From assembly GCA_964388175.1 (NCBI GenBank), contig CAYLYS010000001.1:908-64907 (forward strand): a DNA stretch of 64,000 bases. The letters are read 5' to 3'. Below the pieces are notes generated by a model that was given only the letters and a program-made list of their open reading frames with translations, did not search any database and was not told the DNA's origin. How positions within the stretch are numbered: the stretch's first letter is position 1; the number at the start of each line of letters is the position of its first letter. Source of the stretch: an uncultured Chromatiales bacterium (GTDB taxonomy: Bacteria > Pseudomonadota > Gammaproteobacteria > SZUA-140). The position numbers and the translations under genes are program-made. This document shows positions 1-64,000 of this stretch, one piece after another.

Positions 1-22
1 CGGTGGCAGGTGTTTGGGCGCT

Positions 23-1321
23 TCAGTCCGATGCCCCGTCGATGACGGTGTGCTCGTAGACGAGTCGGCCCGACAGCAGCGTGTGGGTGACGCGGCCCTT
101 CATTTCCCAGCCGAAAAAGGGTGTGTTGTGGCCACGGCTCAGCAGGGTCGCATCGTCCGCCACCCATCTCGCTTCGGGGTCGAAGATGCACACGTCCGCC
201 TGGCAGCCGACGCCGAGCTGTCCGGCCTGGATGCCGAGGATGCGCGCCGGGTGCCAGCTCAGACGGGCGATGGCGGCGCCGAGATCGAGCACGCCGTCAT
301 CGACCAGACGCAGCGTCAGCGGCAGCAGCGTTTCCAGCGCCGATATGCCGGTTTCGGTTTCGGTGAACGGGCGCAGCTTGGCATCGGCCTCATGGGGCTG
401 ATGATCGGAGCAGATCGCGGCGATGGCGCCGCACGCCAGCCACTGCCGCAGACCGTCACGGTCGCGCAGGGTGCGCAGCGGCGGATGAACCCGGCACTGG
501 CTGTCGAAATCGAGCACGTCGTTTTCCGTCAGATGCAGATGATGCGCGCTGACGTCGGCGCTCACCGGCAGGCCGTCGTGCTGCGCGCGCGCGATCATCT
601 GCGCGGCGCGGGCGCTGGAGAGCAGCGAAAAATGCACGCGTGCGCCGGTTTGCTCGACCAGTGCCAGCATGCCGGCGACCGCGACCGTCTCTGCGGCGGT
701 CGGGATGCCGGCCAGGCCGAGACGGGTGGCGACCGCGCCCTGATGCGCGCGGCCGTCGTTGGTCAGCGCATGGTCCTGCGGATTGACGAAGACGGTGAGG
801 CCGAAGGTCGCCGCGTATTCCATCGCCCGGCTCATGACCAGATGATTGCGCAGCGGCCGGTAGCCGTTGCCGACGCCGAGGCAGCCGGCCTGTTTCAGCG
901 CCGCCATTTCGCTCAGGCGTTCGCCGTCCAGCGCCTGCGTCAGCGCGCCGATCGGAATCACGCGCGCCATGCCCGCCGCGCGCGCCCGGCGCCGGATGAG
1001 ACCGGCAACGGCCGGTGTATCGATCGGCGGCTGTGTGTCCGGCGGGCAGCACAGCGTGGTGATGCCGGCGGCGGCGGCGGCGTGCGTTTCGCTGGCGATG
1101 GTTGCCTTGTGCTCCTCGCCCGGCTCGCGCAGATGCGCGCGCAGGTCGATCAGGCCGGGACAGACGATGCGGCCGCCGGCGTCGATCAGCAGATCGGCGC
1201 GGAAACCGTCGGGCGCCTGGCCGACGGCGGCGATGCGGCCGTCGGCGATGAACAGATCCTGCTGCGCATCCATCCGGTTGGCGGGGTCGATCAGGCGGCC
1301 CTGGCTGATATGTATGCGCAT
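23..1321 (-). CDS. pyrC: dihydroorotase (or dihydroorotase-like PyrC')
   Basis: 432-aa ORF with amidohydrolase/dihydroorotase signature (metal-binding His/Asp pattern). Lies immediately downstream of pyrB with a 1-bp overlap. Confidence 0.8.
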   Translation of the reverse strand: MRIHISQGRLIDPANRMDAQQDLFIADGRIAAVGQAPDGFRADLLIDAGGRIVCPGLIDLRAHLREPGEEHKATIASETHAAAAAGITTLCCPPDTQPPIDTPAVAGLIRRRARAAGMARVIPIGALTQALDGERLSEMAALKQAGCLGVGNGYRPLRNHLVMSRAMEYAATFGLTVFVNPQDHALTNDGRAHQGAVATRLGLAGIPTAAETVAVAGMLALVEQTGARVHFSLLSSARAAQMIARAQHDGLPVSADVSAHHLHLTENDVLDFDSQCRVHPPLRTLRDRDGLRQWLACGAIAAICSDHQPHEADAKLRPFTETETGISALETLLPLTLRLVDDGVLDLGAAIARLSWHPARILGIQAGQLGVGCQADVCIFDPEARWVADDATLLSRGHNTPFFGWEMKGRVTHTLLSGRLVYEHTVIDGASD

Positions 1322-2304
1322 CAGGCCTCGCTGGCGGCGGTCGTCGGTACGCCGTGCTGCATGCAGCGCGAAATGATCGCCATGCGCATGGCGATACCGT
1401 GGGTGACCTGCTGCAGTATCACCGAGCGCGGTCCGTCGGCGACGCGGGAATCGATTTCCACGCCGCGGTTGATCGGTCCGGGGTGCATGACGATGGCGTC
1501 GGGCTTGGCCAGCTCGAGCTTGCTTTCGGTGAGGCCATAGAGCTGATAGTACTCGTGTTCGCTCGGCAGGAAAGCGCCGTTCATGCGTTCGCGCTGCAGA
1601 CGCAGCATGATGACCACATCGACGTCGCGCAGCCCTTCGCGCAGGTCGTGGAAGACGTGTACCCCGAGGGTATGGGCCTCGGACGGCATCAGCGTGCGCG
1701 GGCCGATGATGCGGATCTCGTCCACGCCCAGCGTCGACAGCGCGTGGATCTGCGAGCGCGCGACTCGCGAATGCAGGACGTCACCGACGATGGCGACGCG
1801 CAGGCGGTGGAATTCGCCCTTGTGTCGCCGGATGGTGAACATATCGAGCATCGCCTGCGTCGGGTGGGCATGGCGGCCGTCGCCGGCGTTGATCACGCTG
1901 ACGTGCGGCGCCGCATGGCGGGCGACGAAATGGGCGGCACCGCTCTCGGCATGGCGGACGATGAACATGTCGCAGTGCATCGCTTCGAGATTGCGCAGCG
2001 TATCGAGCAGCGTTTCACCCTTGGTGGTCGCCGACGCCGGAACGTTGATGTTGATGACGTCGGCGGACAGGCGCTTGGCGGCCAGTTCGAAGGTGGTGCG
2101 GGTGCGGGTGCTCGATTCGAAGAACAGATTGACCACGGTCTTGCCGCGCAGCAGCGGGACTTTCTTCACCGCCTGATCGGCCACGCCGCTCAGCGATTCG
2201 GCCGTGTCGAGCAGTTCCAGCAGCAGCGCGCGCTTGAGCCCGGCGATGGTCAGGAAGTGGCGCAGACGTCCCTGTCCGTCGAGCTGGATGTTGGCTTTGT
2301 CCAC
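1321..2304 (-). CDS. pyrB: aspartate carbamoyltransferase catalytic subunit
   Basis: 327 aa with STRTR and HPxQ ATCase motifs. In a pyrR-pyrB-pyrC operon. Confidence 0.9.
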
Positions 2305-2312
2305 CGGCTCCC

Positions 2313-2837
2313 TTAGCCTTTCTGTCGCGGTTCGGCGATGCTCAGCCTGAGCGGCGCCGGGCCGTGCAATTTGATGTGTTGCTCTCTGGCGAGTGCGATG
2401 CGCAGGCCGACCACGTCGGCCTGTATCGGCAGTTCCCGCCCGCCGCGCTCGACCAGGGTGGCCAGCATTATAGAGGCAGGGCGGCCGTAATCGAAGATCT
2501 CGTTGAGCGCGGCGCGGATGGTGCGGCCGGTATTGAGTACGTCGTCCACCAGCACGAGGTGGCGGTCGTCGATGCTGACCGGCAGGCTGGACGGGCGCAC
2601 CTGCGGGTTGACGCCGATGCGGGTGAAATCGTCACGGTAAAAGGAAATGTCGAGCATGCTGAGGGGTTCGCTCAGGCCGAGCAGGCCGTGCAGGCGCTCG
2701 GCGATCCAGGCGCCGCCGGTGTAGATGCCGGCGATCAGCGGCGCCTCGATCCGCCGTTCGCGCAGCAGCCCGCGCAGGGTTTGCGCCATGCCGGCGATGG
2801 TGGCTTCGACGTCGATCTGTTCAGGATTGAAGGTCAT
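2313..2837 (-). CDS. pyrR: bifunctional pyr operon regulator / uracil phosphoribosyltransferase PyrR
   Basis: 174 aa with a PRTase-type PRPP-binding motif ([12 protein letters not shown]). Sits upstream of pyrB. Confidence 0.85.
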
Positions 2838-3291
2838 GGTCGTCCTCCGCCGGTTGCGCTTCCGTTTCCGGTTGGCTGAAGAAAGTCTGCAGAATCACGG
2901 TGGCGGCGACTTCGTCCACGCCGAGGCGCCGCCGCGACCCCCGGTCGCCGGCCGTGGCCTCGTACATCAGCTGCCCGGCTTCGATCGATGACAGGCGCTC
3001 GTCGGCGGCGTGGACCGGCAGGCCGTAGCGCCCTTCCAGCCGGCGCACGAAGCGCCGCGCGGCGGCGGTCATCGGCTGTTCGCTGCCGTCCATATTGAGC
3101 GGAATGCCGACCACCAGCGCCGCCGGACGCCATTGTTCGATCAGTTCGCCGATCGCGCGCCAGTCGGGGTCGCCGCCGCTGTTGCGCAGCGTCTTCAGCG
3201 GTGTGGACGAGCGTGTCAGCTCCTGCCCCACGGCGACGCCGATCTTTTTGCTGCCGTAGTCGAAGCCGAGCAGTGTGCGGCTCTGTTTCAT
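2821..3291 (-). CDS. ruvX: Holliday junction resolvase-like protein RuvX/YqgF
   Basis: N-terminus [15 protein letters not shown] is typical of YqgF. Forms the conserved yqgE-yqgF pair. Confidence 0.85.
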
Positions 3292-3851
3292 GCGTGCCCG
3301 ATGTGCGCGCTCAGGCGCCGCAGATCGACGCCGTGGAGGGCGGCGGCCGCTTCCCAGCGTTGCTCGCGCGGGGTATCGAAGATGATGGCATCGCTCGCGG
3401 GCACGTTGAGCCAGGCGTTTTCGGCCATTTCCCGTTCCAGTTGTCCCGGTCCCCAGCCGGCGTATCCCAGCGCGACCAGGCAGTGGCGCGGGCCCTCGCC
3501 GACGGCGATCGCCGCGAGAATGTCGCGCGAGGTGGTGACGCCGATCCCGTCGCTGATCTTCATGGTGACATCCCAGTCGCCGTGCGGTTTGTGCAGCACG
3601 AAACCGCGTTCGCGCTGTACCGGTCCGCCGTGGAAAATCGGCATCTGCCGCACTGCCTCGAGCTCGGTGTCGATGTTCATCTGCCGCAGCACTTCGTCCA
3701 TGCGGATATCGAGCGGGCGGTTGACCATGATGCCCATCGCACCCTGTTCGGTGTGCTCGCAGATGTAGGTCACCCCATGGAAAAAGTGGGGATCCTGCAG
3801 GCTGGGCATGGCGATGAGGAACTGGTTGGCGAGGCGGATGGGGGCATTCAT
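3288..3851 (-). CDS. YqgE/AlgH family protein
   Basis: Conserved partner of ruvX. Start reassigned to the internal Met (MNAPIRL...) inside the longer called ORF 3288..4004. Confidence 0.75.
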   Translation of the reverse strand: MNAPIRLANQFLIAMPSLQDPHFFHGVTYICEHTEQGAMGIMVNRPLDIRMDEVLRQMNIDTELEAVRQMPIFHGGPVQRERGFVLHKPHGDWDVTMKISDGIGVTTSRDILAAIAVGEGPRHCLVALGYAGWGPGQLEREMAENAWLNVPASDAIIFDTPREQRWEAAAALHGVDLRRLSAHIGHA

Positions 3852-4240
3852 GCGTCTAGTATCCGATGAATGGGTATGCCTTTCAATGAAGGGTTCAAAG
3901 GGGTCCGCCTTCCTTGACCGGCGAACGCCCGGCTGCGTCGGCGGGGCATGTGTGCAGAAACCGTTGGTGCGAAGCGGCTCCCGGTTTCGGAGGGAATGTC
4001 CCACCGACGCTTTGCCACTGACACCGGCCCATCAGTGGTCCGCATTCCTCTTCAGGACAGGGAGCCGCATGCGCGCCAACAGTCCTGAGGAAGCCCGACG
4101 CCGCTCGCAATGTTTGCTGGTGCAGCCGGGCAGGGGTCGATTCCTTTGACCTCGGGGCAATATGGTCGGGAATGACTCGCTGCCGCTGACGCCCGCCGCG
4201 CAAGCGTTCGACGGTTTGCACCGCATCCGGCCGCCAACGA

Positions 4241-5131
4241 TCAGCGGTTCGCGCTCAGCTGACTGTTGAGGAATTCCCAGGTGCGGGTGATGTGCAGCAC
4301 GTCGGTATCGCCGCGCATTTCCGGCGGGAATTCGGAAAACGGCGCCGCCAGACGCACGATGCGGATGGCGGCGTCGTCGAGAACCTTGGAGCCGGATGAA
4401 CGCAGCAGGGAGATCTCGTGCAGACTGCCGTCCGCGTTGATGGCGACATCGAGCAGCAGTCGTCCGGACAGATTGCGGCGTTTGGCCTCGTCGGGATAAT
4501 TCAGATTGCCGACGCGTTCCACCTTGGCGCGCCAGGCGTCCAGATAGGCGGCGTCACGGTATTCCATAGCCTGGGCGGAGACGATGTAGCGGTGTTTGCC
4601 GCGTTGCGCGTATTCCTGCATCGATTGGCTGATCTCGGCGCTCAGGCTGGCGATTTCCATGCTGCGTGCGACCAGTTCATCGGCGGTGAGCGCCTGCTGC
4701 TGGGTCGCCGGCGCGAGTTCGACCTGCGGCGCCTGCCGGTCCGACTGTGCCTGGGTCAGCGGTGTGGTTTCGCGCTGCGGACGGGTTTCCTCCGGCGAGG
4801 TCGGCGAGCGCATCGCCTGGTCGATGCCCGGGCGCTGCGGATCCAGCGGTACGAAGGCCGGGCTTTGTGGGCTCTGGTCCTCCGCCAGCGTGCCGCCGCC
4901 TTCCAGATTCGCCTGGGCGAGGTATTCGGCGTCTTCGGGCGCCTTTTCGCTGCGCTGGTGCACCAGGCGGATTTCCACCGGCGGGCTTTTCATCTGCGGC
5001 GGACGGGTGAGCTCGGTGCCGAAGCTGACGCCGAGAATGACGACGGCGTGCACGACCAGCGCCAGAAACAGCGTCATGCCGAGGCGGTCGGCGGGGGAGA
5101 TCGCCGGATGTTCAGGAAGTGCTGTGTTCAT
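4241..5131 (-). CDS. energy transducer TonB family protein
   Basis: N-terminal TM anchor, Pro/Glu-rich spacer, and a C-terminal TonB domain (YPDEAKRRNLSGRLLLDVAINADG...). Confidence 0.75.
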   Translation of the reverse strand: MNTALPEHPAISPADRLGMTLFLALVVHAVVILGVSFGTELTRPPQMKSPPVEIRLVHQRSEKAPEDAEYLAQANLEGGGTLAEDQSPQSPAFVPLDPQRPGIDQAMRSPTSPEETRPQRETTPLTQAQSDRQAPQVELAPATQQQALTADELVARSMEIASLSAEISQSMQEYAQRGKHRYIVSAQAMEYRDAAYLDAWRAKVERVGNLNYPDEAKRRNLSGRLLLDVAINADGSLHEISLLRSSGSKVLDDAAIRIVRLAAPFSEFPPEMRGDTDVLHITRTWEFLNSQLSANR

Positions 5132-5651
5132 GGGCGGGAGGGGACGGCAGTTGCGATAGCGTGGCCTGCACTATGATACCGCTCATCAGGCCGAAACACA
5201 CGGCCAGGGTCATCAGCACCGGCAGCAGACCGAACAGCGCGGGATGCGGGATGAACAGCAAATAGGCGGCGTAGAACTGCGCCGCCATGTGCGCCATCGC
5301 CGCGATCAGGCAGTAGCCGACCGGACCGAAGGCCGAAGGAGCGCACAGGCGGATGAGGCCGATCGCCGCCAGCGCCGCCAGCGCGCCGGCGAGACTGAGC
5401 ACGAAGCCGGGGCTGAGAAACGTGCCGATGATGATGCTGCCGACCAGCACGCGCAGCAGACTGATCCAGGCCGCCGTGCGCCAGCCGTACAGCAGCAGGG
5501 CGGCGACGGTGATGACATTGGCCAGGCCGGGTTTGGCGCCGGGCAGCGGCGTGGGCAGCGCGCTTTCGGCAATGTGAATGACGATGGCGAGCGCGGCGAG
5601 CCCGGCGACGAGATGATCTTCCCGGGTGGCGGTCAGTGTGATCCGGCGCAT
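5112..5651 (-). CDS. Gx transporter family membrane protein (heptaprenyl diphosphate synthase component I-like)
   Basis: Polytopic 179-aa membrane protein. Third gene of an ApbE / NusG-domain-II / Gx-transporter module. Confidence 0.6.
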   Translation of the reverse strand: MRRITLTATREDHLVAGLAALAIVIHIAESALPTPLPGAKPGLANVITVAALLLYGWRTAAWISLLRVLVGSIIIGTFLSPGFVLSLAGALAALAAIGLIRLCAPSAFGPVGYCLIAAMAHMAAQFYAAYLLFIPHPALFGLLPVLMTLAVCFGLMSGIIVQATLSQLPSPPAHEHSTS

Positions 5652-5680
5652 GGGCAGACAATCTCATTCATCACTCAGAA

Positions 5681-6043
5681 TCAGAAGTTGACGCTGTCGA
5701 AGCGCGGCGCGGCGCTGGCGACGAGCAGGCTGACGCGGTTGGGCAGGCAGGCGCTGAAATCGCCGCCCGCCTTGAGCCAGCCGGCATGGACGCAGAACTT
5801 GCCCTGGCACGGCGAATGGGTGAAGCGCGCGGCGCCGTTGCTGATCTGGATCAGGCTGGCGCCGAGCGGTCCCGGCACTTCGACGTTGCGGTCGGTATGC
5901 AGGGGCAGCACGATCACATTGCCCTTGCCGTCGACGATGCGTATCTCGTCCGCGCTGCCGCCATGGTTCGTCCAGTGTGACAGATAGAGCCAGGGCAGCA
6001 GCACCAGGGCGCAGGCGATGGCGAAATAGTCTCCCCGTTTCAT
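5681..6043 (-). CDS. NusG domain II-containing protein
   Basis: Signal/TM segment plus a small beta domain (DEIRIVDGKGNVIVLPL...). Start reassigned to MKRGDYF. Overlaps the apbE stop by 4 bp. Confidence 0.6.
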   Translation of the reverse strand: MKRGDYFAIACALVLLPWLYLSHWTNHGGSADEIRIVDGKGNVIVLPLHTDRNVEVPGPLGASLIQISNGAARFTHSPCQGKFCVHAGWLKAGGDFSACLPNRVSLLVASAAPRFDSVNF

Positions 6044-7146
6044 GGCGGTATTTCCGTGACGATGACCGTCGGCGGCGGCTGAACCTCGAAATGCACCCGT
6101 TCCGCCATCCGCGGACTCATGTGTACCTTCATATCGGCGTCGATCAGCATCACCTGAGAGATGCCCATCCGGCGCGCCATCGCCGGCCACGCTTCGGGCC
6201 CGGCGATGAACAGGGCGGTGGTGGCGGCGTCCGCCATCGCCGCTTCATCGGCGATGACCGTGACCGACAGCGTATGCTGCACCGGATAGCCGTCGTGCGG
6301 ATCGAGTATGTGATGGTAGCGCCGGCCCTCGTAATCGAAATAGCGTTCATAGCTGCCCGACGTGAAGACGCTTTCGTCGTCGTGGGTTTCGAGCGAGGCG
6401 AAGACACCGCCGGCGTTGACCGGCTGACGGATGCCGATGCGCCAGGGACGGTTGCCGTGGCGGCCGATGGCGCGCAGGTCGCCGCCGGCGTTGACGATGG
6501 CGTTGTCGATGCCGAGCGCGCGCAGCGCTTCGATGGCGCGGTCGACGGCATAGCCCTTGGCGAAGGCGCCGAGGTCGAGCTGGACGGCGGGATTGCTGCC
6601 GCTGATTCGTGTCCCGTCGATGCGCAGCGCATCCATGTCGGGCGCGGCGGCGAGCAGGGCATCGATCTCGGCCTGTGCCGGCGGCGGTCCCTGCGGCGGA
6701 TCGTCGCCATGGAAGCCCCACGATGCGATCAGTTGCCCGATCGCCGGATTGAAGCGCTGCCCGCTCTGCGCCGCGAATGCGCGCGCCTGCAGCAGCAGTG
6801 CCGCGGTCTGCGGCGACATTTCCATGCTTTCGCCGGCGGCGAGCGCCGTGTTCAGGCGCGTTATTTCGCTGGGCTGCCAGGCATGCCAGCGCGTGTGGGC
6901 GTCGTTCAGCACCGCTTCGACCGCTCTGACCGCTTCCGCGCCGCGCGCATCGTCCACGTCCCACACGCTGACTTCGATCATCGTGCCCATGGTGAAGAGC
7001 TGACGCTTGTACGCGGCCTTTTCCGCTTCCGGCGCCGGCGCGCAGGCACTCATCCACAGGATGGGCAGCAGCATGAGCATCAGCGCGGCAGCGCGCGTTC
7101 GGGTCGTGGCGACGCGCGTGCTCACCGCAGGCGCGCCTCGATGCAA
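6040..7146 (-). CDS. apbE: FAD:protein FMN transferase ApbE
   Basis: ApbE-family similarity throughout, with a lipoprotein-like signal (LLPILWMSACA). The true start may be the internal Met near 7080, since the called start overlaps the gshB 3' end. Confidence 0.8.
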   Translation of the reverse strand: MHRGAPAVSTRVATTRTRAAALMLMLLPILWMSACAPAPEAEKAAYKRQLFTMGTMIEVSVWDVDDARGAEAVRAVEAVLNDAHTRWHAWQPSEITRLNTALAAGESMEMSPQTAALLLQARAFAAQSGQRFNPAIGQLIASWGFHGDDPPQGPPPAQAEIDALLAAAPDMDALRIDGTRISGSNPAVQLDLGAFAKGYAVDRAIEALRALGIDNAIVNAGGDLRAIGRHGNRPWRIGIRQPVNAGGVFASLETHDDESVFTSGSYERYFDYEGRRYHHILDPHDGYPVQHTLSVTVIADEAAMADAATTALFIAGPEAWPAMARRMGISQVMLIDADMKVHMSPRMAERVHFEVQPPPTVIVTEIPP

Positions 7147-8081
7147 TCCATGAGCCGGGCGCTGATATTGAGGCCGAACTGCGCATCCAGTTCGCGGATG
7201 CAGGTCGGACTGGTGACGTTGATTTCGGTCAGATAATCGCCGATGACGTCGAGACCGACGAAGAGCAGGCCGCGGCGGCGCAGCTCCGGGCCGACTTCGG
7301 CGCAGATCCAGCGATCGCGTTCAGTGAGCGGTCGACCGACACCGCGTCCGCCCGCGGCCAGGTTGGCGCGGGTTTCGCCCGCGGCGGGGATGCGCGCCAG
7401 CGCATAGGGCACGGGCTCGCCATCGACCAGCAGGATGCGTTTGTCGCCATCCTTGATCTCCGGCAGATAGCGCTGCGCCATCGTCAGCCGGCGGCCGCGT
7501 TCGGTCATGATTTCGAAGATGACGTTGAGGTTGGCATCGTTCGCCGTGATGCGGAATACCGATTCGCCGCCCATCGCCTGCAGCGGCTTGATGATGATGT
7601 CGCCGTGTTCGGCCAGGAACGCGCGCAGCATGTCGACGTCGCTGCTGACCAGGGACGGCGGCGCGCACTGCGGGAAGCGCGCCACCGACAGCTTTTCATT
7701 GGTATCGCGCAATGCGGCAGGCCGGTTCACCACCAGCACGCCGGCGTCCTCGGCCAGTTCGAGCAGATAGGTGGTGTAGATGTAATCGATATCGAAGGGC
7801 GGATCCTTGCGCATGAGGATGACCTGCAGCGTTTGCAGCGGCGCCCGGCGCTGCTCGCCGAGCGTGAACCAGTCGCTCGGATCGTCACGCACGGTCAGCG
7901 CCCGCATGCGGGCATGCACCTGGGTGACCGATCCGCTCCCGGAGAGGCTGATATCGCCCTGTTCCATGTACCACAGACGCCAGCCGCGTGCCTGGGCCTC
8001 GAGCAGCATGGCGAGCGTGCTGTCCTTGGCCGGTTTTATGGTGGCGATCGGATCCATGATCACGCCGAGTTCGATGGTCAT
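7122..8081 (-). CDS. gshB: glutathione synthase
   Basis: 319-aa ATP-grasp glutathione synthetase forming the C-terminal part of the long called ORF 7122..9323. Start MTIELGVIMDPI assigned by frame arithmetic. Confidence 0.85.
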   Translation of the reverse strand: MTIELGVIMDPIATIKPAKDSTLAMLLEAQARGWRLWYMEQGDISLSGSGSVTQVHARMRALTVRDDPSDWFTLGEQRRAPLQTLQVILMRKDPPFDIDYIYTTYLLELAEDAGVLVVNRPAALRDTNEKLSVARFPQCAPPSLVSSDVDMLRAFLAEHGDIIIKPLQAMGGESVFRITANDANLNVIFEIMTERGRRLTMAQRYLPEIKDGDKRILLVDGEPVPYALARIPAAGETRANLAAGGRGVGRPLTERDRWICAEVGPELRRRGLLFVGLDVIGDYLTEINVTSPTCIRELDAQFGLNISARLMDCIEARLR

Positions 8082-8116
8082 GCTGGAAGCTCCTGGTGGC
8101 TGCGCCGTGGCGGGAA

Positions 8117-9445
8117 TCAGGGCGCGGCCCTGCTGCGGTCGATCTGCTGCACGGGCAGGTTCTGTATCTCGCGGGCTGCCGCGAGCAGCGCCAGCCGCGC
8201 GATCACGCCGTAGGCGTAGAAGCGGTTGGGCTGGGCATCGGGGGCGAGATGGCGCTCCGGGCTCGTGCACGACTGGGCGAAGGCCAGCGGTTCGAAGTGC
8301 ATGCCGGGTGCGTTGAGATTCTCGTCCGGCCCGCGGCGGGTATGCACGCGATAAAAGCCGCCGACGACGAAGTGATCGATCATGTACACCACCGGTTCGG
8401 CGACCGCTTGCGCATCGCCCCAGGTTTCGAAGGTATAGACCCCTTCCTGCAGAATGACCTGGGTGATGTCCATGCCGCCCTTGGATGCCGACATGCGGGT
8501 GCGTTCCTTGCGGTTCAGATCGCGCACGTCCTCGGCCGAGTGCACCATCATGATGCCCATGCCGTAGGTGCCGGAATCGGCCTTGATCACCACGTAGGGT
8601 TCTTTCTCGACGCCGTATTCCTCGTATTTGCGCCGGATCTGGCGCAGCAGATTGTCGATGTTGCGGGAGAGGCATTCCTCGCCTTCGCGTTTCATGAAGT
8701 TGATTTCCCCGCACTGCAGGTGCAGCGGGTTGATCAGCCAGGGATCGATATCGATCAGCGCGGCGAACTCCTCGGCAACGCTGCGGTACTGGGAGAAGTG
8801 ATCGGATTTCCGTCGATGCGCCCAGCCCAGTCCGGGCGGCGGTGCGACGGGTTGCTGCAGTCCTTCCAGCAGCGGCGGCAGGCCGGCGGAGAGATCGTTG
8901 TTGAGCAGCACCAGGCAGGGACGGAAGTCGCCGATGTGGAGGTGGTCGTCGCTGCGTTCCAGCGGCTCCAGCAGCAGGCTCTGGCCCGACGGCGTGGTAT
9001 GCGTTTCCGCGCCGCCCGGCGCCAGGCGCAGCGAGCCCAGGCGCACGTCGAAGCCGGCCTTGTGCATGATGTCGAGCAGCGTGGCGAGGCTTTCCAGGTA
9101 ATAGGGATTGCGGGTATGGTCTTCGGGAATCAGGATGACACGGTGGGCGGTCGGACAGATGTGCTCGATGGCAGCCTGCACCGCCTGTATACACAGCGGC
9201 ATGAATGCCGGATTGAGATTGTTGAAACCGGCCGGGAACAGATTGGTGTCGACCGGCGCGAGCTTGAAGCCGGCGTTGCGCAGATCGACCGATGCATAGA
9301 ACGGCGCTTCGCTCTGCCGCCATTGGCGGCGAAACCAGGTCTCGATTTCGGCCTGGTGGCGCAGCAAATGGCTTTCTAGCCGCAGCAGCGGGCCGTTGAG
9401 CACCGTCGTCAGGTGTGGAACTGGCTGAAGGTGTTGAATGGACAT
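8117..9445 (-). CDS. gshA: glutamate--cysteine ligase (proteobacterial GshA type)
   Basis: 442-aa GCS family protein directly upstream of gshB. Confidence 0.8.
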   Translation of the reverse strand: MSIQHLQPVPHLTTVLNGPLLRLESHLLRHQAEIETWFRRQWRQSEAPFYASVDLRNAGFKLAPVDTNLFPAGFNNLNPAFMPLCIQAVQAAIEHICPTAHRVILIPEDHTRNPYYLESLATLLDIMHKAGFDVRLGSLRLAPGGAETHTTPSGQSLLLEPLERSDDHLHIGDFRPCLVLLNNDLSAGLPPLLEGLQQPVAPPPGLGWAHRRKSDHFSQYRSVAEEFAALIDIDPWLINPLHLQCGEINFMKREGEECLSRNIDNLLRQIRRKYEEYGVEKEPYVVIKADSGTYGMGIMMVHSAEDVRDLNRKERTRMSASKGGMDITQVILQEGVYTFETWGDAQAVAEPVVYMIDHFVVGGFYRVHTRRGPDENLNAPGMHFEPLAFAQSCTSPERHLAPDAQPNRFYAYGVIARLALLAAAREIQNLPVQQIDRSRAAP

Positions 9446-9549
9446 GGTTTATGGGTCATCTGTCTCGGGGCCCCTATGGTAGCCGGATTACCGGACGGGG
9501 GAAATCCTGCTAGTATCCCGGCGTCGATGACTGGTCTGCACGGAATCCC

Positions 9550-10179
9550 ATGACAGCGTATGAAGAGCAGCCTGCGGCAGCGGCCGGAGCGCGCCGCCCG
9601 GCCGAGCGGGTATGGGTGCTGGCCGGATCGGTCGGCGCCGTCGGCGCCATCGGCCGCTTTTTCCGCGCCCTGCCGCCGGCGGGACAGACCTTCGCCTTCG
9701 TCGTCGCCGTTCGCAGTTCCGCCGAGGTCGCTGGCCTGCTCGTCGGCTTGCTGGCCAGGACCACGCCATTCGCGGTGCACATGGGCGGTCTGGAGCGGAC
9801 GCTTTACCCGCGCGATCTGCTCGTCGTTCCCATAGACGATGTGCCTGCTGACGCTCAGGAGTCCGGCGAGGACTGGCGTCATCCCGCCGACAGCGAAGCA
9901 CTGGATCGGGTGCTGGGCACGGTGGCCGCGCGCTACCGCGAGCAGGCCGGCGCGATCGTGTTCAGCGGCATCGGCCGCGATGGCGCCGAGGGTTGCCGGG
10001 CGGTCGCCCGGCTGGGCGGCAAGGTATGGACGCAGGATACGGAAAGCAGCGAGTACCGCACGCTGCCCTACTATATTCGCGAAGTCTGCGATGTGAGCCT
10101 GTCGGCTTCCCCCGAAGGACTGGCGGAGCGTCTGATGCGGTTGCCGTCACGGCCGCCGCAGTTGCTGGCGCCACGCTAG
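9550..10179 (+). CDS. CheB-like methylesterase domain protein (orphan)
   Basis: 209 aa resembling the CheB_methylest fold: AGSVGAVG matches the GASTGG Ser-box and FSGIGRDGAEG matches GMGxDG. No receiver domain and no neighbouring che genes. Confidence 0.5.
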   Translation: MTAYEEQPAAAAGARRPAERVWVLAGSVGAVGAIGRFFRALPPAGQTFAFVVAVRSSAEVAGLLVGLLARTTPFAVHMGGLERTLYPRDLLVVPIDDVPADAQESGEDWRHPADSEALDRVLGTVAARYREQAGAIVFSGIGRDGAEGCRAVARLGGKVWTQDTESSEYRTLPYYIREVCDVSLSASPEGLAERLMRLPSRPPQLLAPR

Positions 10180-10925
10180 GACAGATCGCCCCAGCGTAGC
10201 TGCATCGCCGTCAGCGCCACCAGGCCGGCGGTTTCCGTGCGCAGCACGCGCGGTCCCAGCCGCAGCGCCTGGTAACCCGCTCGCCGCGCCGCGGCGATTT
10301 CCGTTTCTTCCAGCCCGCCCTCCGGCCCGACCAGCAGCGTCAGCGCGCGCGGCGAGCCTTCGAGCTGCGCGAACGATCGCTCGGCGCGGTGATCGAGCAC
10401 GATGCGTAGATCGTCCGCCGCCGCTTCCGTTTCCAGCCACGTGGACAGCGGCATGACCGGCAGCAGCTCGGGCAGGCGGCTGCGCCCGCATTGCTCGCAG
10501 GCGGCGATGAGGATGCCGAGCCAGTGGCGATGGCGGCGTTCGAGCCGCTCGCCTTCGAGATGCACCTGGCAATAGCTGGTGACCAGCGGTGCGATGCGCG
10601 CGGCGCCGAGTTCGACCGCTTTCTGCAGGGTGATGTCCATGCGCTCGCCGCGCGAGATGCCCTGTGCCAGCGTGAGCGATAGCGGCGATTCGGCCTCGTG
10701 CGATCCCTCGCGTCTCAGCTGCGCACCGACGCGCACGCGGGTGCGGCCGCGTTCGGCGCCGTCGATGACCGCCTCGAATTCGCCGCCGCGGCCGTCGAAC
10801 AGGCGCAGCGCAGCGCCCGGCCGCAGGCGCAGTACACGCTGCACGTGCACGGAAGGTCCTTCCTCCAGCGTGATCTGCATGCCTTCGGCAAGCGGACCGT
10901 CATGATAGACCCGTGGTATGCGCAT
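10176..10925 (-). CDS. rsmE: 16S rRNA (uracil1498-N3)-methyltransferase
   Basis: 249-aa RsmE family protein with a PUA-like N-terminus and a SPOUT C-terminus. It is the C-terminal portion of called ORF 10176..11606. Confidence 0.8.
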   Translation of the reverse strand: MRIPRVYHDGPLAEGMQITLEEGPSVHVQRVLRLRPGAALRLFDGRGGEFEAVIDGAERGRTRVRVGAQLRREGSHEAESPLSLTLAQGISRGERMDITLQKAVELGAARIAPLVTSYCQVHLEGERLERRHRHWLGILIAACEQCGRSRLPELLPVMPLSTWLETEAAADDLRIVLDHRAERSFAQLEGSPRALTLLVGPEGGLEETEIAAARRAGYQALRLGPRVLRTETAGLVALTAMQLRWGDLS

Positions 10926-10927
10926 GC

Positions 10928-12343
10928 TCAGTCCCGCGCCGCCGCGGCGATGCCGGCTTCGGCGGCAGCGACCATCTGTGCGATCTCGTCCGCCGTGATG
11001 ACGTAGGGCGGCATGAAATAAACCACGTTGCCGAGCGGTCGCAGCAGCACGCCGTGTTCCAGCGCCGCGCGCGCGACGCGCAGACCGCGCCGTTCCTGCC
11101 ACGGCCACGGCGTACGCGTGCGGCGGTCGCGCACCAGCTCCAGCGCCACGATCATGCCGCGCTGGCGGATCTCGGCGACGTGCGGATGATCGGCGAAGCG
11201 CTCGCAGGCGCGCGCCATGGTCTGCGCCAGGACGCGGTTGTTTGCCAGCACCGGTTCCTGCGCGAAGATGTCGAGTGTCGCCAGCGCGGCGCGGCAGCCG
11301 AGCGGATTGCCGGTATAGCTGTGCGAGTGCAGGAACGCCTTCATCTCGCCGTGATTGGCATAGAAAGCCTGGTACACGTCTTCCTGGGTGAGCACGGCGG
11401 ACAGCGGCAGGTAGCCGCCGGTCAGGCCTTTCGACAGGCAGAGGAAATCGGGTGTGATGCCGGCCTGCTCGCAGGCGAACATCGTGCCGGTGCGGCCGAA
11501 GCCGACGGCGATCTCGTCGGCGATGAGATGGACGCCGTAATGCGTGCAGGCCGCGCGCAGCCGTTCGAGATAGACCGGTTCGTACATGCGCATCGAACCG
11601 GCGCACTGCACCAGCGGTTCGACGATCACCGCACAGACTTCATGATGGTGTCGTTCCAGCAGCTCGCGCATGGCCTCGAAGCGCCGCTCGGTGTAGGCGG
11701 CCACATCCTCGCCCACTTCGCGCTCATAGCAATCGGGCGATGGCGCGCGCAGGACTTCCATCAGCAACGGGCGGTAGGTGTCGCGATAGAGTTCGACGCC
11801 GCCCACCGCGAGCGCGCCCAGCGTTTCGCCGTGGTAGCTGTTTTCCAGCGCGATGAAGCGCGTTTTGCCGCCGTGACCGCGGTTGCGCCAGTAGTGATAG
11901 CTCATTTTCAGCGCCACCTCGACCGCCGCCGAACCGCTGTCGGCATAGAAACAGCGGGTGAGGCCGGGCGGCGCCAGTGCGGTGAGCCGCTCTGCCAGTT
12001 CGACGGCGGGCAGATGGCTGAAGCCGGCCAGCATGACGTGTTCCAGGGTGTCCATCTGCTCGCGCAGCGCGGCGTTGATGCGGGGGTGGGCGTGGCCGAA
12101 GAGGTTGACCCACCAGGAGCTGATGGCGTCGAGGTAGCGCCGGCCCTCGAAATCCTCGAGCCAGACGCCGCTGGCGCGGCGGATGGGCAGCGGGCCGCCG
12201 CTTTCATGGTCCTTCATCTGCGTGCAGGGGTGCCACAGCACAGCGCGATCGCGGGCGGCGAGGGACGCGTTGTCCCCGGTTCCGGGTTCAGCTCCGGAGC
12301 CGGCATGCGTGCTGGTCGTCATCGGATGCATCCGTCTATCCAT
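10928..12343 (-). CDS. bioA: adenosylmethionine-8-amino-7-oxononanoate aminotransferase
   Basis: Class III PLP aminotransferase aligning along its length with E. coli BioA (WHPxTQM..., SKGLTGGYLP). The start may be the Met at 12322. Confidence 0.85.
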   Translation of the reverse strand: MDRRMHPMTTSTHAGSGAEPGTGDNASLAARDRAVLWHPCTQMKDHESGGPLPIRRASGVWLEDFEGRRYLDAISSWWVNLFGHAHPRINAALREQMDTLEHVMLAGFSHLPAVELAERLTALAPPGLTRCFYADSGSAAVEVALKMSYHYWRNRGHGGKTRFIALENSYHGETLGALAVGGVELYRDTYRPLLMEVLRAPSPDCYEREVGEDVAAYTERRFEAMRELLERHHHEVCAVIVEPLVQCAGSMRMYEPVYLERLRAACTHYGVHLIADEIAVGFGRTGTMFACEQAGITPDFLCLSKGLTGGYLPLSAVLTQEDVYQAFYANHGEMKAFLHSHSYTGNPLGCRAALATLDIFAQEPVLANNRVLAQTMARACERFADHPHVAEIRQRGMIVALELVRDRRTRTPWPWQERRGLRVARAALEHGVLLRPLGNVVYFMPPYVITADEIAQMVAAAEAGIAAAARD

Positions 12344-12440
12344 TGATTCCCGTTGGCCCCGAGTGTCTGATGTGGAATAATTCCAAATAGACCGACCCCC
12401 CAGATCAACTTTAGATCAACTTTTGTTGCCAGGAGGCATT

Positions 12441-13043
12441 ATGAGTGTATTGGTAGGCAAGTCCGCTCCCGATTTTACCGCGACCGCCGTGTTGCCGGAC
12501 AACAGTTTCGACGAAAGCTTCAGCCTGACGCAGTTCCGCGGCAAATCCTACGTGGCGCTGTTTTTCTATCCGCTCGATTTCACCTTCGTCTGCCCGTCCG
12601 AACTGATCGCGTTCGATAATCGCATCGCCAAGTTCAAGCAGCGCAACGTTCAGGTGATCGGCGTCTCCGTCGATTCTCATTTCAGCCATGTCGCCTGGCG
12701 CAACACGCCGGTGAATCAGGGCGGCATCGGTCCGGTGAAGTATCCGCTGGTGGCCGACATCACCAAGAGCATCGCCCGTGACTACGACGTGCTGATCGAC
12801 AATGCGGTGGCGCTGCGCGGCACCTTCCTCATCGATCAGGAAGGCATCGTCCGTCACCAGGTAGTGAACGATCTGCCGCTCGGCCGCAACATCGACGAGC
12901 TGCTGCGTACGGTCGACGCGCTGCAATACACCGAGAAGCACGGCGAAGTCTGCCCGGCCGGCTGGGAAGAAGGCCGCAAGGGTATGAAGGCGACCGCTTC
13001 GGGTGTGGCCGAATATCTCGCCACGGAGTCGAGCGCACTCTGA
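12441..13043 (+). CDS. peroxiredoxin (2-Cys AhpC/Tsa family)
   Basis: FTFVCPSE peroxidatic Cys motif and a C-terminal EVCPAGW resolving Cys. An AGGAGG RBS lies 6 bp upstream of MSVLVGK. Confidence 0.9.
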   Translation: MSVLVGKSAPDFTATAVLPDNSFDESFSLTQFRGKSYVALFFYPLDFTFVCPSELIAFDNRIAKFKQRNVQVIGVSVDSHFSHVAWRNTPVNQGGIGPVKYPLVADITKSIARDYDVLIDNAVALRGTFLIDQEGIVRHQVVNDLPLGRNIDELLRTVDALQYTEKHGEVCPAGWEEGRKGMKATASGVAEYLATESSAL

Positions 13044-13054
13044 CAGTATCATGC

Positions 13055-13100
13055 GTCGGCAAGGCCGGTCCGCGGGATGCGGCTGGCCTTGCCGCGTATT
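13055..13100. terminator. putative bidirectional rho-independent terminator
   Basis: GC-rich inverted repeat (GGCAAGGCCGG...CTGGCCTTGCC) between the convergent prx and VWA genes. Confidence 0.35.
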
Positions 13101-13177
13101 TCCCCGCCCTGTTTCCCCACTTTGTTTCCACAGGCGCGCAGCGTCACCCGTTTCGCGGTTTTCAGGTAGAGATGGGC

Positions 13178-15433
13178 TCAGGCGGTTCCGGGCGCGCGTT
13201 CGTCGAAATCCAGCTCGATGTCGGAAATATCGATGCCGCCCAGCGGATCGTCGATGATGCCGCCGTCCGCGGATTTCTGCCCCGCTGCCGCGTCGCCGTT
13301 CATGATTCGCTCGAGGAATTCGGCGCTCTGCGTTTGCTGCGCGGCTGAGGACGCTTCCCCTGTGCCGACGTCGCGGGCGGCGGCGGTCGTTGCGCTTTCC
13401 TGCCCGCCGGATGGCGACACCGGTTCCGGTGTATTTCCCAGTGTCTTTTCGGGCGGCGTGAAATAGGCGGCGAGGACTTCCTCGGAGAGCTCCGGCAGCG
13501 TGCTGGCGTCGTTTTCCGGCACGATCGAGGCGGCTGCAACGGTCGTGGGAGCGGTGTTCGTTGCCATTTCCGGTATCGATATCGGCGCAGCTACGGGTGC
13601 CGGCGCATCATGCCGATCCTGTTCTGCGGCCGGCGCCAGTGCGGGCGCCGCGTGCCGCGTTCTGCCGCGCCAGCGCTGGATCAGCAGTGCGGCCAGCCCC
13701 GCCAGCAGGTTGACCAGCATGACGCTGAGCCCGATACGGGTCCAGTCATGACTGTCCTCGATGGCAGTCTCTGCCTGGCGGTCGGCAGGGACGGCAGCGG
13801 GTGCGAGCGTGGTCGGCGCCGCGGCGGGCCGCGCTTCGACGCCGAAAGCGCCGAAGCGCAGTATCTGCTGCCGGCGCAGTGCCTGGCCGTTATGGCGCTG
13901 TGCCTCGATATCCAGCGCGAGCTCGTACGGACCCGGCCCGTCGTAGGCGGACAGGTCCAGATACCATTCGTTCGGCGCCCGGCGCATGACCGGATGGCGC
14001 CCGGCAAAATGGCCGTCGTTGGTGATGGTCGCGGTGATGCGCAGACTGTCGGCGGTGATCAGGCTTGCCAGCGGCGTGACGAACAGCTCGCGGGCGCCGG
14101 CGTTGTGCTGCAGATCGACGGTGACCGGCGCCGCGAGGACCTCGATGCGGTGGCGGCGCGCACGCTGGAACGTGGTGCCGTCCACTTCGACGTGCAGTTC
14201 GTGCTGCCCGGGCGTCAGTCCTTTCGTCAGCGCCAGTGTGTAGAGGCCGTCGCCGGCGCGCGCGTCGCCGTCGCGGCCGTTGTCGAGCAGCATGGTGCGG
14301 CGGGTTTCGCCGGATGGCGAATGCTGCCGGGTTTCCACGCGCAGGAAATGATGGAAATCGTTTCTGTCGAGGATGCGGCCGTGCGCACTCAGATGGGCGG
14401 TGAGTTCGGTCGGCGTGTCCGCCAGCCACTGTCGCGGCGGCGGGCGCGTGACCAGGGCGAGATCGCTGACGATCAGGGCGCGGTTGTCGGGATCGGGCGC
14501 CGCGTCGATGCGCCAGTCGCCGGTAAGGGGGCGGGCGATGGTTACCAGGTCATAGCGTTCTTCCCGGTGCCAGCGCATGTTCGGTGCGGTGTCCGCCGCG
14601 GAATACACGCTGCCGTCGGGCGCATGCAGCCGTGTCGACGGCGTGCCCGGTGCATGGAACGACAATACGGTAAGCTCGGCCACATCGGCGTCGACGGTGA
14701 AGCTTTGATCGTCACGCAGTGCCAGGGTGACGGTCGGCAACGCCTGTTCGAACAGCCGCAGAAACGCGCGTTCGAGCATGTCGGCATCGTCGATGCGCTC
14801 GAAGCTTCCGCCGGTCGCTGCCGCCATTTGCCGCAGCAGCGCTTCGTCGGTGTCACGAGAGAGCGCGATGGTATGTATGCTGACGCCGGCGTGCTGCAGC
14901 TGCGGCAGGATCTCGTGCGTGATGCGTTCGCGCGATTCGGCGGTGGCCGCGGCGCTGCCGGATATGTCGATACCGGCGACGTCGATCAGTCCGTCGGTGA
15001 GCAGGACGAGATGGCGTTCGTCGCCGGCCGCCGGCGTCAGCCAGTTCCAGCCCGCGGTGCGCAGGGCGGCCTCGATATCGGTATGGAGCGCGTTCGCGCC
15101 GATGCCGGCGGCGGCCTGCGTGGCGCGGGCGCGCCAGGCGGCATCCGCCTGGCCGTAGGGCACCAGCATGTTGACGTGGCGCCCGAACGTCCATACACCC
15201 GCGCGGCTGTCCGCGGGCATCAGATTGATCAGCAGGCGCAATGCGGTGACGCGCATATTGCGCGGATCGGTCTCCTTCATGCTGCCGGAGACGTCGATGA
15301 GGATCCTCACGTCCGCCGCCGCCTGCGCCGTCGTGGCATGCCACAGTGGCAGCATCATGCACAGCAGCAGCGTGCACAGCCGCCACAGGCGACCGCGCGG
15401 GACGAGCGGTGTCTGTCGTCGATGCGGAATCAT
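13178..15433 (-). CDS. VWA domain-containing membrane protein
   Basis: Signal peptide, an N-terminal von Willebrand A domain with a MIDAS motif (DVSGSM), a long beta-rich region, a TM helix and an acidic C-terminal tail. Start reassigned to MIPHRRQ. Confidence 0.7.
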   Translation of the reverse strand: MIPHRRQTPLVPRGRLWRLCTLLLCMMLPLWHATTAQAAADVRILIDVSGSMKETDPRNMRVTALRLLINLMPADSRAGVWTFGRHVNMLVPYGQADAAWRARATQAAAGIGANALHTDIEAALRTAGWNWLTPAAGDERHLVLLTDGLIDVAGIDISGSAAATAESRERITHEILPQLQHAGVSIHTIALSRDTDEALLRQMAAATGGSFERIDDADMLERAFLRLFEQALPTVTLALRDDQSFTVDADVAELTVLSFHAPGTPSTRLHAPDGSVYSAADTAPNMRWHREERYDLVTIARPLTGDWRIDAAPDPDNRALIVSDLALVTRPPPRQWLADTPTELTAHLSAHGRILDRNDFHHFLRVETRQHSPSGETRRTMLLDNGRDGDARAGDGLYTLALTKGLTPGQHELHVEVDGTTFQRARRHRIEVLAAPVTVDLQHNAGARELFVTPLASLITADSLRITATITNDGHFAGRHPVMRRAPNEWYLDLSAYDGPGPYELALDIEAQRHNGQALRRQQILRFGAFGVEARPAAAPTTLAPAAVPADRQAETAIEDSHDWTRIGLSVMLVNLLAGLAALLIQRWRGRTRHAAPALAPAAEQDRHDAPAPVAAPISIPEMATNTAPTTVAAASIVPENDASTLPELSEEVLAAYFTPPEKTLGNTPEPVSPSGGQESATTAAARDVGTGEASSAAQQTQSAEFLERIMNGDAAAGQKSADGGIIDDPLGGIDISDIELDFDERAPGTA

Positions 15434-15580
15434 GGATGGATGATCGGCGATACGAATGAATGTCTTATCGGACCGGAGCGCGCCGGACTTTATATAGCAC
15501 GGCGGTGGTCGATACAAAGCGAGTGGATACCGGATGAGCGACACGGTCGCTGTTTACCCTGATGAGGAGAGCAGGAACGC

Positions 15581-16030
15581 ATGGTCATACAGTCAATTCT
15601 GGGGCGCGGTCGCGGCAAGGGACGGCGCATGCTCGACGGCGTGCAGCAGATCAATACCCTGATCGGCCACGACAGCCGTTTCATCGGTCGCCTCGAGGGC
15701 AATGACAATACCATCGTCAACGGCACCTTCGAGGGAGATTGCGACATCGACGGCGTGGTGGTGCTGAGCGAGCAGGGGCGCTGGATCGGCAACATCAATG
15801 CCGTCAGCGCCATCATATCGGGCGAGGTGCGCGGTGACATCACCGTGCGCGACAAGCTCGAACTGACCGCGAGCGCGCGCGTCGCCGGCCGTATCAGCAG
15901 TCCGGTGCTGGCCATCGAGGAAGGCGCCATCCATCAGGGCGAGATCCGCATGACGCGCGAGGGAGAGGTGGTTCGCTTCAAGGACCGGCGCCAGGGCGGT
16001 GGTGGAGACGATAGCGCGCAGGAATCGTGA
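15581..16030 (+). CDS. bactofilin family protein
   Basis: Repetitive beta-helical bactofilin (DUF583) core: IGxxxxFxGxLxxxGxxxIxGxxxG. Confidence 0.75.
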   Translation: MVIQSILGRGRGKGRRMLDGVQQINTLIGHDSRFIGRLEGNDNTIVNGTFEGDCDIDGVVVLSEQGRWIGNINAVSAIISGEVRGDITVRDKLELTASARVAGRISSPVLAIEEGAIHQGEIRMTREGEVVRFKDRRQGGGGDDSAQES

Positions 16031-16083
16031 TCCGTATCATCGTCCCGGCCGCGGCTGCTGCCGCGGCGGGGCGATGCCGGAGC

Positions 16084-16383
16084 TCAGGTGGCGAGGCGTT
16101 CGTCGCGTCGGCTGCGCATGCCGGCGGACAGGTGCGCAAGGCGCCGTTCCGGCGCGGGGCGCGCGATCCGCGCCAGATGCGGGTTGACCGCGTCCGAGCT
16201 GATCATGATCGTCATGCCGAGTACGGCCATCATCGTTTCCATGTCGTCCGGATCGGAGAAATGGCGGCGCAGATGGTCGAAATGCATCCGATTGATATAC
16301 AGCATGTTGGCGCGCTCGCCGTAGCCGGCCTCGAAATCGCGGGCCAGAGAATAGATAAAACTCAGCATATGCATCCCTCGCAA
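16084..16383 (-). CDS. hypothetical protein
   Basis: 99-aa ORF with no recognisable domain. Sits between the bactofilin gene and birA. Confidence 0.35.
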   Translation of the reverse strand: MRGMHMLSFIYSLARDFEAGYGERANMLYINRMHFDHLRRHFSDPDDMETMMAVLGMTIMISSDAVNPHLARIARPAPERRLAHLSAGMRSRRDERLAT

Positions 16384-16489
16384 TGATTCATGGTTGTCAT
16401 GACAGGCTGATGACGGACCGTGTGCTATTCGATAGCGGCCGGGCGCTACCGGGATTTAGGGCCGCCGGGTGAACTGCTAGACTACGGGC

Positions 16490-17512
16490 ATGTCGCATGG
16501 CCTGGCATTGCTTCGCATCCTTTCCGACGGTCGCTTTCATTCCGGTGAAGACCTGGGAGGCGCGCTGGGCATCGGGCGTGCCGCGGTGTGGAAATGCCTG
16601 CAGGGGCTGCGCGCGGCGGGCATCGAGATCCAGTCGGTGCCGGGGCGAGGCTATCGGCTCGTCGAAGCGCTGGAGCTGCTGTCGGAAGAGACCATCGTCG
16701 CCGCGCTGCCGGCGACGGTGCGGCCGCGGCTGGCGGCGTTCGAACTGCATTACGAGATCGATTCCACCAACAGCGCATTGTTGCGCCGCGCCGCTGCGCT
16801 GCCCACCGGCACGGTGTGTCTGGCCGAGCGGCAGAGCGCCGGGCGTGGACGCCGTGGCCGGAGCTGGGTATCGCCCTGTGCCCGCAACCTCTATCTGTCG
16901 CTGCTGTGGCGTTTCCCGCGCGGCCCGGATGCGCTTGCCGGGCTGGCGCTGATCGTCGGTCTGGCGGTCCTGCGTGGACTGGAAGATGCAGGCGTGCGCG
17001 AAGCGGGGGTGAAGTGGCCGAATGACATCGTCTGGCGCGGGGCCAAGCTTGCCGGCGCCCTGATCGAGCTGTCCGGCGAATCGGGCGGCGCCTCCTGCGT
17101 GGTGATCGGCATCGGCGTCAACGTCGATATGCCGCGCGCTGCAGCCGGCGATGCGACCGGGCAGTGCTTGATAGGGCAGCGTTGGGTCGATGCCCGCAGC
17201 GCGGCGGGTGCCCGGGTATCGCGCAACCAGTTGGCTGCCCTGATGCTATCCCGCCTGTGCGCGGCGCTGGACCGTTTCCAGGCTGGCGGACTCGCCGCCT
17301 TCATGGATGAATGGCGCACATGCGACGTGCTGTACGGACAGGCCGTGATGGTGGAGGATGTCGGCGGCGGGAGCAGGCATGGCATCGCGCGCGGTGTGGA
17401 TGCCGGCGGCGCGCTGCTGGTCGAGGAAAACGGCGTATGCAGCGCGTATCATTCCGGTGATGTCAGCGTGCGTGCGCAGTCCGCGCCATCGCCGTCGGGA
17501 GCAAGGACATGA
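16490..17512 (+). CDS. birA: bifunctional biotin--[acetyl-CoA-carboxylase] ligase / biotin operon repressor
   Basis: N-terminal HTH, central BPL domain (GRGRRGRSW) and C-terminal SH3-like domain. Followed by coaX, as in many proteobacteria. Confidence 0.9.
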   Translation: MSHGLALLRILSDGRFHSGEDLGGALGIGRAAVWKCLQGLRAAGIEIQSVPGRGYRLVEALELLSEETIVAALPATVRPRLAAFELHYEIDSTNSALLRRAAALPTGTVCLAERQSAGRGRRGRSWVSPCARNLYLSLLWRFPRGPDALAGLALIVGLAVLRGLEDAGVREAGVKWPNDIVWRGAKLAGALIELSGESGGASCVVIGIGVNVDMPRAAAGDATGQCLIGQRWVDARSAAGARVSRNQLAALMLSRLCAALDRFQAGGLAAFMDEWRTCDVLYGQAVMVEDVGGGSRHGIARGVDAGGALLVEENGVCSAYHSGDVSVRAQSAPSPSGART

Positions 17513-18279
17513 TACTGCTGGTGGATGCCGGCAACAGCCGCATCAAGTGGGCCTGTGAGGTGGGCGGCACGCTGCAGGCGGGAGAACCGCTGCGGCGCAG
17601 CGGCGATGCCGATGATGACGTGCATGCCCTGTCGCTGGCGTGGGCGCCGCTGCCGCCGCCGCGCCGCGTGCTGCTCGCCAGCGTGTTGCAACCGGCGTTT
17701 TTCGCCGCCTTGTCGGCGTACGCGCAGGCGCACTGGTCGGTGACGGTCGAAGCGGCGGTGGTGCGACCGGTGGCGTGCGGCGTGGTGAATGCCTATGCCG
17801 AACCGCAGCGCCTGGGCGTGGACCGCTGGCTGGCTTTGCTGGCGGCGCGGCGTACCGTCGCCGGCGCGGTCTGCATCGTCGATTGCGGCACCGCCATCAC
17901 GGTCGACGGCATGCGCGCCGACGGGGTGCACATCGGCGGCCTGATCCTGCCCGGTCTGGCGTTGATGAGGCGCATGTTGGGCACGGGTACCGCGGGCATT
18001 GCCGCCGGCGTGGACGATGTGCCGGAGAGTGAGGAAGCGCTGCCTGTTTGCGCCGGCGATACGCGCTCGGCGGTGCTCGGCGGTACGCTGTGCATGGCGG
18101 TCGCGGGCGTCGATCGCGCGGTTGCCGGCATGCGCGCGGCGCTGGGCGATGATATGCGCTGCTTGATCAGCGGTGGCGATGCCGGGCGGCTGCTGCCGTT
18201 GCTGGCCGATACTTATATATACGAACCCGAGCTCGTGCTGAAAGGGCTCGCGCTATATGCGCAGGATGAAAGCGGATGA
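17509..18279 (+). CDS. coaX: type III pantothenate kinase
   Basis: MILLVDAGNSRIKWA N-terminus of the Bvg accessory factor / CoaX family. Overlaps birA by 4 bp. Confidence 0.9.
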   Translation: MILLVDAGNSRIKWACEVGGTLQAGEPLRRSGDADDDVHALSLAWAPLPPPRRVLLASVLQPAFFAALSAYAQAHWSVTVEAAVVRPVACGVVNAYAEPQRLGVDRWLALLAARRTVAGAVCIVDCGTAITVDGMRADGVHIGGLILPGLALMRRMLGTGTAGIAAGVDDVPESEEALPVCAGDTRSAVLGGTLCMAVAGVDRAVAGMRAALGDDMRCLISGGDAGRLLPLLADTYIYEPELVLKGLALYAQDESG

Positions 18280-19052
18280 GATTGTTCTTTTTGCTGCTGT
18301 TGCTGATGAATGTCGCGTTTTATATCTGGCATGAGCCCATCGTCGCCTGGATGAAGGGGGATGCGCCCGTTGAGCGGACCGTGACGCGGAGCGAGACGAT
18401 GCCATCGCTGGTGCTGCTGAGCGAACGCGATGCGCCGCGCAGCGAACCGGCGGCGCGACAGGATGCGCCCGCCAAACCGCCGCCGCAGGCGGCGGGTTTG
18501 CCCTCGCCTTCGGTGCAGGCCGACTTTCCGCCGGCGGCGGTCTCGTCTGCTGCGCGGGCGGAGACCGCCGCCGCGCTTCCCGCGGGACAATGTATCGAAG
18601 TCGGCCCCTACACCGATGCCGCACTGGCCGCAGCGGCGCGGTCGAGCGCCGAGAGCGCCGGCATGAAGGCAGGGCTGGAGCGCGTCGAACGCGATATGCC
18701 TGCCGGCTACTGGCTGTTGACCGAGGAGCGTTACAATCTGGCCGGCGCGCGCGACATCCTGCGGCGCATGGGTGAGGACGGCGTCGATGATATCGCCATC
18801 GTCTCACTCGACAGCGGCATGGCGATATCGCTCGGTCTTTACAGCCGTTCCGCGGCGATGGAGCGTCGCCGACGCGAACTGGTCGAACTCGGCTACCCGG
18901 TCGAGGTGCGCCAGCGCTCCGAGCGGCGCGAAGTGCAGGTGCTTCATCTCGCCACGGCCGCCGGCGCCGATGCGCAGGCGGTGAAGGCGCTGCTCACCGA
19001 CCTGGTCAGCGCAGAACCGCGTCTGGAATGGCGAGACACGGCGTGTCGCTGA
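18276..19052 (+). CDS. SPOR domain-containing protein
   Basis: N-terminal TM segment, Pro/Ala-rich linker and a C-terminal SPOR-like domain. Conserved position after birA-coaX. Confidence 0.65.
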   Translation: MRLFFLLLLLMNVAFYIWHEPIVAWMKGDAPVERTVTRSETMPSLVLLSERDAPRSEPAARQDAPAKPPPQAAGLPSPSVQADFPPAAVSSAARAETAAALPAGQCIEVGPYTDAALAAAARSSAESAGMKAGLERVERDMPAGYWLLTEERYNLAGARDILRRMGEDGVDDIAIVSLDSGMAISLGLYSRSAAMERRRRELVELGYPVEVRQRSERREVQVLHLATAAGADAQAVKALLTDLVSAEPRLEWRDTACR

Positions 19053-19086
19053 CGGAGCTCTGCTATAATTTCCCGGTTTCCGCATC

Positions 19087-19162
19087 GCTGGCGTAGCTCA
19101 GTCGGTAGAGCAGCTGATTTGTAATCAGCCGGTCGGGGGTTCGATTCCTCTCGCCAGCTCCA
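19087..19162 (+). tRNA. tRNA-Thr (anticodon UGU)
   Basis: 76-nt cloverleaf: acceptor GCTGGCG/CGCCAGC, D-arm GCTC-AGTCGGTA-GAGC, anticodon loop TTTGTAA (anticodon TGT), T-loop TTCGATT, 3' CCA. Its 3' 48 nt are repeated exactly at 32761-32808. Confidence 0.9.
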
Positions 19163-19199
19163 ATACTTAGATCACTTATCCACAGATCACGAAGCGCCT

Positions 19200-19217
19200 G
19201 TGGACCACTCTTGGACC
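19200..19217. repeat. 18-bp motif GTGGACCACTCTTGGACC (copy 1, attL-proximal)
   Basis: Near-identical copies occur at 19278-19294 (inverted) and 32626-32643 (direct, attR-proximal). Candidate integrase/RDF arm sites. Confidence 0.5.
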
Positions 19218-19277
19218 GATCGCCGGGAACATTCCACCATCAGCCACAGCAGAAACGCACGTTTTTTGCTGCTCATT

Positions 19278-19294
19278 GGTCCTGGAGTGGTCCA
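19278..19294. repeat. inverted copy of the arm motif (GGTCCTGGAGTGGTCCA)
   Basis: Reverse complement is TGGACCACTCCAGGACC. Lies between the tRNA and int. Confidence 0.5.
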
Positions 19295-19541
19295 TATGAG
19301 AAGGAGATAGGTTTTAACCTATTAATATTTATCGTAAATAATCCTGTATTATCCTGATTATATATCAGATGTTGCCCGCTATCGCAGCTTACGGTAACGT
19401 GTAATATCTAGAAAAAAGCAGGCCCCGGAGACGCTGGAACGTCGCCCGAGGCCTTGACCACGACAACCCGTCAGGAGGTTGTGATGGCGTCTCGCCAGCC
19501 TACCCGCCGCAGTCGCTCCGCGCCACCCAAGGCGCGCTGAC

Positions 19542-20684
19542 ATGGCGACCATCGACAAACGCACCGACAGCAAGGGCGTCTCCATGTACCGGGTGCGCGT
19601 TCGGATGAAGGGCGTTCCGCAGCAGGTGGCATCCTTCCGCAGCCTGACCAAGGCCCGTCAGTGGGCATCGGCGACCGAAACCGCTATCCGTGAAGAGCGC
19701 CACTTCCCGACCAGCGAGGCAAAGCGCCACACCCTGGCCGAACTCATCGATCGCTATAAACGCGACGTGCTGAGCGCGAAGAAGCCCAAGACGGCTCGTC
19801 ACCAGGGTCAGCAACTTGATTGGTGGAAGGGTCAGCTCGGCGCCTACAGCCTGGATAAGATCACGCCGGCGAAGGTGTCGGAGCATCGGGACAGGCTGCT
19901 TCAAGAACCGATACCAGGCCCCGACGACAAGCCGCCAAGATACCGCGGGCCGGCGACGGTCGCCCGGTACATGGCGGCGCTCTCCCACGTGTTCACCATT
20001 GCGGTGAAAGAGTTGGGATGGGTTCAGGAGAATCCATTCGCCAAGGTCAGCAAGCCCAAGGAGCCCGGCGGCCGCGTTCGGTTCCTGTCTGATGATGATC
20101 CCCTTCCGAGCGGCGAGATCTTTGAGGGCGAGCGCACGCGCCTCCTGAAGGCGTGCAAGGAGAGTTCGAGCCCGGATCTGTATCCCGCGGTCGTGCTGTC
20201 TCTCAGCACCGGTGCCCGCAAGATGGAGTTGATGGGGCTTCGCTGGCGTCAGGTTGATCTGGTGCGCGGCATGATCACCCTCGAAGACACCAAGAACGGT
20301 GAGCGTCGGGCGCTACCGCTGGCCGGGCATGCGCTCGAACTGATGCAGGCCCGCGCGAAAGTGCGTCGGCTCGATTGCGATCTCGTTTTCCCGAACCCTG
20401 CGGATCTCGCTAGGCGTGAGAAGAACCCGGCGCACGTCGTGCGTCCCGTGGATCTTCGCGCGCCCTGGGAAGCGGCCCTGGCCGCTGCCGGCATCGAGGA
20501 CTTCCGCTGGCATGACCTTCGGCACTCTGCTGCTTCCTACCTCGCCATGTCCGGTGCATCGCTTGCGGAAATCGCCGAAGTGCTCGGGCACAAGACCCTT
20601 GCCATGGTGAAACGGTACAGCCATCTGTCTGACGCGCACGTCGCCCGCGTGGTGGCGAAAATGAACAGCCGGGTGTTCGGATGA
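19542..20684 (+). CDS. int: tyrosine-type site-specific recombinase / phage integrase
   Basis: 380 aa with a C-terminal catalytic domain carrying HDLRHS (HxxR) and VKRYSHL (Tyr nucleophile). About 380 bp from the tRNA. Confidence 0.9.
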   Translation: MATIDKRTDSKGVSMYRVRVRMKGVPQQVASFRSLTKARQWASATETAIREERHFPTSEAKRHTLAELIDRYKRDVLSAKKPKTARHQGQQLDWWKGQLGAYSLDKITPAKVSEHRDRLLQEPIPGPDDKPPRYRGPATVARYMAALSHVFTIAVKELGWVQENPFAKVSKPKEPGGRVRFLSDDDPLPSGEIFEGERTRLLKACKESSSPDLYPAVVLSLSTGARKMELMGLRWRQVDLVRGMITLEDTKNGERRALPLAGHALELMQARAKVRRLDCDLVFPNPADLARREKNPAHVVRPVDLRAPWEAALAAAGIEDFRWHDLRHSAASYLAMSGASLAEIAEVLGHKTLAMVKRYSHLSDAHVARVVAKMNSRVFG

Positions 20685-21865
20685 ATGCGAAGCGCCCAAA
20701 GCCGAAGCGTCCAGAATCTTCCGGGGTCAACCAGGATCTGTGGGACTTTTGGGATCGGTACGAGGACAAGAAGGCGGATCGCAAGGAATGGGATGCGGTG
20801 CAAACGCCTACCGCAACTGATAAGGCGCTCAAGGAAACCCGTCTTGCGGATCTGGACGCTGAGCTCGCGAAGCTCGACGAGGAATATCAGTGCTTTGTCA
20901 GGCGCGCTCAGGATGCTGATCAAACTACGAACCTGTCTGGGCGGGATTGCTTTACGCTCGGCGTGCTGGCCGCGCGCTGGAACGTGGCAGAGCATGATGT
21001 ATTCCGATGGGCCAGCAGTGGCGCATTGCCCACCGTGGTGCGTCCCGATGCACCGGAATCACTACATGGCGTGTCGTCTGAACTCCTGGAAGACGTGGTG
21101 GCCGCGCGGGTACTGCTGGTGTCGCGCGAGGACCGTGACCGATTCGAAGTGGCGCTACCCAACTACGTGACGCACGCCGCAATGGAGGCGAGCGCCAAGT
21201 GCGGCGGCTTGAGCGTCGAAGCGTGGGCGGAACACTCGGGTCAGAAGATTGCTCCAACCACGGAAGGCGGGCGCTTCGTGAGCGGCACGCTGGAAGAAGC
21301 GGCACGCGCGCTGGCTAGGCAGGAAGGGTGGCATGACGGTGCGCTCGATACCCTTTTGAAGCAGATGGTTCAGGCGGTCAAGGACGGAAGTCTGACCGCG
21401 CGCCATCCGCATACCGGCATACCTTATCGCCCTGATCCCGTGCGCACGTTCTACGAGTTCGTCACCGCGGTGGACGTGAACGTCTGGCTCGCGAGCCAGG
21501 CGGTGGACTACCGGATGGAGACAGGCGGGAGCGGCGAAGCGCCAATGGATGTCAACGTGTGCCAACGCAAGGACGCGGGGCCAGCGAACGGCGCGGTCGC
21601 CAATGATTGGTTGGAAGACGACAGCCTTCTGAAAATTGAGAGGCAGCAGCGCGCCATCTTGGAAGTGATCACCATGAAGAGGTGGGATCCTATGGCCGTG
21701 CCGGATGGCGAAAAGGGAACCATCCGTCAGATATGCGAGGAGGATGATAGGTATAGGGATCTGTTCTCTGCCACATCTTTCGAGCGTGCATGGAGCGCCG
21801 GTGTTCGTGCCGATCCGCCCAAGTGGCGGATGCAGAGTCACGCATCTTTCGCCAAGGGAAAGTAG
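20681..21865 (+). CDS. hypothetical protein (island)
   Basis: 394 aa with no recognisable domain. Start overlaps the int stop by 4 bp (ATGA), suggesting translational coupling. Confidence 0.5.
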   Translation: MNAKRPKPKRPESSGVNQDLWDFWDRYEDKKADRKEWDAVQTPTATDKALKETRLADLDAELAKLDEEYQCFVRRAQDADQTTNLSGRDCFTLGVLAARWNVAEHDVFRWASSGALPTVVRPDAPESLHGVSSELLEDVVAARVLLVSREDRDRFEVALPNYVTHAAMEASAKCGGLSVEAWAEHSGQKIAPTTEGGRFVSGTLEEAARALARQEGWHDGALDTLLKQMVQAVKDGSLTARHPHTGIPYRPDPVRTFYEFVTAVDVNVWLASQAVDYRMETGGSGEAPMDVNVCQRKDAGPANGAVANDWLEDDSLLKIERQQRAILEVITMKRWDPMAVPDGEKGTIRQICEEDDRYRDLFSATSFERAWSAGVRADPPKWRMQSHASFAKGK

Positions 21866-21992
21866 CAGGGAGCCCGCGACACCTACGAACACCCACGAAC
21901 ACCTACTTCCCTCGCTATCGTACGCCTACTCCCGCCTCCCGGATGATGTGCCGTAGCCAGCGATTGCTGGCGAAAATGTGAGGCGCATCATT

Positions 21993-22196
21993 ATGACTGA
22001 CGTAAATATGCTCACCGTCGCGCAGCTCGCTACGCGGCATCCAGCGTTCTCGCAGGCATCCCTGCGGCACTGGATATTTCATTCCGAGAATAACGGCCTG
22101 GCCGCATCCGGGGCGCTGATTCGTTTGGGCCGGAAAATCCTGCTTGATGAGGCGGCGTTCATTCGCTGGGTGAAGTCGCACCGGGCATGCGCGTGA
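21993..22196 (+). CDS. AlpA-family / excisionase-like helix-turn-helix DNA-binding protein
   Basis: Short protein with LTVAQLATRHPAFSQASLRHWI ... GRKILLDEAAFIRWV, typical of AlpA/Xis HTH_17 regulators of satellites and prophages. Confidence 0.65.
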   Translation: MTDVNMLTVAQLATRHPAFSQASLRHWIFHSENNGLAASGALIRLGRKILLDEAAFIRWVKSHRACA

Positions 22197-22356
22197 GGCT
22201 GCCGAAAATGAAAACGCCCGGCGGCAACCGGGCGTCGAGAGAGCAAAGCAAATCCAGGACCAATCGTAACCGCCAGCACAGCCAAGCGCAACCGGGTATC
22301 CCGCAGAGCACGGAGCAATGGCTGGCGTTCGTTCGGCGTGCTGCGAGGGACGGCCG

Positions 22357-23223
22357 ATGAGCGCGGATATCCTGCTGTCCCGCTTGGAGGGGGTCCGGGA
22401 TCGCGGTCACGGCCGGTGGATGGCGTCGTGCTGCTCCGGGCTGCATGATGATCGCAATCCGTCGCTGTCGATCCATGAAACCGCCGACGGAACCGTCCTG
22501 ATCAAATGTTTTGCGGGGTGTAGTGCCGCCGAGATCGTGGCCGGCGTCGGCCTCACGCTCGCGGACTTGTTCCCGGAGAAACTGACCCACCATCGGGCAC
22601 CGTTGCGAAATCGTGTTCCGGCGGCTGATCGCGAACTGATCGAGCGCGCCAAGCGGCAAGAGCAGGCCGAACGCGAGCGCAGACATGCCGACGCAGCGGA
22701 CAGGGCTCGCACACTCTGGGAGCGCGCACAGCCCGCCACAAGCCACGGATACCTGACGGCCAAGGGAATCAAGCCTTACGGCGCCCGCACGCTCTCCGGG
22801 CTTCTGGCGCTGCCGGTGCAGGACTTCGACGGACAGATACACAGTCTCCAGTTCATCGCCGGCGACGGTGGCAAGAAGCTGCTTTCCGGCGGGCAGAAGA
22901 AAGGCCGCTTCATCTCCGTTCGGTGGACGGGTGCGGACCGGCTGCTGATCTGCGAGGGCTTCGCAACCGGCGCAAGCTTGGCCGAGATTGAGCAGGGCTC
23001 CGACGTGCTCGCGGCCATCGATGCCGGCAACCTGTTGCACGTTGCCTGTGAGGCTCGCAGGCGCTTTCCTGGGCGCGAGATCGTCATCTGCGCGGACAAT
23101 GACCCGGTTGGCGTTGAGAAGGCACACGCGGCCGCTGCTGCGTCTCGGGCACTGGTGGCCATTCCCGAGACCGAGGGCGCGGACTTCAACGACATGCACC
23201 GCCGGGAGGTGGCCGCATGGTAA
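22357..23223 (+). CDS. DNA primase (P4-alpha-like zinc-ribbon + TOPRIM domain)
   Basis: Zinc ribbon CC-H...C-x-x-C (ASCCSGLHDD...IKCFAGCS) followed by a TOPRIM acidic pattern (LLICEGFATG ... IVICADNDPVG ... GADFNDM). Start set at MSADILL. Confidence 0.7.
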   Translation: MSADILLSRLEGVRDRGHGRWMASCCSGLHDDRNPSLSIHETADGTVLIKCFAGCSAAEIVAGVGLTLADLFPEKLTHHRAPLRNRVPAADRELIERAKRQEQAERERRHADAADRARTLWERAQPATSHGYLTAKGIKPYGARTLSGLLALPVQDFDGQIHSLQFIAGDGGKKLLSGGQKKGRFISVRWTGADRLLICEGFATGASLAEIEQGSDVLAAIDAGNLLHVACEARRRFPGREIVICADNDPVGVEKAHAAAAASRALVAIPETEGADFNDMHRREVAAW

Positions 23224-24776
23224 CGATCAATGCGATTCCTCCGGTGCAGGAGGAGCAGCCCCAAGAGGAAAAGGAGCGGAAGTCGGCGTCCACGACCCTG
23301 GTGGAGCTGGCGCTGGAGCACTTCAGTTTCGGCGTCTCAACGATGGGCGAGACGTTCGCCATACCGAAGCAAGGGCCGAAGATCGTTGCCATGCTTCGCG
23401 GCGCGAAGACGTCATTGCGGGGGCAGTTGTCCAGGCTCTACTTCAGGAGGTGCGGTCGGGCTGCGCCGCAACAGGCGCTTGCCGACGCTTTGCTGGTCAT
23501 CGAAGGTATGGCGCAGGAAAGTGACGAGGAGGAGCTGTATCTGCGCGTCGCCCGTCACGGTGATGATCTTTGGCTGGATCTGGGAGACCAGACGGGTCAG
23601 GCCGTTCGCATCAATTCGGCAGGATGGGAAATCGCCGCGCCGCCGGTGCTGTTCAAGCGGACCGCTCTTATGGGGGCGCTGCCGGCGCCGTCGCGAGGGG
23701 CCACGCTCGATAATCTGTGGGGCCGCCTTAACATCGCCGAATCCGATCGCCCGCTGGTGGTCGCGTCTCTCGTCGGAGCGCTGCATTCAGACATCCCGCA
23801 TCCCGTTCTCGGGATCCTTGGCGAGCAGGGATCGGCCAAGACGACGGCGACGAAGATCCTGGTTTCAATCCTTGATCCCGGACCTGTTCCGCTTCGCAAG
23901 CCGCCGCGTGATGCCGATGGCTGGGTGACGGCGGCGGCCGGATCCTGGGTGGTGGCGCTCGATAACCTGAGTGCGGTTCCGGACTGGCTGTCGGATTCGA
24001 TCTGCCGCGCTGTTACCGGAGATGGAGACGTCCGACGAAAGCTCTACACCGACGGGGAGCACGCCGTCTTCGCGTTCCGTCGCGTCATCCTGATAAACGG
24101 GATCGACCTGGGGGCCCTGCGCGGGGATCTGGGGGAGCGAATGCTGCCGCTTCACCTGGAGCGCATCCCGGACGATGCCCGCCGCCTGGAGCGTGACATC
24201 TGGAGTGCGTGGGATGAGGCCCATCCCGCCATCCTCGGAGCCGTCCTTGACGTGGCAACGAGTGTGACGAGGGTGCTTCCCTATGTCCGTCTGGAGACCA
24301 AGCCGCGCATGGCCGACTTCGCGGTGATTCTCGCGGCCGTCGACAAGGTGCTGGGGACGAACGGACTGGCGCACTACCTCGGGAAGCAGAAGTCTCTCGC
24401 GGCCGATTCTCTCACCGGCGACCCGTTCATCATTGCCATGACTGCGTCAGTCACGACGACGTTCTCTGGCCGGGCGGCCGATCTGCTGGCCCGGCTTCGA
24501 AACGACAGACCGCCGAGGGGCTGGCCAACCAACGCGCGCGCCGTCACCACAAAGCTCAAGCGTCATGCGCCGGCTCTACGGCGCGCCGGCTGGCAGATCA
24601 GCGATGACGGGGGCCGAAACATCGGCAACACGGTGATCTGGACCATTGTTCATCCTGAGATGGTCGGTAAACATCCCTCGTTTGACTCGTATCCTCGTCC
24701 TGATACCCCGGATGACGAGTCAACGAGTCAAACGAGCCAGGAATACGGGCAATCTCAGGAAGAGGTGGTGCTATGA
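23217..24776 (+). CDS. P-loop ATPase, putative replication helicase (primase C-terminal / D5-like)
   Basis: Walker A-like GEQGSAKTTATK, and a DExx-like VVALDN. Lies immediately after the primase, with a 7-bp overlap. Confidence 0.55.
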   Translation: MVTINAIPPVQEEQPQEEKERKSASTTLVELALEHFSFGVSTMGETFAIPKQGPKIVAMLRGAKTSLRGQLSRLYFRRCGRAAPQQALADALLVIEGMAQESDEEELYLRVARHGDDLWLDLGDQTGQAVRINSAGWEIAAPPVLFKRTALMGALPAPSRGATLDNLWGRLNIAESDRPLVVASLVGALHSDIPHPVLGILGEQGSAKTTATKILVSILDPGPVPLRKPPRDADGWVTAAAGSWVVALDNLSAVPDWLSDSICRAVTGDGDVRRKLYTDGEHAVFAFRRVILINGIDLGALRGDLGERMLPLHLERIPDDARRLERDIWSAWDEAHPAILGAVLDVATSVTRVLPYVRLETKPRMADFAVILAAVDKVLGTNGLAHYLGKQKSLAADSLTGDPFIIAMTASVTTTFSGRAADLLARLRNDRPPRGWPTNARAVTTKLKRHAPALRRAGWQISDDGGRNIGNTVIWTIVHPEMVGKHPSFDSYPRPDTPDDESTSQTSQEYGQSQEEVVL

Positions 24777-25138
24777 GGGCCGTACTCGACCGCCTCGCCG
24801 CGCTCGGCATCCGTGTCCGCCTGACCAAGGATATGCGCCTGTCTCTCTCGCCGGTTCCGCCGCCGGACCTGGTCGACGACGTGCGGTCCTGCCGCGACGA
24901 GATAATTCAGCACCTGATCCGCACTCGCAACGCCGAGTCCCGTATCCGTAATTGGCTCGCTCATATCCGTGAAACCGACCCCGGCGTTATCGACGAGGTG
25001 CTGGGGAAATGCGCAGCCGACCCCGAGGCGTTGGCGTACTTCATGACCCGAGCCGCCGAGGTGCCGCCGATCAAGCGTGTGGCCGGGCGGACGGTTCATG
25101 GCGCGGAAGTGGTGACGGGGGGAACCGGCGATGCCTGA
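24773..25138 (+). CDS. hypothetical protein (island)
   Basis: 121 aa. Start overlaps the upstream gene by 4 bp (ATGA). Confidence 0.4.
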   Translation: MRAVLDRLAALGIRVRLTKDMRLSLSPVPPPDLVDDVRSCRDEIIQHLIRTRNAESRIRNWLAHIRETDPGVIDEVLGKCAADPEALAYFMTRAAEVPPIKRVAGRTVHGAEVVTGGTGDA

Positions 25139-25337
25139 CATCCGGACATTGCTTGCCCAGGCCCATGCGCTGGAGCAGGCCGCCCGGCAGCGGCGCCGGG
25201 AGGCAGGCGCCCAGCTCGCCATCCTGCGCGACCAGACCCCGGTCCTGGAGTGGCATCCCCGGCTTGAAGCCCTCGGGCTCGATGTCCGCTCGGCTGAGGT
25301 TCTGATCGGCATGGCGACCGGGAGCGAAGCGCCATGA
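25131..25337 (+). CDS. hypothetical protein (island)
   Basis: 68-aa ORF packed tightly within the operon. Confidence 0.3.
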   Translation: MPDIRTLLAQAHALEQAARQRRREAGAQLAILRDQTPVLEWHPRLEALGLDVRSAEVLIGMATGSEAP

Positions 25338-26242
25338 CTGGCAAGGCGGTGAGGATGTCACCCAAGGGTGACAACGCGGCAAGTGACGCTCTGCCGGCGA
25401 CGGTTGAGGAGCTGAGCGCGGCCCTGGCTGCCATCTTCGAGGATGCCCGCCAGCGAGCTGTCTACCTTGTGGACGCCTACGCACATGCAGCCGGCGAAGC
25501 GTGTGAATCTATCCACATCGCCGAGCGCCAACTGCGCGCCATCAAGCCAGCCGGCGAGTCGGCCGAGTGTACCACGGTACACATTACCGAGCGCGAGGCC
25601 CGCGACATCAAGACGGTGAAACGGCTCTACTGGCCGCGCTCCGATCTCTACACCCTTGCTTGGAATGCCATGGTGGCATTTCACGCTGAGCGGCGCCGGC
25701 GCCCTGGCACACGCGAACTGCTCAGACGCATGCAGGCACTCGATTCAGATCACCGTCCTGTATTGCTGCGCCTTGAAAGGGAAACGATTCACTGGATCGA
25801 CGACGCGAGCCGCGCCAATAGCTTTCTTCGCCAGATGCCGGAGATGCTCCTTTGCGCGCTGGTTGAAAGAGATGACGAAAGGGTCGCTGAAATACACGCC
25901 CGGCGCGATAACGCCGATCGAGCGCTTAGAGATATCGAGTGCTCGGGGAGGCTGATCGATGCTTACCGGAAAATGGCCGGCAAGGTAGGCCGCGACCTCG
26001 GCGAATACTGGGGTATTCCAAGCGACGCCGATTTCCTGTCCCAATGGCCTTCCTTCCTGACGCAGGGTCTTCTGGGAAATTCAGAAGCGAGGCGGGAGAC
26101 GGAGCGCGCAGAACCCCGGGAAGGTGGCGTGGCCATTCCGGTCATGCTCGACGGAGCATCGCCCTTCCTTGATGGGCCGGCGGTGAGCGAGATGCCATCG
26201 GCCATTCAGTTCCCGTCATTTGAGATCAAACACTACCCCTGA
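25334..26242 (+). CDS. hypothetical protein (island; immediately upstream of terS)
   Basis: 302 aa with no recognisable domain. 4-bp overlap with the preceding ORF. Confidence 0.5.
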   Translation: MTGKAVRMSPKGDNAASDALPATVEELSAALAAIFEDARQRAVYLVDAYAHAAGEACESIHIAERQLRAIKPAGESAECTTVHITEREARDIKTVKRLYWPRSDLYTLAWNAMVAFHAERRRRPGTRELLRRMQALDSDHRPVLLRLERETIHWIDDASRANSFLRQMPEMLLCALVERDDERVAEIHARRDNADRALRDIECSGRLIDAYRKMAGKVGRDLGEYWGIPSDADFLSQWPSFLTQGLLGNSEARRETERAEPREGGVAIPVMLDGASPFLDGPAVSEMPSAIQFPSFEIKHYP

Positions 26243-26254
26243 GGAGGAGGGCGC

Positions 26255-26776
26255 ATGAAGGCAAAGAAGAGCGCTCCGAGAGCCAAGGCGGGCACGTCGA
26301 AAGCCCCGCAGCGAGGGAAGGGATGCGACCAGACCAAGACCAGGCCGATGATTGGCAGGCCGCGCCAGTTTCCTGATGAACAGATCGAGCAGGCGTTTTC
26401 TCTGATGGCGGAGGAGGGCGTGTCGCTCAAGGCTGCGTGCCAGGCTGTCGGGATTGCCTATGACGCGACGCGGCAGAGGATATATAACGATCAGCGCCTT
26501 TCTTCCCTGCACGCGCGCGCGAGAGAGGATTACCTGGACGTGCGCGTGCAGGAAATGAACGAGATTGCCAAAACAGAGCCGGACGTTCAGCGCGCCCGCC
26601 TGATGTGCGACAACATCAAATGGGAAGCCGCCCGCGTCCTGCGCAAGAAGTACGGCGACCGCTTGGAGGTTGACCAGAACATCAATAACGTGAAGTCCCT
26701 GTCGGATGAGGACCTGGAGCGTGAAATCAATGCGTACATTGCGAAGATCGCAGAAGAGCGAGCTTCGGGGGCTTGA
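26255..26776 (+). CDS. terS: terminase small subunit (P22 gp3-like, GP3_package family)
   Basis: GRPRQFPDEQIEQAF...ARLMCDNIKWEAARVLRKKYGDRLE parallels P22 gp3 (GRNPKFESPEALWAAC...; RAKL..D.RKW.LSK..PKKYGDK). Confidence 0.7.
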   Translation: MKAKKSAPRAKAGTSKAPQRGKGCDQTKTRPMIGRPRQFPDEQIEQAFSLMAEEGVSLKAACQAVGIAYDATRQRIYNDQRLSSLHARAREDYLDVRVQEMNEIAKTEPDVQRARLMCDNIKWEAARVLRKKYGDRLEVDQNINNVKSLSDEDLEREINAYIAKIAEERASGA

Positions 26777-26994
26777 CGCAGCCGAGGACGGCGAGGCATA
26801 GTTTCCGCACGGGGCGTAGCAACCCCTCACGTAGCGGATACCGCACCCGTCAGCCAAGCGGTATTTTTATGCCTGTCTTCCAGGCAGTTCGGTTTATGCC
26901 GGGTGTCCGTCCGAATACAACAGCCTTCGCGCGAATAGGCGGGCCGTCTACGTGCGGTGCTACCCACCCGGCACCCATAACCGGAGGAACTGCC

Positions 26995-27273
26995 ATGACT
27001 GACCAAGCCGCCACCATCGATGTCACCCGCAGCGCTGTCGCAGCCGTCTGCGCGGAGCTGAACCGCCTGGAGCAGGAAACAGACGCTTCGTCCTTCAAGG
27101 AAGTGATCGAGTATCTGCGCGACAGCGGCTACGCCGTCACTGAACTGCCGAACGATGGCGGGTATGGCCTTCTGGCCGTCAGCCTGACAGAGCGCGGCCT
27201 GCGTCGCCTGGCGGCTCTTGAGAAGCTGAGTGATCTCGCCATCGAGGCGCAGGACTGCGGAGGTGACGCATGA
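26995..27273 (+). CDS. hypothetical protein (island)
   Basis: 92 aa. A GGAGGA RBS precedes MTDQAATIDV, which is an internal start within called ORF 26773..27273. Confidence 0.45.
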   Translation: MTDQAATIDVTRSAVAAVCAELNRLEQETDASSFKEVIEYLRDSGYAVTELPNDGGYGLLAVSLTERGLRRLAALEKLSDLAIEAQDCGGDA

Positions 27274-27620
27274 GCGCCGGGCAGGATTCGCCGGCTAGGC
27301 GTGTGCGCTCTGTAGTCAGCTACGCCGTAGCGGTCGAGCAGGATAACCGCCTGATGCATCTGACGCCGTATATGATTAGCCCAGTGGCCGCAGAGAGAGC
27401 CTTAGAAGAGCTTAAGCCTGAGCATCCCGCGGCGCACGTTGTCGAGAGAGTTCGCGAAACGGTTGTGGATGACTCCCTCTCTTCGCGCCCTAGCTCTTCA
27501 ATTCAGGCGTCCGGCCGACAGATTCCATGCTTTTCCATGGAGGAGGCGGGAAGGCTGGTTGATGCCGGAATGCTGTGCGAGGCGATTGATCGGTTCAACG
27601 AGGACGCTGATAGACGCTAA
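27270..27620 (+). CDS. hypothetical protein (island)
   Basis: 116 aa. ATGA overlap with the upstream gene. Confidence 0.4.
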   Translation: MSAGQDSPARRVRSVVSYAVAVEQDNRLMHLTPYMISPVAAERALEELKPEHPAAHVVERVRETVVDDSLSSRPSSSIQASGRQIPCFSMEEAGRLVDAGMLCEAIDRFNEDADRR

Positions 27621-27702
27621 AGGCGGCTATCGAGAAGAAGCGTGATGCACTACCCGCCCGGACCGGCACCGGGCGGGCACCCCTTCCCCTGTACGCGACA
27701 AG

Positions 27703-27999
27703 GTGACCGAATTGAACCGACCTCCCGCCAAGCTTGGGCGCAAAACCCTGTCGATCCTGGTGCAGGCCATCATCGACCAGCTCGAATACGAGTTTCCCCC
27801 GGCTGATGGCTACGACATTGCCGAGATTATGCTGTGGCGCCGGGTCATCTATCAGGCGATCCGGGATGCTGCTGAGGGCGATCAGGAAGCCCGCCAGTTC
27901 TTCAGCACGGAGGATCTCAAGGAAATATCCGACCGTGCCGCTCTGGATCCTGAGGCAGTCCGCCGGCGGGTGAAGGCGCAGGGCTGGGTTGTGCTATAA
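27703..27999 (+). CDS. hypothetical protein (island)
   Basis: 98-aa acidic protein. Confidence 0.4.
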   Translation: MTELNRPPAKLGRKTLSILVQAIIDQLEYEFPPADGYDIAEIMLWRRVIYQAIRDAAEGDQEARQFFSTEDLKEISDRAALDPEAVRRRVKAQGWVVL

Positions 28000-28052
28000 C
28001 AGCGCAAAGAAGAGGGCGCCGCCCAGAGCCGGGCGACGAAACGGGAGGGTTC

Positions 28053-28835
28053 ATGAAGCTGTTTCTGCTCGCCGCTGCTGCGGTTCTTTCGGGATGCGCT
28101 ACGCCGCTTGTTCAAAACTTCTGGGGCGAGTCGACCGCCCCGGGTATGGCCTATGAGATGTCGATCGATGCGCTGGCCGCACGAACGCAGGCCCAGCCCC
28201 GCAGCTACATCATCTTCCCCGGAAATGACGATGTAGAACTTAGCGATCTCCAGTATCAGGAATACGAAACGTACCTGGTGCGCGCTCTGGAAATTCGCGG
28301 GTTCGAGCCCGCCGGGAACCCGGAAGATGCGAAAATCGCCGTCGCGTTCATGTATGGCATCGGAGAACCGGTGATCACGGAACGGACCTATATGCGGCCG
28401 ATCCGGGGAAAGACAGGTATCGCGTCCTCAAAGACCACCGGAGACGCGACGAGCACAGAACGCTACGGGCGCCGCAGCGTCTCATACTCTGAGACGACGA
28501 CCTACACGCCGTCGTATGGGGTTATTGGCTATGTGCCGGAGACTAAAACGACCGTGTCCTATATCCGGCACGCGATTGTGATTGCCTACGATCTCTCCGA
28601 GTATCTCGCGACCGGAAAGGAGGTCGAGCTGTGGAGGACAGTGGTGCAGAGCGAGGGGCCGACCGACGACCTGAGGCGCGCCATGCCGGTACTGATCGGC
28701 GCCGCCGCTGAGCACATGGCAACAAGCACGGGGAAGAGGCTATCCGTTCGCATGTCGGAGAATGCGCCGGTGGTTCGTGCCGTGCGTGGAGAGGTCACGA
28801 TAGACGCTTCCCAAGCGATCAATCACGCGCCCTGA
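28053..28835 (+). CDS. lipoprotein (island moron)
   Basis: Signal peptide with lipobox LSGC, 260 aa, no known domain. Confidence 0.55.
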   Translation: MKLFLLAAAAVLSGCATPLVQNFWGESTAPGMAYEMSIDALAARTQAQPRSYIIFPGNDDVELSDLQYQEYETYLVRALEIRGFEPAGNPEDAKIAVAFMYGIGEPVITERTYMRPIRGKTGIASSKTTGDATSTERYGRRSVSYSETTTYTPSYGVIGYVPETKTTVSYIRHAIVIAYDLSEYLATGKEVELWRTVVQSEGPTDDLRRAMPVLIGAAAEHMATSTGKRLSVRMSENAPVVRAVRGEVTIDASQAINHAP

Positions 28836-28900
28836 GATCCATCCCGGCTTCTGGACAGAATGACCAGAAGTCCACGACCGCAGATCACGGTATTATCGAA

Positions 28901-29263
28901 TCACCTGACCTGAACGTCGACCTCATACTTTTGCGTGGGAGGGAATGCCTCCAGCCACAGCTTCTGCTGCCGCATGTATTCGTCTTCGTCAGCAAGCCAT
29001 TCCTGCAAAACCGCCGGCTGGCCGGTGAACACCATGTAGTAAGGGATGTATCCCTTCCAAGGCTGTTGAAGCGAGTATTTCCAGATCCACCGGTCGGCGA
29101 TGAACTGCGTCTGAGAGGGTTCGCCCAGGACGGCTTTCACTTCATCCGGGGTCATGCCTGGCGCGAGTTGATTGGTTTTTGATACCGAGCCGAAGCCGCC
29201 CACCCCAGTAGCACAGCCCGCAATGAACGCGAAGAGCAACAGCAGCGCTAAACACCTTTTCAT
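28901..29263 (-). CDS. lipoprotein with BamE/SmpA_OmlA-like fold (island moron)
   Basis: MKRCLALLLLFAFIAGC lipobox, followed by GMTPDEVKAVLGEPSQ, resembling the BamE N-terminal motif. Start reassigned to the internal Met. Confidence 0.5.
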   Translation of the reverse strand: MKRCLALLLLFAFIAGCATGVGGFGSVSKTNQLAPGMTPDEVKAVLGEPSQTQFIADRWIWKYSLQQPWKGYIPYYMVFTGQPAVLQEWLADEDEYMRQQKLWLEAFPPTQKYEVDVQVR

Positions 29264-29345
29264 AATGCGACCCCTTCTGTCGGAACCTAGATCGGCCGCC
29301 GTAGCGCGCCTACCGCGAAAGCATGTTATTCCATCGGCACGGTAA

Positions 29346-30071
29346 TTGGTGGATTTAGGCGGGGAATCGCAGCGACATAGCCCGAAAGTATTAGGGCGGG
29401 ATCCGCCTGAGTTAATGCGAAGCGCCGCCGACTGGATCGACGCCAACCAGCTCGGGCGGCGCAATCTCACGCCGGATGCGTTCAAGCTGCTGCTGGGGAG
29501 AAGGTATAACCGGGCGAAGAAGGCGCAGACGGATGGCGGCAAAGGCACCGCCAAGCAAACCGTAGATCAAATTGATCCACGGTTATCCACCGCTCAGTCA
29601 CTCGCCCAAACCCACGGCGTCAGCGAAGCGACGGTGAAGCGGGCCGGCTACAAACTCATGCAGGACGATCGCATCTAGGCCGTCATCGAGCAGGGGCGCG
29701 CCGAGCTCCTGGAAGAGCTGAAGATGGAGCGTGACACCATCGCTCGGGAGATGGCCGCGCTCGGGTTCGCCAGCATGGGGGATTACATCGAGATCGATGC
29801 GGACGGCTCTCCCCGCTTCAAGCTCGGCGAGCTGACGCCAGCGCAGCTCCGCGCCATTCAGGAGATCATCATCGAGGAGCCGGCGACCGGGGGCCGGAAG
29901 GTTCGCCTGAAACTCCATGACAAGCGCGCTGCTCTGGTGGATCTGGCCAAGCTGCTCGGGTTTCACCGCGAGGTTTATCTGTACGGCCAGGCCTCGGGGC
30001 AGGGCGACGCGCCGGCGGTGCCGTGGATCGTTCAGCCTGTCGCGCCGGCGCCGGGCGCTGGCCCACGCTAA
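29346..30071 (+). pseudogene. terminase small subunit (Terminase_2/P27 family) interrupted by in-frame amber codon
   Basis: ORFs 29346..29678 and 29724..30071 share one frame, separated by TAG at 29676-29678. Read through, the product shows an HTH (GVSEATVKRAGYK) and the C-terminal motif GGRKVRLKLHDKRAALVDLAKLLGF typical of TerS. Confidence 0.55.
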
Positions 30072-30227
30072 CTTCGGCTGGTCATCCCGGGTGTCGGAGG
30101 CGGGTGGCCTCGGTTATGCGTTAGTCTGTCCCCCCGATTTGTCCTAAAATGCGTTCGTCGGTATGACGGCGTGTGTGCCCATGCTCGGGCAACGAGTTAT
30201 ATGGCGGGGATCTGGGGAGGGTGGCAG

Positions 30228-31076
30228 ATGGAAGCGAGACTAAAGCTCAAATACCTCGGCCCAGCAGTTGAAGAAGGGCTAATGGACGTCTATCAGGCGT
30301 CCGCGAACATGATTGCTTTCAGCGAATTCATGGTTGTTGCTGCTAAGGCAGCATATGGGGAGAAAATTGAGGCTCGGGCGGAAGTCGCGGGATTTGGTCG
30401 CGGCTCATTCATTACTCATCTCGTTTTCAGCTTTGCTGGCCCCATAGCTACTATTATTTCTGCTGCGACACCAGACCATCTACTGCGCATTACCAATGAT
30501 GCGTTTCACATATGGAAGCACCTGAGAGGATACCCAGCAAAGACTATCGAGCAAACCGATGGTCAGATGGTAAATGTTACAAACAATGATGGGGATATTG
30601 TTCAGGTTCGTATCGAATCGCTTCAGATCGTATTCAACGAGAAAGCGACGGATGCGGCTGGTCAGTTTGTCAGAGCGCAGCTATCCAATAGTGGTTTTGA
30701 TGGATTGAAGGTTGAGTCTGACAAGGGCGTTGTCGCCGAAGTAGATCAGGATGATGCTAATTCCTTCAGGGCTGTTGTTACGTCGGAATCAATCACGGAT
30801 ACGGCGATGGATGTTACGCTTATTCTTGAGGCGCCAGTGTTCAAGGATGGAAATAAGTGGCGCTTCAGTGATGGGCAAACCTCATTCTACGCCGATATTG
30901 TTGACCGGGAATTTATGGCTCGCGTAGATGCCGGAGAGCTTTTCGGGAAAGGGGACTGGCTGAGGGTTAGTTTAAGGTTGGTTCAGGATCGATCAGGGGC
31001 GAAAATCACGACCGAACGCACGGTGCTCAAGGTTTACGAGCACAGGAGGGGAATGGATCAGAACAAGTTGTTTTAA
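30228..31076 (+). CDS. hypothetical protein, cargo gene A (no recognisable domain)
   Basis: 282 aa, start at MEARLKLKY preceded by a GGAGGG RBS. Lies in the lower-GC block. Beta-rich C-terminal two-thirds. Confidence 0.55.
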   Translation: MEARLKLKYLGPAVEEGLMDVYQASANMIAFSEFMVVAAKAAYGEKIEARAEVAGFGRGSFITHLVFSFAGPIATIISAATPDHLLRITNDAFHIWKHLRGYPAKTIEQTDGQMVNVTNNDGDIVQVRIESLQIVFNEKATDAAGQFVRAQLSNSGFDGLKVESDKGVVAEVDQDDANSFRAVVTSESITDTAMDVTLILEAPVFKDGNKWRFSDGQTSFYADIVDREFMARVDAGELFGKGDWLRVSLRLVQDRSGAKITTERTVLKVYEHRRGMDQNKLF

Positions 31077-31425
31077 GTGCGCCCAGAAGACCGCGTGGCC
31101 GCAGGTGCCGCCGAGCTCGCTGATAGCCGCTTTGGCGAGCTGATCATGTCCTGCGCGTAGTGAAGGCTGGTCAAGGTGCTCGGCCATCGTCGCCAGGGCG
31201 GCGGCGTCGATCAGGTTGCGGTGGGCTCGGTCGTATTCGTTGGATTAGATCGGTGTCGCGCTGACTGTTTCGTCGGTTCCTTCCTTCTAAAGCTTGGCTA
31301 CCGCCGACAATCTTGCCTGCCCGCAATACAGAATAAGAAAATTCGTTGTTCCGGCCGACAATAATCTAAATAAAGAAATTATTGCTTCTCTGGACGTGAG
31401 TGAGGCGATTCTTGTGGGAGGGGGG

Positions 31426-32385
31426 ATGTTATCTAGTGCAAGCTGCCGTCGAATATTCAACGGTTTTATGCGGCGATGCGACAACTTTCTAGATCGACCA
31501 TGGGTAATTTTTCTGGGGCCGATGGTTATAGTCGTGCCTTACAGCTTCTTGCTCGCTTATTTTCAGATTGAACAGTTCCAAAGTGGCGTCCAAAAGCACC
31601 TCCCCTTGATTGCTGGGTTTGTTGACGGAAGCCCGGTTATGATCATTGTGTTGGCAACGATTTACTTTTATTCTTTCCCCGCATTCGATAGATTTGTGCG
31701 TGCGTACAATCGAAATAATGGGATAGATGCTGGTTCGGCCCTTAAGTTATTCAAAGTATTAGAGGAAATTGTTGGCGCCAAAGATCGTCGTTTTGGAATC
31801 ACGACGTCGAAAGTCGTGGCGGGTGAAAACATAAGCCCTGATCAGGCTTTTGATACGATTACCCAACCGCACCAGCAAATAGCTCTTCTAGTACAAGGTG
31901 TTCATACGTTTTTTGACGCAATTAATTCCAAAAACGTAAAGTTGCGAGTCAGTGCGGTTACGATCAGAGATGGAGCGCCCGATTGTTGGTTGTATTACTG
32001 GCCGACAGGTGATCCTCCTCGAACACCAATTGAGATTTTGAGGTCACCTGACAGTAGTATTTGTACTGCGGTTCGTAAGAGAAAGCTTGTCGTTATTGAG
32101 GATAGGCAGAAGGAAACTAGAAATGGCGGCGGGCACGTATGGAAAGACGCTGGCGTTGACGCTGGCGTTGAGGGATCGTTACTATGCTACCCTGTTTGGC
32201 ACCATTATACGACTACGATCCCGTATGTCCTGACTATTGTCGCCGACGAAAAGGGTTATTTTCGCAACGCCCAAGTTGAGCTTTATGAATGGATTCTTCG
32301 GCATTTTGCTGTTCGGATTGGCTTGGAACACAGCTTAGTCCTCCTTAAGGAGAGGGCTTGCGGAGAAGATCATGGCAAAGCTTAA
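31426..32385 (+). CDS. hypothetical membrane protein, cargo gene B (2 N-terminal TM helices + cytoplasmic domain)
   Basis: A GGGAGG RBS precedes MLSSAS. TM1 is WVIFLGPMVIVVPYSFLLAYF and TM2 is VMIIVLATIYFYSFPAF. The ~200-aa C-terminal domain resembles a GAF-like fold only weakly. Lower-GC DNA. Confidence 0.55.
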   Translation: MLSSASCRRIFNGFMRRCDNFLDRPWVIFLGPMVIVVPYSFLLAYFQIEQFQSGVQKHLPLIAGFVDGSPVMIIVLATIYFYSFPAFDRFVRAYNRNNGIDAGSALKLFKVLEEIVGAKDRRFGITTSKVVAGENISPDQAFDTITQPHQQIALLVQGVHTFFDAINSKNVKLRVSAVTIRDGAPDCWLYYWPTGDPPRTPIEILRSPDSSICTAVRKRKLVVIEDRQKETRNGGGHVWKDAGVDAGVEGSLLCYPVWHHYTTTIPYVLTIVADEKGYFRNAQVELYEWILRHFAVRIGLEHSLVLLKERACGEDHGKA

Positions 32386-32557
32386 GCAAATACGCGGTAA
32401 GTCTACAAACAGATCGTCTTCGATGACGGTTCCGTCAATCATTGTGTTGGATGCTGATACGCTTGAATCCAGTCGACGGATCAACGCCAAAAAAATCAAG
32501 AAATCTGTTAAGACTGATTTAGCAATTCTTAGAAAACATAGCTTCCAATCTGGGTAA
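32372..32557 (+). CDS. small basic protein, cargo gene C (61 aa)
   Basis: A GGAGA RBS precedes ATG. Overlaps the end of gene B by 14 nt. Lys/Arg-rich. Confidence 0.35.
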   Translation: MAKLKQIRGKSTNRSSSMTVPSIIVLDADTLESSRRINAKKIKKSVKTDLAILRKHSFQSG

Positions 32558-32760
32558 GCTAATGGGCGAAGAGCTTTAATCTGTATCCTTGATCGTTGCT
32601 GACTCCAGCAATTCCCCGCAGTTCCGTGGACCACTCCTGGACCGCTTGCCCGCAAAAAACGGCCGTAATCGACGACAATTCACCATTGCGACGGGACTGT
32701 AAGGCGCTGATAGTTCTGCGGTATATTGTTGCCTATTAGCGTCGCTTATAGTGCGGCCGG

Positions 32761-32808
32761 GATTTGTAATCAGCCGGTCGGGGGTTCGATTCCTCTCGCC
32801 AGCTCCAA
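32761..32808. repeat. attR: 48-bp direct repeat of tRNA-Thr 3' half
   Basis: GATTTGTAATCAGCCGGTCGGGGGTTCGATTCCTCTCGCCAGCTCCAA is identical to 19115-19162. No 5' half of a tRNA precedes it. Confidence 0.9.
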
Positions 32809-33079
32809 TCTCAAGATCGTTCCGCTGACACAGGAAGTGGCTCAGGCAATGCCGGGCTGCTCTTTCCTATCGCGTTGCTCTCATTGCGGTTTCGCAGGAT
32901 GAAAACGGCGTCGCTGATGATGACGCTGGCTTCCTGGGTGACGGGGTTTGTGCCGGTCAGGCTTGCGGCCTCGTCCGCGGGCGTTTGCTCCGCCGCAGCA
33001 CACTATCTATGATAGCGTCATGTCGAGCGCGCGGGCGGGCCGCGCGGGGTTCGCCGACTGCCTGCAAGCCAGTAGGGAG

Positions 33080-34747
33080 ATGACCACGAGCGCCATGCCC
33101 TTGCCCCTATTCCAGCGACTTTCGCATTCATTCGCACACCTGATCCTGGTGGTCGTGCTGGCGTCTCTGCTCGTCGCCTGCGGCGGTGGCAGCGACAGTC
33201 ATCCACTGATGTGGCAGGGGTCGCCGCCGGTCGGTCTGCTGAAGGATCAGCCGGGAGACGATTCGGCGCCGGCCGTGCATCGCATCACCACGAGCGCCGG
33301 CGTCGGCGGCAGCGTGAATCCGGTGACGACGACCGCCGTCGCCGGCGATGCCAGTCTGCTCACCATCCTCACCGAGCCCGGTTACAGCATTGCGGCGGTC
33401 GAGGGCTGCGGCGGCGCGCTCGTCGCCGGCAATCGCTACCTCACGGCGCCGGTCACGGCGCCCTGTACGATCAGCGCCAGTTTCGTGCTCAACAGTCATA
33501 CCGTGGAAACCTTCGTGCGTTCGGCGCGCGGCGGTTCGACCACGGGCGACGGTGTGTTCGCGTACGGCAGTGAGGTGACGGTGACGGCGGTGCCCGATCC
33601 CGGTTTCGCCTTCGTCGCCTGGACCGATGCTTCGACCCTGATTTCGACCGATCCGGAGTACACCTTCGAGCTGCAGAGCGACCGCTTCCTGTCGGCGAGC
33701 TTCGCCATTGCTTCCAACAGTGCGCGGGTGGCGATGCCGCCAGTAGGCCGGGTGCGCGTGTTCGAGGCCGGCAATGCCCCGGCCGGCGTGCTGTTCGTGA
33801 CCACGGCCGAAATCGCGGTCGGCGACGGTGGCATCGGCCTCTGGCGTTCGGCCGACGGCGGCGTCAGCTGGGAACGCACCGCCGACGTCGAAGCGACGTT
33901 CATCAGCATCGCTTCCGGCGATCCCGGCCTGGTCGTTGCCGGGCATGCCGATGGCTATCTCATTTCGCAGGATGGGGGCGTGACCTGGGCGGCGGGCGTC
34001 ATCGCCGCGCCGGGCAATATCAGTGTGGCGCCGGCAGCGGCTGCTGCGGTGAGCGCCGAGGCCGGTATCTATATGGCCGTTGCCGCCATCGCCGCGCCGG
34101 GGCTTTACCGCTCGTTCGATCTCGGCGCGAGCTGGGAGCGCATCCTCGGACCGGCACCGCCTCTGCCCGCGTCCCACAGCCAGCTGCGCCATGTGGCGGT
34201 TTCCGCCGACGATCCGGCGGTGATCCATGCGCTCACCATCGGCAATCTCAACGCCTGGCGATCGGTCGATGGCGGTGCTTCCTTCTTTTCCATCCGCACG
34301 GGCATCGCCTCGGATCAGCCGCAGGTTTTCGATCCCGGTTTGCGGGCCGATCCGCAGAATGCCGACCGTGTCCTGATCGAAAGCCACATCACGCTAAACG
34401 GCGGCGCGAACTGGACTGCGCTGGTATTGCCGCCGCGCACGGTGGAAATGTTCGATCCGCTCGGCAACGGTCCGTTCGAGGTCGTCGTCGCGCAGGATCG
34501 GGTATCGCCGCGCAACACGGTCTGGTTCGAGGGCAATCTGCTGCGCGTGGCGGGCGATCGCCTGCTGATGTCACAGGACGCGGGCACGTCCTGGGCGGAG
34601 CTGCTGACCCTGGTCGGTCCGGTGGGTACTTTCGATACCCAGCGCCTGTTCCTGTCTGAAGATGCATTGTATCTGCAGCTTAGCGGGGAGCCTGATATGG
34701 TGCAGCGGATCGATCTCCAAGTCATACGCGCCGCCTTGGCGGAGTGA
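33080..34747 (+). CDS. lipoprotein with InlB B-repeat-like domains and a BNR/Asp-box beta-propeller
   Basis: Lipobox LLVACGG. Two GGSV...Y..G..VT.TA.P..G..F..W modules. At least six S-x-D-x-G-x-S/T-W Asp-box repeats. Confidence 0.65.
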   Translation: MTTSAMPLPLFQRLSHSFAHLILVVVLASLLVACGGGSDSHPLMWQGSPPVGLLKDQPGDDSAPAVHRITTSAGVGGSVNPVTTTAVAGDASLLTILTEPGYSIAAVEGCGGALVAGNRYLTAPVTAPCTISASFVLNSHTVETFVRSARGGSTTGDGVFAYGSEVTVTAVPDPGFAFVAWTDASTLISTDPEYTFELQSDRFLSASFAIASNSARVAMPPVGRVRVFEAGNAPAGVLFVTTAEIAVGDGGIGLWRSADGGVSWERTADVEATFISIASGDPGLVVAGHADGYLISQDGGVTWAAGVIAAPGNISVAPAAAAAVSAEAGIYMAVAAIAAPGLYRSFDLGASWERILGPAPPLPASHSQLRHVAVSADDPAVIHALTIGNLNAWRSVDGGASFFSIRTGIASDQPQVFDPGLRADPQNADRVLIESHITLNGGANWTALVLPPRTVEMFDPLGNGPFEVVVAQDRVSPRNTVWFEGNLLRVAGDRLLMSQDAGTSWAELLTLVGPVGTFDTQRLFLSEDALYLQLSGEPDMVQRIDLQVIRAALAE

Positions 34748-34920
34748 AGTGCCGCCAAGGCGGGATTTTCCCGCTTTTTCCCGTTCGTTCCCGTAAATTC
34801 CCGGAAGATGTGGATGCCGTCCGCGTGCACCATGCTGGCGCATGCGTGCCTTGACCAAATGATGGGTAAATTGTATGGTTATTGGTGCGTAATGCAGAAA
34901 TAACTACGGAAGGAGAGTGA

Positions 34921-35031
34921 GTTATGTCAGGTTCCAATCAACGGGATGCCTCCAATGATGACACCGCCGTCATCGTCGGATTGGCGGTCATCACCCTTAT
35001 CGTGACCATCGTTGCAATACTGATTTCCTGA
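34921..35031 (+). CDS. putative small membrane peptide (36 aa)
   Basis: Encodes MSGSNQRDASNDDTAVIVGLAVITLIVTIVAILIS. An AGGAGA RBS lies 7 nt upstream. Absent from the ORF track because of its length. Confidence 0.3.
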   Translation, partial: VMSGSNQRDASNDDTAVIVGLAVITLIVTIVAILIS

Positions 35032-35121
35032 ACGGGTCCGATATCGCGCGTAAAATCGTCGCCGCGCCGTCACGGTTGCTCCATTGCTGGTTTTTCAGAC
35101 AAAGATCATGGAGATGGGGAA

Positions 35122-36033
35122 TCAATCCCGGTTCGTGATCGGCAATACCGGCAGTTCCAGCGCCGCGATCGCCGCGGCGACGGTTTTTACCGCTTTCATG
35201 CGCGGGAATCCTTCCCGTACCGCAATCACCACCCGCCGCACAGGGCGGGGACGTTTGAAATCGATCGCCTTGATCAGTGGGTTGGCATAGGCCGGGGTCA
35301 GCGCCGAGGCCGGCATGACCGATATGCCGATACCCGATGCCACCATGTTTCTTATCGTTTCCAGGGAGTTGCCCTGTTTGCCGGCGGACGGCGGCCGGGC
35401 AAATTCGTGGCAGGCATCGAGCACCTGGTCACGAAAGCAGTGTCCGATACTGAGCAGCAGCAGGTTTTCGTCCGCGAGTTCGTCTACCGCCACGGTCCTG
35501 CGTCGCGCCCAGGCGTGTCCGGCGGGCACGATGACGCGGAACTCCTCTTCGTAGAGCGGGATCAGCTTCATGCCCGGCGCTTCATAGGGCAGGGCCAGTA
35601 TCGCGGCGTCGATCAGACCGCCGCGCAGCATCTGGTCGAGCGTGGCCGTCATGGTTTCTTCGATATCGAGCGGCATCTTCGGCGCCAGTTTGTGCAGGCC
35701 GGCGACCAGTGCCGGCAGCAGATAGGGCGCGATGGTATGGATGACGCCGAGGCGCAGCGGACCGATCAGCGGATCGGTGCCGGCATGGGCGATGGCGCGC
35801 ACGCGTTCGGCCTCGTCCAGCACGCGTCGCGCCTGTGCGACCACTTGTTCGCCGATCGCCGTCACCAGCACTTCCGTCTTGCCGCGTTCGAAGATCTGTA
35901 TCCCGAGTTCGTCTTCGAGTTTCTTCACCGCCGCGCTGAGGCTGGGCTGGCTGACGAAACAGCGCTCGGCGGCGCGGCCGAAGTGCCGCTCGGCGGCGAC
36001 GGCGACGATGTATCTCAGCTCGGTCAGAGTCAT
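35122..36033 (-). CDS. oxyR: LysR family transcriptional regulator OxyR
   Basis: N-terminal HTH LTELRYIVAVAAERHFGRAAERCFVSQPSLS. OxyR-like redox Cys region. Divergent from a peroxiredoxin gene. Confidence 0.8.
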   Translation of the reverse strand: MTLTELRYIVAVAAERHFGRAAERCFVSQPSLSAAVKKLEDELGIQIFERGKTEVLVTAIGEQVVAQARRVLDEAERVRAIAHAGTDPLIGPLRLGVIHTIAPYLLPALVAGLHKLAPKMPLDIEETMTATLDQMLRGGLIDAAILALPYEAPGMKLIPLYEEEFRVIVPAGHAWARRRTVAVDELADENLLLLSIGHCFRDQVLDACHEFARPPSAGKQGNSLETIRNMVASGIGISVMPASALTPAYANPLIKAIDFKRPRPVRRVVIAVREGFPRMKAVKTVAAAIAALELPVLPITNRD

Positions 36034-36174
36034 CCCCGCCTCCGATAGGATTTATCTATCGATCCGATCCTAACATAGTATTGGCTGGCAGTGATGCCGT
36101 TTTCCTATAGTGGACCCACGATTTTGGTCATTGATTCTGGCAATCGACATTCACTCAACGAAGGAGATCATTGC

Positions 36175-36912
36175 ATGTTGCCGAACCACGAAGGAAAGCG
36201 CATTCCCCAGGTCCAGTTCCGCGTACGCAGGGACAACAAGTGGGAGACCGTCTCCAGCGATGACATTTTCAAGGGTCGTACCGTGGTGGTGTTCTCGCTG
36301 CCCGGCGCGTTCACGCCGACCTGTTCGTCCACCCATCTGCCCCGTTTCAACGAGCTGGCGCCGGTGTTCTTCGACAATGGTGTCGATACCATCGCCTGTG
36401 TTTCCGTCAACGACACTTTCGTCATGAATGAATGGGCCAAGGATCAGGAAGCGGAGAACATCACGCTGATTCCCGATGGCAACGGCGAATTCACCGAAGG
36501 CATGGGCCTGCTCGTCGACAAGAGCGATCTCGGTTTCGGCAAGCGTTCCTGGCGCTATTCCATGCTGGTGAAGGACGGTGTGGTCGAGAAGATGTTCATC
36601 GAGCCGGAAAAGCCGGGCGACCCATTCGAAGTATCCGATGCCGACACCATGCTGAACTACATCAATCCCAAGGCGAAAAAGCCGGATCAGGTGGCGATCC
36701 TGACGCGTGAGGGTTGCGAGTTCTGCGCCCGCGCCAAGACGCTGCTCAGCGAGCTCGGCTACAATTACGCCGAAGTGCCGCTGCCGCACACCAAGCGTAC
36801 GCGAGTGATCGGCGCCATCGCGGCAGCGAAGACCGTGCCGCAGGTGTTCATCAACGGTGAGCGCATCGGTGGGCTCGAAGAGCTCGAGCGCTGGGCCAAG
36901 CGTGTAGCCTGA
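36175..36912 (+). CDS. hybrid peroxiredoxin (Prx5-type) / glutaredoxin
   Basis: N-terminal Prx5 domain (PGAFTPTCS) fused to a C-terminal glutaredoxin domain (CEFC active site), as in Haemophilus PGdx. Confidence 0.85.
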
Positions 36913-36925
36913 AAAAGGAAAGCGC

Positions 36926-38347
36926 ATGAAGCAATATTCCGTTGACGTTGCAGTCATCGGCGCGGGGACGGCGGGTCTCGCCGCCTACCGCGCCGCGACC
37001 GCGGCCGGCAAGCGTGCGGTGATCATCGAGGGTGGTCCTTACGGCACCACCTGCGCGCGGGTCGGCTGCATGCCGAGCAAACTGCTGATCGCGGCGGCGG
37101 AGGCCATGCACGGCCCCGAGCGCTGGCCGGAGTTCGGCCTGCGTCTGGAGGGCAGAGTGCTGGTCGATGGCGCCGCGGTGATGGCGCGCGTGCGGCGCGA
37201 ACGGGATCGTTTCGTCGGTTTCGTTCTCGACAGCGTGGAGAAAATACCCGAGGCGGACCGGATCATCGGTTACGCTCGCTTCGAGGACGATCACACGCTG
37301 GCGGTCGGCGACCATACCCGCATCACCTGCGCCAGTGCGGTCATCGCCACCGGGTCGTCGCCGGCCGTTCCCGCCATGTTGCGCGCGGCGGGCGATCGCC
37401 TGCAGGTCAATGACGATATCTTCGAATGGAAGACGCTGCCGGCTTCCGTCGCCGTGTTCGGTCCCGGTGTCATCGGGCTCGAGCTGGGTCAGGCGCTGCA
37501 TCGTCTCGGCGTGAAGGTGCTGATGTTCGGGCGCGACGGGCTGCTTGGACCGTTCAGCGATCCGGCGCTGCGCGATTATGCGCGTGCGCTGTTCCGCGAG
37601 GAGTTCTATCTCGATACCGATGCCGCGGTGCGCGAGATCCGGCCGGTCACCGGTGGGGTGGCCATCGCCTATCGCGACGACAGCGGCGCCGAGCGCACCG
37701 AGACCGTCGAGTACGTCGTCGCCGCCACCGGGCGCACGCCCAACGTCGGTGGCCTGAGTCTGGAGCATACCGGTATCGAACTCGATGCGCGCGGTGTGCC
37801 GCTGTTCGACCGCCATACCCTGCAGTGTGGCGACAGCTCGATTTTCATCGCCGGTGATGCCAACAACGACGTGCCGCTGCTGCACGAAGCGGCGGACGAA
37901 GGGCGCATCGCCGGTGACAACGCGGCACGTTATCCGGCGGTCGCTCCCGGTCCGCGCCGTACGTCGCTCGCCATCGTTTTCTCCGATCCCCAGATCGCCA
38001 TCGCCGGCGCCTCTTACCGCCAGCTCGTGCCCGGCACTTTCGTCACCGGCGAGGTATCGTTCGAGGATCAGGGCCGCAGCCGCGTGATGCTGCGCAACAA
38101 GGGGCTGCTGCACGTCTATGCCGACAGCAGCAGCGGACGCTTGCTCGGCGCCGAGATGATCGGGCCGGATGCCGAGCATCTGGGTCATCTGCTGGCCTGG
38201 GCGATACAGGCCGGGCTCACCGTCGAGCAGACGCTCGCCATGCCGTTCTATCATCCGGTCGTGGAAGAGGGGGTGCGAACCGCCCTGCGCGATGCGGCGC
38301 AGGCGCTGCTCGAAGCGCAGGCGCAGCCAGGCCGGCGCATCGCCTGA
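36926..38347 (+). CDS. dihydrolipoyl dehydrogenase-family flavoprotein disulfide reductase
   Basis: FAD-binding GAGTAG, redox-active GTTCARVGCMPSK, an NAD(P)-binding GxGxxG motif and a C-terminal dimerisation domain. Confidence 0.8.
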   Translation: MKQYSVDVAVIGAGTAGLAAYRAATAAGKRAVIIEGGPYGTTCARVGCMPSKLLIAAAEAMHGPERWPEFGLRLEGRVLVDGAAVMARVRRERDRFVGFVLDSVEKIPEADRIIGYARFEDDHTLAVGDHTRITCASAVIATGSSPAVPAMLRAAGDRLQVNDDIFEWKTLPASVAVFGPGVIGLELGQALHRLGVKVLMFGRDGLLGPFSDPALRDYARALFREEFYLDTDAAVREIRPVTGGVAIAYRDDSGAERTETVEYVVAATGRTPNVGGLSLEHTGIELDARGVPLFDRHTLQCGDSSIFIAGDANNDVPLLHEAADEGRIAGDNAARYPAVAPGPRRTSLAIVFSDPQIAIAGASYRQLVPGTFVTGEVSFEDQGRSRVMLRNKGLLHVYADSSSGRLLGAEMIGPDAEHLGHLLAWAIQAGLTVEQTLAMPFYHPVVEEGVRTALRDAAQALLEAQAQPGRRIA

Positions 38348-38449
38348 AGCGCGGACCGGCGGGGGCCAATCTCCCCCCCCCCCGCCGCTGGTCCGTCTGT
38401 GCATCCGTGCGCATCCGCCGCTGCGGTGTGGCGTTATACTAATGGCTCT

Positions 38450-38869
38450 ATGCGGCGCGATACGATCGAAACCGATGGCAGCGATGACGACCGCGTCGTC
38501 CGGCGTTCCGGCAGGCGCTGGCTGTTCGCGGCGCTGGCGCTGCTGATCGCGCTGACAGCGGCGGCCGTCGGCATCCACCAGTATTCACGCTGGGCCGATC
38601 CCTGCGCCGGACTCGACCGTCATACGCTGTTTGCCCGCTATCCCGCAATGGAAGCCCTGTGGATACAGCAGCAGGAAGAGACCGAGCGGCTGCTGGCCCG
38701 CCAGCGGGCGCAGGACATTGCCATCAATCTCGATCTGGGCGGAGAACGGATCACGCCGGAAGAGGCGCTGCGCCTGTCGCTGAATCAGATCCATGAAATC
38801 TCGGACCTGCGCCAGGAGCACAAGGAGATTTTCCAGCGCACCTGTCGGGAGCTGCTGAGCGCGGACTGA
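38450..38869 (+). CDS. hypothetical membrane protein
   Basis: One TM helix (WLFAALALLIALTAAAVGI). Start set at MRRDTIET. Confidence 0.4.
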   Translation: MRRDTIETDGSDDDRVVRRSGRRWLFAALALLIALTAAAVGIHQYSRWADPCAGLDRHTLFARYPAMEALWIQQQEETERLLARQRAQDIAINLDLGGERITPEEALRLSLNQIHEISDLRQEHKEIFQRTCRELLSAD

Positions 38870-38892
38870 GCGGCGCGCCGACGCGGTTTCTC

Positions 38893-39372
38893 TTAAGGCA
38901 GGGTGGAAGGCGCGGTGGGCTGCTGGTCGGGAAAGTCGTCGCTGTGGGTGCCGAGCGCGATGACCTGGGCGCCGGGCGTCTGTTCCGTCGCGTCTTCACT
39001 TGTTCCCATCCGTATGCCGCGCGCTATGCGCGCGCGTAACGCCGTGGTTGCCGCGCGCAATACCGTGTCGACGATGAAATCCGCGTGTACATGGTAATAG
39101 CGCAGTTGGCAGCGCACAGGATCCTGCAGGCTGTGGCGGTCCCAGGGCTGGAAATCGCTCCATGCCAATACCGGCAGATCGTAGAACGTACGATCGATAC
39201 AGATCCAGGTACTGTGATCCAGCATCATGTCCATACCGCGCAGACCGGTCAGCGGCAGACGCAGCGGCAGCGTGGTCCGGCGCAGGCCGAGCCGGATGCT
39301 GTTGTAGAGCTGGGCGTCTATACGAGTGATTTCAGTATGCAGCGTGGGAATGTTGTCGATGCGAAGTTCCAT
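38893..39372 (-). CDS. hypothetical protein (possible PilZ-like)
   Basis: 159-aa C-terminal part of called ORF 38893..39810. Has an RxxxR motif (RLGLRR), but no clear DxSxxG motif. Confidence 0.35.
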   Translation of the reverse strand: MELRIDNIPTLHTEITRIDAQLYNSIRLGLRRTTLPLRLPLTGLRGMDMMLDHSTWICIDRTFYDLPVLAWSDFQPWDRHSLQDPVRCQLRYYHVHADFIVDTVLRAATTALRARIARGIRMGTSEDATEQTPGAQVIALGTHSDDFPDQQPTAPSTLP

Positions 39373-39502
39373 GATGTCCTGCGGTGTTCGGGGCCGTGTT
39401 GCTTGTCCCGAGGTTAACGGCTGGGCAGCGTGCTTCTGAAGTGTCCACGGACAGCGACAGCAAATCGTCGGGTCGGCTTCGTTGCGAAACAAGCGGCTGT
39501 TT

Positions 39503-40645
39503 TTATTGCGGTATTTGTTCTTTCGCCGAGGCCGGCGCGGCGGCGGTGGCGAGCAGATCGGCGCCCACGGCGCGCTGCCGCCAGCCTTGCAGGACGCGGC
39601 TTGCGGAGCGGTTGCGGATGAAATCGATGAGGTCGTTGCGCGAGGCCAGCACGGTGGGGTCCAGACCGTAATTCGCCGCTGCTGTCTGCACCGTTGCCGA
39701 CAGACGATCGAACAGGGCTTCTTCCTCGGCGCCGAGCGGTAGCGGGCGTCCACGCGCCGGCGCCAATTCCGCCGCCTGCAGGCCGCGGGCAATGGCCGCA
39801 AGCAATTCATCGCCGTGGCGAGCGACGCTCTGTTTACCGATGCCGCGCACTTGCTCCAGTTGCGCGGTATCGCCGGGTGCGCGGCAGGCGATCTCGATGA
39901 GGCATTCGTCGCGCACCAGCCAGCCGCGCGGTCTGTTGCGGCGCCGCGCGGTGTTTTCCCGCCAGGCGGCGAGCGCCTGCAGTACCGCGAGCTGGCGCCC
40001 CGTCATGCGCTGGGTGCCACGGATGCGCCGCCAGGTGTCCTCGGGCGTGTTGTCGTAGCGCGCCGGTTCGCAGGCGGCGGCGAAGTCTTCCGTCAGCCAG
40101 TCGAGCCTGCCCTGCGCCGCCAGCCGTTCGCGCAGCGCCATATACAGCGGGCCGAGGAACAAGACGTCGTCGGCGGCATAAGCGAGTTGACCGGCGCTGA
40201 GTGGACGCCGGCTCCAGTCGGTGCGCGTCTGATCCTTTTCCAGGTGTTCGCCGATCACGTCCTCGACCAGTCGTGCATAGCTCGACTGCGCCGGCAGGCC
40301 GAGCAGCGGCGCTGCGATCTGGGTGTCGAAAATCGGCGCCGGCAGTGTTCCGCGCAGATGAAAGAAAATCTCCATGTCCTGGTGACAGGCATGAAAGATC
40401 TTGGTTACGGCCGGGTCGTAGAGGATCTCGAGCAGGGGATCGAGCTCGGGCAAGGCGATCGGATCGACGCAAGCGACCATGGCGTCGGGGGTGCCGATCT
40501 GCAACAGGCACAGGCGCGGGTAATAGGTTTCCTCGCGCATGAACTCGGTATCGACCGTGAGCCAGGCTTGCCCGGCGAGGTCGCGGCACAGCCTGCGCAG
40601 CGTCTCGGCGTTGTCCACATAACGTATGTCCGCCTGCGCGCGCAT
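39503..40645 (-). CDS. rnd: ribonuclease D
   Basis: DEDDy 3'-5' exonuclease domain followed by HRDC domains, aligning with RNase D. Confidence 0.85.
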   Translation of the reverse strand: MRAQADIRYVDNAETLRRLCRDLAGQAWLTVDTEFMREETYYPRLCLLQIGTPDAMVACVDPIALPELDPLLEILYDPAVTKIFHACHQDMEIFFHLRGTLPAPIFDTQIAAPLLGLPAQSSYARLVEDVIGEHLEKDQTRTDWSRRPLSAGQLAYAADDVLFLGPLYMALRERLAAQGRLDWLTEDFAAACEPARYDNTPEDTWRRIRGTQRMTGRQLAVLQALAAWRENTARRRNRPRGWLVRDECLIEIACRAPGDTAQLEQVRGIGKQSVARHGDELLAAIARGLQAAELAPARGRPLPLGAEEEALFDRLSATVQTAAANYGLDPTVLASRNDLIDFIRNRSASRVLQGWRQRAVGADLLATAAAPASAKEQIPQ

Positions 40646-40667
40646 GGCTTGGTCTGCAGCGGATGGT

Positions 40668-41483
40668 CTAGAACTGATGCGTTGCCGGCGGGTCGCCGGG
40701 CAGGCTTTGCATGTGCTGCTCGATACGACGCTGCCGTTTCTCTATTTCGGCGTGATCGATCGGCTGCGCCGATTGCGCCATGACGTCGGCGCGGGTCAGC
40801 ACCTCGTACTCGGCGGGCACGCGCAGCAGCGCGGGATCGTGCTCGGCGTCGAGTTCGATGCGGGTGACGCGATGGATCACGCGCTGCTGCGCGTCCAGCG
40901 TGCGCATGGGGATGCCGAGGCGCGGATAGTGGTCATCGATCAGGTCTTCGACGGCCTCACACAAGCGTTCCGCTGCAGTGAGCTGGATCAGCACGCGCCG
41001 CTCCTCGTCGTGGGTGCTGGCGGACATCGTGCTGACGAAGCGACTGATCGCCGGTACTTCGAGCGCGGCGGGCGCGAGGTATTCATCGAAACAGTGCTGG
41101 CCGCCGACGGTGACGCGGTAGTGCACGGTGGCATAGCCGGCGATCGTCGGTCCGGCGCGACCGCGTTCGAAGCGGATCAGCGGCGGCGGTACCTGCGCGG
41201 TGTTCAATTCGCCGTGTTCCGAGCGCGTGGGCATGGGTGACTGCATGTCCATGGCATAGCGCCGGGTATCGTCGATCGCGAACGCCTGACGGCGCTCGAG
41301 ATCGAGGAGGATGTGAATGTCGCTGCCGTTGCGGTCGATGCGCGCCATCTGATCGCTGATCAGGACGCGTGCCGGACGATCATCCGCGCCCAGGCTCTCG
41401 ATCAGCACGTCGGCGCGAGCGGCCGCTGCGCCGAGGGCATGGACGATGAGGATGGCGACGAGCGGCAACGGGCGTGGATACAT
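40668..41483 (-). CDS. hypothetical secreted protein
   Basis: Signal peptide only. No known domain. Confidence 0.45.
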   Translation of the reverse strand: MYPRPLPLVAILIVHALGAAAARADVLIESLGADDRPARVLISDQMARIDRNGSDIHILLDLERRQAFAIDDTRRYAMDMQSPMPTRSEHGELNTAQVPPPLIRFERGRAGPTIAGYATVHYRVTVGGQHCFDEYLAPAALEVPAISRFVSTMSASTHDEERRVLIQLTAAERLCEAVEDLIDDHYPRLGIPMRTLDAQQRVIHRVTRIELDAEHDPALLRVPAEYEVLTRADVMAQSAQPIDHAEIEKRQRRIEQHMQSLPGDPPATHQF

Positions 41484-41535
41484 GGCGGCGGAGCGGGTTC
41501 GTTCAGGTGCGTTGAGCTTGCGGGATGCGCCGGGC

Positions 41536-44514
41536 CTACAAACGGTGCACTGCCATGCTCAGGTCGCCATCGCGATCGAGCTGCGCGGCACTGGTGATGA
41601 CCGCCTGGCTTGCCCGTTCCGGTCTGAGCCAGGTTTCGCCGACCCGGCGCAGATCCTCCAGCGTGACTTCGAGCACGCGTGCCCGGTAGCGCTGGCGCTG
41701 GGCCGGCGTCCGTCCATACAGCGCATTGTGGAAAGCGCTCTTCGCTTCTCCGGCGGGTGAGCCCGGTTTGTCGATGTTGCCGATGATGCCGAGGATGGCC
41801 TCTTCGAGTTGACGCGCTTCGTGCCCGCCGCCGAGCAGCCAATCGATGGCGCGGTCGAAATCCGCCAGCGTTTCGCCGAGACGCGGATCGCGGTAGGAGT
41901 AGAAGCGGAAGGCGCCGATGTCGCCATCGTGGCCGGCGCCGCCGCCATAGGCGCCGCCCTGTTCGCGGATCGCGCGATGCAGGAAACCATTGCGCAGGAA
42001 TGGCCCCAGTACTTCCAGTGCCGGTGCATCGGGGTGTTCGAGCGCTACGGTGGGATAGACGCGGGCGCAGAAATTGACCTGTGTGCTGGTGATCCAGAGC
42101 TGGCGCACCTGAGCCTGCACCGGCGCGTGGGAGAAGGCGCTGAAGTCCCGCGCCGGCGCGTTCGTCGTCCATGCGGCGCGCAGCTCCTCGCGCAGTTGGC
42201 CGCGCCGGTATTCCTCGCCGACGAGCAGAAACTGGCGCGGCGCCTGCAGGATGCGCTGGTGTATCTCGCGCAGATCCCCGGCGAAGGCGGTCAGCACGGC
42301 GGGGTCTTCCGCCCGGTCGTCGAGCGCCTTCAGCGCCTTGATGCCGTGCAGACCGCGCAGGCGATGGCTGATCGCGGCGACCGGGCTGATGCCGCTGCTC
42401 GCCGCCGCCATGGCCAGCGAGTGACCCTGCCCGGTGATGCTCTGCTCCATGCGGGCGCGCTCCTGCGCCAGCAGTTCGCGCAGCCGCGGCAGCTCGTCGA
42501 AGCGCGCCGTTTCCAGCGTGTCCTGCATCAGGCGTGAGAATCCTTCGTGCTGGTCGGCGAGCGCCTTGCCGGAGAGCACGAAATGCGCGCGGATGTCCTG
42601 CGCGTCGTCGATGCGGCCGCGCATGGAAGTGAAGGCGCTGATGCCGCCACTGAGCCGGTCCTGCCGGATCTGGGTGGCGAGATAATCCTGTCCGCCGCAA
42701 CCGATTTCGGTCAGCGAACGCGTGTAATAGGGAAGACGGTCGAGCAAGGCGTCATCGAGTTGCGGCAGCTCGGCGATGAGCTGCTGGTACACCAGACCGT
42801 TGGTGCCCTGGGCATAGAAAGTCAGACGCTGGCCGCCGACATCCTCTTCATCCCCACTCGGGATCGGCGTTTCTTCGGGGATATCCGCCAGTCCGACCTT
42901 GGGCAGGATGTCGGGATCGTCATGGCGCTGCTGTCTTTCCTGCAGGCGGGCGGCACGTTCGACCAGTTCCTGCCGCTGTCGTTCGTCGAGCCCCGATCGG
43001 ATCGCGGCCAGGCGCTCGGCTTCCGCCGCGGCACGCCGGCGGCTGAGCTCGGTGTCGGGTCGCATGGTCAGGCGCACGCGATGCGGATTGTCGAGCAGGA
43101 ACTCGCGGATCAGCCGCGGCAGGAAGGCGGGATCCTGTACGTCGCTGCGCAGTTTTTCCAGCACCGGATCGAGGTTCAGCGTGGCCACGGGGTCGCCGCG
43201 GTGGATCGCGGCGGCCAGCGCACTGAGGATGAGCTGCAGGCCGTAGGGATAGCCGTCACCGCCGATTTCGCGGCGATGCAGTTCGAGCTGGTGCAGGGCC
43301 GCTTCGCTCAGCTCCTGCGGCACGCCTTCGCGCGCGACGCGTTCGAGCACTTTCAGCACCAGTTTTTCCACCGCTTCGGCATGTTCCGGGCTGCTGCCTT
43401 CGACGCCGCAGACGAAGACCATTTCCCGATTCGAATCCTCCAGCCCGCACAGCGGCGAGGGCGCCGAACCGAGCGCGCTGGTTTCCAGCGCGTGGCGCAG
43501 GGGCGACGCGCTGTTGTCGAGCAGGATGCCGGCGAGCAGATGTGCCCTGAGCAGATCCTCGATCTCGGTACTGCGGCCGAGCAGCCAGCCGAGCACGATA
43601 TGGGTTTTGTCGTCGGTTTCTTCTTCTTCCAGCGCGTAGCTCGCCTCGGTGACGACCGGCGCCCGATAGCGCTGTTCGTCCTCGACGGCGATGGTTTCGT
43701 CCAGGCGGGCGAAGCGAACCAGGGCCTGTTCATGCATGCGCTGCTGATGGCGCGCCGCCGGCAGCGAACCGAAGGTCATGAACACCGCGTTGGACGGATG
43801 GTAATGGCTGCGGTAGAACGCGGTCAGTTCCTCGTAGCTGAGGTCGGGAATGCATTCCGGCTCGCCGCCGCTGTTGTAGTGATAGGTTGTGGTCGGGTAC
43901 AGGTGCTCGCACAGCGTATGCCAGAGCGCACTGACCGGCGTGCTCATGGCGCCCTTCATTTCGTTGAAGACCACACCCTTGTATACCAGCGCGCTGGACG
44001 GATCGGACGGGTTCTCGAATTCGATGCGATGGCCTTCCTGGGCGAAGTCGAGTTCGTCGAGGCGGGCGAAGAAAGCCGCGTCGAGGTAGACATCCATCAG
44101 ATTGTAGAAGTCTTTCTCGTTCTGGCTGGCGAACGGGTAGGCGGTCCAGTCGCTGCTGGTGAAAGCATTCATGAAGGTGTTCAGCGAGCGGCGGATCATC
44201 ATGAAAAAGGGATCGCGCACCGGATAGCGCTCACTGCCGCACAGCGCCGTGTGCTCCAGGATATGGGCGACGCCGGTCGAGTCCATGGGAACGGTGCGAA
44301 AGGCGACCAGGAAGACGTTTTCCGGGTGGTCCGCGGCGAGATGATAGTGCAGCGCGCCGGTCTGGCGGTGGCGGTATTCCTCGACGCGCAGGTTGAGCGA
44401 TGCGATGTGCTCGCTGCGGATCCAGTCGAAGCTGTCGTGGGGACGCGGTGCGCCGCTGTCGTTACTGCTGCCGGCGCCGGGCAGTGTGGTGCTGTCGCTA
44501 CGTGCAGTACTCAT
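41536..44514 (-). CDS. M16 family metallopeptidase (PreP/falcilysin-like, M16C)
   Basis: Inverzincin motif HILEHTALCGSERYP. 992 aa, matching the four-domain M16C architecture. Confidence 0.85.
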   Translation of the reverse strand: MSTARSDSTTLPGAGSSNDSGAPRPHDSFDWIRSEHIASLNLRVEEYRHRQTGALHYHLAADHPENVFLVAFRTVPMDSTGVAHILEHTALCGSERYPVRDPFFMMIRRSLNTFMNAFTSSDWTAYPFASQNEKDFYNLMDVYLDAAFFARLDELDFAQEGHRIEFENPSDPSSALVYKGVVFNEMKGAMSTPVSALWHTLCEHLYPTTTYHYNSGGEPECIPDLSYEELTAFYRSHYHPSNAVFMTFGSLPAARHQQRMHEQALVRFARLDETIAVEDEQRYRAPVVTEASYALEEEETDDKTHIVLGWLLGRSTEIEDLLRAHLLAGILLDNSASPLRHALETSALGSAPSPLCGLEDSNREMVFVCGVEGSSPEHAEAVEKLVLKVLERVAREGVPQELSEAALHQLELHRREIGGDGYPYGLQLILSALAAAIHRGDPVATLNLDPVLEKLRSDVQDPAFLPRLIREFLLDNPHRVRLTMRPDTELSRRRAAAEAERLAAIRSGLDERQRQELVERAARLQERQQRHDDPDILPKVGLADIPEETPIPSGDEEDVGGQRLTFYAQGTNGLVYQQLIAELPQLDDALLDRLPYYTRSLTEIGCGGQDYLATQIRQDRLSGGISAFTSMRGRIDDAQDIRAHFVLSGKALADQHEGFSRLMQDTLETARFDELPRLRELLAQERARMEQSITGQGHSLAMAAASSGISPVAAISHRLRGLHGIKALKALDDRAEDPAVLTAFAGDLREIHQRILQAPRQFLLVGEEYRRGQLREELRAAWTTNAPARDFSAFSHAPVQAQVRQLWITSTQVNFCARVYPTVALEHPDAPALEVLGPFLRNGFLHRAIREQGGAYGGGAGHDGDIGAFRFYSYRDPRLGETLADFDRAIDWLLGGGHEARQLEEAILGIIGNIDKPGSPAGEAKSAFHNALYGRTPAQRQRYRARVLEVTLEDLRRVGETWLRPERASQAVITSAAQLDRDGDLSMAVHRL

Positions 44515-44675
44515 GCCGCGTGGGTTCCGTTCCTGGAAGAGACAATGGAACCATTCTACGGTCTCGTGGCGTGCTTGGCCAATGCGGCCCTATCACGGCG
44601 CCCGTCACTGTGCCTGATCACGATGCCTGATCAGGCCGCCTGTCGGGGTGTCGGGCGCGGGGACGCATGCCGGTA

Positions 44676-45530
44676 TCAGGCACTGAACAGGTTGATCGCT
44701 TCGAGATACTGCACCCGCGTTTGCTCGACGATATCGACCAGCAGTGTCTCATCGCCATCCAGGCCGGTCATCTCCCAGGCCTGTTCGTCGATGACCAGCC
44801 GTTCTGCCGGCGTGGCATAGAAAGCGCCATGCTCGCAGTGGTTTGCCATGGTATCGGCGATGTGCACGATGGCCGCTTCCAGCGCGGCCTGGCCGGCGGA
44901 AGACGGCGTGTGATGCCAGCGCGTCGCCTGGATGAGCTCCTGCGGCAGTTGCCAGCGGTCGAGCAGCAGGGCGCCGATATCGGCGTGGTTGAAGCCGAAG
45001 ATGCGTGTTTCCTTGCGCGCCAGCGCGTTTTCGTCGCCCTGGGCGTCGAGCAGCAGGTCGCGGATGGTGTCCGGGGCGCGATGATAGACGATGAGGTTGC
45101 CGATGTCGTGCAGGACGCCGGCGACGAAGAGGCGCTCCGGGTGCAGCACCTTGCAGCGGCGTGCCAGTTCGCGCGCGATGATGCCGCAGCACACACCGTG
45201 GCGCCAGAAGGTGTCGATGTTGACGATGAAATTGGGGATGCGCGAAAAGGAGGTGATGGCGGCGACCGCGACCACCAGATTGTACAGTTCGCTGGTGCCG
45301 ATCACGGTGACCGCGCGGGAAACGGTGTCGATTCGGCGCGGAAAGCCGTAGAAGGAGCTGTTGACGATACGCAGCAGGCGCGCGGTCAGGCTCGGATCAC
45401 GCGTGATGACGTTGCCGAGGGACTGTGCCGAGGCGGCGTTGCTTTCCATCAGCTCGAAGATCTTGATGCAGACATCCGGCGGCGAGACCAGAGCGCCTGC
45501 GTCCCTGACCCAGGCTTCGGCGGTCTCCAT
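44676..45530 (-). CDS. HDOD domain-containing signalling protein
   Basis: HD-related output domain pattern. 284-aa C-terminal part of called ORF 44676..46070. Confidence 0.65.
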   Translation of the reverse strand: METAEAWVRDAGALVSPPDVCIKIFELMESNAASAQSLGNVITRDPSLTARLLRIVNSSFYGFPRRIDTVSRAVTVIGTSELYNLVVAVAAITSFSRIPNFIVNIDTFWRHGVCCGIIARELARRCKVLHPERLFVAGVLHDIGNLIVYHRAPDTIRDLLLDAQGDENALARKETRIFGFNHADIGALLLDRWQLPQELIQATRWHHTPSSAGQAALEAAIVHIADTMANHCEHGAFYATPAERLVIDEQAWEMTGLDGDETLLVDIVEQTRVQYLEAINLFSA

Positions 45531-45776
45531 GGCATTGATGGGGGCGTTGCCAGGGGCATTGGCAGGAGCGCCGGCGTCGGCAGGCGGTTGATGCTGGTTT
45601 TTTGTTTTTGTTCTCACAGGGCTGCTCCACGAGGCGGTCCATGATGGCGGTATGCCGATCCCTTTAATTAGCGGTCCGGCAGCCTGGTTTATTGAGGGGC
45701 GGATGGGCCGGATGGCCGCCGGGCGGGCGGAAACTGGTAGACTGCTTTCAGTTAATGTGGCCGGGAGCACGGATTC

Positions 45777-45965
45777 ATGGCGCTGTGGGAACAGATTCTG
45801 CTGGGCGTGCTGGCGTTGCTGGTGCTGTTGTGGTTCCGCCCGGGCCTCAAGGCGGCGATGCAGAAAAGCCGGGACGCCGAGCAGAAGGACTGGCGCGGGG
45901 CGCTGCTGCCGGTGGGCATGGTGGTGCTTTTCGTGGTGTTGCTGATCGCGATGGTCCGCGGCTGA
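45777..45965 (+). CDS. small membrane protein (62 aa, 2 TM)
   Basis: Two hydrophobic helices. Immediately upstream of the L,D-transpeptidase gene. Confidence 0.35.
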   Translation: MALWEQILLGVLALLVLLWFRPGLKAAMQKSRDAEQKDWRGALLPVGMVVLFVVLLIAMVRG

Positions 45966-45990
45966 CGCGGTGCCAGGGAGGGGGAAGGGA

Positions 45991-47208
45991 ATGATTCTGA
46001 GAGGGACGCGCGGAAGGATCGTGCCCGCGCTGGTGCTGGCGCTCATCACTGCGCCGGCGTGGTCCGCCACCTACCGGCTGCCGGCGCCCGGCAATGACAT
46101 CGTCGGCAAGATATCGGTGGTGAACGTCGCCGAGGGCGAGACGCTGATCGATATCGCGCGGGAGCACGGCCTGGGTTACCAGGAGCTGGTGGATGCCAAC
46201 CGCCATCTCGATCCCTGGCTGCCGCCGACGGGCGCCAAAGTGCTGCTGCCCACCCGTTACGTGCTGCCGAGCGCTCCCCGCAGCGGGATCATCGTCAACA
46301 TCGCCGAGATGCGGCTCTATTACTATCCGCCGCCGGTTGCGGATGAATCCGGAAATGAATCAGGCGTCGTGCTGACCTTCCCCATCGGCATCGGCGAAGA
46401 AGGTTATTCCACGCCGCTCGGTATCACCCGCATCATCGCCAAGGCCGAGGATCCGCCCTGGGTGGTGCCGGCTTCGATCCGCGCCGAGTATGAGCGGGCG
46501 GGGACGCCGCTGCCGGCCGTGGTGCCGCCGGGGCCGGACAATCCGCTCGGTCGCCATTCGCTGCGGCTCGGCTGGAGCAGCTATCTCATCCACGGCACCA
46601 ACAAGGCCTTCGGTATCGGCATGCGAGTGAGCCACGGTTGCATACGCATGTATCCCGAGCACGTGGAGCGATTGTTCCGCATGGTGCCGGTATCGACGCC
46701 GGTGTGGATCATCGATCAGCCCAACAAGCTGGGGCGCGAGGACGGGCACCTCTATCTGGAGGCGCATACGCCGATCGTCCATGCCGGCGCGCCGCCCGCC
46801 GATTACGTTTCCACCGTCGTCGCGGCAGTGGAAGCGGTAACGGCGGCGGATGATCTGGACACCGTCCGCGCCACGGTGGGACGGATCGTGCAGCAGCAGT
46901 CGGGTCTGCCCGAGCCCGTGGCGATCGCGGTATCACCGCCGTTGCAGGCGGATGGCTGGGTGCTGCAGTTCGGCGCCTTCTCGAACAAGGCGAATGCCTC
47001 ACGCCTGGCGGACGAATTCCTGGCGCTGGGCGCGTCCGTGTCGGTGCAGGCACACAGCAGCAAAGGTTACTGTCATGTGCTCGTCGGGCCGTACGCCGAC
47101 CGGGATGCCGCGCGCGAGGCGCTGGCCGGATACGCAGATACGACCGGGCACCGGGGCGAGATTCTGCCGGCGGATCGCCCTGGTCTGCTCAGTGAGTGTG
47201 TATTGTGA
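45991..47208 (+). CDS. L,D-transpeptidase (YkuD) with LysM and C-terminal SPOR-like domains
   Basis: Signal peptide, a LysM domain, and the YkuD catalytic motif HGTNKAFGIGMRVSHGCIRM. A strong GGAGGGGGAAGGG RBS precedes ATG. Confidence 0.85.
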   Translation: MILRGTRGRIVPALVLALITAPAWSATYRLPAPGNDIVGKISVVNVAEGETLIDIAREHGLGYQELVDANRHLDPWLPPTGAKVLLPTRYVLPSAPRSGIIVNIAEMRLYYYPPPVADESGNESGVVLTFPIGIGEEGYSTPLGITRIIAKAEDPPWVVPASIRAEYERAGTPLPAVVPPGPDNPLGRHSLRLGWSSYLIHGTNKAFGIGMRVSHGCIRMYPEHVERLFRMVPVSTPVWIIDQPNKLGREDGHLYLEAHTPIVHAGAPPADYVSTVVAAVEAVTAADDLDTVRATVGRIVQQQSGLPEPVAIAVSPPLQADGWVLQFGAFSNKANASRLADEFLALGASVSVQAHSSKGYCHVLVGPYADRDAAREALAGYADTTGHRGEILPADRPGLLSECVL

Positions 47209-47220
47209 GGGGAAAGACGG

Positions 47221-47262
47221 GGAGGCGTCCCGCAGTGATGCGGACGCCTCCCCGCGGCATCG
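47221..47262. terminator. bidirectional rho-independent terminator hairpin
   Basis: Perfect inverted repeat GGGGAGGCGTCCGCA...TGCGGACGCCTCCCC between the convergent Ldt and Lpp-like genes. Confidence 0.55.
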
Positions 47263-47268
47263 ACGGGC

Positions 47269-47595
47269 TTACTTTGCCTGCGAGCGCTGGAACATGCGCT
47301 CGGCTTTCTCTTCCGCGCGGGCTGCGGCTTCCTGCGCGGCGCGTGCATCCTGGGTCGCCTGCTGGGCGGCACGCTGTGCGTCCTGAGCAGCCTGGCTGGC
47401 GCGTGACGCTTCATTGCGCGCCTGCTGGGCGGCGGACAGCGCTTCCCTGGACGTGTTCAGCGCCTCGTCGGCGGTGGACTGAGCGGCAGCGGCTTCTTCC
47501 GAAACGCGATCCAGATCGGCCTGGCCGATGCTGGCGCATCCGCTGATCTGCAGGGCCAGCAGGGCTGCGGCGGCGATGGAAAGGGATCTGATCAT
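47269..47595 (-). CDS. alanine-zipper Lpp/OprI-like outer-membrane lipoprotein
   Basis: Lipobox LQISGC followed by Ala/Gln-rich coiled-coil heptads. Confidence 0.65.
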   Translation of the reverse strand: MIRSLSIAAAALLALQISGCASIGQADLDRVSEEAAAAQSTADEALNTSREALSAAQQARNEASRASQAAQDAQRAAQQATQDARAAQEAAARAEEKAERMFQRSQAK

Positions 47596-47807
47596 GGCGT
47601 TTAACCTCCTTATCGTTCGTGTGAATGACGCCTGCGCATAAATTACCGGATCGAGCGGCCTTTGTCACTGTCAGTAAAAAGCGTCACCGCAGGCGATTTG
47701 ACCTCGCGCCATGTGCATTGCAGAATTGGGCGCGCAACAGGACCTTACAGCGTGTGGAGCCGCTGGTGCGGGCGCGCGTCAGGGCGGCACGGCGATATTG
47801 GTGGGTG

Positions 47808-48545
47808 ATGATGACGCGGAAAGTTTTACAGACTCCCTTACAGATCCTGTTCGCGCTGATGTGTCTGCTCGCCGCGCCGACGCTGTCGGCGCAGACGCCG
47901 GATATCTACGCGGAAGACTTCGATGATGAGGATATCCGGCTGATCGCCGATCCGCTCGAGCGTTACAACCGGGTGATGTTCGCCTTCAACGACCGTGTTT
48001 ATTTCTATGTGCTCAAGCCGGTCGTGCGCACCTACCGCCACGTGCCGCGGCCGGTGCGGATATCGATCGGCAACTTCTTTTCCAATCTGCGCGCCCCGAT
48101 CCGCATGGTCAATTCACTGCTTCAGCTGAAACTGGTCGATGCCGGCAACGAGCTGCTGCGCTTCGGCATCAATTCCACCGTCGGCCTGGGCGGCTTTTTC
48201 GATCCTGCGCAGCAGTATCTGGGCATTCGCATCAGCGACGAGGATCTGGGGCAGACGCTGGGGCATTACGGCGTCGGCCAGGGCTTTTACTTCGTGATGC
48301 CTTTCTTCGGCGGGACCACACTGCGCGACGGCCTGGCGGGTGCGGTCGATGCCTATTACCTCGACCCGGTGATCATCTACCCCGACGACAGCGCGGTTTC
48401 CGCCGGACTGATAGCCCTGAACATGGTCAACGGTTTTTCTCTCGACCGCGATACCTACGAGACCATCAAGCGCGAGGCGTTCGATCCCTATAGCTTCGTG
48501 CGCGATGCCTACGTGCAGCAGCGCCAGGCTAAGGTCGCGCGCTAG
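47808..48545 (+). CDS. mlaA: MlaA/VacJ family lipoprotein
   Basis: NRVMFAFNDRVYFYVLKPVVRTY and the GFFDPA motif typical of VacJ. Start set at MMTRKVL. Confidence 0.85.
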   Translation: MMTRKVLQTPLQILFALMCLLAAPTLSAQTPDIYAEDFDDEDIRLIADPLERYNRVMFAFNDRVYFYVLKPVVRTYRHVPRPVRISIGNFFSNLRAPIRMVNSLLQLKLVDAGNELLRFGINSTVGLGGFFDPAQQYLGIRISDEDLGQTLGHYGVGQGFYFVMPFFGGTTLRDGLAGAVDAYYLDPVIIYPDDSAVSAGLIALNMVNGFSLDRDTYETIKREAFDPYSFVRDAYVQQRQAKVAR

Positions 48546-49044
48546 GGCGCAGCAGCAGATAGAAGGCGAGGGCGGCGAAGCCGGCGAAGGCGATCAGCGT
48601 CCAGCTCGGCATGCTCAGGCCGAGCATGCGCCAGCTCACTTCCGCGCATTCCCCCGAACCGCGCAGCACCAGCTCCAGCGTGCGCGCGAGGGGGAAATTC
48701 TCCAGCATGTAGTCGAGTCCCGGTCCGCAGGAGGGCACGCGGTCTTCGGGCAGATTCTCCAGCCACACATGACGTCCGGCGACCGCCGCACCGGCGGCTG
48801 CCGCCAGGATGAGCAGCCCGGCGTAGATGCGCTGTCCGAGCCGTCCGGGATTGTGCAGGGCGGCGACCAGAAAAACGATGCCCAGCACGATCACGGCGAC
48901 GCGCTGCAGGACGCACAAAGGGCACGGTTCCAGCCCGTCCACATGCTGCAGGTAGAGCGCCGTGGCCATGAGCAGCACGCAGGCGAGGAAGCCGGCGAGA
49001 AACAGAGGGCGGGCGTGGGCGAGATGTCGGAGCGGGCCGTTCAT
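48529..49044 (-). CDS. dsbB: disulfide bond formation protein B
   Basis: Four TM helices with CPLC and C...C periplasmic loop pairs. 171 aa. Confidence 0.85.
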   Translation of the reverse strand: MNGPLRHLAHARPLFLAGFLACVLLMATALYLQHVDGLEPCPLCVLQRVAVIVLGIVFLVAALHNPGRLGQRIYAGLLILAAAAGAAVAGRHVWLENLPEDRVPSCGPGLDYMLENFPLARTLELVLRGSGECAEVSWRMLGLSMPSWTLIAFAGFAALAFYLLLRPSARP

Positions 49045-49345
49045 GATCTGTCCTTTGATTCAGCACGAGACCGGGCGCAGGCGTCCGCGCCGTTCGCCGG
49101 CGCAGCGGGTGTCGAGCAATACCGGCAACTGGCGCCGCCGCCGCTCCGTCGCGGCGCGACGTTCCTGTTGCGTATCGACGCCGGCATCGATGCGGGGCGG
49201 GGCGGCGACGGGCTGCACCGCCTGCACCGGCGCGCCGCGCCCGGTGCGCGTTTGTCCGCCGCAGGCGCTGCTGCGGCCGATGATGTCGATGCTGAGGGGA
49301 AAATGGCTCATGTGGCGAGTATACCGCGGCCGGGTGCCGCGGCGA

Positions 49346-50089
49346 TTACCAGTAATGCTCGGTGGTGATCTGTCCGGGCGATGAGCGCTTGTTCCTGCGC
49401 AGTCCGCGTGCTTCGAGCGCCTGGATGCTGTCTTTCACCATGCCGGGGTTGCCGCAGATCATGATCTGGGACTGTTCCGCGTTCAGCGTCAGTCCAGCGC
49501 GCGCTTCCAGCCGGCCATCGGTGATGGTGATCGGGATGCGGTCACGGATGGCGAAATCCGTGTCTTCGCGGCTGACGTAGGGGACATAGGTGAAATGTCC
49601 GGGGTGGGCGCTATGGAAACCCGCGATTTCATCGCGATAAGCCAATTCGGCCGTGGTGCGCGCGGCATGTGCCAGCACCACCTGATCGAAGCGGGTCCAC
49701 AGTTCCGCTGTTTTCAGCAGCGATATGAATACGCCGATCGCGGTGCCGGTCGCCAGCAGCCACAGCTGCGGCGCGTCGGGTACCTCGGAGAGCGTGAAGT
49801 AGCCGGCGGCGCGCGCTTGTACCCAGATGCGGTCGCCGCTCTGCAGCGCCTGCAGGCGGTCGGTCAGCGGGCCCTGCGGGATGGCGATGAAATGAAATTC
49901 GAGCAGACGCTCATCGGGTGCGCTGACGAAGGAGTACGGTCGCGCTACACGCTCGCCGTCGATGTCCAGCCCGAGCTGCGTGAACTGGCCGGCACGGAAC
50001 GGCTCCACCGGCGCGTCGATGCGCAGCGAGTAGAGCTTGTCCGTCCATTGCTTTTTGTCGACGACCCGTCCTTCAACCCATTGATTCAT
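49346..50089 (-). CDS. fpr: ferredoxin--NADP(+) reductase
   Basis: FAD-binding RPYS motif and an NAD-binding GTAIGVF motif. 247 aa. Confidence 0.85.
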   Translation of the reverse strand: MNQWVEGRVVDKKQWTDKLYSLRIDAPVEPFRAGQFTQLGLDIDGERVARPYSFVSAPDERLLEFHFIAIPQGPLTDRLQALQSGDRIWVQARAAGYFTLSEVPDAPQLWLLATGTAIGVFISLLKTAELWTRFDQVVLAHAARTTAELAYRDEIAGFHSAHPGHFTYVPYVSREDTDFAIRDRIPITITDGRLEARAGLTLNAEQSQIMICGNPGMVKDSIQALEARGLRRNKRSSPGQITTEHYW

Positions 50090-50150
50090 GTCGATCCGTG
50101 TGCGCAGGCGAAAAGCGGCGATTATACACCAGGGTAGCGCGCCGTGGCCG

Positions 50151-50915
50151 TCAGCGGCATTCCCCGATCGAGCCGGGCCGGCAGCGGCGGCGGTCGATCC
50201 ATTGAGTGTTGTCGAGCGTGGCTTCGGCGAAATTGGCGCCGCTGATATCGGCGTTGACCAGGCGCGCCTGGGTCAGATCGGCGCCGCTGAAGTCGGTCGA
50301 CAGCAGCGCCGTGTGTTCGAGATTGGCGGCACGCAGGGTCGCTCCCCGCAGCGAAGCGCGCTCCAGCACCGCTTCCCGCAGATCGGCGCCGCTCAGATCG
50401 GCGGACGAGAAGTCGGCGCCGTCGGCGCGCGCCTGACCGAGCTTGGCCTTCTCCAGCCGTGCGCGCGTCAGCTTGGCGCCGCTCATTTCCGCCTGATAGA
50501 AGGAGGTTTCGCGCAGTTCCGCTGCGGTGAAGTCGGCTCCGTTCAGGCGGGCGCGGTTGAACGTCGTGCCGTTCATGAGCGCGCCGGCAAGGTTGGCGCC
50601 GGTGAGGTCGGCGCCGAGCATGCGCGCATTGTCCACTTTCGCGTCCTGCAGGTTGGCGCCGGACAGATTGGCGAAATTGAGCTCCACGCCGGTCAGCAGC
50701 GCATTGCTGAGGTTGGCGTTTTCCAGATTGGTCCGGGTGAGGATCGCGCCGCGCAGATCGATGCCGCTGAGATCGATGCCGCGCTTGTCGCAATTGATCC
50801 AGATGACCCGCGGCGCCGGCTCATCGCTGCAGGCGGCCAGGGCGCTGACCGGGTAGAGGGTGGCCAATCCCAAGATAGGCGCCAGGACGGCAGTCGATCC
50901 CGCACGGAGCCTCAT
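50151..50915 (-). CDS. pentapeptide repeat-containing secreted protein
   Basis: Signal peptide followed by tandem A(D/N)LxG pentapeptide repeats throughout. Start set at MRLRAGS. Confidence 0.75.
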   Translation of the reverse strand: MRLRAGSTAVLAPILGLATLYPVSALAACSDEPAPRVIWINCDKRGIDLSGIDLRGAILTRTNLENANLSNALLTGVELNFANLSGANLQDAKVDNARMLGADLTGANLAGALMNGTTFNRARLNGADFTAAELRETSFYQAEMSGAKLTRARLEKAKLGQARADGADFSSADLSGADLREAVLERASLRGATLRAANLEHTALLSTDFSGADLTQARLVNADISGANFAEATLDNTQWIDRRRCRPGSIGECR

Positions 50916-51057
50916 GTATTCTCCTGAAAAATCCGATGCAACATGCATGGGAGTGTAGCAAAGTTGGCGACTCTGGGTGGCGGGCGCTTTTTCGGCGCCG
51001 CTCGCATGGATCATAATGAAGGTCGCCGTTCGATAGCGCGCTTTTGGGGGGTGAATC

Positions 51058-51768
51058 ATGAGCATGGAAATTCTGCGGGCGACCACCGCGCAGGACGCCG
51101 CCGGCGTCGCTGTGCAGCGCCTGCTGACGGAAGCGGGTGCGCAGTACGGACCGATCATCGGCTGGGATCAGTTCCACATCGCGCCGACGGCCGGTCTGCC
51201 CGAACAGCGCGACAGCGGTCAGGAGGTCGTGACCTATCTGCTCGCCGGCGCGCTGCGCCATGAGGATGATCGCGGCAATCGGGCGACGGTCTGTGCCGGT
51301 GGCGCGCAGCGTGTCAGCACCGGGCGCGGCCTGTCGCATGCGGCGGTTGCCCAGGGCGGCGTGCCGGCGCGAGGCATCCGCCTGCGCATCGGCCTGCCGG
51401 CGCGCATGAGCCGGACCGAGCCGGCCTTTCAGCAGGTGGACCCGGACCGTTTCCCGAGCCGGAGCATCAACGGTGGTCGCCTGGTCACGATCATCGGCGA
51501 AGGATCGCCGCTCGAACTCGCGGGCGATATGCGCTGTTACGATGTGCATCTGGATCCGGGCGTGAGCTGGCAAGACGTCGTGCCGGCCGGTTTTCGCGGC
51601 CTGGTTTACACGGTGAGCGGTTCCGCCGCGGTGGATGCCCGCGACATCGATCAGGGCGATGCCTGTTTCTTCGATGATCCCGGCCGTATCCGCATAGAGG
51701 CGCGGGAGGAATGTCGATTGCTGTACTGCACCGCCAGGCCCTACGGCCAGGAGCGCGGCGCGGCCTGA
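51058..51768 (+). CDS. pirin-like cupin family protein
   Basis: Two cupin half-domains with partial similarity to pirin/YhhW. Confidence 0.5.
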   Translation: MSMEILRATTAQDAAGVAVQRLLTEAGAQYGPIIGWDQFHIAPTAGLPEQRDSGQEVVTYLLAGALRHEDDRGNRATVCAGGAQRVSTGRGLSHAAVAQGGVPARGIRLRIGLPARMSRTEPAFQQVDPDRFPSRSINGGRLVTIIGEGSPLELAGDMRCYDVHLDPGVSWQDVVPAGFRGLVYTVSGSAAVDARDIDQGDACFFDDPGRIRIEAREECRLLYCTARPYGQERGAA

Positions 51769-51825
51769 CGCGCCCGCGGGGCCGCGAGCAGGCGTATCTT
51801 TACCTGCTCCGGGCCTACTCTGGAT

Positions 51826-53061
51826 CTACTCTGCACCGGTCAGTCTGCTGAAGATCAGAAAGCCTGCTATGTAAGTGCCGGCCGCCGATCCGAGCGAAGC
51901 GCATACGAAGACCAGCAGCGTGCGCGATACGCGGTTGCGCCACCAGCCGCGCAGCTGCCGGGTATCCTGCCGCAGCCGGCTGAAATCGCCGACTTCCGGT
52001 TTGCGCAGCCAGGTCTCGACCAGGGCGGCAATCATGCCGGCTCCCACCACCGGGTTGAACGAGGTCAGCGGCGCGGCGGCGAATGCGCTGGCGATGGTGA
52101 GATAATGCCCGCCGGCGATGGTGGCGCCGAGCGCGGCGAGGCCGCCGTTGATCATGATCCAGTCGAACACCATCCGCATGCCGAGTTGCGGGTTGTGCAG
52201 AAAGCCGAGCGCGAAGCCGGCCAGGATCAGCACGATCACCACCCATGACAGGATGCGCGGCAGGCGGCTGGGCGGCGGAATTCGGTCCAGCTCGGCGAGA
52301 CGGGCCGATTGCCCGGTTTCGGTGGTCAGTTCCTCCTGCAGGTATTGCTGCAGTCCGCGCAAGTGTCCGGCGCCGACGATCACCAGCACGTTACGGTAAG
52401 CGTTGGCGCCGATCTCGGCCGCCAGGCGCAGGGACATGTAACGGTCGCGCTCGTCTATCAGCGGCACGTAGAGTGCCTGCGCTTCCTCGGCAAACTGGGT
52501 GAAGATCGATTCGAGCATGTCGCCCTGCTTGAGGCGTTCGATCTCTTCCTCGCTGATGCTGCGTCTGCTGGTCACGCTGCCGAGCAGGCCGGCGATGAGG
52601 CTGATGCGTTGCCACCAGCGCACGCCGCGATAGATGCGCTTGAGGGTGATCGCGATCTCGCGGTCGATGAGCAGCACGGGCAGGTGGCGTGTCTGCGCGC
52701 CTTCGATGGCCGCGTGCATCTCCGCGCCCGGTGTGACGCCGAGCTGTTCCGCCATGCGCTGCTGATAGGCGCCGAGGGCCAGGCTGGCGGTGACCAGCGC
52801 GGCCTTTTTTTCCCTGAAAACCTGGAACAGATCCATCCGTGCGAGTGCATCGGGGTTGACGATGGCGTTGTAGCGGCTGGGGCAGAGTTCGACGGCGACG
52901 GCGTCATAGTCGCCGCCTGCCAGCAATTCCTTCACCTTGTTCGCGCTGGCGCGCGAGATGTGCGCGGTGCCGAGCAGAGTGAGGCGGTGAGCGCCATGTT
53001 CGACGACGAGCAAGGGCTCGGCATCGATGGTGGTGTCCGCGGGAGTGAGTATGGGGTTCAT
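51826..53061 (-). CDS. TraB/GumN family protein
   Basis: N-terminal TraB domain (LLGTAHISRAS..., GAGHL) plus C-terminal TM helices. Start set at MNPILTP within called ORF 51826..53472. Confidence 0.7.
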   Translation of the reverse strand: MNPILTPADTTIDAEPLLVVEHGAHRLTLLGTAHISRASANKVKELLAGGDYDAVAVELCPSRYNAIVNPDALARMDLFQVFREKKAALVTASLALGAYQQRMAEQLGVTPGAEMHAAIEGAQTRHLPVLLIDREIAITLKRIYRGVRWWQRISLIAGLLGSVTSRRSISEEEIERLKQGDMLESIFTQFAEEAQALYVPLIDERDRYMSLRLAAEIGANAYRNVLVIVGAGHLRGLQQYLQEELTTETGQSARLAELDRIPPPSRLPRILSWVVIVLILAGFALGFLHNPQLGMRMVFDWIMINGGLAALGATIAGGHYLTIASAFAAAPLTSFNPVVGAGMIAALVETWLRKPEVGDFSRLRQDTRQLRGWWRNRVSRTLLVFVCASLGSAAGTYIAGFLIFSRLTGAE

Positions 53062-53311
53062 GGTCGGAATGGCGCCCGGATCGATTCTGATAGAGTACTC
53101 AAAAAACCCGCGGGGTGTTGGAGCAGCGCTTGCGGCCCGGAAGAGACCGGTAGATGTGGCGGGCGCGCAGCGCCGTCTCCGGCGCCCTGTTTCTGCAATT
53201 GTAAGTGAATGATTCGGCAAGAGGTAATGATACGGTGATGGAGAAGTTCGGTGTTCGCCGCCATGGCGCCGCGAACGTGTGGTGCGTGTTGCCGGTGCGC
53301 GGGGGCCGCGC

Positions 53312-54094
53312 ATGAAAGTGTGGGGAAAGATACTGGGGGGCGTGTTCGGCTTCATGCTGGGCGGTCCGATCGGTGCGCTGATCGGTGTTGCCATCGGCCA
53401 TGCGTTCGACCGGGGCTTGCACCGGGTTGCCGGCGCGATACCGCGTGCGCGCGCGCAGGGGGCGTTTTTCACCGCGGTTTTTTCCGTGCTCGGTCATCTG
53501 TCCAAGGCCGATGGCCGCGTCAATGAGAACGAGATCCGCATGGCCGAGGCGGTGATGGATCACATGGGTTTGCCGGCGCCGTTGCGCGAGCATGCCAAGG
53601 CGCTGTTCCGGCGCGGCAAGGAGCCCGGCTTTTCCCTCGATGCCGCGTTGGCGGATTTCGCGCGCGAGAGCCGGCACAGCCGTGAGTTGACGCGTATATT
53701 CCTGGAAATCCTGCTGCAATCGGCTTATGCCGACGGCGATATGCATGCCGCGGAAGCGCGCGTGCTGGAGCGGGTGCGCGAGCGTCTGAGTTTTCCGCGC
53801 GACGAGTTCGCGCGTCTGGACGCCATGATGCGCGCTGCCGCCGGCGGTGCGTCAGGGCGTGCGCAGAGCGGCGCGCGCGATATGGATCTGGCGCGCGCCT
53901 ATCAGATACTGGGTTGCAATCCCGATGCCAGCGATGCCGAGATCAAGAAACAATACCGGCTTCTGCTGAGCCAGCATCATCCGGACAAGCTCGTCGCCAA
54001 GGGCTTGCCGGAAGAAATGATGAAGCTCGCCGCCGAGCGCACCGTGGAAATTCGCCAGGCGTATGAACGATTGCGCGCCGCGCGCGGTTTCTGA
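53312..54094 (+). CDS. djlA: co-chaperone DjlA
   Basis: N-terminal TM segment, TerB-like domain and C-terminal J-domain (HPDK motif, YQILGCNPDASDAEIKKQYRLLLSQHHPDK). Confidence 0.85.
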   Translation: MKVWGKILGGVFGFMLGGPIGALIGVAIGHAFDRGLHRVAGAIPRARAQGAFFTAVFSVLGHLSKADGRVNENEIRMAEAVMDHMGLPAPLREHAKALFRRGKEPGFSLDAALADFARESRHSRELTRIFLEILLQSAYADGDMHAAEARVLERVRERLSFPRDEFARLDAMMRAAAGGASGRAQSGARDMDLARAYQILGCNPDASDAEIKKQYRLLLSQHHPDKLVAKGLPEEMMKLAAERTVEIRQAYERLRAARGF

Positions 54095-54217
54095 AGGGTG
54101 AAACGGGTGTGTCGCCGGGCGCGTTTGTGACGGCTTAATGGCGGATGTGGTATCATGCTGCGATTCGCGCCGCGATAGACTCACGTTGGGCATCACATTG
54201 GGGAGAGACGTATCGTA

Positions 54218-54844
54218 ATGGCGATCTCAGCCGCCCGCAGGCCGGTCATGACCCTGTATTCAAAGGCCGACTGTCCGCTCAGTCATCGTGTCCGCATCGT
54301 ACTCGCCGAGAAAGGCGTCGTTGCCGACATCATCAATGTCGATATCAATAACCCGCCTGAAGACCTGATCGATATCAATGCCTACAACTCGGTGCCGACG
54401 CTCGTCGACCGAGACCTCGTGCTCTACGACTCCATGGTCATCATGGAATACCTCGACGAACGTTTTCCCCACCCGCCGCTGATGCCGGTGGATCCGGTCT
54501 CACGCGCGCGTACCCGCATGATGCTGCATCGCATCGACAAGGACTGGTATGGCCTCGTCGCCGATCTCACCGGCACGGACAAGGCGCGCGCCGAGCAGGC
54601 GCGCAACATGCTGCGCAACGATTTCACCATGCTGTCGCCGATTCTCGCCAAGAAGCCTTATTTCATGAGCGATGAATTCGCGCTGATCGAATGCGCGATG
54701 GCTCCGATACTCTGGCGCCTGCCCTGCTTCGGTCTGGAGATGCCGACGCAGCTCAAGCCGTTGCTGCGCTATGCCGAGCGCGTCTTCGATCGCCCGTCGT
54801 TCCGCAGCAGCCTGTCGGCCGTGGAACAGGAGCTGGTCAGGTAG
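54218..54844 (+). CDS. sspA: stringent starvation protein A
   Basis: Near-colinear with E. coli SspA (MTLYSKADCPLSHRVRIVLAEKGV..., FPHPPLMPV). Confidence 0.9.
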   Translation: MAISAARRPVMTLYSKADCPLSHRVRIVLAEKGVVADIINVDINNPPEDLIDINAYNSVPTLVDRDLVLYDSMVIMEYLDERFPHPPLMPVDPVSRARTRMMLHRIDKDWYGLVADLTGTDKARAEQARNMLRNDFTMLSPILAKKPYFMSDEFALIECAMAPILWRLPCFGLEMPTQLKPLLRYAERVFDRPSFRSSLSAVEQELVR

Positions 54845-54852
54845 GAGGCGGC

Positions 54853-55284
54853 ATGGAGCAGCACATCAGCATGACGTCGAGCCGTCCGTATATTCTGCGT
54901 GCCATCTACGACTGGATCGTCGACAATGGGCTGACGCCGTATATTCTGGTCAATGCCGAAGCGCCGGGTGCGCAGGTCCCCGAACGGCATGTCGAGCACG
55001 GCCGCATCGTGCTCAACATCGCGCCGCGCGCGGTCAGTGCCTGGCAGCAGGATCTGACCCGGATTTTCTTCAGCGCGCGCTTCGGCGGCGTCAGTCAGAA
55101 CGTCAGTATTCCGATCGCTGCCGTGCTTGCCATCTACGCCAAGGAGAACGGCAAGGGCATGGTGTTCGAGAAGGAAGAGCACGGCAGTCCACCGCCGGCG
55201 TCGCCGCCTTCACCCCCGTCGCCGCCATCACCATCGTCCGAGGCGGGGAAAAAGCGCCGCCCGCACCTGCAGGTCATCAAGTAG
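54853..55284 (+). CDS. sspB: ClpXP protease specificity-enhancing factor SspB
   Basis: RPYILRAIYDWIVDNGLTPYILV...GRIVLNIAPRAV..., with a disordered tail ending in a ClpX-binding-like motif. Confidence 0.85.
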   Translation: MEQHISMTSSRPYILRAIYDWIVDNGLTPYILVNAEAPGAQVPERHVEHGRIVLNIAPRAVSAWQQDLTRIFFSARFGGVSQNVSIPIAAVLAIYAKENGKGMVFEKEEHGSPPPASPPSPPSPPSPSSEAGKKRRPHLQVIK

Positions 55285-56668
55285 GCGGCGGCAGCGTCTT
55301 GTCCGGATTGAGCAGCTGGTCGGGATCGAACTGCGCCTTGATGCGCCGCATCAGATCGAGACTGACCGGATCGATCTCGCGATCGACGTAATCGCGTTTC
55401 TCCAGCCCCACCCCATGCTCGCCGGACAGCGTGCCGCCGAGCGCGAGCACGAGATCGAACACGCGCGACAAACAGGGTAGCGCGCTTGCCATCTGCCGGT
55501 GGTCGTCCGGATCGACGAGCAGATTGACGTGAATATTGCCGTTGCCGGCATGGCCGAAGTTGACGATGGTGATCCCGCTGTCGTGCGACAGGCGCTCGAG
55601 ACCGGTGATCAGTTCGGGAATGCGTGAAACCGGCACCACCACGTCCTCATTGATCTTCTTCGGCGCGATCTTGCGCAGCGCCGGCGACAGCGCCTTGCGT
55701 GTGGCCCACAGCGCCGCGGTTTCGCGCGCGTCGGCCGCCGCGACGAAGCTGATCAATCCGTCGAGCGTCGCCGCCGCACGCACGGCGGCGACGGCGGCAT
55801 CCATCGCGCTGCGTGGCCCGTCGACTTCGATCATCAGCAGCGCGCCGGCCCCTGCCGGCAGCGCCGCCTCCGAGTAGTCGCGAATCATCTCGATCGCGCG
55901 CGCATCGATGAACTCGAGCCCGCACGGCGTCGCCGGCTGCGCCATGATGCGCGCGACGGCATGCGCCGCAGCGTGAATGGAATCATAGACCGCCTGCAGC
56001 GTGCGCTTTTCCTCGGGCAGCGGCGTCAGCTTGAGCGTCGCCTCGGTGATGATCGCCAGCGTGCCTTCCGATCCGATCAGCAGGCGCGTGAGGTCATAAC
56101 CGACCACCCCTTTGCTGGTATTCACGCCGGTGCGGATCTCTTCGCCGGCGCCGGTCACGGCGCGCAGGCCGAGCACGTTTTCGCGCGGCGTGCCGTATTT
56201 CACCGCGCGCGGACCGGCGGAATTGTAGGCGAGGTTGCCGCCGATGCTGCAGAAGGCGGCGCTGGTCGGGTCGGGCGGCCAGAAGAAGCCATGCGCACCG
56301 ACCGCATCCTGTACCGCCTGATTGCTGATGCCCGTTTCCACGGTGATCAGGCGGTCGGCGGGTTCGAGGCGCAGGATGCGCGTCATCCGTTCGGTCGACA
56401 GTACCAGGCCGCCGCGCGTGGGTACGGCGGCGCCGGTGGTGCCGGTGCCGCGACCGCGCGGCACGACGCAGATGCCGTGACGGCGGCACAGGCGCATGAC
56501 GGCCAGCACTTCTTCATGATTTTCCGGAAAGGCGACCGCATCGGGCGGATGATGGCGGCGGCTGTTGTCGTAGCCGTAGGGCCAGCAGTCGGCGGGATCG
56601 CTGAGCAGCTTGCCGGGGCCGAGCGTTCGCGTCAGATCGGCGAGTGCGGCGGCAGCGATGCCGCTCAA
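55277..56668 (-). CDS. FAD-binding oxidase (GlcD/D-lactate dehydrogenase family)
   Basis: FAD_binding_4 domain and FAD-oxidase C-terminal domain. 463 aa. Confidence 0.8.
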   Translation of the reverse strand: MSGIAAAALADLTRTLGPGKLLSDPADCWPYGYDNSRRHHPPDAVAFPENHEEVLAVMRLCRRHGICVVPRGRGTGTTGAAVPTRGGLVLSTERMTRILRLEPADRLITVETGISNQAVQDAVGAHGFFWPPDPTSAAFCSIGGNLAYNSAGPRAVKYGTPRENVLGLRAVTGAGEEIRTGVNTSKGVVGYDLTRLLIGSEGTLAIITEATLKLTPLPEEKRTLQAVYDSIHAAAHAVARIMAQPATPCGLEFIDARAIEMIRDYSEAALPAGAGALLMIEVDGPRSAMDAAVAAVRAAATLDGLISFVAAADARETAALWATRKALSPALRKIAPKKINEDVVVPVSRIPELITGLERLSHDSGITIVNFGHAGNGNIHVNLLVDPDDHRQMASALPCLSRVFDLVLALGGTLSGEHGVGLEKRDYVDREIDPVSLDLMRRIKAQFDPDQLLNPDKTLPPPT

Positions 56669-57330
56669 GCGAGGTACTCGAAAACGAATACGATCAGTTT
56701 GACGCCTTCCACGCCCTGGACGATGGCGCCGATGCGGGCGGCGTCATCGCGCCGTACGCGTCCCATCAGATAGACCGTATCCCTTTCGGTGACGATCTTG
56801 AGATGAGCGGAAGGAAATCCGTTCTCTCCCGCCAGCGCGCTTTTGACCCGCGCCGTGATCATGGTGTCGCGGCTGCGTTGACCGAGCTGCGAAGGCGGAG
56901 CGATTGCCAGGTGGTCGTGAATGCGGCGGATCTGCTCGATGCCGCGCAAGTGAGCGAGAACGCGCTGGCGTGTCGCTTCGTCGGGTACCTGTCCGGTGAG
57001 CAGGACGACCTGGTGATAGCTGGTGACGGATACATTGACGTCGCGCGCCAGCGAGCGGTCGCCGTTGACGGCGCTGGCGATGCGTGACTCCAGTCGCTCG
57101 TCTTCGAGCACCACGCCGGGCGGGCGCTTGTCCTGCGTGATCGCGACGCCCGCCGCGGCGCCCGCCACCAGCAGCGGGGCGGCGCAGCCCTGCAGCAGGA
57201 GCGGCGTGGCCAACGCCAGGGTGATCAGTGCCAGGGTAACCGATGACGACGGTGTTCTGAACCTCACTTCGTTTTCTCCCGTATCGTGCCTGCGCACAAA
57301 GCTCAGCCGCTGAATGCGTCGCTGATCCAT
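56665..57330 (-). CDS. BON domain lipoprotein DolP/YraP-like
   Basis: Lipobox LLQGC and two BON domains. In a conserved lpoA-yraN-dolP context. The true start may be an internal GTG near 57267. Confidence 0.7.
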   Translation of the reverse strand: MDQRRIQRLSFVRRHDTGENEVRFRTPSSSVTLALITLALATPLLLQGCAAPLLVAGAAAGVAITQDKRPPGVVLEDERLESRIASAVNGDRSLARDVNVSVTSYHQVVLLTGQVPDEATRQRVLAHLRGIEQIRRIHDHLAIAPPSQLGQRSRDTMITARVKSALAGENGFPSAHLKIVTERDTVYLMGRVRRDDAARIGAIVQGVEGVKLIVFVFEYLA

Positions 57331-57686
57331 TCGATGTGCAGACCCTGCGGTGACGGCCGCACGGCGACGACGTCGAAGCGCATCGGCCGCTCGCGCTGCG
57401 CGGGGTGGGTCTGCAGATAATACTGCGCTGTCGTCAGCAGGCGGGCCTGTTTGCGCGCGGCGACGCTTTCCGCCGGACTGCCGTAGCGGTCGCTGCGGCG
57501 GTAGCGCACCTCGACGAACACCAGGCAGTCGCCGTCGCGCATGATCAGGTCGATTTCGCCGGCGCGGCAGTGGAAATTGCGTTCGATCACGCGCAAGCCG
57601 TGCGCGCTCAGGTGAGCGAGCGCGGCTTCTTCCGCGCGCCGACCGGCGTCCGGCGCCCGAGATTCAATTTCAGGCGATTCAATCAT
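57303..57686 (-). CDS. yraN: YraN family protein (UPF0102)
   Basis: 127 aa restriction-endonuclease-like fold. Conserved downstream of lpoA. Confidence 0.75.
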   Translation of the reverse strand: MIESPEIESRAPDAGRRAEEAALAHLSAHGLRVIERNFHCRAGEIDLIMRDGDCLVFVEVRYRRSDRYGSPAESVAARKQARLLTTAQYYLQTHPAQRERPMRFDVVAVRPSPQGLHIEWISDAFSG

Positions 57687-59553
57687 AGGCCCGGGCGACG
57701 CCGTTGCTGAAGCGCGCCCAGCGCAGCTGGCGGAAGACGTGATTATCGTCGCCGAGCTGCAGCGTGCCGGTATGGCCGTCGAAGCGTTCGTACGGGAACA
57801 GGCGCAGCGTGTTGAGCATGGGAATGATGTCGTAGGCGTCCGCCCCCAGCGCATAGAGGCGCAGATACTGTCCGGGTGCGTCGGGCCACAGCCGCTCGAT
57901 GTCTTTGCGTACCGGATCGGTATCGCCGGCGAGAACCCAGGGTATGTCGCAGAAGATCACGCCATCGACGTCGCGGTCCGCCGCCGGATCGGAGCGGCCG
58001 TTATAGATGTGCGATGTGCTGTAGACCGGCAGTTCGCCGGCGTAGTGGAACTTCAGTTGCGGCCGCAGCAGGCGTGCCTGACGAGGGAAGGCGGCCATGA
58101 AGATGAAGTCGGCGTCCTGACGGCGATAGGGTTCGAACTGCAGGCTGCGCTGCAGCAGGCGCTCGAGCTCCGCGTGCCGCTGCGCGCTCTCGTCGAGGTC
58201 GAGCAGACGCTTGATCTGCTCCGAGTAGTCGTTGTTGTCCGCCGGGTAGGGCTGGGCTTCGAGCAGGGTGCCGCCGAGTTTTTCCCACTCCTGGCGGAAC
58301 GCCTGCAGGACGCGAGTACCCCATTCGCCGTCGGGGATCAGCGCCAGGGCGCGGTTGTGGCCGTCGAGCCAGGCGCGGTGAGCCACCTGGCGCGCTTCGT
58401 CCTCCGGCGCCAGACCGAATTGGTAGCGCTGGGTCTCGCCGGCGCGCGCCGTCTCGCTGTAATTGAGCAGCAGTGTCGGCACCGGCGCGCGTTCGGATGC
58501 GATCTGATTGACCGCGGGCCGGGTGAGCGGACCGACGACGAAATCGGCGCCGTCGCTGACCGCGGCGGCATAGGCGGCGCTGGCCGCCACGGCGTCGTTA
58601 CCGGCTTCGTAAAAGCGGATGGACGGTTGATAGCTCTTGTTGTCGCGACGGAAGTGCGCGGCGAGAAAGCCGTCACGCAGGGCGCGGCCGGATTCTGCGA
58701 CCGTTCCGCTCTGCGGCAACAGGACGGCGATGTTCACGGGGCGCGCCACCGCTTCGCGCTGGCGCGCGAGTACGAGCGCGATGATCTCTTCCGATGCCGG
58801 ATGCGCCGGATAGCGGGCGCGCCACTGGTCGAGCATGGTGTCGATCGCGATCCCGCTCTGGGCGGCGCGCGCGATCAGGGCCAGCTCACGCCAGCCGGTG
58901 AACGCCGACGCCGGCTCCGCGCCGCTCCTGAGCAGGTTTTCCGGCAGCGAATTCAGCGCCTGCCAGATGCTCTGCTGATTGGCGATGATGAATTCGCGCG
59001 CGGTGAGATCGGGTTCGCGCAGCACGAGCTCGCGCGCCGTGCTCAGCAGATCGCCGCTGCGCCGGTAGGCATGCGCGCGCAGCTCGCGCGCTTCGGCGCG
59101 CAGCGCTGCGGGCAGCGCATCCAGCGGGAACTGCAGTTCCTTGAGTGCCTGTGCCGGCTTGTTCTGCGCCAATGCGATGCGCGCGGCGAGCATGTGCGCG
59201 CGTGCCGTTTGCGTGCTGCCGAGCTGGCGCGGATCGATTTCGGCCAGAATCTGCTGCGCCGGCGCAATGTGATTGCCGCGCAGCAGTGCATCGGCGGCTT
59301 CCAGCAGATAGCCGGCGCGTTTCAGCGCCGAGGCGCCTTCGGCGAGCGCCAGATAGCGCTGCGCCGCTTCATCGTGGTTGCCGCGCGCGTTGGCGCGCTC
59401 GGCCTGCGCCAGCAGTTCCGTTTCCGGCGCCGGCGCGCTGCGCTCGGTCGGGACGCCGGCGCAGCCGCCGAGCGCGAGTGCTATGATCAGCGCGGCGTGG
59501 CGCCAGCGGGCCGGGGCGGGGGACGAGCGCAATCCAAGTATCCAAATGGGCAT
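57679..59553 (-). CDS. lpoA: penicillin-binding protein activator LpoA
   Basis: Lipobox ALALGGC, an N-terminal TPR-like domain and a C-terminal periplasmic-binding-like domain. 624 aa, divergent from rsmI as in E. coli. Start MPIWILG derived by frame arithmetic. Confidence 0.85.
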   Translation of the reverse strand: MPIWILGLRSSPAPARWRHAALIIALALGGCAGVPTERSAPAPETELLAQAERANARGNHDEAAQRYLALAEGASALKRAGYLLEAADALLRGNHIAPAQQILAEIDPRQLGSTQTARAHMLAARIALAQNKPAQALKELQFPLDALPAALRAEARELRAHAYRRSGDLLSTARELVLREPDLTAREFIIANQQSIWQALNSLPENLLRSGAEPASAFTGWRELALIARAAQSGIAIDTMLDQWRARYPAHPASEEIIALVLARQREAVARPVNIAVLLPQSGTVAESGRALRDGFLAAHFRRDNKSYQPSIRFYEAGNDAVAASAAYAAAVSDGADFVVGPLTRPAVNQIASERAPVPTLLLNYSETARAGETQRYQFGLAPEDEARQVAHRAWLDGHNRALALIPDGEWGTRVLQAFRQEWEKLGGTLLEAQPYPADNNDYSEQIKRLLDLDESAQRHAELERLLQRSLQFEPYRRQDADFIFMAAFPRQARLLRPQLKFHYAGELPVYSTSHIYNGRSDPAADRDVDGVIFCDIPWVLAGDTDPVRKDIERLWPDAPGQYLRLYALGADAYDIIPMLNTLRLFPYERFDGHTGTLQLGDDNHVFRQLRWARFSNGVARAYD

Positions 59554-59568
59554 TAGGGGTGCCAATCG

Positions 59569-60420
59569 ATGTCGATCACTGAACCAGGCGTATTGTACAT
59601 CGTTGCCACGCCCATCGGTCATCTGGGCGACATCGGCGCGCGCGCACTGCAGGTGCTGGCGCAGGTCGATCTCATCGCCGCCGAGGATACGCGTCACAGC
59701 GCGCGCCTGCTGCGCCATCACGGTATCACCACGCCCTGCGTCGCCCTGCACGAGCATAACGAGCGCGCACAGGTGCCGAAACTGCTCGAACGGCTGCGTG
59801 AGGGCGCCTCGCTGGCGCTGATCAGCGACGCCGGCACACCGCTCGTCAGCGATCCGGGTTTTCATCTCGTGCGTGCCGCCCAGGACGCCGGCCTGCGTGC
59901 ATCGCCCGTCCCCGGCCCATCGGCGGCGATCGCGGCGCTTTCCGTGTCGGGACTGGCGGTGGACCGCTTCGCCTTCGAGGGCTTCCTTCCCGCCAAGACG
60001 GTAGCGCGCGCGCGTCGGTTGGAAGCGCTCGCGTGCGAGCCGCGTACGCTCATTTTCTACGAAGCGCCGCACCGTATCGTCGCCACGCTGCAGGCGATGG
60101 CGGCGGCTTTCGGCGCCGGGCGCGAAGCATGCTGCGCGCGCGAAATATCGAAAATTCACGAAACCGTGCGCCGGCTGCCGCTGGCGGAACTGGCGGCCTG
60201 GGTGGAAGCGGACCGCGAGCAGCAACTCGGCGAGATCGTCATCGTGGTGCAGGGTGCGCCGGAAACCGCCGGCGACGAAGCCGAGGCACGCCGTACGCTG
60301 GCGATATTGCAGCAGGTGCTGCCGCTCGGACAGGCGGCCGCGGTGGCGGCGCAGCTGACCGGCGTGGCGAAGAACACGCTGTACGCCTGGGGCGTCGAGC
60401 GGGCGGGGGTAGGGGAGTGA
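59569..60420 (+). CDS. rsmI: 16S rRNA (cytidine1402-2'-O)-methyltransferase
   Basis: Tetrapyrrole-methylase fold (LYIVATPIGHLGDI...). 283 aa. Confidence 0.9.
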   Translation: MSITEPGVLYIVATPIGHLGDIGARALQVLAQVDLIAAEDTRHSARLLRHHGITTPCVALHEHNERAQVPKLLERLREGASLALISDAGTPLVSDPGFHLVRAAQDAGLRASPVPGPSAAIAALSVSGLAVDRFAFEGFLPAKTVARARRLEALACEPRTLIFYEAPHRIVATLQAMAAAFGAGREACCAREISKIHETVRRLPLAELAAWVEADREQQLGEIVIVVQGAPETAGDEAEARRTLAILQQVLPLGQAAAVAAQLTGVAKNTLYAWGVERAGVGE

Positions 60421-60502
60421 TTCCGTCTGGTGACCGCTGTCCTGCGGTCGCCAGCGCTCCAGTTTGCTTGTAAATGGTTGCCGCGACCTATATCTTGCTC
60501 GC

Positions 60503-60848
60503 GGGAGTCGGCCGGACAGTCGCTCGCGGTTTTGCCGCGGGAGGAAAGTCCGGGCTCCACAGGGCAGGGTGCCAGGTAATGCCTGGGCGGCGCGAGCCGA
60601 CGGAAAGTGCAACAGAAAATATACCGCCCGCCGTTCGCGGCGGGTAAGGGTGAAATGGTGCGGTAAGAGCGCACCGCGCTGGCGGTAACGTCAGTGGCAG
60701 TGCAAACCCCACCCGGAGCAAGACCAAATAGGGGAACGATGGCGCGGCCCGCGCCGTTCCCGGGTAGGTCGCTCGAGGCGCGCGGCGACGCGCGTCCCAG
60801 ATGAATGACTGTTCTCGACAGAACCCGGCTTACAGGCCGGCTCCCTCT
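60503..60848 (+). ncRNA. rnpB: RNase P RNA, bacterial class A
   Basis: Conserved blocks colinear with E. coli M1 RNA: GGAGGAAAGTCCGGGCTCCACAGGGCAGGGTGCCAGGTAATGCCTGGG ... AGGGTGAAATGGTGCGGTAAGAGCGCACC ... CCACCCGGAGCAAGACCAAATAGGGG ... AGATGAATGACTGTTCTCGACAGAACCCGGCTTA. Confidence 0.9.
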
Positions 60849-60875
60849 CTGTCACTTGGCGGTCGCGCCGGATTT

Positions 60876-61841
60876 TCAGGCGCGGCCGTTCAATTGCGCG
60901 ATGGCGATGCGCACCGCCTTGCGCACCTCCGGATCGCCGTCCTTTTCAGCTTCGTGCAATGCCGGCAGCGCTTCGGGTCGGCCCAGTTCACCGAGTGCCA
61001 GTGCCGCTTCCTTGCGCAGATTGCTGATCTCGTGAGCGAGCAGCGCGCTCAGCGCCGCGGCGGCGGGAGCGAAGCGCAGCCTGCCCAGCGCGCGCGCCGC
61101 CTGCAGCCGGACCTGCCAGTAGCTGTCCGCGAGCGCCTGCATCAGTGCCCTGCCGCCCTCGTCGTGGCGCAGTTTGCCCAGGGTGTTGGCCGCTTCCTCG
61201 CGCACCTGCCAGGCCGGGTCCTGCAGCGCGCGCTGCAGCGCGGGCAGCACACCGCCATCGCGCGCCAGACCGAGCGCGCCGGCGGCGGCGCGGCGGACGT
61301 CGACGTCATCGTCGCTGTCGAGCAGCCGTGCCAGGAACGGCAGCGCCGGCTCATGTTTCAGCCAGCCCAGCACGCCGATCGCTTCACGGCGCACGCCGGC
61401 GTCCTCGTCGCGCAGGGCGGCCAGCGCCGCGCCGGCGCTTTCCGGCAGGCGCAGTTCGCGCAGTGCGCGCAGTGCATGGCGGCGCACACCGGCATCGTCG
61501 TGCGCTACCCAGGGCAGGATGACGTGCCCGGCGCCGCCGCTCTTGAGCTGGGCCAGGCTTTGCGCCGCCGCTTCGCGCACGATCGGGCTGCCGTCGGTCA
61601 GTGCTTCGCACAGCGCCGTGACCGCCGCGGTTTCCTCCCATCCTTCGAGCACGCGCGCCGCTTCGCTGCGCACCGTGTCGTCGCTGTCGCGGCGCAGTGC
61701 ATATATCAAGGCGGGCAGGGTTTCCGGCTCTTCGAGGTCGGCGAGGTCGAGCACGGCGATGCGGCGCACGCCGGCGTCGGCGTCGCGCAGGCGCTGCTCC
61801 AGCCTGAGTATTTCGGGATCCTTGCTGGCGGATGAGTGCAT
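60876..61841 (-). CDS. HEAT repeat domain-containing protein
   Basis: Tandem PBS-lyase/HEAT-like repeats (DxxVRxxAAxALG). Start set at MHSSASK. Confidence 0.7.
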   Translation of the reverse strand: MHSSASKDPEILRLEQRLRDADAGVRRIAVLDLADLEEPETLPALIYALRRDSDDTVRSEAARVLEGWEETAAVTALCEALTDGSPIVREAAAQSLAQLKSGGAGHVILPWVAHDDAGVRRHALRALRELRLPESAGAALAALRDEDAGVRREAIGVLGWLKHEPALPFLARLLDSDDDVDVRRAAAGALGLARDGGVLPALQRALQDPAWQVREEAANTLGKLRHDEGGRALMQALADSYWQVRLQAARALGRLRFAPAAAALSALLAHEISNLRKEAALALGELGRPEALPALHEAEKDGDPEVRKAVRIAIAQLNGRA

Positions 61842-61926
61842 TGCCGTGTTCTCTGCTGCTGGGTGAGGTGCGCGGCGCTGGTGCGCCGGGTCTGCTGTTG
61901 TTCCAGTTATTGCTTTAATCATTGCG

Positions 61927-62751
61927 CTAGTTATTGTTCAGGCCGAGCGGCGACAGGCGGGCCAGCTCCGGTCCGTGCTCGTGGCGGAGCAGTTCCAGGC
62001 AATAGCGCTTGAGCCGGGAGAATTCCGCCGTGGTGACGACCTCCTCCGCGCGCGGGCGTGGGAAGCGCACGGCGATATCGTCGATGATGCGGCCGGGGCG
62101 CGGGCTCATCATCAGGACACGGTCGGCCAGGAACAGCGCTTCGTCGATGTCGTGGGTGACGAAGACGACGGTGGTGCGGATGCGCGTCCAGATGTCCAGC
62201 AGCAGCTGCTGCATGTCCATGCGCGTCTGCGCGTCGAGCGCACCGAACGGCTCGTCCATCAGCAGCAGGTGCGGGCGATTGACCAGCACGCGGGCGATCT
62301 CCACGCGCTGCTGCATGCCGCCGGAGAGCTGACTGGGCCAGCGTTGCTCGAAGCCCTGCAGTCCGACCAGCTTGATGATTTCGAGCGCCTGCCGGTGCCG
62401 TTCGTCTTTCTTCAGGCCGCGCATCTTCAGGCCGAAGGCGACGTTGTCGATGACGCGCGCCCACGGGAACAGGGTGTGGTGCTGGAACACCATGCCGCGC
62501 TCGGGCGAGGGGCCCGATACGGGCGCGTTGTCCACGCGCATCTGCCCGGCGCTCGGCGCGAGATGCCCGGCCAGCGCGCCGAGCAGCGTGGACTTGCCGC
62601 AGCCCGACGGTCCGAGGATGCAGACGAACTCGCCCGGAGAGACGTGGATGCTGAGGTCGCGCACCGCTTCGAAGCGGTCTTTTTCCTTACCGAGGTGGAT
62701 CGACAGATGATCGATGGCGATATTGCCGGCGAGCCGTTCGGGTGCGTTCAT
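61927..62751 (-). CDS. ABC transporter ATP-binding protein (NitT/TauT family)
   Basis: Walker A GPSGCGKST, signature LSGGMQQR, Walker B LLLMDEPFGALD. 274-aa C-terminal part of called ORF 61927..63483. Confidence 0.85.
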   Translation of the reverse strand: MNAPERLAGNIAIDHLSIHLGKEKDRFEAVRDLSIHVSPGEFVCILGPSGCGKSTLLGALAGHLAPSAGQMRVDNAPVSGPSPERGMVFQHHTLFPWARVIDNVAFGLKMRGLKKDERHRQALEIIKLVGLQGFEQRWPSQLSGGMQQRVEIARVLVNRPHLLLMDEPFGALDAQTRMDMQQLLLDIWTRIRTTVVFVTHDIDEALFLADRVLMMSPRPGRIIDDIAVRFPRPRAEEVVTTAEFSRLKRYCLELLRHEHGPELARLSPLGLNNN

Positions 62752-63548
62752 CAGAAACTCTTCCTCAGGTAGTACCAGGGTATGAGCAGATTGCCGAGGT
62801 GCCTGACCAGCAGGCTGCTGCCCATGCCGAGCAGGCCGATCAGCAGCATGCCGACGACGATGTCGGCGTAGTTCTGGATGACGTAGCTCTCCCAGGTGTA
62901 ATAGCCGATGCCCCACTGTCCGGAGATCATTTCCGCCGTCACCAGGCAGAACCACGAAGTGCCCATGCCGATGGTCAGGCCGGTGATGATGCTGGGCGCG
63001 GCGCCGGGCAGGATGACGCCGCGCAGAATGGCGCTCGGGCTGGCGCCGAGACTGCGCGCCGAAGCGATCAGGCGCTTGTCCACCGCTTCCACGCCGTGGA
63101 TGGTGCTGAGCAGGATGGGGAAGAGCGCGCCGGTGAAGGTGATGAAGATCATCGACAGTTCCGAGGACGGGAACATCAGGATCGCCAGCGGAATCCACGC
63201 CACCGCCGGAATGGGGCGCAACACTTCGAGCGGCGGCAGCAGCACCGCGCCGACGCGGCGCGAGCGGCCGATGAGCAGGCCGAGACCGATGCCGAGCAGG
63301 GCGGCGGTGAAATAACCGCTGAAAACCCGGCTCAGGCTGCTGCCCACATGGGGCAGCAGCTTGCTGGAGTTGAACAGGTGCCAGGCGGCGTCGGCGACAT
63401 CGGCGGGTGGCGGTACATGTGTGAACTCCACGAAGCCGAGATTCAGTTTCTGCGTCGACGCAATCTGCCAGAACAGCAGACATCCCAGCAGCGAAGCTGC
63501 CGGGATGATGATGCGATACGCCTTGCTGCTGAATGATCCGGCGGCCAT
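62751..63548 (-). CDS. ABC transporter permease (NitT/TauT family)
   Basis: Six TM helices and the BPD_transp_1 EAA-like loop. Start set at MAAGSFSS. Confidence 0.8.
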   Translation of the reverse strand: MAAGSFSSKAYRIIIPAASLLGCLLFWQIASTQKLNLGFVEFTHVPPPADVADAAWHLFNSSKLLPHVGSSLSRVFSGYFTAALLGIGLGLLIGRSRRVGAVLLPPLEVLRPIPAVAWIPLAILMFPSSELSMIFITFTGALFPILLSTIHGVEAVDKRLIASARSLGASPSAILRGVILPGAAPSIITGLTIGMGTSWFCLVTAEMISGQWGIGYYTWESYVIQNYADIVVGMLLIGLLGMGSSLLVRHLGNLLIPWYYLRKSF

Positions 63549-63558
63549 GGCTTGTTTC

Positions 63559-64000
63559 CTAGCGGCTGGCGGCGACGAAGTCGCGCACCTGTCCGCCGTG
63601 CTCGCGCGCATGGCCCTCGGCCTGGTCCTTGAGCAGGAAGGCGCTCAACTGGCCTTTGCCGTCGTCGACGAACCAGGCCTGGCTGGCGAGCAGCTTGATG
63701 CCGCTGTCGCGCGCCTGGGCGTAGACCGCGCGGATGCCCTTGCCTTCCTGCTCCAGTTCGGCGAGTGCCTTGAATGCCGCTTCGGGGGAGGCGTAGTGGC
63801 GCACGGCCGGTTCGTCCTTGACCCAGATCTGCGCCAGGCGGGTGAAGTCGGTGATGGCTTGTCCGCTGACCGCGTCCTTGGCGACCAGCGGCACCGGCGC
63901 ATAGTTCTTCAGCGCGGCGTCGTAGTCCTTGTCGCTCTGCTTGAACGCTTCACGGATGTACTGGTCGGTGATGAAGGCGTTGACGTCGAGGTCGCGGCTG
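63559..64000 (-). CDS. ABC transporter substrate-binding protein (partial, continues beyond window end)
   Basis: The reading frame stays open upstream of the called GTG start, to the window edge. The sequence resembles the C-terminal lobe of a NitT/TauT SBP. Confidence 0.5.
   Translation of the reverse strand, partial: SRDLDVNAFITDQYIREAFKQSDKDYDAALKNYAPVPLVAKDAVSGQAITDFTRLAQIWVKDEPAVRHYASPEAAFKALAELEQEGKGIRAVYAQARDSGIKLLASQAWFVDDGKGQLSAFLLKDQAEGHAREHGGQVRDFVAASR

Follow-up and report, generated by a model that had tools for sequence, protein, structure and literature searches.

The systems closest to the locus described here are the PICIs of Gram-negative bacteria, such as EcCICFT073 and PmCI172 (Fillol-Salom et al., 2018; PMC6092414), and the elements that SatelliteFinder classes as PICI Type B (PMC10085698). 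Gram-negative PICIs are transcribed unidirectionally, rightward, and PICI origins consist of two iteron sets around a spacer, adjoining rep (PMC6092414); the SatelliteFinder PICI core has five components (PMC10085698). Four of these five are present in an island of ~13.6 kb that lies within a threonine tRNA gene in the 64,000-base stretch of DNA that we analysed (the window). The earlier note on this DNA had proposed a phage-satellite-like island at tRNA-Thr, a proposal supported by the att repeats, reuse of the att site, a Pri-Rep module, a lone TerS and the absence of structural genes. We consider it probable that the island is a PICI-type phage satellite in its integrated state, or at least has exactly the build of one. 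Most likely, it is a further member of an already known class of elements that hijack helper phages, with helper dependence being a prediction.

Integration site and flanking genes

The following features define the ends of the island:

19087-19162, + strand, tRNA-Thr(UGU), the integration target (ARAGORN; Rfam RF00005, 69.8 bits)
19116-19164, unstranded, attL core, a 49-bp exact repeat, of which 47 nt are the 3' part of the tRNA and 2 nt lie beyond it
32761-32809, unstranded, attR core, the second 49-bp copy, without the 5' half of the tRNA upstream

The tRNA-Thr(TGT) gene on the + strand is the only tRNA of its kind called by ARAGORN and Rfam, and these calls, together with the exact direct repeat, confirm the island bounded by att repeats that had been claimed previously. 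The gene has been rebuilt intact at attL, and ARAGORN called no second tRNA at attR. The att copies are identical at 49 of 49 positions and reach 2 nt beyond the CCA end of the tRNA; the repeat is thus perfect, as had been stated, but is 49 bp long from 19116, rather than 48 bp at 19115-19162. Allowing mismatches lengthens it to 58 nt (93% identity). Chance is excluded as an explanation, since this is the only 25-mer present twice in the 64-kb window. The collections that we searched contain no close relative of the host, and hence yielded no empty attB. The G+C content of the island is 0.59-0.65, compared with 0.67-0.70 in the flanks, and drops to 0.46-0.53 at the right end of the island, between 30.0 and 32.5 kb.

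If the island were one arm of a complete prophage, its structural genes would lie outside the repeats. The earlier note had named such genes, immediately beyond the repeats, as grounds for refutation; we looked for them and found housekeeping genes on both sides, namely bactofilin, birA and coaX on the left, and genes for a BNR-repeat protein, a LysR regulator, Prx-Grx and a Pyr_redox-family disulfide oxidoreductase (glutathione-reductase-like) on the right. No phage-like gene appears among ten larger ORFs that we sampled elsewhere in the window, and no helper phage lies within the 64 kb, nor is one otherwise known. The sole hint of a prophage comes from NCBIfam, which names the ORF at 30171-31076 "putative phage structural protein"; this LAPAL/PDC-S42 gene behaves in phage contigs as a reverse-oriented moron rather than a core structural gene, and has been inserted in reverse orientation between the portal and TerL genes of phage contig L027. 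Searches of every island ORF with Pfam, PHROG, PADLOC and NCBIfam profiles detected no capsid, portal, tail, lysis or TerL gene, bearing out the earlier claim that capsid, tail and large-terminase genes are absent. We consider a prophage arm exceedingly improbable, and reject it for the 64-kb window because both flanks are housekeeping, with the reservation that structural genes could be among the orphan ORFs of the island.

The same tRNA-Thr att site is used by two independent islands, L113 and L114, whose integrases are 79-80% identical to that of our island. Both ends of L113, a Logan contig of 8.4 kb (integrase 79%, HTH protein 73% identical), fall within the same att sequence, and L114 (integrase 80% identical) begins in the 3' half of tRNA-Thr. 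The two share the order of int-X followed by an HTH gene, and their cargo differs from that of our island: L114 has a different replicon (DnaB) and a Terminase_2 TerS that is not followed by TerL, and in L113 we recognised no replication or packaging gene.

Integrase and replication modules

The left half of the island contains the following features:

19165-19541, + strand, attL-int region, aligned with L113 and L114
19542-20684, + strand, tyrosine integrase, 380 aa (PF00589 2.6e-27; phrog_1 1.6e-66)
20681-21865, + strand, orphan X, 394 aa, translationally coupled, with its start overlapping the int stop (ATGA)
22008-22196, + strand, winged-HTH protein, 62 aa, candidate excisionase or AlpA-like activator
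22318-23223, + strand, DNA primase with Zn ribbon and Toprim domain (PF13362 Toprim_3 2.3e-15; phrog_2249)
23217-24776, + strand, helicase/initiator (Rep) of predicted SF3/D5 type, 519 aa (structure model; Walker A GEQGSAKT)
24654-24759, unstranded, symmetric 106-bp element, putative origin, within the 3' end of the helicase gene
24773-25337, + strand, two small conserved genes, 121 aa and 68 aa, after the helicase

Upstream of int, a TGGACC motif is duplicated at 19201-19217, with TGGGGCAC occurring twice in L113 and L114; a palindrome, CTGATTATATATCAG, lies at 19354-19368, between attL and int; and an 18-codon upstream ORF with a GGAGG Shine-Dalgarno sequence (19484-19540) has its end 1 nt short of the int ATG. 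We regard these as putative arm sites, operator sites and a translational coupler for int. The integrase and the Zn-ribbon/Toprim primase, both named in the earlier note, are confirmed by their profile matches; the catalytic motifs of the integrase (ARxxE, HDLRH, LGH, RYSH) can be read in the sequence. Orphan X matches no Pfam, PHROG, PADLOC or NCBIfam family, and just five homologues turned up among 5.8 billion proteins. With the int-coupled gene of L114 it shares 41% identity; it belongs to the integrase module, possibly as a regulator or directionality factor.

The ORF encoding the winged-HTH protein was listed from a GTG at 21978, and metagenome gene calls use the Met at 22008. Its description as an AlpA/excisionase-like HTH protein holds at the level of fold, but not by profile: the alignment to HTH_17 spans the full length with E = 0.15, below threshold, and Phage_AlpA does not match. 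The AF2 model (pLDDT 86.6) resembles excisionase and HTH proteins in BFVD at TM 0.55-0.92, with just generic winged-HTH matches in the PDB. We recognise no AlpA, MerR or Stl identity for the regulator of the island, and its fold matches are weak.

The primase matches phrog_2249 ("DNA primase") over residues 28-297 (1.6e-55). Around residues 37-68 it has a CHC2 zinc ribbon (C..H..C..C), and this part shares 70% identity with a short gene upstream of the helicase in L016. The adjacent 519-aa ATPase has no Pfam, PHROG or NCBIfam match. Its AF2 model (pLDDT 80) has as best Foldseek matches SCCmec Cch (5dgk), MPXV E5/VACV D5, NrS-1 and the SaPI5 primase-helicase (7ola), suggesting that it folds as an SF3/D5-type replicative helicase/initiator and agreeing with the P-loop replication ATPase first proposed, though without a profile match. 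The family, for which there is no Pfam model, is very widespread, with over 1,600 homologues; fusions to Toprim or PrimPol primases are frequent among them. The two small genes that follow have counterparts, 54% and 72% identical, in the same place in L016 and L017; that of the 121-aa gene in L016 has a Pfam TubC_N match. Primase and helicase together make up a replication module of the Pri-Rep type known from SaPIs and PICIs.

The 106-bp element is the best inverted repeat in the island, and overlaps the codons for the disordered C-terminal tail of the helicase. Within its outer inverted repeats (CCTGAGAT...ATCTCAGG), three CTCGT iterons (at 24677, 24686 and 24694) face three ACGAG iterons (24715, 24723 and 24732) across a 16-bp spacer. 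The best inverted repeat falls at the 3' end of the helicase gene in 19 of 79 related loci, compared with ~4 expected by length. The same frame, of 106/97 bp with three iterons per arm spaced by 8-9 bp, is conserved in L016, L014, L035, L074 and L039, and changes in the iterons are matched between the arms (ACGAG/CTCGT versus GGCGGG/CCCGCC). Synonymous-site identity in the element is 0.86-1.00, compared with a gene mean of 0.57; hence, synonymous change is suppressed over the element. By its arrangement and conservation, the element is likely to be a replication origin, although its central spacer is not AT-rich, unlike those of described PICI origins.

On its own, the replication module is no proof of a satellite, because plasmids use helicases of this family too. 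Indeed, homologues on pFP11-like Streptomyces plasmids and on a Methanothrix plasmid would fit an integrated plasmid-like element that replicates independently of any phage and carries TerS as inert phage-derived cargo, as would several relatives with methyltransferase or restriction cargo only and no packaging gene (L005, L007 and L014), and the int-X-HTH module of L113. We consider such a self-replicating island rather unlikely: TerS is intact, with a profile match along almost its entire length, and is placed in the rightward operon; L114, with the same integrase module, also has a lone TerS; capsid, protease or portal genes accompany the same helicase in relatives; and the profile searches revealed neither relaxase nor T4SS nor partition genes in the island.

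Packaging genes and cargo

Downstream of the replication module, and consistent with a PICI-type satellite, the island encodes TerS, followed by accessory genes:

25334-26242, + strand, orphan, 302 aa, directly upstream of TerS
26255-26776, + strand, intact TerS of the Sf6 gp1 family (PF20901 3.3e-13; phrog_1482 2.9e-20)
26773-27999, + strand, three small ORFs of 166, 116 and 98 aa, without matches in family searches
28053-28835, + strand, lipoprotein with lipobox LSGC, weakly DUF4136-like (PF13590 5.8e-5, under the Pfam cutoff)
28901-29263, - strand, BamE/SmpA-like lipoprotein, 120 aa, accessory (PF04355 4.4e-5)
29416-30071, + strand, second TerS, of the Terminase_2 family, broken by an in-frame TAG at 29676-29678
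30171-31076, + strand, PDC-S42 / "LAPAL-motif" family protein, in the low-G+C cargo region
31294-32385, + strand, accessory orphan, 363 aa, described from hydropathy and composition, without family matches

The earlier note had rightly recognised a small terminase, but its family is that of Sf6 gp1 (PF20901), not P22 gp3. TerS is ~30% identical to the annotated TerS of Pseudomonas phages H66 and LKA5, and 33% identical to an unannotated ORF of Ralstonia phage C22. No TerL lies beside it. Its closest relatives, IMG/VR genes 47-69% identical, are immediately upstream of TerL and a P22-type portal gene, and these neighbourhoods point to a helper that packages by the headful mechanism. The 302-aa orphan matches no Pfam, PHROG, PADLOC or NCBIfam family and has only seven relatives among 1.84 billion representative proteins. 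It sits where PICIs carry packaging-interference or capsid-morphogenesis genes, a similarity in position alone; we recognised no gene of either kind in the island.

With its stop codon read as X, the second TerS matches PF03592 over residues 64-184, spanning the stop (1.6e-10; 42.2 bits against a cutoff of 26.1 bits); its C-terminal ORF alone gives E = 0.004. It is a pseudogene, or a leftover of another satellite or phage, and shows some decay or mosaicism of the island. Could the whole island then be an immobile, decaying satellite remnant, or two satellites merged into one, that has become fixed in the chromosome? The interrupted TerS, the mosaic composition with G+C down to 0.46 at the right end, and several orphan ORFs would fit such an origin. 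We find it distinctly unlikely, given that the att copies are still identical, that the integrase, primase, helicase and first TerS are full length with intact motifs, that the origin-like element is intact and symmetric, and that we found no further att-like remnant within the island to mark a tandem fusion.

Among the accessory genes, the signal peptide of the DUF4136-like lipoprotein was read from the sequence. The BamE/SmpA-like gene, with its start set at MKRCLALL..., scores 23.6 bits against a cutoff of 23.2 bits and is the only minus-strand gene of the island. The PDC-S42 protein (PADLOC PDLC05015 1.1e-46; NCBIfam NF053583 9.7e-58; phrog_3243 5.2e-43) is a candidate anti-phage defence protein or phage moron. 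The 363-aa orphan (G+C ~0.47) has two hydrophobic segments, at approximately residues 69-92 and 102-131. The broken TerS, the origin-like palindrome and the PDC-S42 gene are all absent from the earlier note.

We propose that this candidate PICI-type satellite integrated through recombination, by its tyrosine integrase, between a 49-bp attP and the 3' end of tRNA-Thr(UGU), which would have rebuilt the tRNA at attL and left the partial copy at attR. Transcription runs rightward from the integrase end for all genes but one. Upon helper infection or induction, the winged-HTH protein, possibly with the int-coupled 394-aa protein, may promote excision and also turn on the replication operon; the primase and SF3/D5-type helicase would then replicate the excised circle, starting at the symmetric origin of 3+3 inverted iterons in the 3' end of the helicase gene itself. 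The Sf6-type TerS is predicted to bring the large terminase of the helper, probably a P22/Sf6-like podovirus, to island concatemers, such that particles made by the helper would be filled with island DNA by a headful mechanism. Cargo of mixed origin occupies the right third: two lipoproteins, the dead TerS, the PDC-S42 defence candidate and a low-G+C membrane protein.

Comparison with known systems

The helicase homologue of Streptomyces pFP11-type theta plasmids is ~41-43% identical to that of the island; in pFP11, it follows a PrimPol gene and has an inverted-repeat-rich non-coding region downstream. The pFP11 replicon consists of repA and iterons (PMC3583192); the helicase homologue may be RepA. 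Unlike the island, these plasmids are autonomous and have no integrase or att module and no TerS, and their repeats lie outside the helicase gene, whereas those of the island are inside.

The earlier note had described a PICI/P4-type gene set, of which the PICI part stands and the P4 part does not. Like P4 satellites, the island has an integrase beside the integration site, a small HTH protein, Zn-ribbon/Toprim primase and SF3 helicase functions, and predicted iteron-type origin recognition by the initiator. However, no equivalents of psu, delta, sid or epsilon were recognised, the primase and helicase are not one alpha-like polypeptide, and the island carries TerS; P4 depends on the cos site of its helper (PMC6092414). 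On its gene content, the island is thus a candidate PICI-type, not P4-type, element.

Relatives of the island with helicases 62-78% identical resemble cfPICIs: behind the same replication arm they carry an HK97-type capsid and protease (L004), a capsid (L015) or a portal (L016), and no tail-domain gene was called with Pfam in these three loci, as in capsid-forming PICIs. The island itself, unlike cfPICIs, has no capsid, protease or portal gene, only TerS. Likenesses to SaPIs are the Pri/Rep SF3-type helicase, whose model matches the SaPI5 protein, the putative iteron origin adjoining rep, and an own TerS, which in SaPIs redirects the helper TerL for headful packaging, as predicted here; the island differs in lacking a divergently transcribed Stl-type repressor and cpmA/B or ppi homologues, and in its unidirectional, Gram-negative style of organisation. 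VEIMEs (2022; PMC9618062) share with it an environmental, uncultured host, the combination of integrase, AlpA/excisionase, primase/helicase and TerS without capsid genes, and a TerS whose closest matches come from environmental phages; they are defined by concatemers inside virions (PMC9618062), whereas the island is known from its genes alone.

Compared with Gram-negative PICIs, the island has a regulator that is not detectable as AlpA or MerR family, a separate primase and helicase, the latter from a family without a Pfam model, a putative origin inside the rep coding sequence with a spacer that is not AT-rich, and no recognised Ppi, Rpp or capsid-morphogenesis homologue; its host is uncultured and GC-rich, with a CoaX at best 39-42% identical to GTDB proteins. 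Nonetheless, like Gram-negative PICIs, it is ~13.6 kb in size, has int at its left end beside a dedicated att site, is organised for unidirectional rightward transcription from a small HTH regulator through primase, helicase/initiator and a putative iteron origin at the end of rep to TerS, has no structural or lysis genes, and carries accessory genes at its right end.

Borders, insertion site and integration module

We consider the island between 49-bp att repeats in tRNA-Thr to be probably a PICI-type phage satellite. It is a real and sharply bounded element. ARAGORN reports the tRNA-Thr gene as the sole tRNA in the window, with Rfam in agreement, and a repeat finder followed by exact extension showed that the 3' 47 nt of this gene, including the encoded CCA, plus 2 nt recur as a perfect direct repeat at the right border. 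The earlier note had placed an exact repeat of 48 bp at 19115-19162; the repeat is real, but it extends over 49 bp, with the left border off by one and the right by two. With mismatches allowed, it grows to 58 nt at 93% identity. It is the sole 25-mer present twice in the 64 kb, and no further att-like fragment was found inside the island. G+C content is 0.59-0.65 in the island against 0.67-0.70 outside, and drops to 0.46-0.53 at 30.0-32.5 kb.

Features of the insertion site and integration module
19087-19162 (+), tRNA-Thr(TGT)
19116-19164 and 32761-32809, att core, perfect 49-bp direct repeat
Predicted empty attB junction, tRNA 5' half ...GCAGCT + GATTTGTAATC...CAGCTCCAAT + CTCAAGATCGTTCCGCTGAC
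Predicted circular attP junction, ...AGTGCGGCCGG + GATTTG...CCAAT + ACTTAGATCACTTATCC
19542-20684, tyrosine integrase (PF00589, 2.6e-27; phrog_1, 1.6e-66)
20681-21865, X, a 394-aa orphan whose start overlaps the int stop; no family match
22008-22196, 62-aa HTH protein

The left flank encodes a bactofilin, birA, coaX and a 258-aa protein, and the right flank a BNR/Flg_new_2 protein, a LysR regulator, a Prx-Grx hybrid and a Pyr_redox-family oxidoreductase. The earlier note had reasoned that structural phage genes just outside the repeat would make the island part of a full prophage; since both flanks are housekeeping, that reading fails. Further along the window, at 60504-60848 (+), lies a full-length bacterial RNase P RNA of class A (RF00010, 348 bits), a housekeeping gene unrelated to the island.

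The host is poorly represented, without a close relative in the collections searched. An exact look-up of the LysR flank in public assemblies for an empty attB gave no match, and sequence identical to the coaX flank (17358-19122) turned up on a single 1.7-kb Logan contig (L001, from SRR16797981), which ends inside the tRNA at 19122. This break more likely reflects tRNA k-mers common to several species than the att repeat. A genome-contig scan with CoaX returned, as best GTDB relatives, only proteins 39-42% identical (Luteibacter and a gammaproteobacterial MAG), and a piece identical to part of the island occurs in JGI metagenome 3300044603 (L115).

Because the host lacks such a relative, the best available substitute for an empty-site test is the occurrence of three islands at one site. 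Homologues of the 62-aa HTH protein led us to two Logan contigs, L113 and L114, that have the integrase and the tRNA-Thr site in common with the island but differ in cargo. On L113 (8,411 bp), the integrase is 79% and the HTH protein 73% identical to those of the island; at its left end the contig has the final 26 nt of the att core and at its right end the initial 30 nt, as expected from k=31 assembly of an element bounded by this repeat. L114, which begins in the 3' half of tRNA-Thr, has an integrase 80%, X 41% and HTH protein 68% identical, and its cargo includes a DnaB helicase and a 218-aa Terminase_2 small terminase (TerS) with no large terminase (TerL) after it. One integrase/att module at tRNA-Thr is thus joined to at least three sets of replication and cargo genes, illustrating the modularity of these elements. 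The tyrosine integrase named in the earlier note is borne out by both family matches. X has only five homologues in 5.8 billion proteins, too few for any inference.

Two sequence features between attL and int are kept in all three islands: a duplicated TGGACC/TGGGGCAC motif at 19201-19217 and a palindrome, CTGATTATATATCAG, at 19354-19368 (CTGAT-N5-ATCAG). We regard the palindrome and the motif as candidate operator and arm-type sites. An 18-codon upstream ORF (MASRQPTRRSRSAPPKAR; 19484-19540, +) with a strong GGAGG Shine-Dalgarno sequence stops 1 nt before the int ATG and may act as a translational coupler or attenuator for int; an equivalent ORF with the same Shine-Dalgarno sequence precedes the L114 integrase (about 445-500) and is absent from L113.

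The earlier note had called the 62-aa protein AlpA/excisionase-like. It has only six homologues, finds no match to Phage_AlpA or, by phmmer, to PDB sequences, and shows no BLASTP similarity to the bona fide AlpA of a related island (L005); against HTH_17 it aligns over its full length at E = 0.15 and 12.7 bits, where the cutoff is 27 bits. In its AlphaFold2 model (pLDDT 86.6), a strand is followed by two helices, a beta-hairpin and a third helix. Foldseek matches in the PDB are generic winged-HTH regulators only, with E above 0.3; in BFVD an uncharacterised phage protein comes first (TM 0.92, 40% identity, E = 4e-5), ahead of many proteins labelled 'Excise', 'excisionase' or 'HTH DNA-binding' (TM 0.55-0.77, weak E-values). 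On the strength of these fold matches we name it a predicted excisionase-type winged HTH protein; the excisionase part of the claim stands at the level of fold, and AlpA/MerR membership is unproven.

Replication genes and a putative origin

Features of the replication region
22318-23223, primase with a readable CHC2 zinc ribbon and Toprim (PF13362, 2.3e-15; phrog_2249 'DNA primase', 1.6e-55)
23217-24776, 519-aa P-loop protein (helicase); no Pfam, PHROG, NCBIfam or PADLOC match
24654-24759, 106-bp symmetric element (putative origin), outer arms CCTGAGAT...ATCTCAGG

In a homology search the 519-aa protein had over 1,600 relatives, many of them at about 60% identity, including proteins of Thioalkalivibrio, Woeseia, other gammaproteobacterial MAGs and Actinobacteria (Geodermatophilus, Longimycelium). 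Identity between Gammaproteobacteria and Actinobacteria is about 55-65%, which is unusual conservation for a mobile-element protein. Many relatives are N-terminally fused to Toprim, PrimPol or PriCT primase domains, and no Pfam domain proper to the helicase region was found in any of them. An AlphaFold2 model built from 24 sequences (mean pLDDT 80) has as its best PDB matches SCCmec Cch (5dgk), poxvirus D5/E5, NrS-1 and the SaPI5 primase-helicase (7ola, TM 0.49-0.57). Judged by this model, the 519-aa ATPase is a Rep-type SF3/D5-type helicase of a very widespread family, and its resemblance to SaPI5 Pri-Rep and SCCmec Cch agrees with the replication ATPase proposed in the earlier note.

In contigs with close homologues of the helicase, the left arm is the same: int, then a small ORF coupled to it, then a small HTH protein, which in L005 is a Pfam AlpA. 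Some contigs have a Zn-ribbon protein next; the helicase comes after it, and then a 100-120-aa gene, with a TubC_N match in several loci. Gene content on the right differs from contig to contig: HK97 capsid and protease genes in a Thioalkalivibrio locus (L004), a capsid gene in L015, a portal gene in L016 (whose helicase is 78% identical to that of the island), and ParB-methyltransferase or restriction genes in L005, L007 and L014. A common left and a variable right arm indicate that one replication arm serves cfPICI-like, TerS-only and cargo-only elements. Members of the family are also found on small Streptomyces plasmids, on a Methanothrix plasmid and in one Microbacterium phage; on pFP11 the homologue comes after a PrimPol gene. 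IMG/VR holds only six helicase loci, at most 43% identical. The main rival reading of the island, that it is an integrative replicon independent of phages, would sit well with these plasmid homologues; the island also carries an intact small terminase, and we consider that reading unlikely. The window contains no helper phage.

The best inverted repeat of the island (24650-24699 / 24714-24763) falls in the helicase gene. The 106-bp symmetric element within it contains 3+3 inverted iterons (24677-24736), with CTCGT at 24677, 24686 and 24694 facing ACGAG at 24715, 24723 and 24732 across a 16-bp spacer. We rejected a hairpin or cruciform reading of this palindrome: the 3-nt linkers between the iteron cores are unpaired, and symmetry is confined to the cores and the outer clamp, which points to protein-binding sites rather than a hairpin. 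The element supplies the codons for helicase residues 480-515, a segment modelled as disordered (pLDDT below 50 at residues 482-519). Third-position identity in identical codons is 0.86-1.00 over codons 475-514 in comparison with L016 (gene mean 0.57), and 0.78-0.91 over codons 471-500, falling to 0.64 by 491-510, in comparison with L014 (gene mean 0.49). These raised values indicate constraint at the DNA level.

The same frame of 106 or 97 bp, with its outer arms, is found in helicase loci L016, L014, L035, L074 and L039. The iterons change jointly on both arms, being ACGAG/CTCGT in four elements, GGCGGG/CCCGCC in L074 and mixed GC-rich in L039; in L004 and L005 this position is taken by ACCCGCA/TGCGGGT arrays. 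Across the family, we used an ungapped inverted-repeat scan in place of a strict exact-7-mer iteron test, which had missed the window's own element and showed enrichment of 11/80 vs 9/395. Nineteen of the 79 loci have their best inverted repeat between -300 and +100 relative to the helicase stop, against about four expected by length, and several more have it just beyond these limits.

Taken as a sequence pattern, the 106-bp element is likely to be a replication origin. PICI origins have two iteron sets around a spacer, immediately 3' of rep (PMC6092414). The island element likewise has two iteron sets flanking a spacer by rep; unlike the described origins, it lies inside the 3' coding region of rep and its spacer is not AT-rich. 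Among the relatives, origin specificity appears to be switched by joint replacement of the iterons (ACGAG to GGCGGG) while the clamp, CCTGAGAT/ATCTCAGG, stays constant. The layout recalls eukaryotic-virus SF3 helicases with palindromic origins, namely SV40 large T antigen and papillomavirus E1. We tentatively suggest, as a possibility rather than an expectation, that the island belongs to a large, unnamed, phylum-spanning family of satellite and plasmid replicons that carry their own origin in the helicase gene and switch specificity by iteron replacement. If so, the family would offer a simple bacterial system for double-hexamer loading and initiator-origin co-evolution, in which symmetric iterons in the initiator's own gene give a concrete origin model with natural specificity variants; the helicase gene would also serve as a new marker for satellites that escape current tools.

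Packaging genes and cargo

Features of the right part of the island
25334-26242 (+), 302-aa orphan
26255-26776, TerS of the Sf6 gp1 family (PF20901, 3.3e-13; phrog_1482, 2.9e-20)
29416-30071 (+), second TerS, Terminase_2 family, with an in-frame TAG at 29676-29678
30171-31076, PDC-S42/LAPAL gene (PADLOC PDLC05015, 1.1e-46, residues 21-300)
31294-32385, last gene, a low-G+C orphan of 363 aa with two hydrophobic segments

The small terminase noticed earlier is present, and its family matches place it with Sf6 gp1 rather than P22 gp3. It shares about 30% identity with the TerS annotated in Pseudomonas phages H66 and LKA5, 33% with an unannotated ORF of Ralstonia phage C22, and 47-69% with IMG/VR genes directly upstream of TerL (Terminase_3 or Terminase_6N). 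On one of these contigs (L026), the TerS relative lies upstream of a Terminase_3 TerL and of a P22-type portal (3.8e-170), and this neighbourhood points to a headful-packaging, P22/Sf6-like helper, whose packaging motor the island TerS would divert. Three island copies amount to 40.9 kb, close to a P22-type headful, a fit that we only infer. The third-best inverted repeat of the island (26503-26519 / 26539-26555) is inside the TerS gene. Since SaPIs and several pac-type phages have their pac site within terS or close to it, we treat this repeat as a candidate pac site. On another IMG/VR contig (L020), the TerL beside the TerS relative (760-3318, +; 852 aa) has an intein (Intein_splicing, LAGLIDADG_3, Hint) before its ATPase domain.

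The second TerS gene is dead, either a pseudogene or a remnant. Its two ORFs, 29346-29678 and 29724-30071, share a reading frame and are split by one TAG; read through, they give a PF03592 match (1.6e-10, 42 bits) that spans the stop. One live and one dead TerS hint at past recombination with another satellite or phage. A tandem-island origin of the right arm was also considered, and no internal att remnant was found. The dead gene would also suit a reading of the island as a decaying remnant, which ranks next after the phage-independent replicon and which we think improbable; the att repeats are perfect and the other TerS is live.

All substantial island genes but one are on the + strand. Apart from the integration, replication and TerS genes, the island has small orphans, two lipoproteins and the right-end cargo. 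The relatives of the 302-aa orphan are few, again too few for inference, and each matches either residues 1-159 or residues 146-302 as a separate protein of about 180-190 aa, which may reflect a fusion in the island or fragments among the relatives. A promoter and terminator scan gave counts close to the shuffled expectation.

The PDC-S42/LAPAL gene is a single-gene candidate defence system in PADLOC, and also matches phrog_3243 and the NCBIfam 'LAPAL motif-containing putative phage structural protein' (9.7e-58). Our literature search found no paper on PDC-S42 or the 'LAPAL motif', nor on its defence activity. In phage contigs the position of the gene is moron-like. A 54%-identical homologue in L027 (2802-3650, +) lies reversed between portal (758-2710, -) and TerL (3647-4957, -), a classic moron position that conflicts with the NCBIfam name; the homologue in L031 is on the strand opposite to a neighbouring minor head gene, and that in L028 follows a tail gene on the same strand. 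The gene and its 363-aa neighbour do not co-occur in IMG/VR loci, and a two-gene PDC-S42 system is therefore not supported. That the island has a candidate defence gene accords with the idea that anti-phage cargo travels on satellites.

Relation to known satellites

By family searches, no island ORF matches capsid, portal, protease, tail, holin, endolysin, TerL, relaxase or T4SS families, in line with the absence of capsid, tail and large-terminase genes reported earlier. The earlier note had described the gene set as "PICI/P4-type", with a P4-alpha-type primase; the PICI half holds through int, pri-rep and terS, and the primase is present. Of the P4 core, the island has only int and the primase/helicase function. 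Equivalents of psu, delta, sid and epsilon were not recognised in it, PHROGs and Pfam labelling none of its ORFs as a capsid-size or head-decoration protein, and P4-type membership therefore fails. Nor do family searches find the cfPICI genes (capsid, protease, portal, head-tail connector, TerL) in the island; genes of this type are present in L004, L015 and L016, which have the helicase in common with it, so that these relatives qualify as cfPICIs and the island does not.

Taken by itself, the island is a further PICI-like element and biologically no more than a modest surprise. With it, the range of satellite-type elements comes to include an uncultured, GC-rich lineage that has been poorly sampled and whose nearest CoaX matches are gammaproteobacterial. 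The most interesting by-product is a symmetric putative origin within a helicase gene whose family spans phyla, lacks a Pfam or PHROG model and is a possible marker for satellites and small replicons missed by current finders.

Marine VEIMEs are defined by recovery as concatemeric DNA from virus particles, and their TerS resemble those of co-occurring phages (PMC9618062). Their gene set matches that of the island.

The PICI core used by SatelliteFinder comprises int, a regulator, pri-rep, capsid morphogenesis and terS, with four in Type B (PMC10085698). In the island, int, pri-rep and terS are clear and the regulator is probable. No island ORF matches a capsid-morphogenesis or packaging-interference gene (ppi, rpp, cpm) in Pfam, PHROG, NCBIfam or PADLOC; analogues might be concealed among the orphan ORFs at 25334-26242 and 26773-27999. 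No structural, lysis or TerL gene was detected in the island or its flanks, with the caveat that the ORF labelled structural by NCBIfam counts here as moron-like from its phage-contig context. The integrase lies at one end beside an att repeat, and its homologues in L113 and L114 use the same site; a Toprim primase adjoins an SF3/D5-type helicase; and the TerS (PF20901) has relatives beside TerL and portal. The putative origin at 24677-24736 has the PICI layout, by rep and with two iteron sets and a spacer. The Gram-negative PICIs (PMC6092414) are like the island in their unidirectional rightward layout, and they have an iteron origin at the rep end, where the island has its putative one.

Follow-up and report, generated by a model that had tools for sequence, protein, structure and literature searches.

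Mosaic junction relics that derive from illegitimate recombination occur in phage and prophage genomes. Among phage satellites, the PICI layout consists of an integrase, a primase-replicase and a TerS, with no structural or lysis genes, and cargo is found "after the terS homolog" (PMC10085698). The small terminases of PICI and SaPI satellites redirect helper packaging. For one small-terminase family, Terminase_2 (PF03592), the structural prototype is G1P of the SPP1-like phage SF6 (PDB 3zqq/3zqp).

The 64,000-nt stretch of DNA analysed here (the window) contains a 13.6-kb island (19163-32809) that is bounded by exact 49-nt direct repeats of the 3' end of tRNA-Thr(TGT) (19087-19162). The left boundary, attL (19116..19164, + strand), comprises the 3' 49 nt of the tRNA gene, and the right boundary, attR (32761..32809, + strand), is the direct-repeat copy; the Logan contig L109 ends 30 nt inside the attR repeat. 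The island encodes an integrase (19542-20684, PF00589), a Toprim primase (22318-23223, phrog_2249) and an intact Sf6-type TerS (26255..26776, + strand; PF20901, 50.1 bits; phrog_1482, 2.9e-20), the gene for which is conserved in the related elements L104-L107 at 95-98% identity in DNA. No matches to capsid, tail, lysis or capsid-morphogenesis families were found in the island. Its combination of integrase, primase, TerS and att repeats with no structural or lysis matches is PICI-like, and as judged from gene content it fits a satellite-like element of PICI layout.

Further genes of the island include two lipoprotein genes, a low-GC 363-aa ORF of unknown function, and a 72-aa ORF (21978-22196) that looks by eye like an AlpA/excisionase HTH protein and has no Pfam match. 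Near the right end is a candidate anti-phage defence gene, PDC-S42 (30228..31076, + strand; PADLOC PDLC05015, 1.1e-46; phrog_3243, 5e-43). It is low in GC (49%) and absent from the sister islands L107 and L108, and a literature search found no papers on PDC-S42. Decay is also seen elsewhere in the island, where an ORF (25334-26242) spans a deletion of ~4.8 kb relative to L104. An arrangement of tandem elements separated by a degenerate internal att site was considered and rejected, as no such site was found; only a 17-nt arm-type motif is held in common.

Upstream of PDC-S42, two called ORFs (29346..29678 and 29724..30071) share a reading frame that is interrupted by one stop codon only, a TAG at 29676-29678. 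The initial annotation had joined them into a second small-terminase homologue of ~240 aa, and this reading of the frame is correct. Counted from the TTG at which the mechanical ORF call begins, the read-through frame has 241 codons. From the ATG at 29415, where an 87-aa gene call in an NCBI-derived collection begins, the read-through product is 218 aa long. TAG aside, the ORF is clean and contains no frameshifts. In databases the locus appears as two hypothetical proteins of 87 and 115 aa that are seemingly unrelated. We suggest that the pair is probably an inert mosaic gene relic, located in the variable cargo end of the tRNA-Thr-integrated, satellite-like island.

The C-terminal two thirds of the read-through product are of small-terminase type. 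The Pfam profile Terminase_2 spans the stop, matching read-through residues 87-207 to profile positions 23-131 of 141 with 44.1 bits (E=4e-11; gathering score 26.1 bits), whereas, taken separately, the C-terminal piece falls short of the gathering score with 25.0 bits and the N-terminal piece gives no match. The alignment to the Terminase_2 HMM that had been proposed as a check thus comes out in favour of the family. Likewise, the score against phrog_51 (terminase small subunit) is 1.9e-9 for the read-through product versus 0.005 for the C-terminal half. The closest intact TerS (P0001) aligns ungapped across the stop with 61.6% identity over 151 residues (BLASTP); it is one of four intact metagenomic TerS proteins of 218-230 aa (P0001-P0004) that show 51-62% identity, ungapped, covering only the C-terminal ~69% of the query. 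As the Terminase_2 alignment continues across the stop, the ORF pair is more than a chance juxtaposition.

This part of the locus (29649..30071, + strand) is a 5'-truncated terS of Terminase_2 type, with the end of the recognition helix, the long helix, the beta-rich oligomerisation core, and the native C-terminus and stop. The first ~79 residues of the family, as present in intact relatives, are missing. In 34 intact relatives the N-terminus is a basic tail followed by the consensus LTxKQxRFvxEYLiDxNAtqAAIRAGYS; in the read-through product the family's own N-terminal HTH is absent, positions 1-22 of PF03592 are unmatched, and an unrelated module occupies their place. What is retained is well preserved. 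Of 23 strongly conserved TerS columns (at least 80%), 21 are kept, and intact relatives deviate at 0 to 7. The C-terminus, ...WIVQPVAPAPGAGPR before the stop, is the same as the ends of P0001 and P0004, save for one I/V difference from P0001. The C-terminal motif ...RKVRLKLHDKRAALVDLAKLLGF had been named as typical of Terminase_2, and it does fit the consensus VRRvKfKLHDKRAALVDLAKhLGmF of the 34 intact relatives. Annotated TerS proteins of phages reach no more than about 30% identity, and the TerS part of the locus is a new, distant member of Terminase_2. In P0001-type relatives terS heads the late module, with TerL and portal genes downstream; no TerL family match was found among the island ORFs.

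The segment that precedes the TerS portion, here called the N-module (29424..29648, + strand), is an uncharacterised DNA-binding module of the form DWIDANQLGRRNLT...GRRYNRAKK...HTH (STAQSLAQTHGVSEATVKRAG). It has no Pfam, PHROG or NCBIfam match by which it could be named. At the amino acid level it is 66-70% identical to residues ~78-155 of the phage methyltransferases P0005 and P0009, and the homology to P0005 begins at residue ~78 and ends near residues 155-187. Normally the module sits between the ParB-N and MT-A70/Dam domains of such methyltransferases, or stands alone in short proteins of 79-101 aa that end soon after the HTH (P0178, P0211, P0139, P0134 and P0146). Among 5.8 billion protein clusters these two kinds of protein made up a second class of match, namely hundreds of ParB-N + MT-A70/Dam methyltransferases of ~370 aa together with the short proteins; the methyltransferase-class matches cover only the first ~75-100 residues of the query (AADWIDANQLGRRNLTPDAFKLLLGRRYNRAKK...STAQSLAQTHGVSEATVKRAG). 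All of the nearly invariant columns of the N-module are retained in the window, where the chimera has no Pfam match to ParB-N or to a methyltransferase catalytic domain. The HTH GVSEATVKRAGYK, which had been taken for that of a TerS, is therefore the recognition helix of the methyltransferase-type module.

Because the N-terminus of the family has been replaced by an unrelated module, the read-through product is a chimera and not a TerS, and the description as a second small-terminase homologue holds for its C-terminal two thirds only. The breakpoints are at 29424 and 29648/29649. At the first of these, similarity to the methyltransferase type starts sharply at codon 27 (29424): earlier codons agree in 0-1 of their 3 bases, later ones in 2-3. 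This similarity stops at codon 100/101, and TerS similarity sets in from codon 102 (TAC, 29649). The recombination junction between N-module and TerS (29646..29651, + strand) thus reads GGC/TAC (Gly/Tyr). It preserves both the reading frame and the structural register, and lies where the recognition helix of the HTH ends. On its left side, VKRAG is of the methyltransferase type (KRAGKFA in P0013, P0061 and P0009), and on its right side Y(K/E)LMQD is of the TerS type. In both parents the Gly of the turn lies 11 residues before the crossover (GVSEATVKRAG/Y versus GYSRASARQRA/Y). Short microhomologies are present at the left breakpoint (GCCGC.GA at 29424-29431) and at the HTH junction (CGN-GCN). 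Some apparent resemblance to methyltransferases past the junction (VIEQG) was dismissed as chance or family-typical, as intact TerS relatives have AIEQ or AIEEGQ at this position.

An AlphaFold (AF2) model of the 218-aa read-through product has a mean pLDDT of 70.9. In the model an unbroken helix (71-83) runs across the junction, the amber residue 88 lies in a loop, and a helix (90-124) and a beta-rich core follow. The top PDB match to the model in Foldseek was the SF6 TerS 3zqq, at a non-significant level (E=0.35, TM 0.12-0.16), and a PDB sequence-profile search with the read-through product returned nothing relevant. Random breaks would not usually fall in register inside the recognition helix of an HTH. 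Together with the continuous modelled helix, the in-frame, in-register junction has the look of a functional domain swap that was once under selection.

The fused architecture is without precedent in the databases searched, and is probably non-functional here. It was not seen among the matches listed from the 5.8 billion protein clusters, nor in any of 4024 matches from a filter-free HMMER search of 1.84 billion representatives, each of which covers either residues ~3-100 or ~60-218. Scans of representative genomes, IMG/VR and JGI metagenomes, which included the junction peptide GYKLMQDD, yielded N-module genes only. At the level of representative-genome contigs, the loci recovered were distant N-module loci only. 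A simple deletion between adjoining methyltransferase and terS genes was rejected as the origin of the fusion, since the two belong to separate modules in intact phage contigs: the methyltransferase is in the replication module and terS is at the start of the late module. No terS was found within 88 N-module loci (633 kb in all).

The left breakpoint is also visible on comparison with two sister islands, which were recovered through neighbouring genes. L107, from a JGI metagenome, is 97.8% identical to positions 25804-29431 of the window and diverges exactly at 29431/29432; L108, a Logan contig, is 86% identical over 28157-29431 and has the same breakpoint. Beyond 29431 both continue into an intact small gene on the minus strand (73/85 aa, ending in ...LCGASH before the stop), the last 62 codons of which specify an identical protein in L107 and L108 despite a DNA difference of 11-14%. 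The window keeps the last 17 nt of this gene (29415-29431) and a start-less, indel-bearing remnant at 31103-31240 (- strand), which represents its degenerate 5' part on the right side of the disrupted target. Within the remnant, 60 nt (31174-31233) are 90% identical to L107 and L108, and similarity is weaker further left. Since the small gene is intact and conserved in both sister islands, the empty site is ancestral and the segment ~29432-31100/31173 is an insertion or replacement. The chimera and PDC-S42, being absent from both, were thus inserted as cargo, and the insertion broke the small gene. The opposite polarity, with the sister islands as deletion derivatives, was rejected because their copies of the gene are intact and identical in 62 codons, while the copy in the window is start-less and carries indels.

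It follows that the earlier view of the pair as a remnant of a former packaging module of the island does not hold, as L107 and L108 lack the block and have the small gene intact. Nor was the cargo inserted into or next to a former packaging region: the TerS fragment is itself inserted cargo, and its ATG belongs to the backbone. Of the three options that the initial annotation had offered (decaying remnant, sequencing error, or amber-suppressed device), decay remains the best, provided that the remnant is not attributed to the island's own packaging genes. A larger degraded prophage was rejected as the source, since none of the other ORFs of four parental-type loci leaves a trace in the window; tblastn with all ORFs from these loci gave matches at 29424-30068 only. 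GC content across the region is a patchwork: the chimera has 62-66%, PDC-S42 49%, the small-gene remnant 63% and the 363-aa ORF 46%. Joint transfer of the TerS fragment and PDC-S42 from a phage was considered and finds no support: PDC-S42 homologues in 9 viral loci have neither a TerS nor an N-module neighbour. The two differ in GC content by 15 points.

The insertion also accounts for the 5' end of the chimeric ORF. This end (29415..29431, + strand) is borrowed, in that the ATG and ~5 codons are island backbone, antisense to the end of the small gene. There is no native start or RBS for the chimeric ORF, and the ATG at 29415 is common to islands without the gene. A sigma-70-like promoter on the + strand was not found in 28800-30400, the consensus scan being weak in an organism of 66% GC, and no terminator was found around the ORF.

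The stop codon itself (TAG, 29676..29678, + strand), which falls in the loop that connects the HTH to the long helix, has a simple origin. In a codon alignment its counterpart is CAG (Gln) in two relatives, P0001 and P0003, and GAG (Glu) in a third, P0002. One substitution therefore creates the TAG, and the alignment shows its origin in a single step. In the wider family the position is variable (Gln, Glu, Leu, Ile or Arg), and none of the homologues compared has a stop there.

The distance of a single base from the CAG of the closest relatives would also suit an error of sequencing or consensus calling in this metagenome-derived assembly, or a variant present in a minority of cells, in which case the real gene would be the intact 218-aa chimera. 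The TAG would then be artefactual, recent or polymorphic, and the product would be a working domain-swapped TerS, now or recently, beside a defence gene; as cargo of the island it would be, within this reading, either a second small terminase with a new target or a protein directed against packaging. The remainder of the ORF is intact and conserved and the junction is in register, both of which are compatible with such a gene. The TAG is known from one assembly, in a single contig of 114.6 kb, and no independent contig spans the site: among contigs fetched via neighbouring genes, L098-L103 stop at 29024 or 29246 and L109 starts at 29904. Logan contigs from the same sample (SRR16797981) are 100% identical to the window on both sides and break at 29246 and 29904, which suggests strain heterogeneity. 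However, substitution errors in an assembly consensus are rare. Exact look-ups of variants with Q, E, K, W or Y at this position were negative, and a sense-codon version, full-length or partial, is absent from a collection of 15 billion proteins. Even with a sense codon the ORF would be without native start and promoter, its architecture is unseen elsewhere, and the window contains no TerL partner. We therefore consider an artefactual TAG in a working gene to be quite unlikely. If it were true, the swapped HTH might retarget the packaging motor of a helper phage to a new site, or the protein might act as a decoy that sabotages phages with a related TerS.

A programmed use of the stop was also proposed, whereby read-through or amber suppression would set the ratio of an HTH-only product to the full-length chimeric TerS. 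According to the model, the stop would lie in a loop between two domains, which makes structural sense for two products. Against this, the window encodes no tRNA besides Thr-TGT, and hence no suppressor tRNA; TAG is the terminator of about 10 of 39 high-GC3 ORFs within the window, i.e. about a quarter of the confident ones; no Rfam element is present at the site; and relatives have an ordinary variable residue in place of the stop. Such a device is extremely improbable, and this part of the initial annotation finds no support.

A third possibility is that the two pieces function separately. The 87-aa product would be an HTH regulator, about the size of the natural stand-alone N-module proteins (79-101 aa), and the 115-aa product might in addition be re-initiated at the ATG at 29724, 6 nt upstream of which is a GAAGAG. 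As a component of this proposal, the second product would be a TerS core without a DNA-binding domain that acts as a decoy and poisons the terminase of phages with a related TerS, alongside PDC-S42. The conservation of the core (21/23 columns) and the adjoining defence candidate are in line with this, and satellite proteins against phage terminase are known, as Gpi of PLE binds TerL (bioRxiv 10.1101/2024.04.22.590561). However, the ATG at 29415 belongs to the backbone and serves as a start only by accident; it is preceded by a weak GAG, and no promoter is predicted. In each of the three homologues for which DNA was fetched, the place of the ATG at 29724 is taken by CTC, a Leu codon inside the gene. 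The GA-rich stretch before this ATG is inherited coding sequence (GAGGA in relatives) and not a new RBS. Both pieces of the interrupted ORF occur in this assembly only, and there is no conservation arguing for selection. A split functional gene is thus unlikely, and the decoy, as a part of it, shares this standing.

We return to the gene relic as the preferred explanation, for which the following course of events may be proposed. A foreign HTH module would first have been joined to an N-terminally truncated Terminase_2 terS by illegitimate recombination with short microhomology. In a second event the fragment, beside PDC-S42, would have entered the conserved small backbone gene at its 3' end. 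This placement would have supplied a fortuitous ATG to an ORF that had brought no native start, RBS or promoter. In the last step one base change, in the simplest case from CAG (Gln) to TAG, would have closed the frame. The chimera would have no packaging role, and the working TerS of the island would be the Sf6-type protein. The lack of expression, the status of the TAG as a true mutation and this order of events are inferred. Several observations speak against a relic: the good condition of both halves apart from the TAG, the in-register junction, the likeness in size of the 87-aa product to stand-alone N-module proteins, and the presence of the TAG in a single assembly. Given this condition, either the frame was closed recently or some cells do not carry the TAG. 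Such preservation, taken with the in-register junction, also suggests that the fusion may have been functional in its donor shortly before, as a retargeted TerS.

In practical terms, the database entries of 87 and 115 aa represent one stop-interrupted chimera, and it would be wrong to list this as a further packaging gene of the island. The locus offers a clean, datable case of turnover at the cargo end of a satellite-like island, in which a block with a defence candidate and a small piece of phage DNA inserted into a conserved small gene while sister islands keep the empty site. The in-register HTH graft illustrates how illegitimate recombination can give a small terminase a new DNA-binding head, which is of biological importance only if the gene is intact or expressed.

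Compared with PICI and SaPI satellites, the 13.6-kb element is alike in being flanked by tRNA repeats, and the chimera lies in the accessory region past the terS homologue. The satellite-type TerS of the island is the protein encoded at 26255-26776, not the chimera; unlike a satellite TerS, the latter is absent from sister islands, interrupted by a stop and without a start of its own. With Terminase_2 it shares the long helix, the oligomerisation core, the KLHDKRAALVDLAKxLG motif and the native C-terminus, but it is without the basic tail and the first two HTH helices, is interrupted by TAG and has no adjoining TerL. With the ParB-N + MT-A70/Dam methyltransferases (P0005, P0009) it has in common the segment DWIDANQLGRRNLT...GRRYNRxKK...GVSEATVKRAG, whereas ParB-N and the catalytic domains MT-A70 (PF05063) and Dam (PF05869) are missing from the locus. 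There is also a likeness in kind to the mosaic junction relics of phages and prophages, which are matched in the microhomology at both breakpoints, the patchwork GC, the disrupted target and the truncated parental genes. The locus differs from these in that its internal junction is in exact structural register in the recognition helix of the HTH. As a probable gene relic in the cargo of a mobile element, it is an object of an ordinary kind, with one elegant detail.

Two lipoprotein genes, one DUF4136-like (28053-28835, + strand) and one BamE-like (28901-29266, - strand), lie inside the island. Both are conserved cargo, common to the sister islands L107 and L108 from metagenome contigs but not to the larger related element L104. 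A small gene (...DRAHRNLIDAAALVAMAEHL...GLCGASH) is also conserved in the sister islands (73 aa, L107 3670-3891; 85 aa, L108 247-504), whereas in the window it is broken (31103-31240, - strand). This gene seems to mark the edge of the variable cargo region.

The low-GC candidate anti-phage defence gene PDC-S42 (30228-31076, 49% GC) was identified by a PADLOC match (1e-46) and also matches phrog_3243. Homologues in viral contigs are located near integrases or contig ends, and no mention of PDC-S42 was found in the literature searched. Between this gene and attR there is an ORF with a low GC content of 46% (31294-32385), the length of which depends on the call (319 aa NCBI-derived, 363 aa Logan). 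It has no match in Pfam, PHROG or PADLOC, and may represent either separate cargo or a partner of PDC-S42.

Around the chimera, the amber-stopped fragment joining an HTH module to terS (29415-30071, + strand), the ends of Logan contigs recur at window positions 29024, 29246 and 29904 in multiple metagenomes (SRR297927xx/298xx series, SRR16797981). This pattern suggests strain-level heterogeneity, or k-mers common to related sequence (e.g., phage terS in the same samples).

L104 and L105 are larger than the island in the window, and are 95% identical to it around TerS, the small terminase. When window positions 25137-26242 were compared with L104 3752-9650, approximately 4.8 kb encoding genes of 53, 486 and 906 aa was found in L104/L105 and was absent from the window. 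The deletion junction is near 25800, inside the ORF at 25334-26242 (302 aa), which is probably a fusion artefact. In addition, L104 has a DEAD-box helicase in place of an unannotated 519-aa ORF in the window.

Elsewhere in the window, a class A bacterial RNase P RNA gene (60504-60848, 348 bits) is an ordinary housekeeping gene.

The 17-nt motif TGGACCACTCYWGGACC is present in three copies (19201-19217, +; 19278-19294, -; 32627-32643, +), versus 0.02 expected by chance. All three lie some 40-135 nt from the att cores and probably represent arm-type sites for binding of the integrase or an excisionase, which would suggest that the recombination apparatus of the island is intact. The island itself (13.6 kb, 19163-32809) is integrated at tRNA-Thr(TGT) between exact direct repeats of 49 nt. 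A 72-aa ORF (21978-22196) is a possible AlpA-like gene, without a match in Pfam. The island encodes an integrase, a Toprim primase and an Sf6-type TerS, and no structural or lysis genes were found within it; this combination matches the layout of PICI-like satellites.

Follow-up and report, generated by a model that had tools for sequence, protein, structure and literature searches.

An integrated island carries low-GC cargo at its attR end

The window, by which we mean the whole 64,000-nucleotide stretch of DNA analysed, contains a 13.6-kb island that is integrated in a tRNA-Thr gene and encodes an integrase, a primase and a small terminase subunit (TerS). The integration target, tRNA-Thr(TGT), was located with ARAGORN at 19087..19162 on the forward strand. 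A direct repeat bounds the island, with its attL copy forming the 3' part of the tRNA gene (19116-19164, +) and its attR copy, an exact 49-nt duplicate of the tRNA-Thr 3' end, at 32761..32809 (+). Between the repeats lie a tyrosine integrase gene (19542..20684, +; Pfam Phage_integrase, E 2.6e-27), a Toprim/primase gene representing a replication module (22318..23223, +; Pfam Toprim_3; PHROG 2249 DNA primase, E 1.6e-55) and a small terminase-like gene (26255..26776, +; Pfam Sf6_terminase, E 3.3e-13; PHROG 1482 TerS, E 2.9e-20). No capsid, tail or lysis genes were found in the island and, because the terminase-like gene occurs without them, we regard the element as being of satellite type. A repeat search also revealed a 19-nt motif, GTGGACCACTCYTGGACCG, at 32626..32644 (+) and 19200-19218 (+), with an inverted copy at 19278-19294; these are probable arm-type binding sites for the recombinase and would delimit the cargo towards attR. 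After excision and circularisation, the integrase gene would follow just downstream of the three cargo genes and attP.

Phage satellites of the PICI type and the cargo hotspots of P4-like satellites are the natural comparison. The island described here resembles them in its tRNA site, its size of ~13.6 kb, its integrase, primase and TerS genes, its lack of virion genes, its att repeats at both ends and its terminal cargo; no capsid-remodelling gene was identified in it, and we call it satellite-like on the basis of its gene content.

The cargo consists of three genes on the forward strand, which we call A (30228..31076, 282 aa), B (31426..32385, 319 aa) and C (32372..32557, 61 aa). Analysis of open reading frames bears out the coordinates and lengths proposed for them in an earlier sequence-only reading, as well as the 14-nt overlap of C with the 3' end of B, and the purine-rich, RBS-like sequences that precede all three agree with its claim of good ribosome-binding sites. 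The block abuts the 49-nt repeat, as had been claimed for a cassette at the attR end, and its interpretation as accessory cargo, acquired horizontally and placed at the att-proximal end of a satellite-like island, is supported.

The GC content is 0.44-0.50 in 400-nt windows across 30200-32800 and at least 0.535 in all other windows between 20 and 42 kb. Measured directly, it is 0.493 for the cassette (A 0.489, B 0.463, C 0.403), 0.621 for the remaining island and 0.656-0.667 for the chromosomal flanks, while the third-position value (GC3) is 0.42-0.51 for the three genes versus 0.74-0.77 for core genes of the island. A drop from ~65% to ~45% had been estimated; the drop is real (0.493 versus 0.62-0.67), although ~45% is slightly low and the dip is not continuous. 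It is interrupted in the 349-nt spacer between A and B, where the GC content is 0.57 overall and reaches 0.66 at 31100-31200. Within this spacer, a higher-GC segment (31077..31290) contains a stop-free antisense frame of ~57 codons on the reverse strand and is probably the remnant of a native-GC gene that parts two low-GC modules. A promoter and terminator scan of 29900-32900 returned no more sites than shuffled sequence did, and the transcription units of this region are therefore not definable from the scan.

Gene A belongs to a listed family of phage-defence candidates

Genes A, B and C had been put forward as a candidate undescribed system whose proteins have no recognisable family. For A this does not hold. 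Its product matches PADLOC PDC-S42 from residue 2 to residue 281 (profile positions 3-298 of 302, E 8.2e-47), scores 196.2 bits with NCBIfam NF053583, whose cutoff is 60 (E 7.6e-58, full length), and belongs to PHROG 3243 (E 5.8e-43, full length); as a stand-alone gene, A is thus already listed as a phage-defence candidate. For B and C the description stands: they match nothing in PADLOC v2, and no meaningful match came from searching Pfam, NCBIfam, PHROGs and PADLOC with both proteins and with family members of each (50 for B, 18 for C). The PDC families are untested candidates that were found embedded in BREX, DISARM or type I restriction-modification (R-M) loci (Payne et al., bioRxiv 10.1101/2024.01.29.577857). 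No paper on 'PDC-S42' or the 'LAPAL motif' was found in the literature searched.

The predicted structure of A has three domains, of which the C-terminal one (~186-273) comprises five strands and a helix and is the likely source of the OB-fold matches of the protein. In fold searches that included BFVD, the matches of A were OB folds or uncharacterised viral proteins, with a single capsid chain at rank 26. The protein is acidic overall, and the OB-like fold therefore need not bind nucleic acid. A single borderline hydrophobic stretch (residues 61-79, KD 1.66) was considered as a latent transmembrane segment and is unconvincing. Profile searches with the alignments of A, B and C against PDB sequences gave no significant match, the sole hit of the B profile having an E-value of 1.1.

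The genomic context of A homologues is that of a lone accessory gene. No near-neighbour is conserved, the largest neighbour cluster being present in 9 of 72 loci, and no obligate partner was found across 72-80 A loci, in keeping with the definition of PDC-S42 as a single-gene candidate. Homologues adjoin type I R-M and PIN genes, or ResIII, methylase and UvrD genes with an integrase, or stand alone among housekeeping genes. The 111 ORFs that flank them include REase_I, MTase_I/II, two mad2 of MADS, a DRT-type reverse transcriptase and AbiD; in this raw tally a type I R-M system adjoins the gene in two loci (L086 and L008) and lies near it in a third (L014), while many loci are devoid of a defence neighbour. 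The GC content of the A-family gene is below that of its flanks in 83% of loci, and among viral contigs the gene is enriched close to contig ends (11 of 28, p 0.015). A is structurally indistinguishable from the family and, like it, is a lone gene of variable regions, in which integrases, R-M genes or other defence genes may lie nearby.

The product name of NF053583, 'LAPAL motif-containing putative phage structural protein', raises the alternative that A encodes a virion protein, which here would be either a remnant or a factor by which the satellite remodels capsids. Besides the name, this reading can draw on the PHROG membership, on the presence of the family in 37 IMG/VR contigs and 3 cultured temperate phages, and on a faint, below-cutoff Pfam match to domain I of the tail-sheath protein Gp18 (E 0.085). 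The positions of the genes found here are at odds with it. In phages A2, vB_LmoS_188 and PMBT6, the A-family gene lies beside the integrase in the lysogeny region, outside the virion modules; the fold matches and the many lone chromosomal copies likewise do not fit a structural role. We consider a virion function highly improbable, and the NCBIfam name, which has spread via automated annotation, is probably misleading. The context evidence adds to what is recorded for PDC-S42 by placing it, as a moron, beside the integrase or att site in temperate phages and satellites. A may accordingly be pictured as a single-gene exclusion or defence factor that would be expressed by a lysogen or an island, with its OB-like beta-barrel part perhaps serving in sensing or binding.

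Gene B encodes a membrane-anchored GAF protein paired with the small basic protein C

Hydrophobicity, alignments and the predicted structure together describe B as a two-transmembrane (2TM) anchor followed by a cytoplasmic domain. The two N-terminal transmembrane helices claimed earlier are upheld, with hydrophobic helices at ~26-47 and ~69-88 and a positive-inside charge pattern that places the N-terminus inside. The cytoplasmic domain had been called only vaguely GAF-like and can now be described more firmly, since residues ~100-311 are predicted to adopt a GAF fold, with a beta-sheet flanked by N- and C-terminal helices, in a model of moderate confidence (pLDDT 71) built from a 5-sequence alignment. 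The conserved motifs of B (F..ITQP.QQIALL, PPRTPIE.L.SPDS, GSLxCYP, and R297/E301 on the C-terminal helix) map in the model to the region of the usual GAF pocket and lid. B matches no Pfam GAF profile at E<=1, and its kinship to the GAF superfamily is visible only in the predicted structure. An exhaustive search brought the B family to at least 662 representative clusters (50% identity), whereas a word-indexed search with the broad B alignment had given only 7 proteins; the close subfamily of B comprises only 5 clusters among 5.8 billion proteins. An enzymatic output domain is absent from B.

C is a basic peptide (pI 11.1) and the conserved partner of B. Its homologues are of 53-77 aa, are encoded by an ORF that overlaps the B stop codon, and share the core [VI]x[VI]xLD ... 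(K/R)D[LV]xLL(K/R)(K/R)F[GS][FL]; from this arrangement, C is probably translationally coupled to B. Automated gene calling often misses this gene, as in the TARA loci, where the overlapping ORF fails to match the C profile. No DNA-binding or antitoxin domain is detectable in C, and neither it nor 17 homologues match Pfam. The median pI of C is 9.9 versus 7.8 for the soluble domain of B, and charge complementarity between the two was considered and shows no clear pattern.

The pair is found on the satellite-like island, on a conjugative plasmid and in a phage, and also beside transposases and TA, TIR or NERD genes, although only ~2 of ~8 independent contexts adjoin recognisable defence or TA genes. 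Its GC content is usually below that of the surroundings, and the host contigs differ widely in GC content across hundreds of representatives. In one marine lineage the pair occupies a conserved chromosomal position, a placement compatible with a physiological role as well. The two genes have the general layout of a type II-like TA locus: they lie side by side in one orientation and overlap, are kept together as a pair, and travel on mobile elements. Genes B and C are a previously unannotated, widely conserved pair, the former encoding a 2TM-GAF protein and the latter a small basic peptide, and the sequence data support the view that they have the gene organisation and genomic distribution of a small toxin- or defence-type module.

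The low-GC block comprises two units rather than one system

The three genes had been proposed to form one anti-phage or abortive-infection system in which A is the soluble sensor partner, B the 2TM effector and C an accessory. The genes are indeed adjacent, on the same strand, of low GC content and in a cargo position, and A belongs to a family of defence candidates. Co-occurrence of A and B homologues, proposed as a check, is not seen, however: tblastn of B and C against 80 A loci with +/-10 kb of flanking sequence found neither gene in any of them (0/80), and A is missing from all B loci (0/37), 15 of which span at least 8 kb. The only other contig found with A, B and C together (L124) is 100% identical in DNA and is therefore not an independent occurrence. 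Because A and B-C do not co-occur, A has no conserved neighbour and a probable 66%-GC gene remnant lies between them, we conclude that A is independent of B-C. A single three-gene system, at odds also with the single-gene definition of PDC-S42, is extremely improbable, and the architecture of a soluble protein plus a 2TM partner invoked for it is not supported; the conserved partner of B is C and not A. The reading that we prefer, and to which we give about an even chance in its entirety, is that the block comprises two unrelated and separately acquired accessory modules, A alone and the B-C pair, the latter acting as a toxin/partner module. The locus thereby corrects a tempting misreading: three adjacent low-GC genes are not necessarily one system, and here they make two units.

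Possible roles of the B-C pair

We only infer toxicity, neutralization by C, a trigger and any anti-phage effect, and the following scheme is conditional throughout. B is taken to be an inner-membrane protein prone to dimerize, in which a 2TM hairpin is joined to a GAF domain that serves as cytoplasmic sensor, and with C it may form a toxin/partner module, similar to TA or abortive-infection modules, that acts at the membrane. C would bind B and keep it inactive, or tune it to a signal. If C were lost, or if the GAF domain bound a ligand or phage cue, the membrane part of B could be switched on and might damage the envelope or block division; the infected cell would stop growing, or the mobile element would be stabilised. 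It is a tentative possibility that the pair is the founding example of a new and fairly widespread two-gene immunity or addiction system, in which a membrane-anchored GAF domain directly senses a cue derived from phage or infection and the 2TM hairpin becomes an enzyme-free effector that kills the cell or blocks its division. On this view the cue could be a small molecule, the disappearance of a labile C or, as for CapP and IrrE, a nucleic acid, and satellites, plasmids and phages would carry B-C as portable cargo.

Two other roles can be weighed against the toxin/partner reading. In one, B-C is a physiological membrane signalling pair, occasionally mobile, whose GAF domain binds a second messenger or metabolite and works alongside C, a small basic regulator, in processes such as envelope, division or stress responses. 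The conserved position in the marine lineage would suit such a role, but B lacks an output domain, and neither a kinase nor a cyclase or transcription factor was found linked to it. The pair is also patchy and rare, as the few close clusters of B illustrate, with a GC content mostly lower than that of its surroundings, and it resides on the satellite-like island, the conjugative plasmid and the phage or next to transposases and TA, TIR and NERD genes. A distribution of this kind typifies selfish or defence cargo and not core physiology, and we judge the signalling role to be somewhat unlikely. In the other, B would make membrane lesions and C would regulate it, as in a holin/antiholin-like lysis timer. 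The GAF domain of B is predicted to be cytoplasmic, however, whereas the holin T domain is periplasmic, and generic GAF domains outscore holin T in fold comparison. No adjacent endolysin was found in any B locus examined, the pair occurs on a plasmid and in lone chromosomal islets devoid of phage genes, and tblastn of the window B against 50,697 phage genomes gave no matches. Together these points make a lysis timer very unlikely.

Returning to the toxin/partner module, should B-C be toxic or protective, it would independently add a second example, after that of toxFtsL, in which a GAF domain drives a membrane-level toxin, and it would represent a compact sensor-effector design. If the pair is non-toxic, it would be a new membrane signalling pair. 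In either case, gene C merits annotation.

Comparison with known systems

The CBASS effectors Cap14 and Cap15, the transmembrane effectors of Pycsar, and Cam1 and Csx23 of type III CRISPR systems combine a transmembrane module with a cytoplasmic ligand-sensing domain, and need a linked partner, either a nucleotide cyclase or Cas10. B shares with them a small N-terminal transmembrane part, presumed to be the effector, and a cytoplasmic sensing domain. Their sensors are SAVED, CARF or cNMP-binding domains, whereas that of B is a GAF domain. No nucleotide cyclase is present in the cassette of the window or among the annotated neighbours of B homologues, and, unlike in these systems, no enzyme of any kind is conserved beside B, its sole conserved partner being C.

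A GAF domain also takes part in phage defence in CapP and IrrE, where it binds a single-stranded DNA cue and the small partner protein CapH (PMC13228613). These proteins are soluble metallopeptidases with an HTH domain, whereas B is anchored in the membrane and has neither peptidase nor HTH domain.

A precedent in architecture is toxFtsL(D9):PanA of Gelidibacter mesophilus, an experimentally validated TA pair whose toxin causes filamentation and lysis (Ernits et al. 2023, PMC10440598). The toxin, of ~280 aa, is membrane-anchored, contains a GAF domain and no enzymatic domain, is predicted to dimerize, and is encoded beside its neutralising partner (PMC10440598). B (~320 aa) is alike in combining transmembrane and GAF parts, in having no enzymatic domain and in having an obligate small neighbour, which makes it a candidate toxin; the likeness to toxFtsL(D9) (WP_027127282.1) is one of general architecture. 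The partners differ, as that of toxFtsL(D9) is a Panacea-domain antitoxin, no counterpart of which was found in annotated B loci, whereas that of B is a basic peptide of 53-77 aa, encoded downstream in an overlapping frame and matching no Pfam family.

A low-GC cargo block inside attR

The 3' part of the window's single tRNA, tRNA-Thr(TGT) at 19087-19162, forms one copy of a 49-nt repeat (19116-19164) that recurs exactly at 32761-32809, and the low-GC block at 30100-32760 therefore lies directly inside attR of a 13.6-kb island, where the sequence-only reading had placed it. Genes for a tyrosine integrase (19542-20684) and a Toprim primase (22318-23223) lie on the island, together with two small-terminase-like ORFs, one with a clear match to Sf6_terminase and PHROG 1482 (26255-26776) and one just upstream of gene A (29724-30071) that matches Terminase_2 weakly (E 0.004) and is possibly a fragment. 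Genes for capsid, tail or lysis proteins were not recognised among those of the island. This gene content fits a satellite-type element, and in a circular excised form A-B-C would stand directly 5' of attP-int. Copies of a 19-nt motif, GTGGACCACTCYTGGACCG, lie just inside attL (19200-19218, plus strand, and 19278-19294, inverted) and ~117 nt inside attR (32626-32644, plus strand); they are probably arm-type binding sites for integrase or excisionase, and they mark where the cargo really ends on the right. The cassette is preceded by two more genes that are probably cargo. The 260-aa product of the first (28053-28835, plus strand) begins with a signal/lipobox-like stretch and matches DUF4136 weakly; the second (28901-29554, minus strand) has an internal Met that gives MKRCLALLLLFAFIAGC, a lipoprotein signal. 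Lipoproteins of prophages and satellites are often exclusion factors.

In the composition profile, 400-nt windows across ~30200-32800 have a GC of 0.44-0.50, and all others within 20-42 kb at least 0.535. By direct count the block has a GC of 0.493 (A 0.489, B 0.463, C 0.403), compared with 0.621 for the remaining island and 0.656-0.667 for the chromosomal flanks, and GC3 is 0.42-0.51 in A, B and C against 0.74-0.77 in island core genes. The drop described earlier is thus a clear trough, but one interrupted by the 349-nt A-B spacer (GC 0.57, peaking at 0.66 in 31100-31200), in which a minus-strand frame at 31077-31290, stop-free over ~57 codons (...EYDRAHRNLIDAAALATMAEHLDQPSLRAGHDQLAKAAISELGGTCGHAVFWAH), looks like the remnant of a high-GC gene of native composition. 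The three ORFs were found as described, A at 30228-31076, B at 31426-32385 and C at 32372-32557, all on the plus strand, with a 14-nt C/B overlap and purine-rich ribosome-binding sequences 5' of each. For B the longest possible ORF, 363 aa from TTG 31294, is the form given in one public gene call; homologue alignment and GGGAGGGGGG directly 5' of ATG 31426 support the 319-aa form. The 130 nt upstream of B (31294-31425) are AT-rich and carry repeated GCCGACAAT and an AATAAT...ATTATT inverted repeat, which could be an operator.

Gene A belongs to a catalogued family

Gene A aligns along its whole length with PADLOC PDC-S42 (E 8.2e-47), scores 196 bits (cutoff 60) with NCBIfam NF053583, named 'LAPAL motif-containing putative phage structural protein', and also matches PHROG 3243. 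The family is large, with more than 257 clusters in a word-indexed search, the best 120 of which share 48-65% identity. PADLOC lists 145 PDC candidates, picked because their genes are embedded in loci of BREX, DISARM or type I R-M systems ('guilt-by-embedding'; bioRxiv 10.1101/2024.01.29.577857); the literature searched makes no mention of PDC-S42 or the LAPAL motif. A is therefore an already catalogued candidate, and of the undescribed system proposed from the sequence it is the B-C pair that was unannotated; likewise, of the three proteins said to lack a family, A has one and C gave no match in Pfam or PDB sequences.

In Aromatoleum buckelii (L086) the A homologue adjoins a type I R-M system and a PIN gene, and on one metagenomic contig a ResIII/methylase/UvrD block and an integrase; in Cupriavidus and one further contig it stands alone amid housekeeping genes. 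PADLOC matches among 111 non-redundant A-flanking ORFs include type I restriction and methylase subunits, type II methylases, two MADS mad2, one defence-type reverse transcriptase and AbiD, and this raw tally suggests that defence genes are enriched beside A homologues. In 83% of loci the A gene has a lower GC than the flanking DNA. The L086 R-M system holds, between hsdR and hsdS, a 249-aa gene (14232-14981) without Pfam match, which is also a candidate of the 'guilt-by-embedding' type.

The NF053583 name would make A a virion protein, a reading that the phages leave unsupported, as every phage examined has the gene in its lysogeny/integrase region: between endolysin and integrase with its own annotated terminator in Lactobacillus phage A2 (ORF19), between a putative superinfection-immunity gene and integrase in Listeria phage vB_LmoS_188 (gp27), and beside the integrase in Bifidobacterium phage PMBT6. 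Of 28 A homologues on IMG/VR contigs of 20 kb or more, 11 fall in the outermost 10% at either end (20% expected, p 0.015). Gene position contradicts the structural name in all three phages, and this name is likely to spread misleading annotation.

Two modules in one cargo slot

A-B-C had been read as one candidate anti-phage system, with co-occurrence of A and B homologues as its check, and none was seen. Neither B nor C had a tblastn match in any of 80 A loci from many phyla, most with 10 kb of flank on either side, and an A homologue was absent from all 37 B loci (15 of them at least 8 kb long). Clustering all ORFs neighbouring A yielded no conserved partner, the biggest cluster reaching 9 of 72 loci. 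The sole other A-B-C contig found (L124) comes from a separate sequencing run, but its DNA is 100% identical to the window's, so it is no independent occurrence. This mutual absence, together with the native-GC spacer, rules out a three-gene system and shows that two separately acquired modules, A and B-C, share one cargo slot.

C is the conserved partner of B

The key finding of this analysis is that B has an obligate small basic partner, C, encoded by an overlapping ORF. All four short contigs with close B homologues carry a 53-64-aa ORF overlapping the B 3' end, whose peptides align with C, and the pattern extends over 36 B loci, down to B homologues of ~25% identity. Wherever sequence continues past B, an ORF of 53-77 aa is present on the same strand, its start -58 to +12 nt from the B stop, on contigs spanning 32-59% GC; B-C is thus a conserved two-gene unit, and the two genes are probably translationally coupled. 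The 26 distinct peptides at the C position have a median pI of 9.9, and most share a variable basic N-terminus followed by a [VI]x[VI]xLD strand and the C-terminus (K/R)D[LV]xLL(K/R)(K/R)F[GS][FL]. On TARA contigs (L089-L094) a 73-aa ORF over the B-homologue end (~10939-11160) was missed by the gene caller and has no C-profile match; the partner in this branch may have diverged strongly or been swapped for another.

The pair is horizontally mobile. Besides this satellite-like island, it occurs on the conjugative plasmid pS22303 of Shewanella baltica OS223 (annotated in RefSeq), on a phage fragment where lipoprotein, TerS, TerL and portal genes lie ~1 kb downstream, in a variable region of the TARA contigs, where ThsB-TIR, NERD and Y1 transposase genes follow it, in an islet with DDE transposase, HigB/A-like and AbiEii/NTase genes within hydrogenase/complex I operons, and as lone insertions amid housekeeping genes of no related function, between polyprenyl synthase and NifQ and between fatty-acid desaturase and CIA30/PALP. 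B mostly has lower GC than its surroundings (e.g. 0.43 against 0.57, 0.38 against 0.56); the window's B had no tblastn match in 50,697 cultured phage genomes. Such a patchy, mobile and compositionally foreign distribution is the one seen for TA modules and small defence systems. Only ~2 of ~8 independent contexts, however, place B-C beside genes recognisable as defence or TA. Within one marine lineage (six metagenome contigs of up to 735 kb) the pair keeps a fixed chromosomal position, with a fatty-acid desaturase and, beyond it, a TonB-dependent receptor on one side and CIA30/PALP on the other, which points to vertical inheritance in that lineage and perhaps a role outside defence. That B-C is purely a physiological signalling pair is a serious rival reading, though less likely than not.

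Possible mechanism and comparison with known systems

B is modelled as a membrane hairpin with a cytoplasmic GAF sensor and no output domain. It could act as an effector through its membrane part, by damaging the membrane or blocking a membrane machine such as the divisome, with the GAF domain as the switch and C as a stoichiometric partner that would hold B inactive or link it to a cue. With no cyclase linked to B-C, a cyclic-nucleotide effector model fails; a holin/antiholin pair is a weak alternative, given the predicted cytoplasmic position of the GAF domain and the lack of a linked endolysin. On a more tentative reading, less likely than not, B-C would be a membrane effector switched by its GAF domain without any enzyme and active against phages or in addiction. 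B-C is a real, conserved and previously unannotated two-gene module, and a sensible, low-cost candidate for experimental work.

GAF domains of the immune regulators CapP and IrrE bind cues and partners (PMC13228613). The nearest validated precedent, compared by its described TM + GAF architecture, is toxFtsL(D9) of Gelidibacter mesophilus, a 281-aa toxin neutralised by a cognate antitoxin; the toxin makes cells filament, lose divisome assembly and lyse without depolarisation (PMC10440598). That B-C functions like such a membrane-GAF toxin/partner pair has, on this analogy, an even chance or slightly less. The partner in toxFtsL:PanA is a Panacea-domain protein and C is not, so that B-C misses one defining feature; we therefore limit the claim to a similar way of working and claim no membership of that family. 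The B-C architecture is a variant of known small membrane-toxin/sensor modules, new in form.
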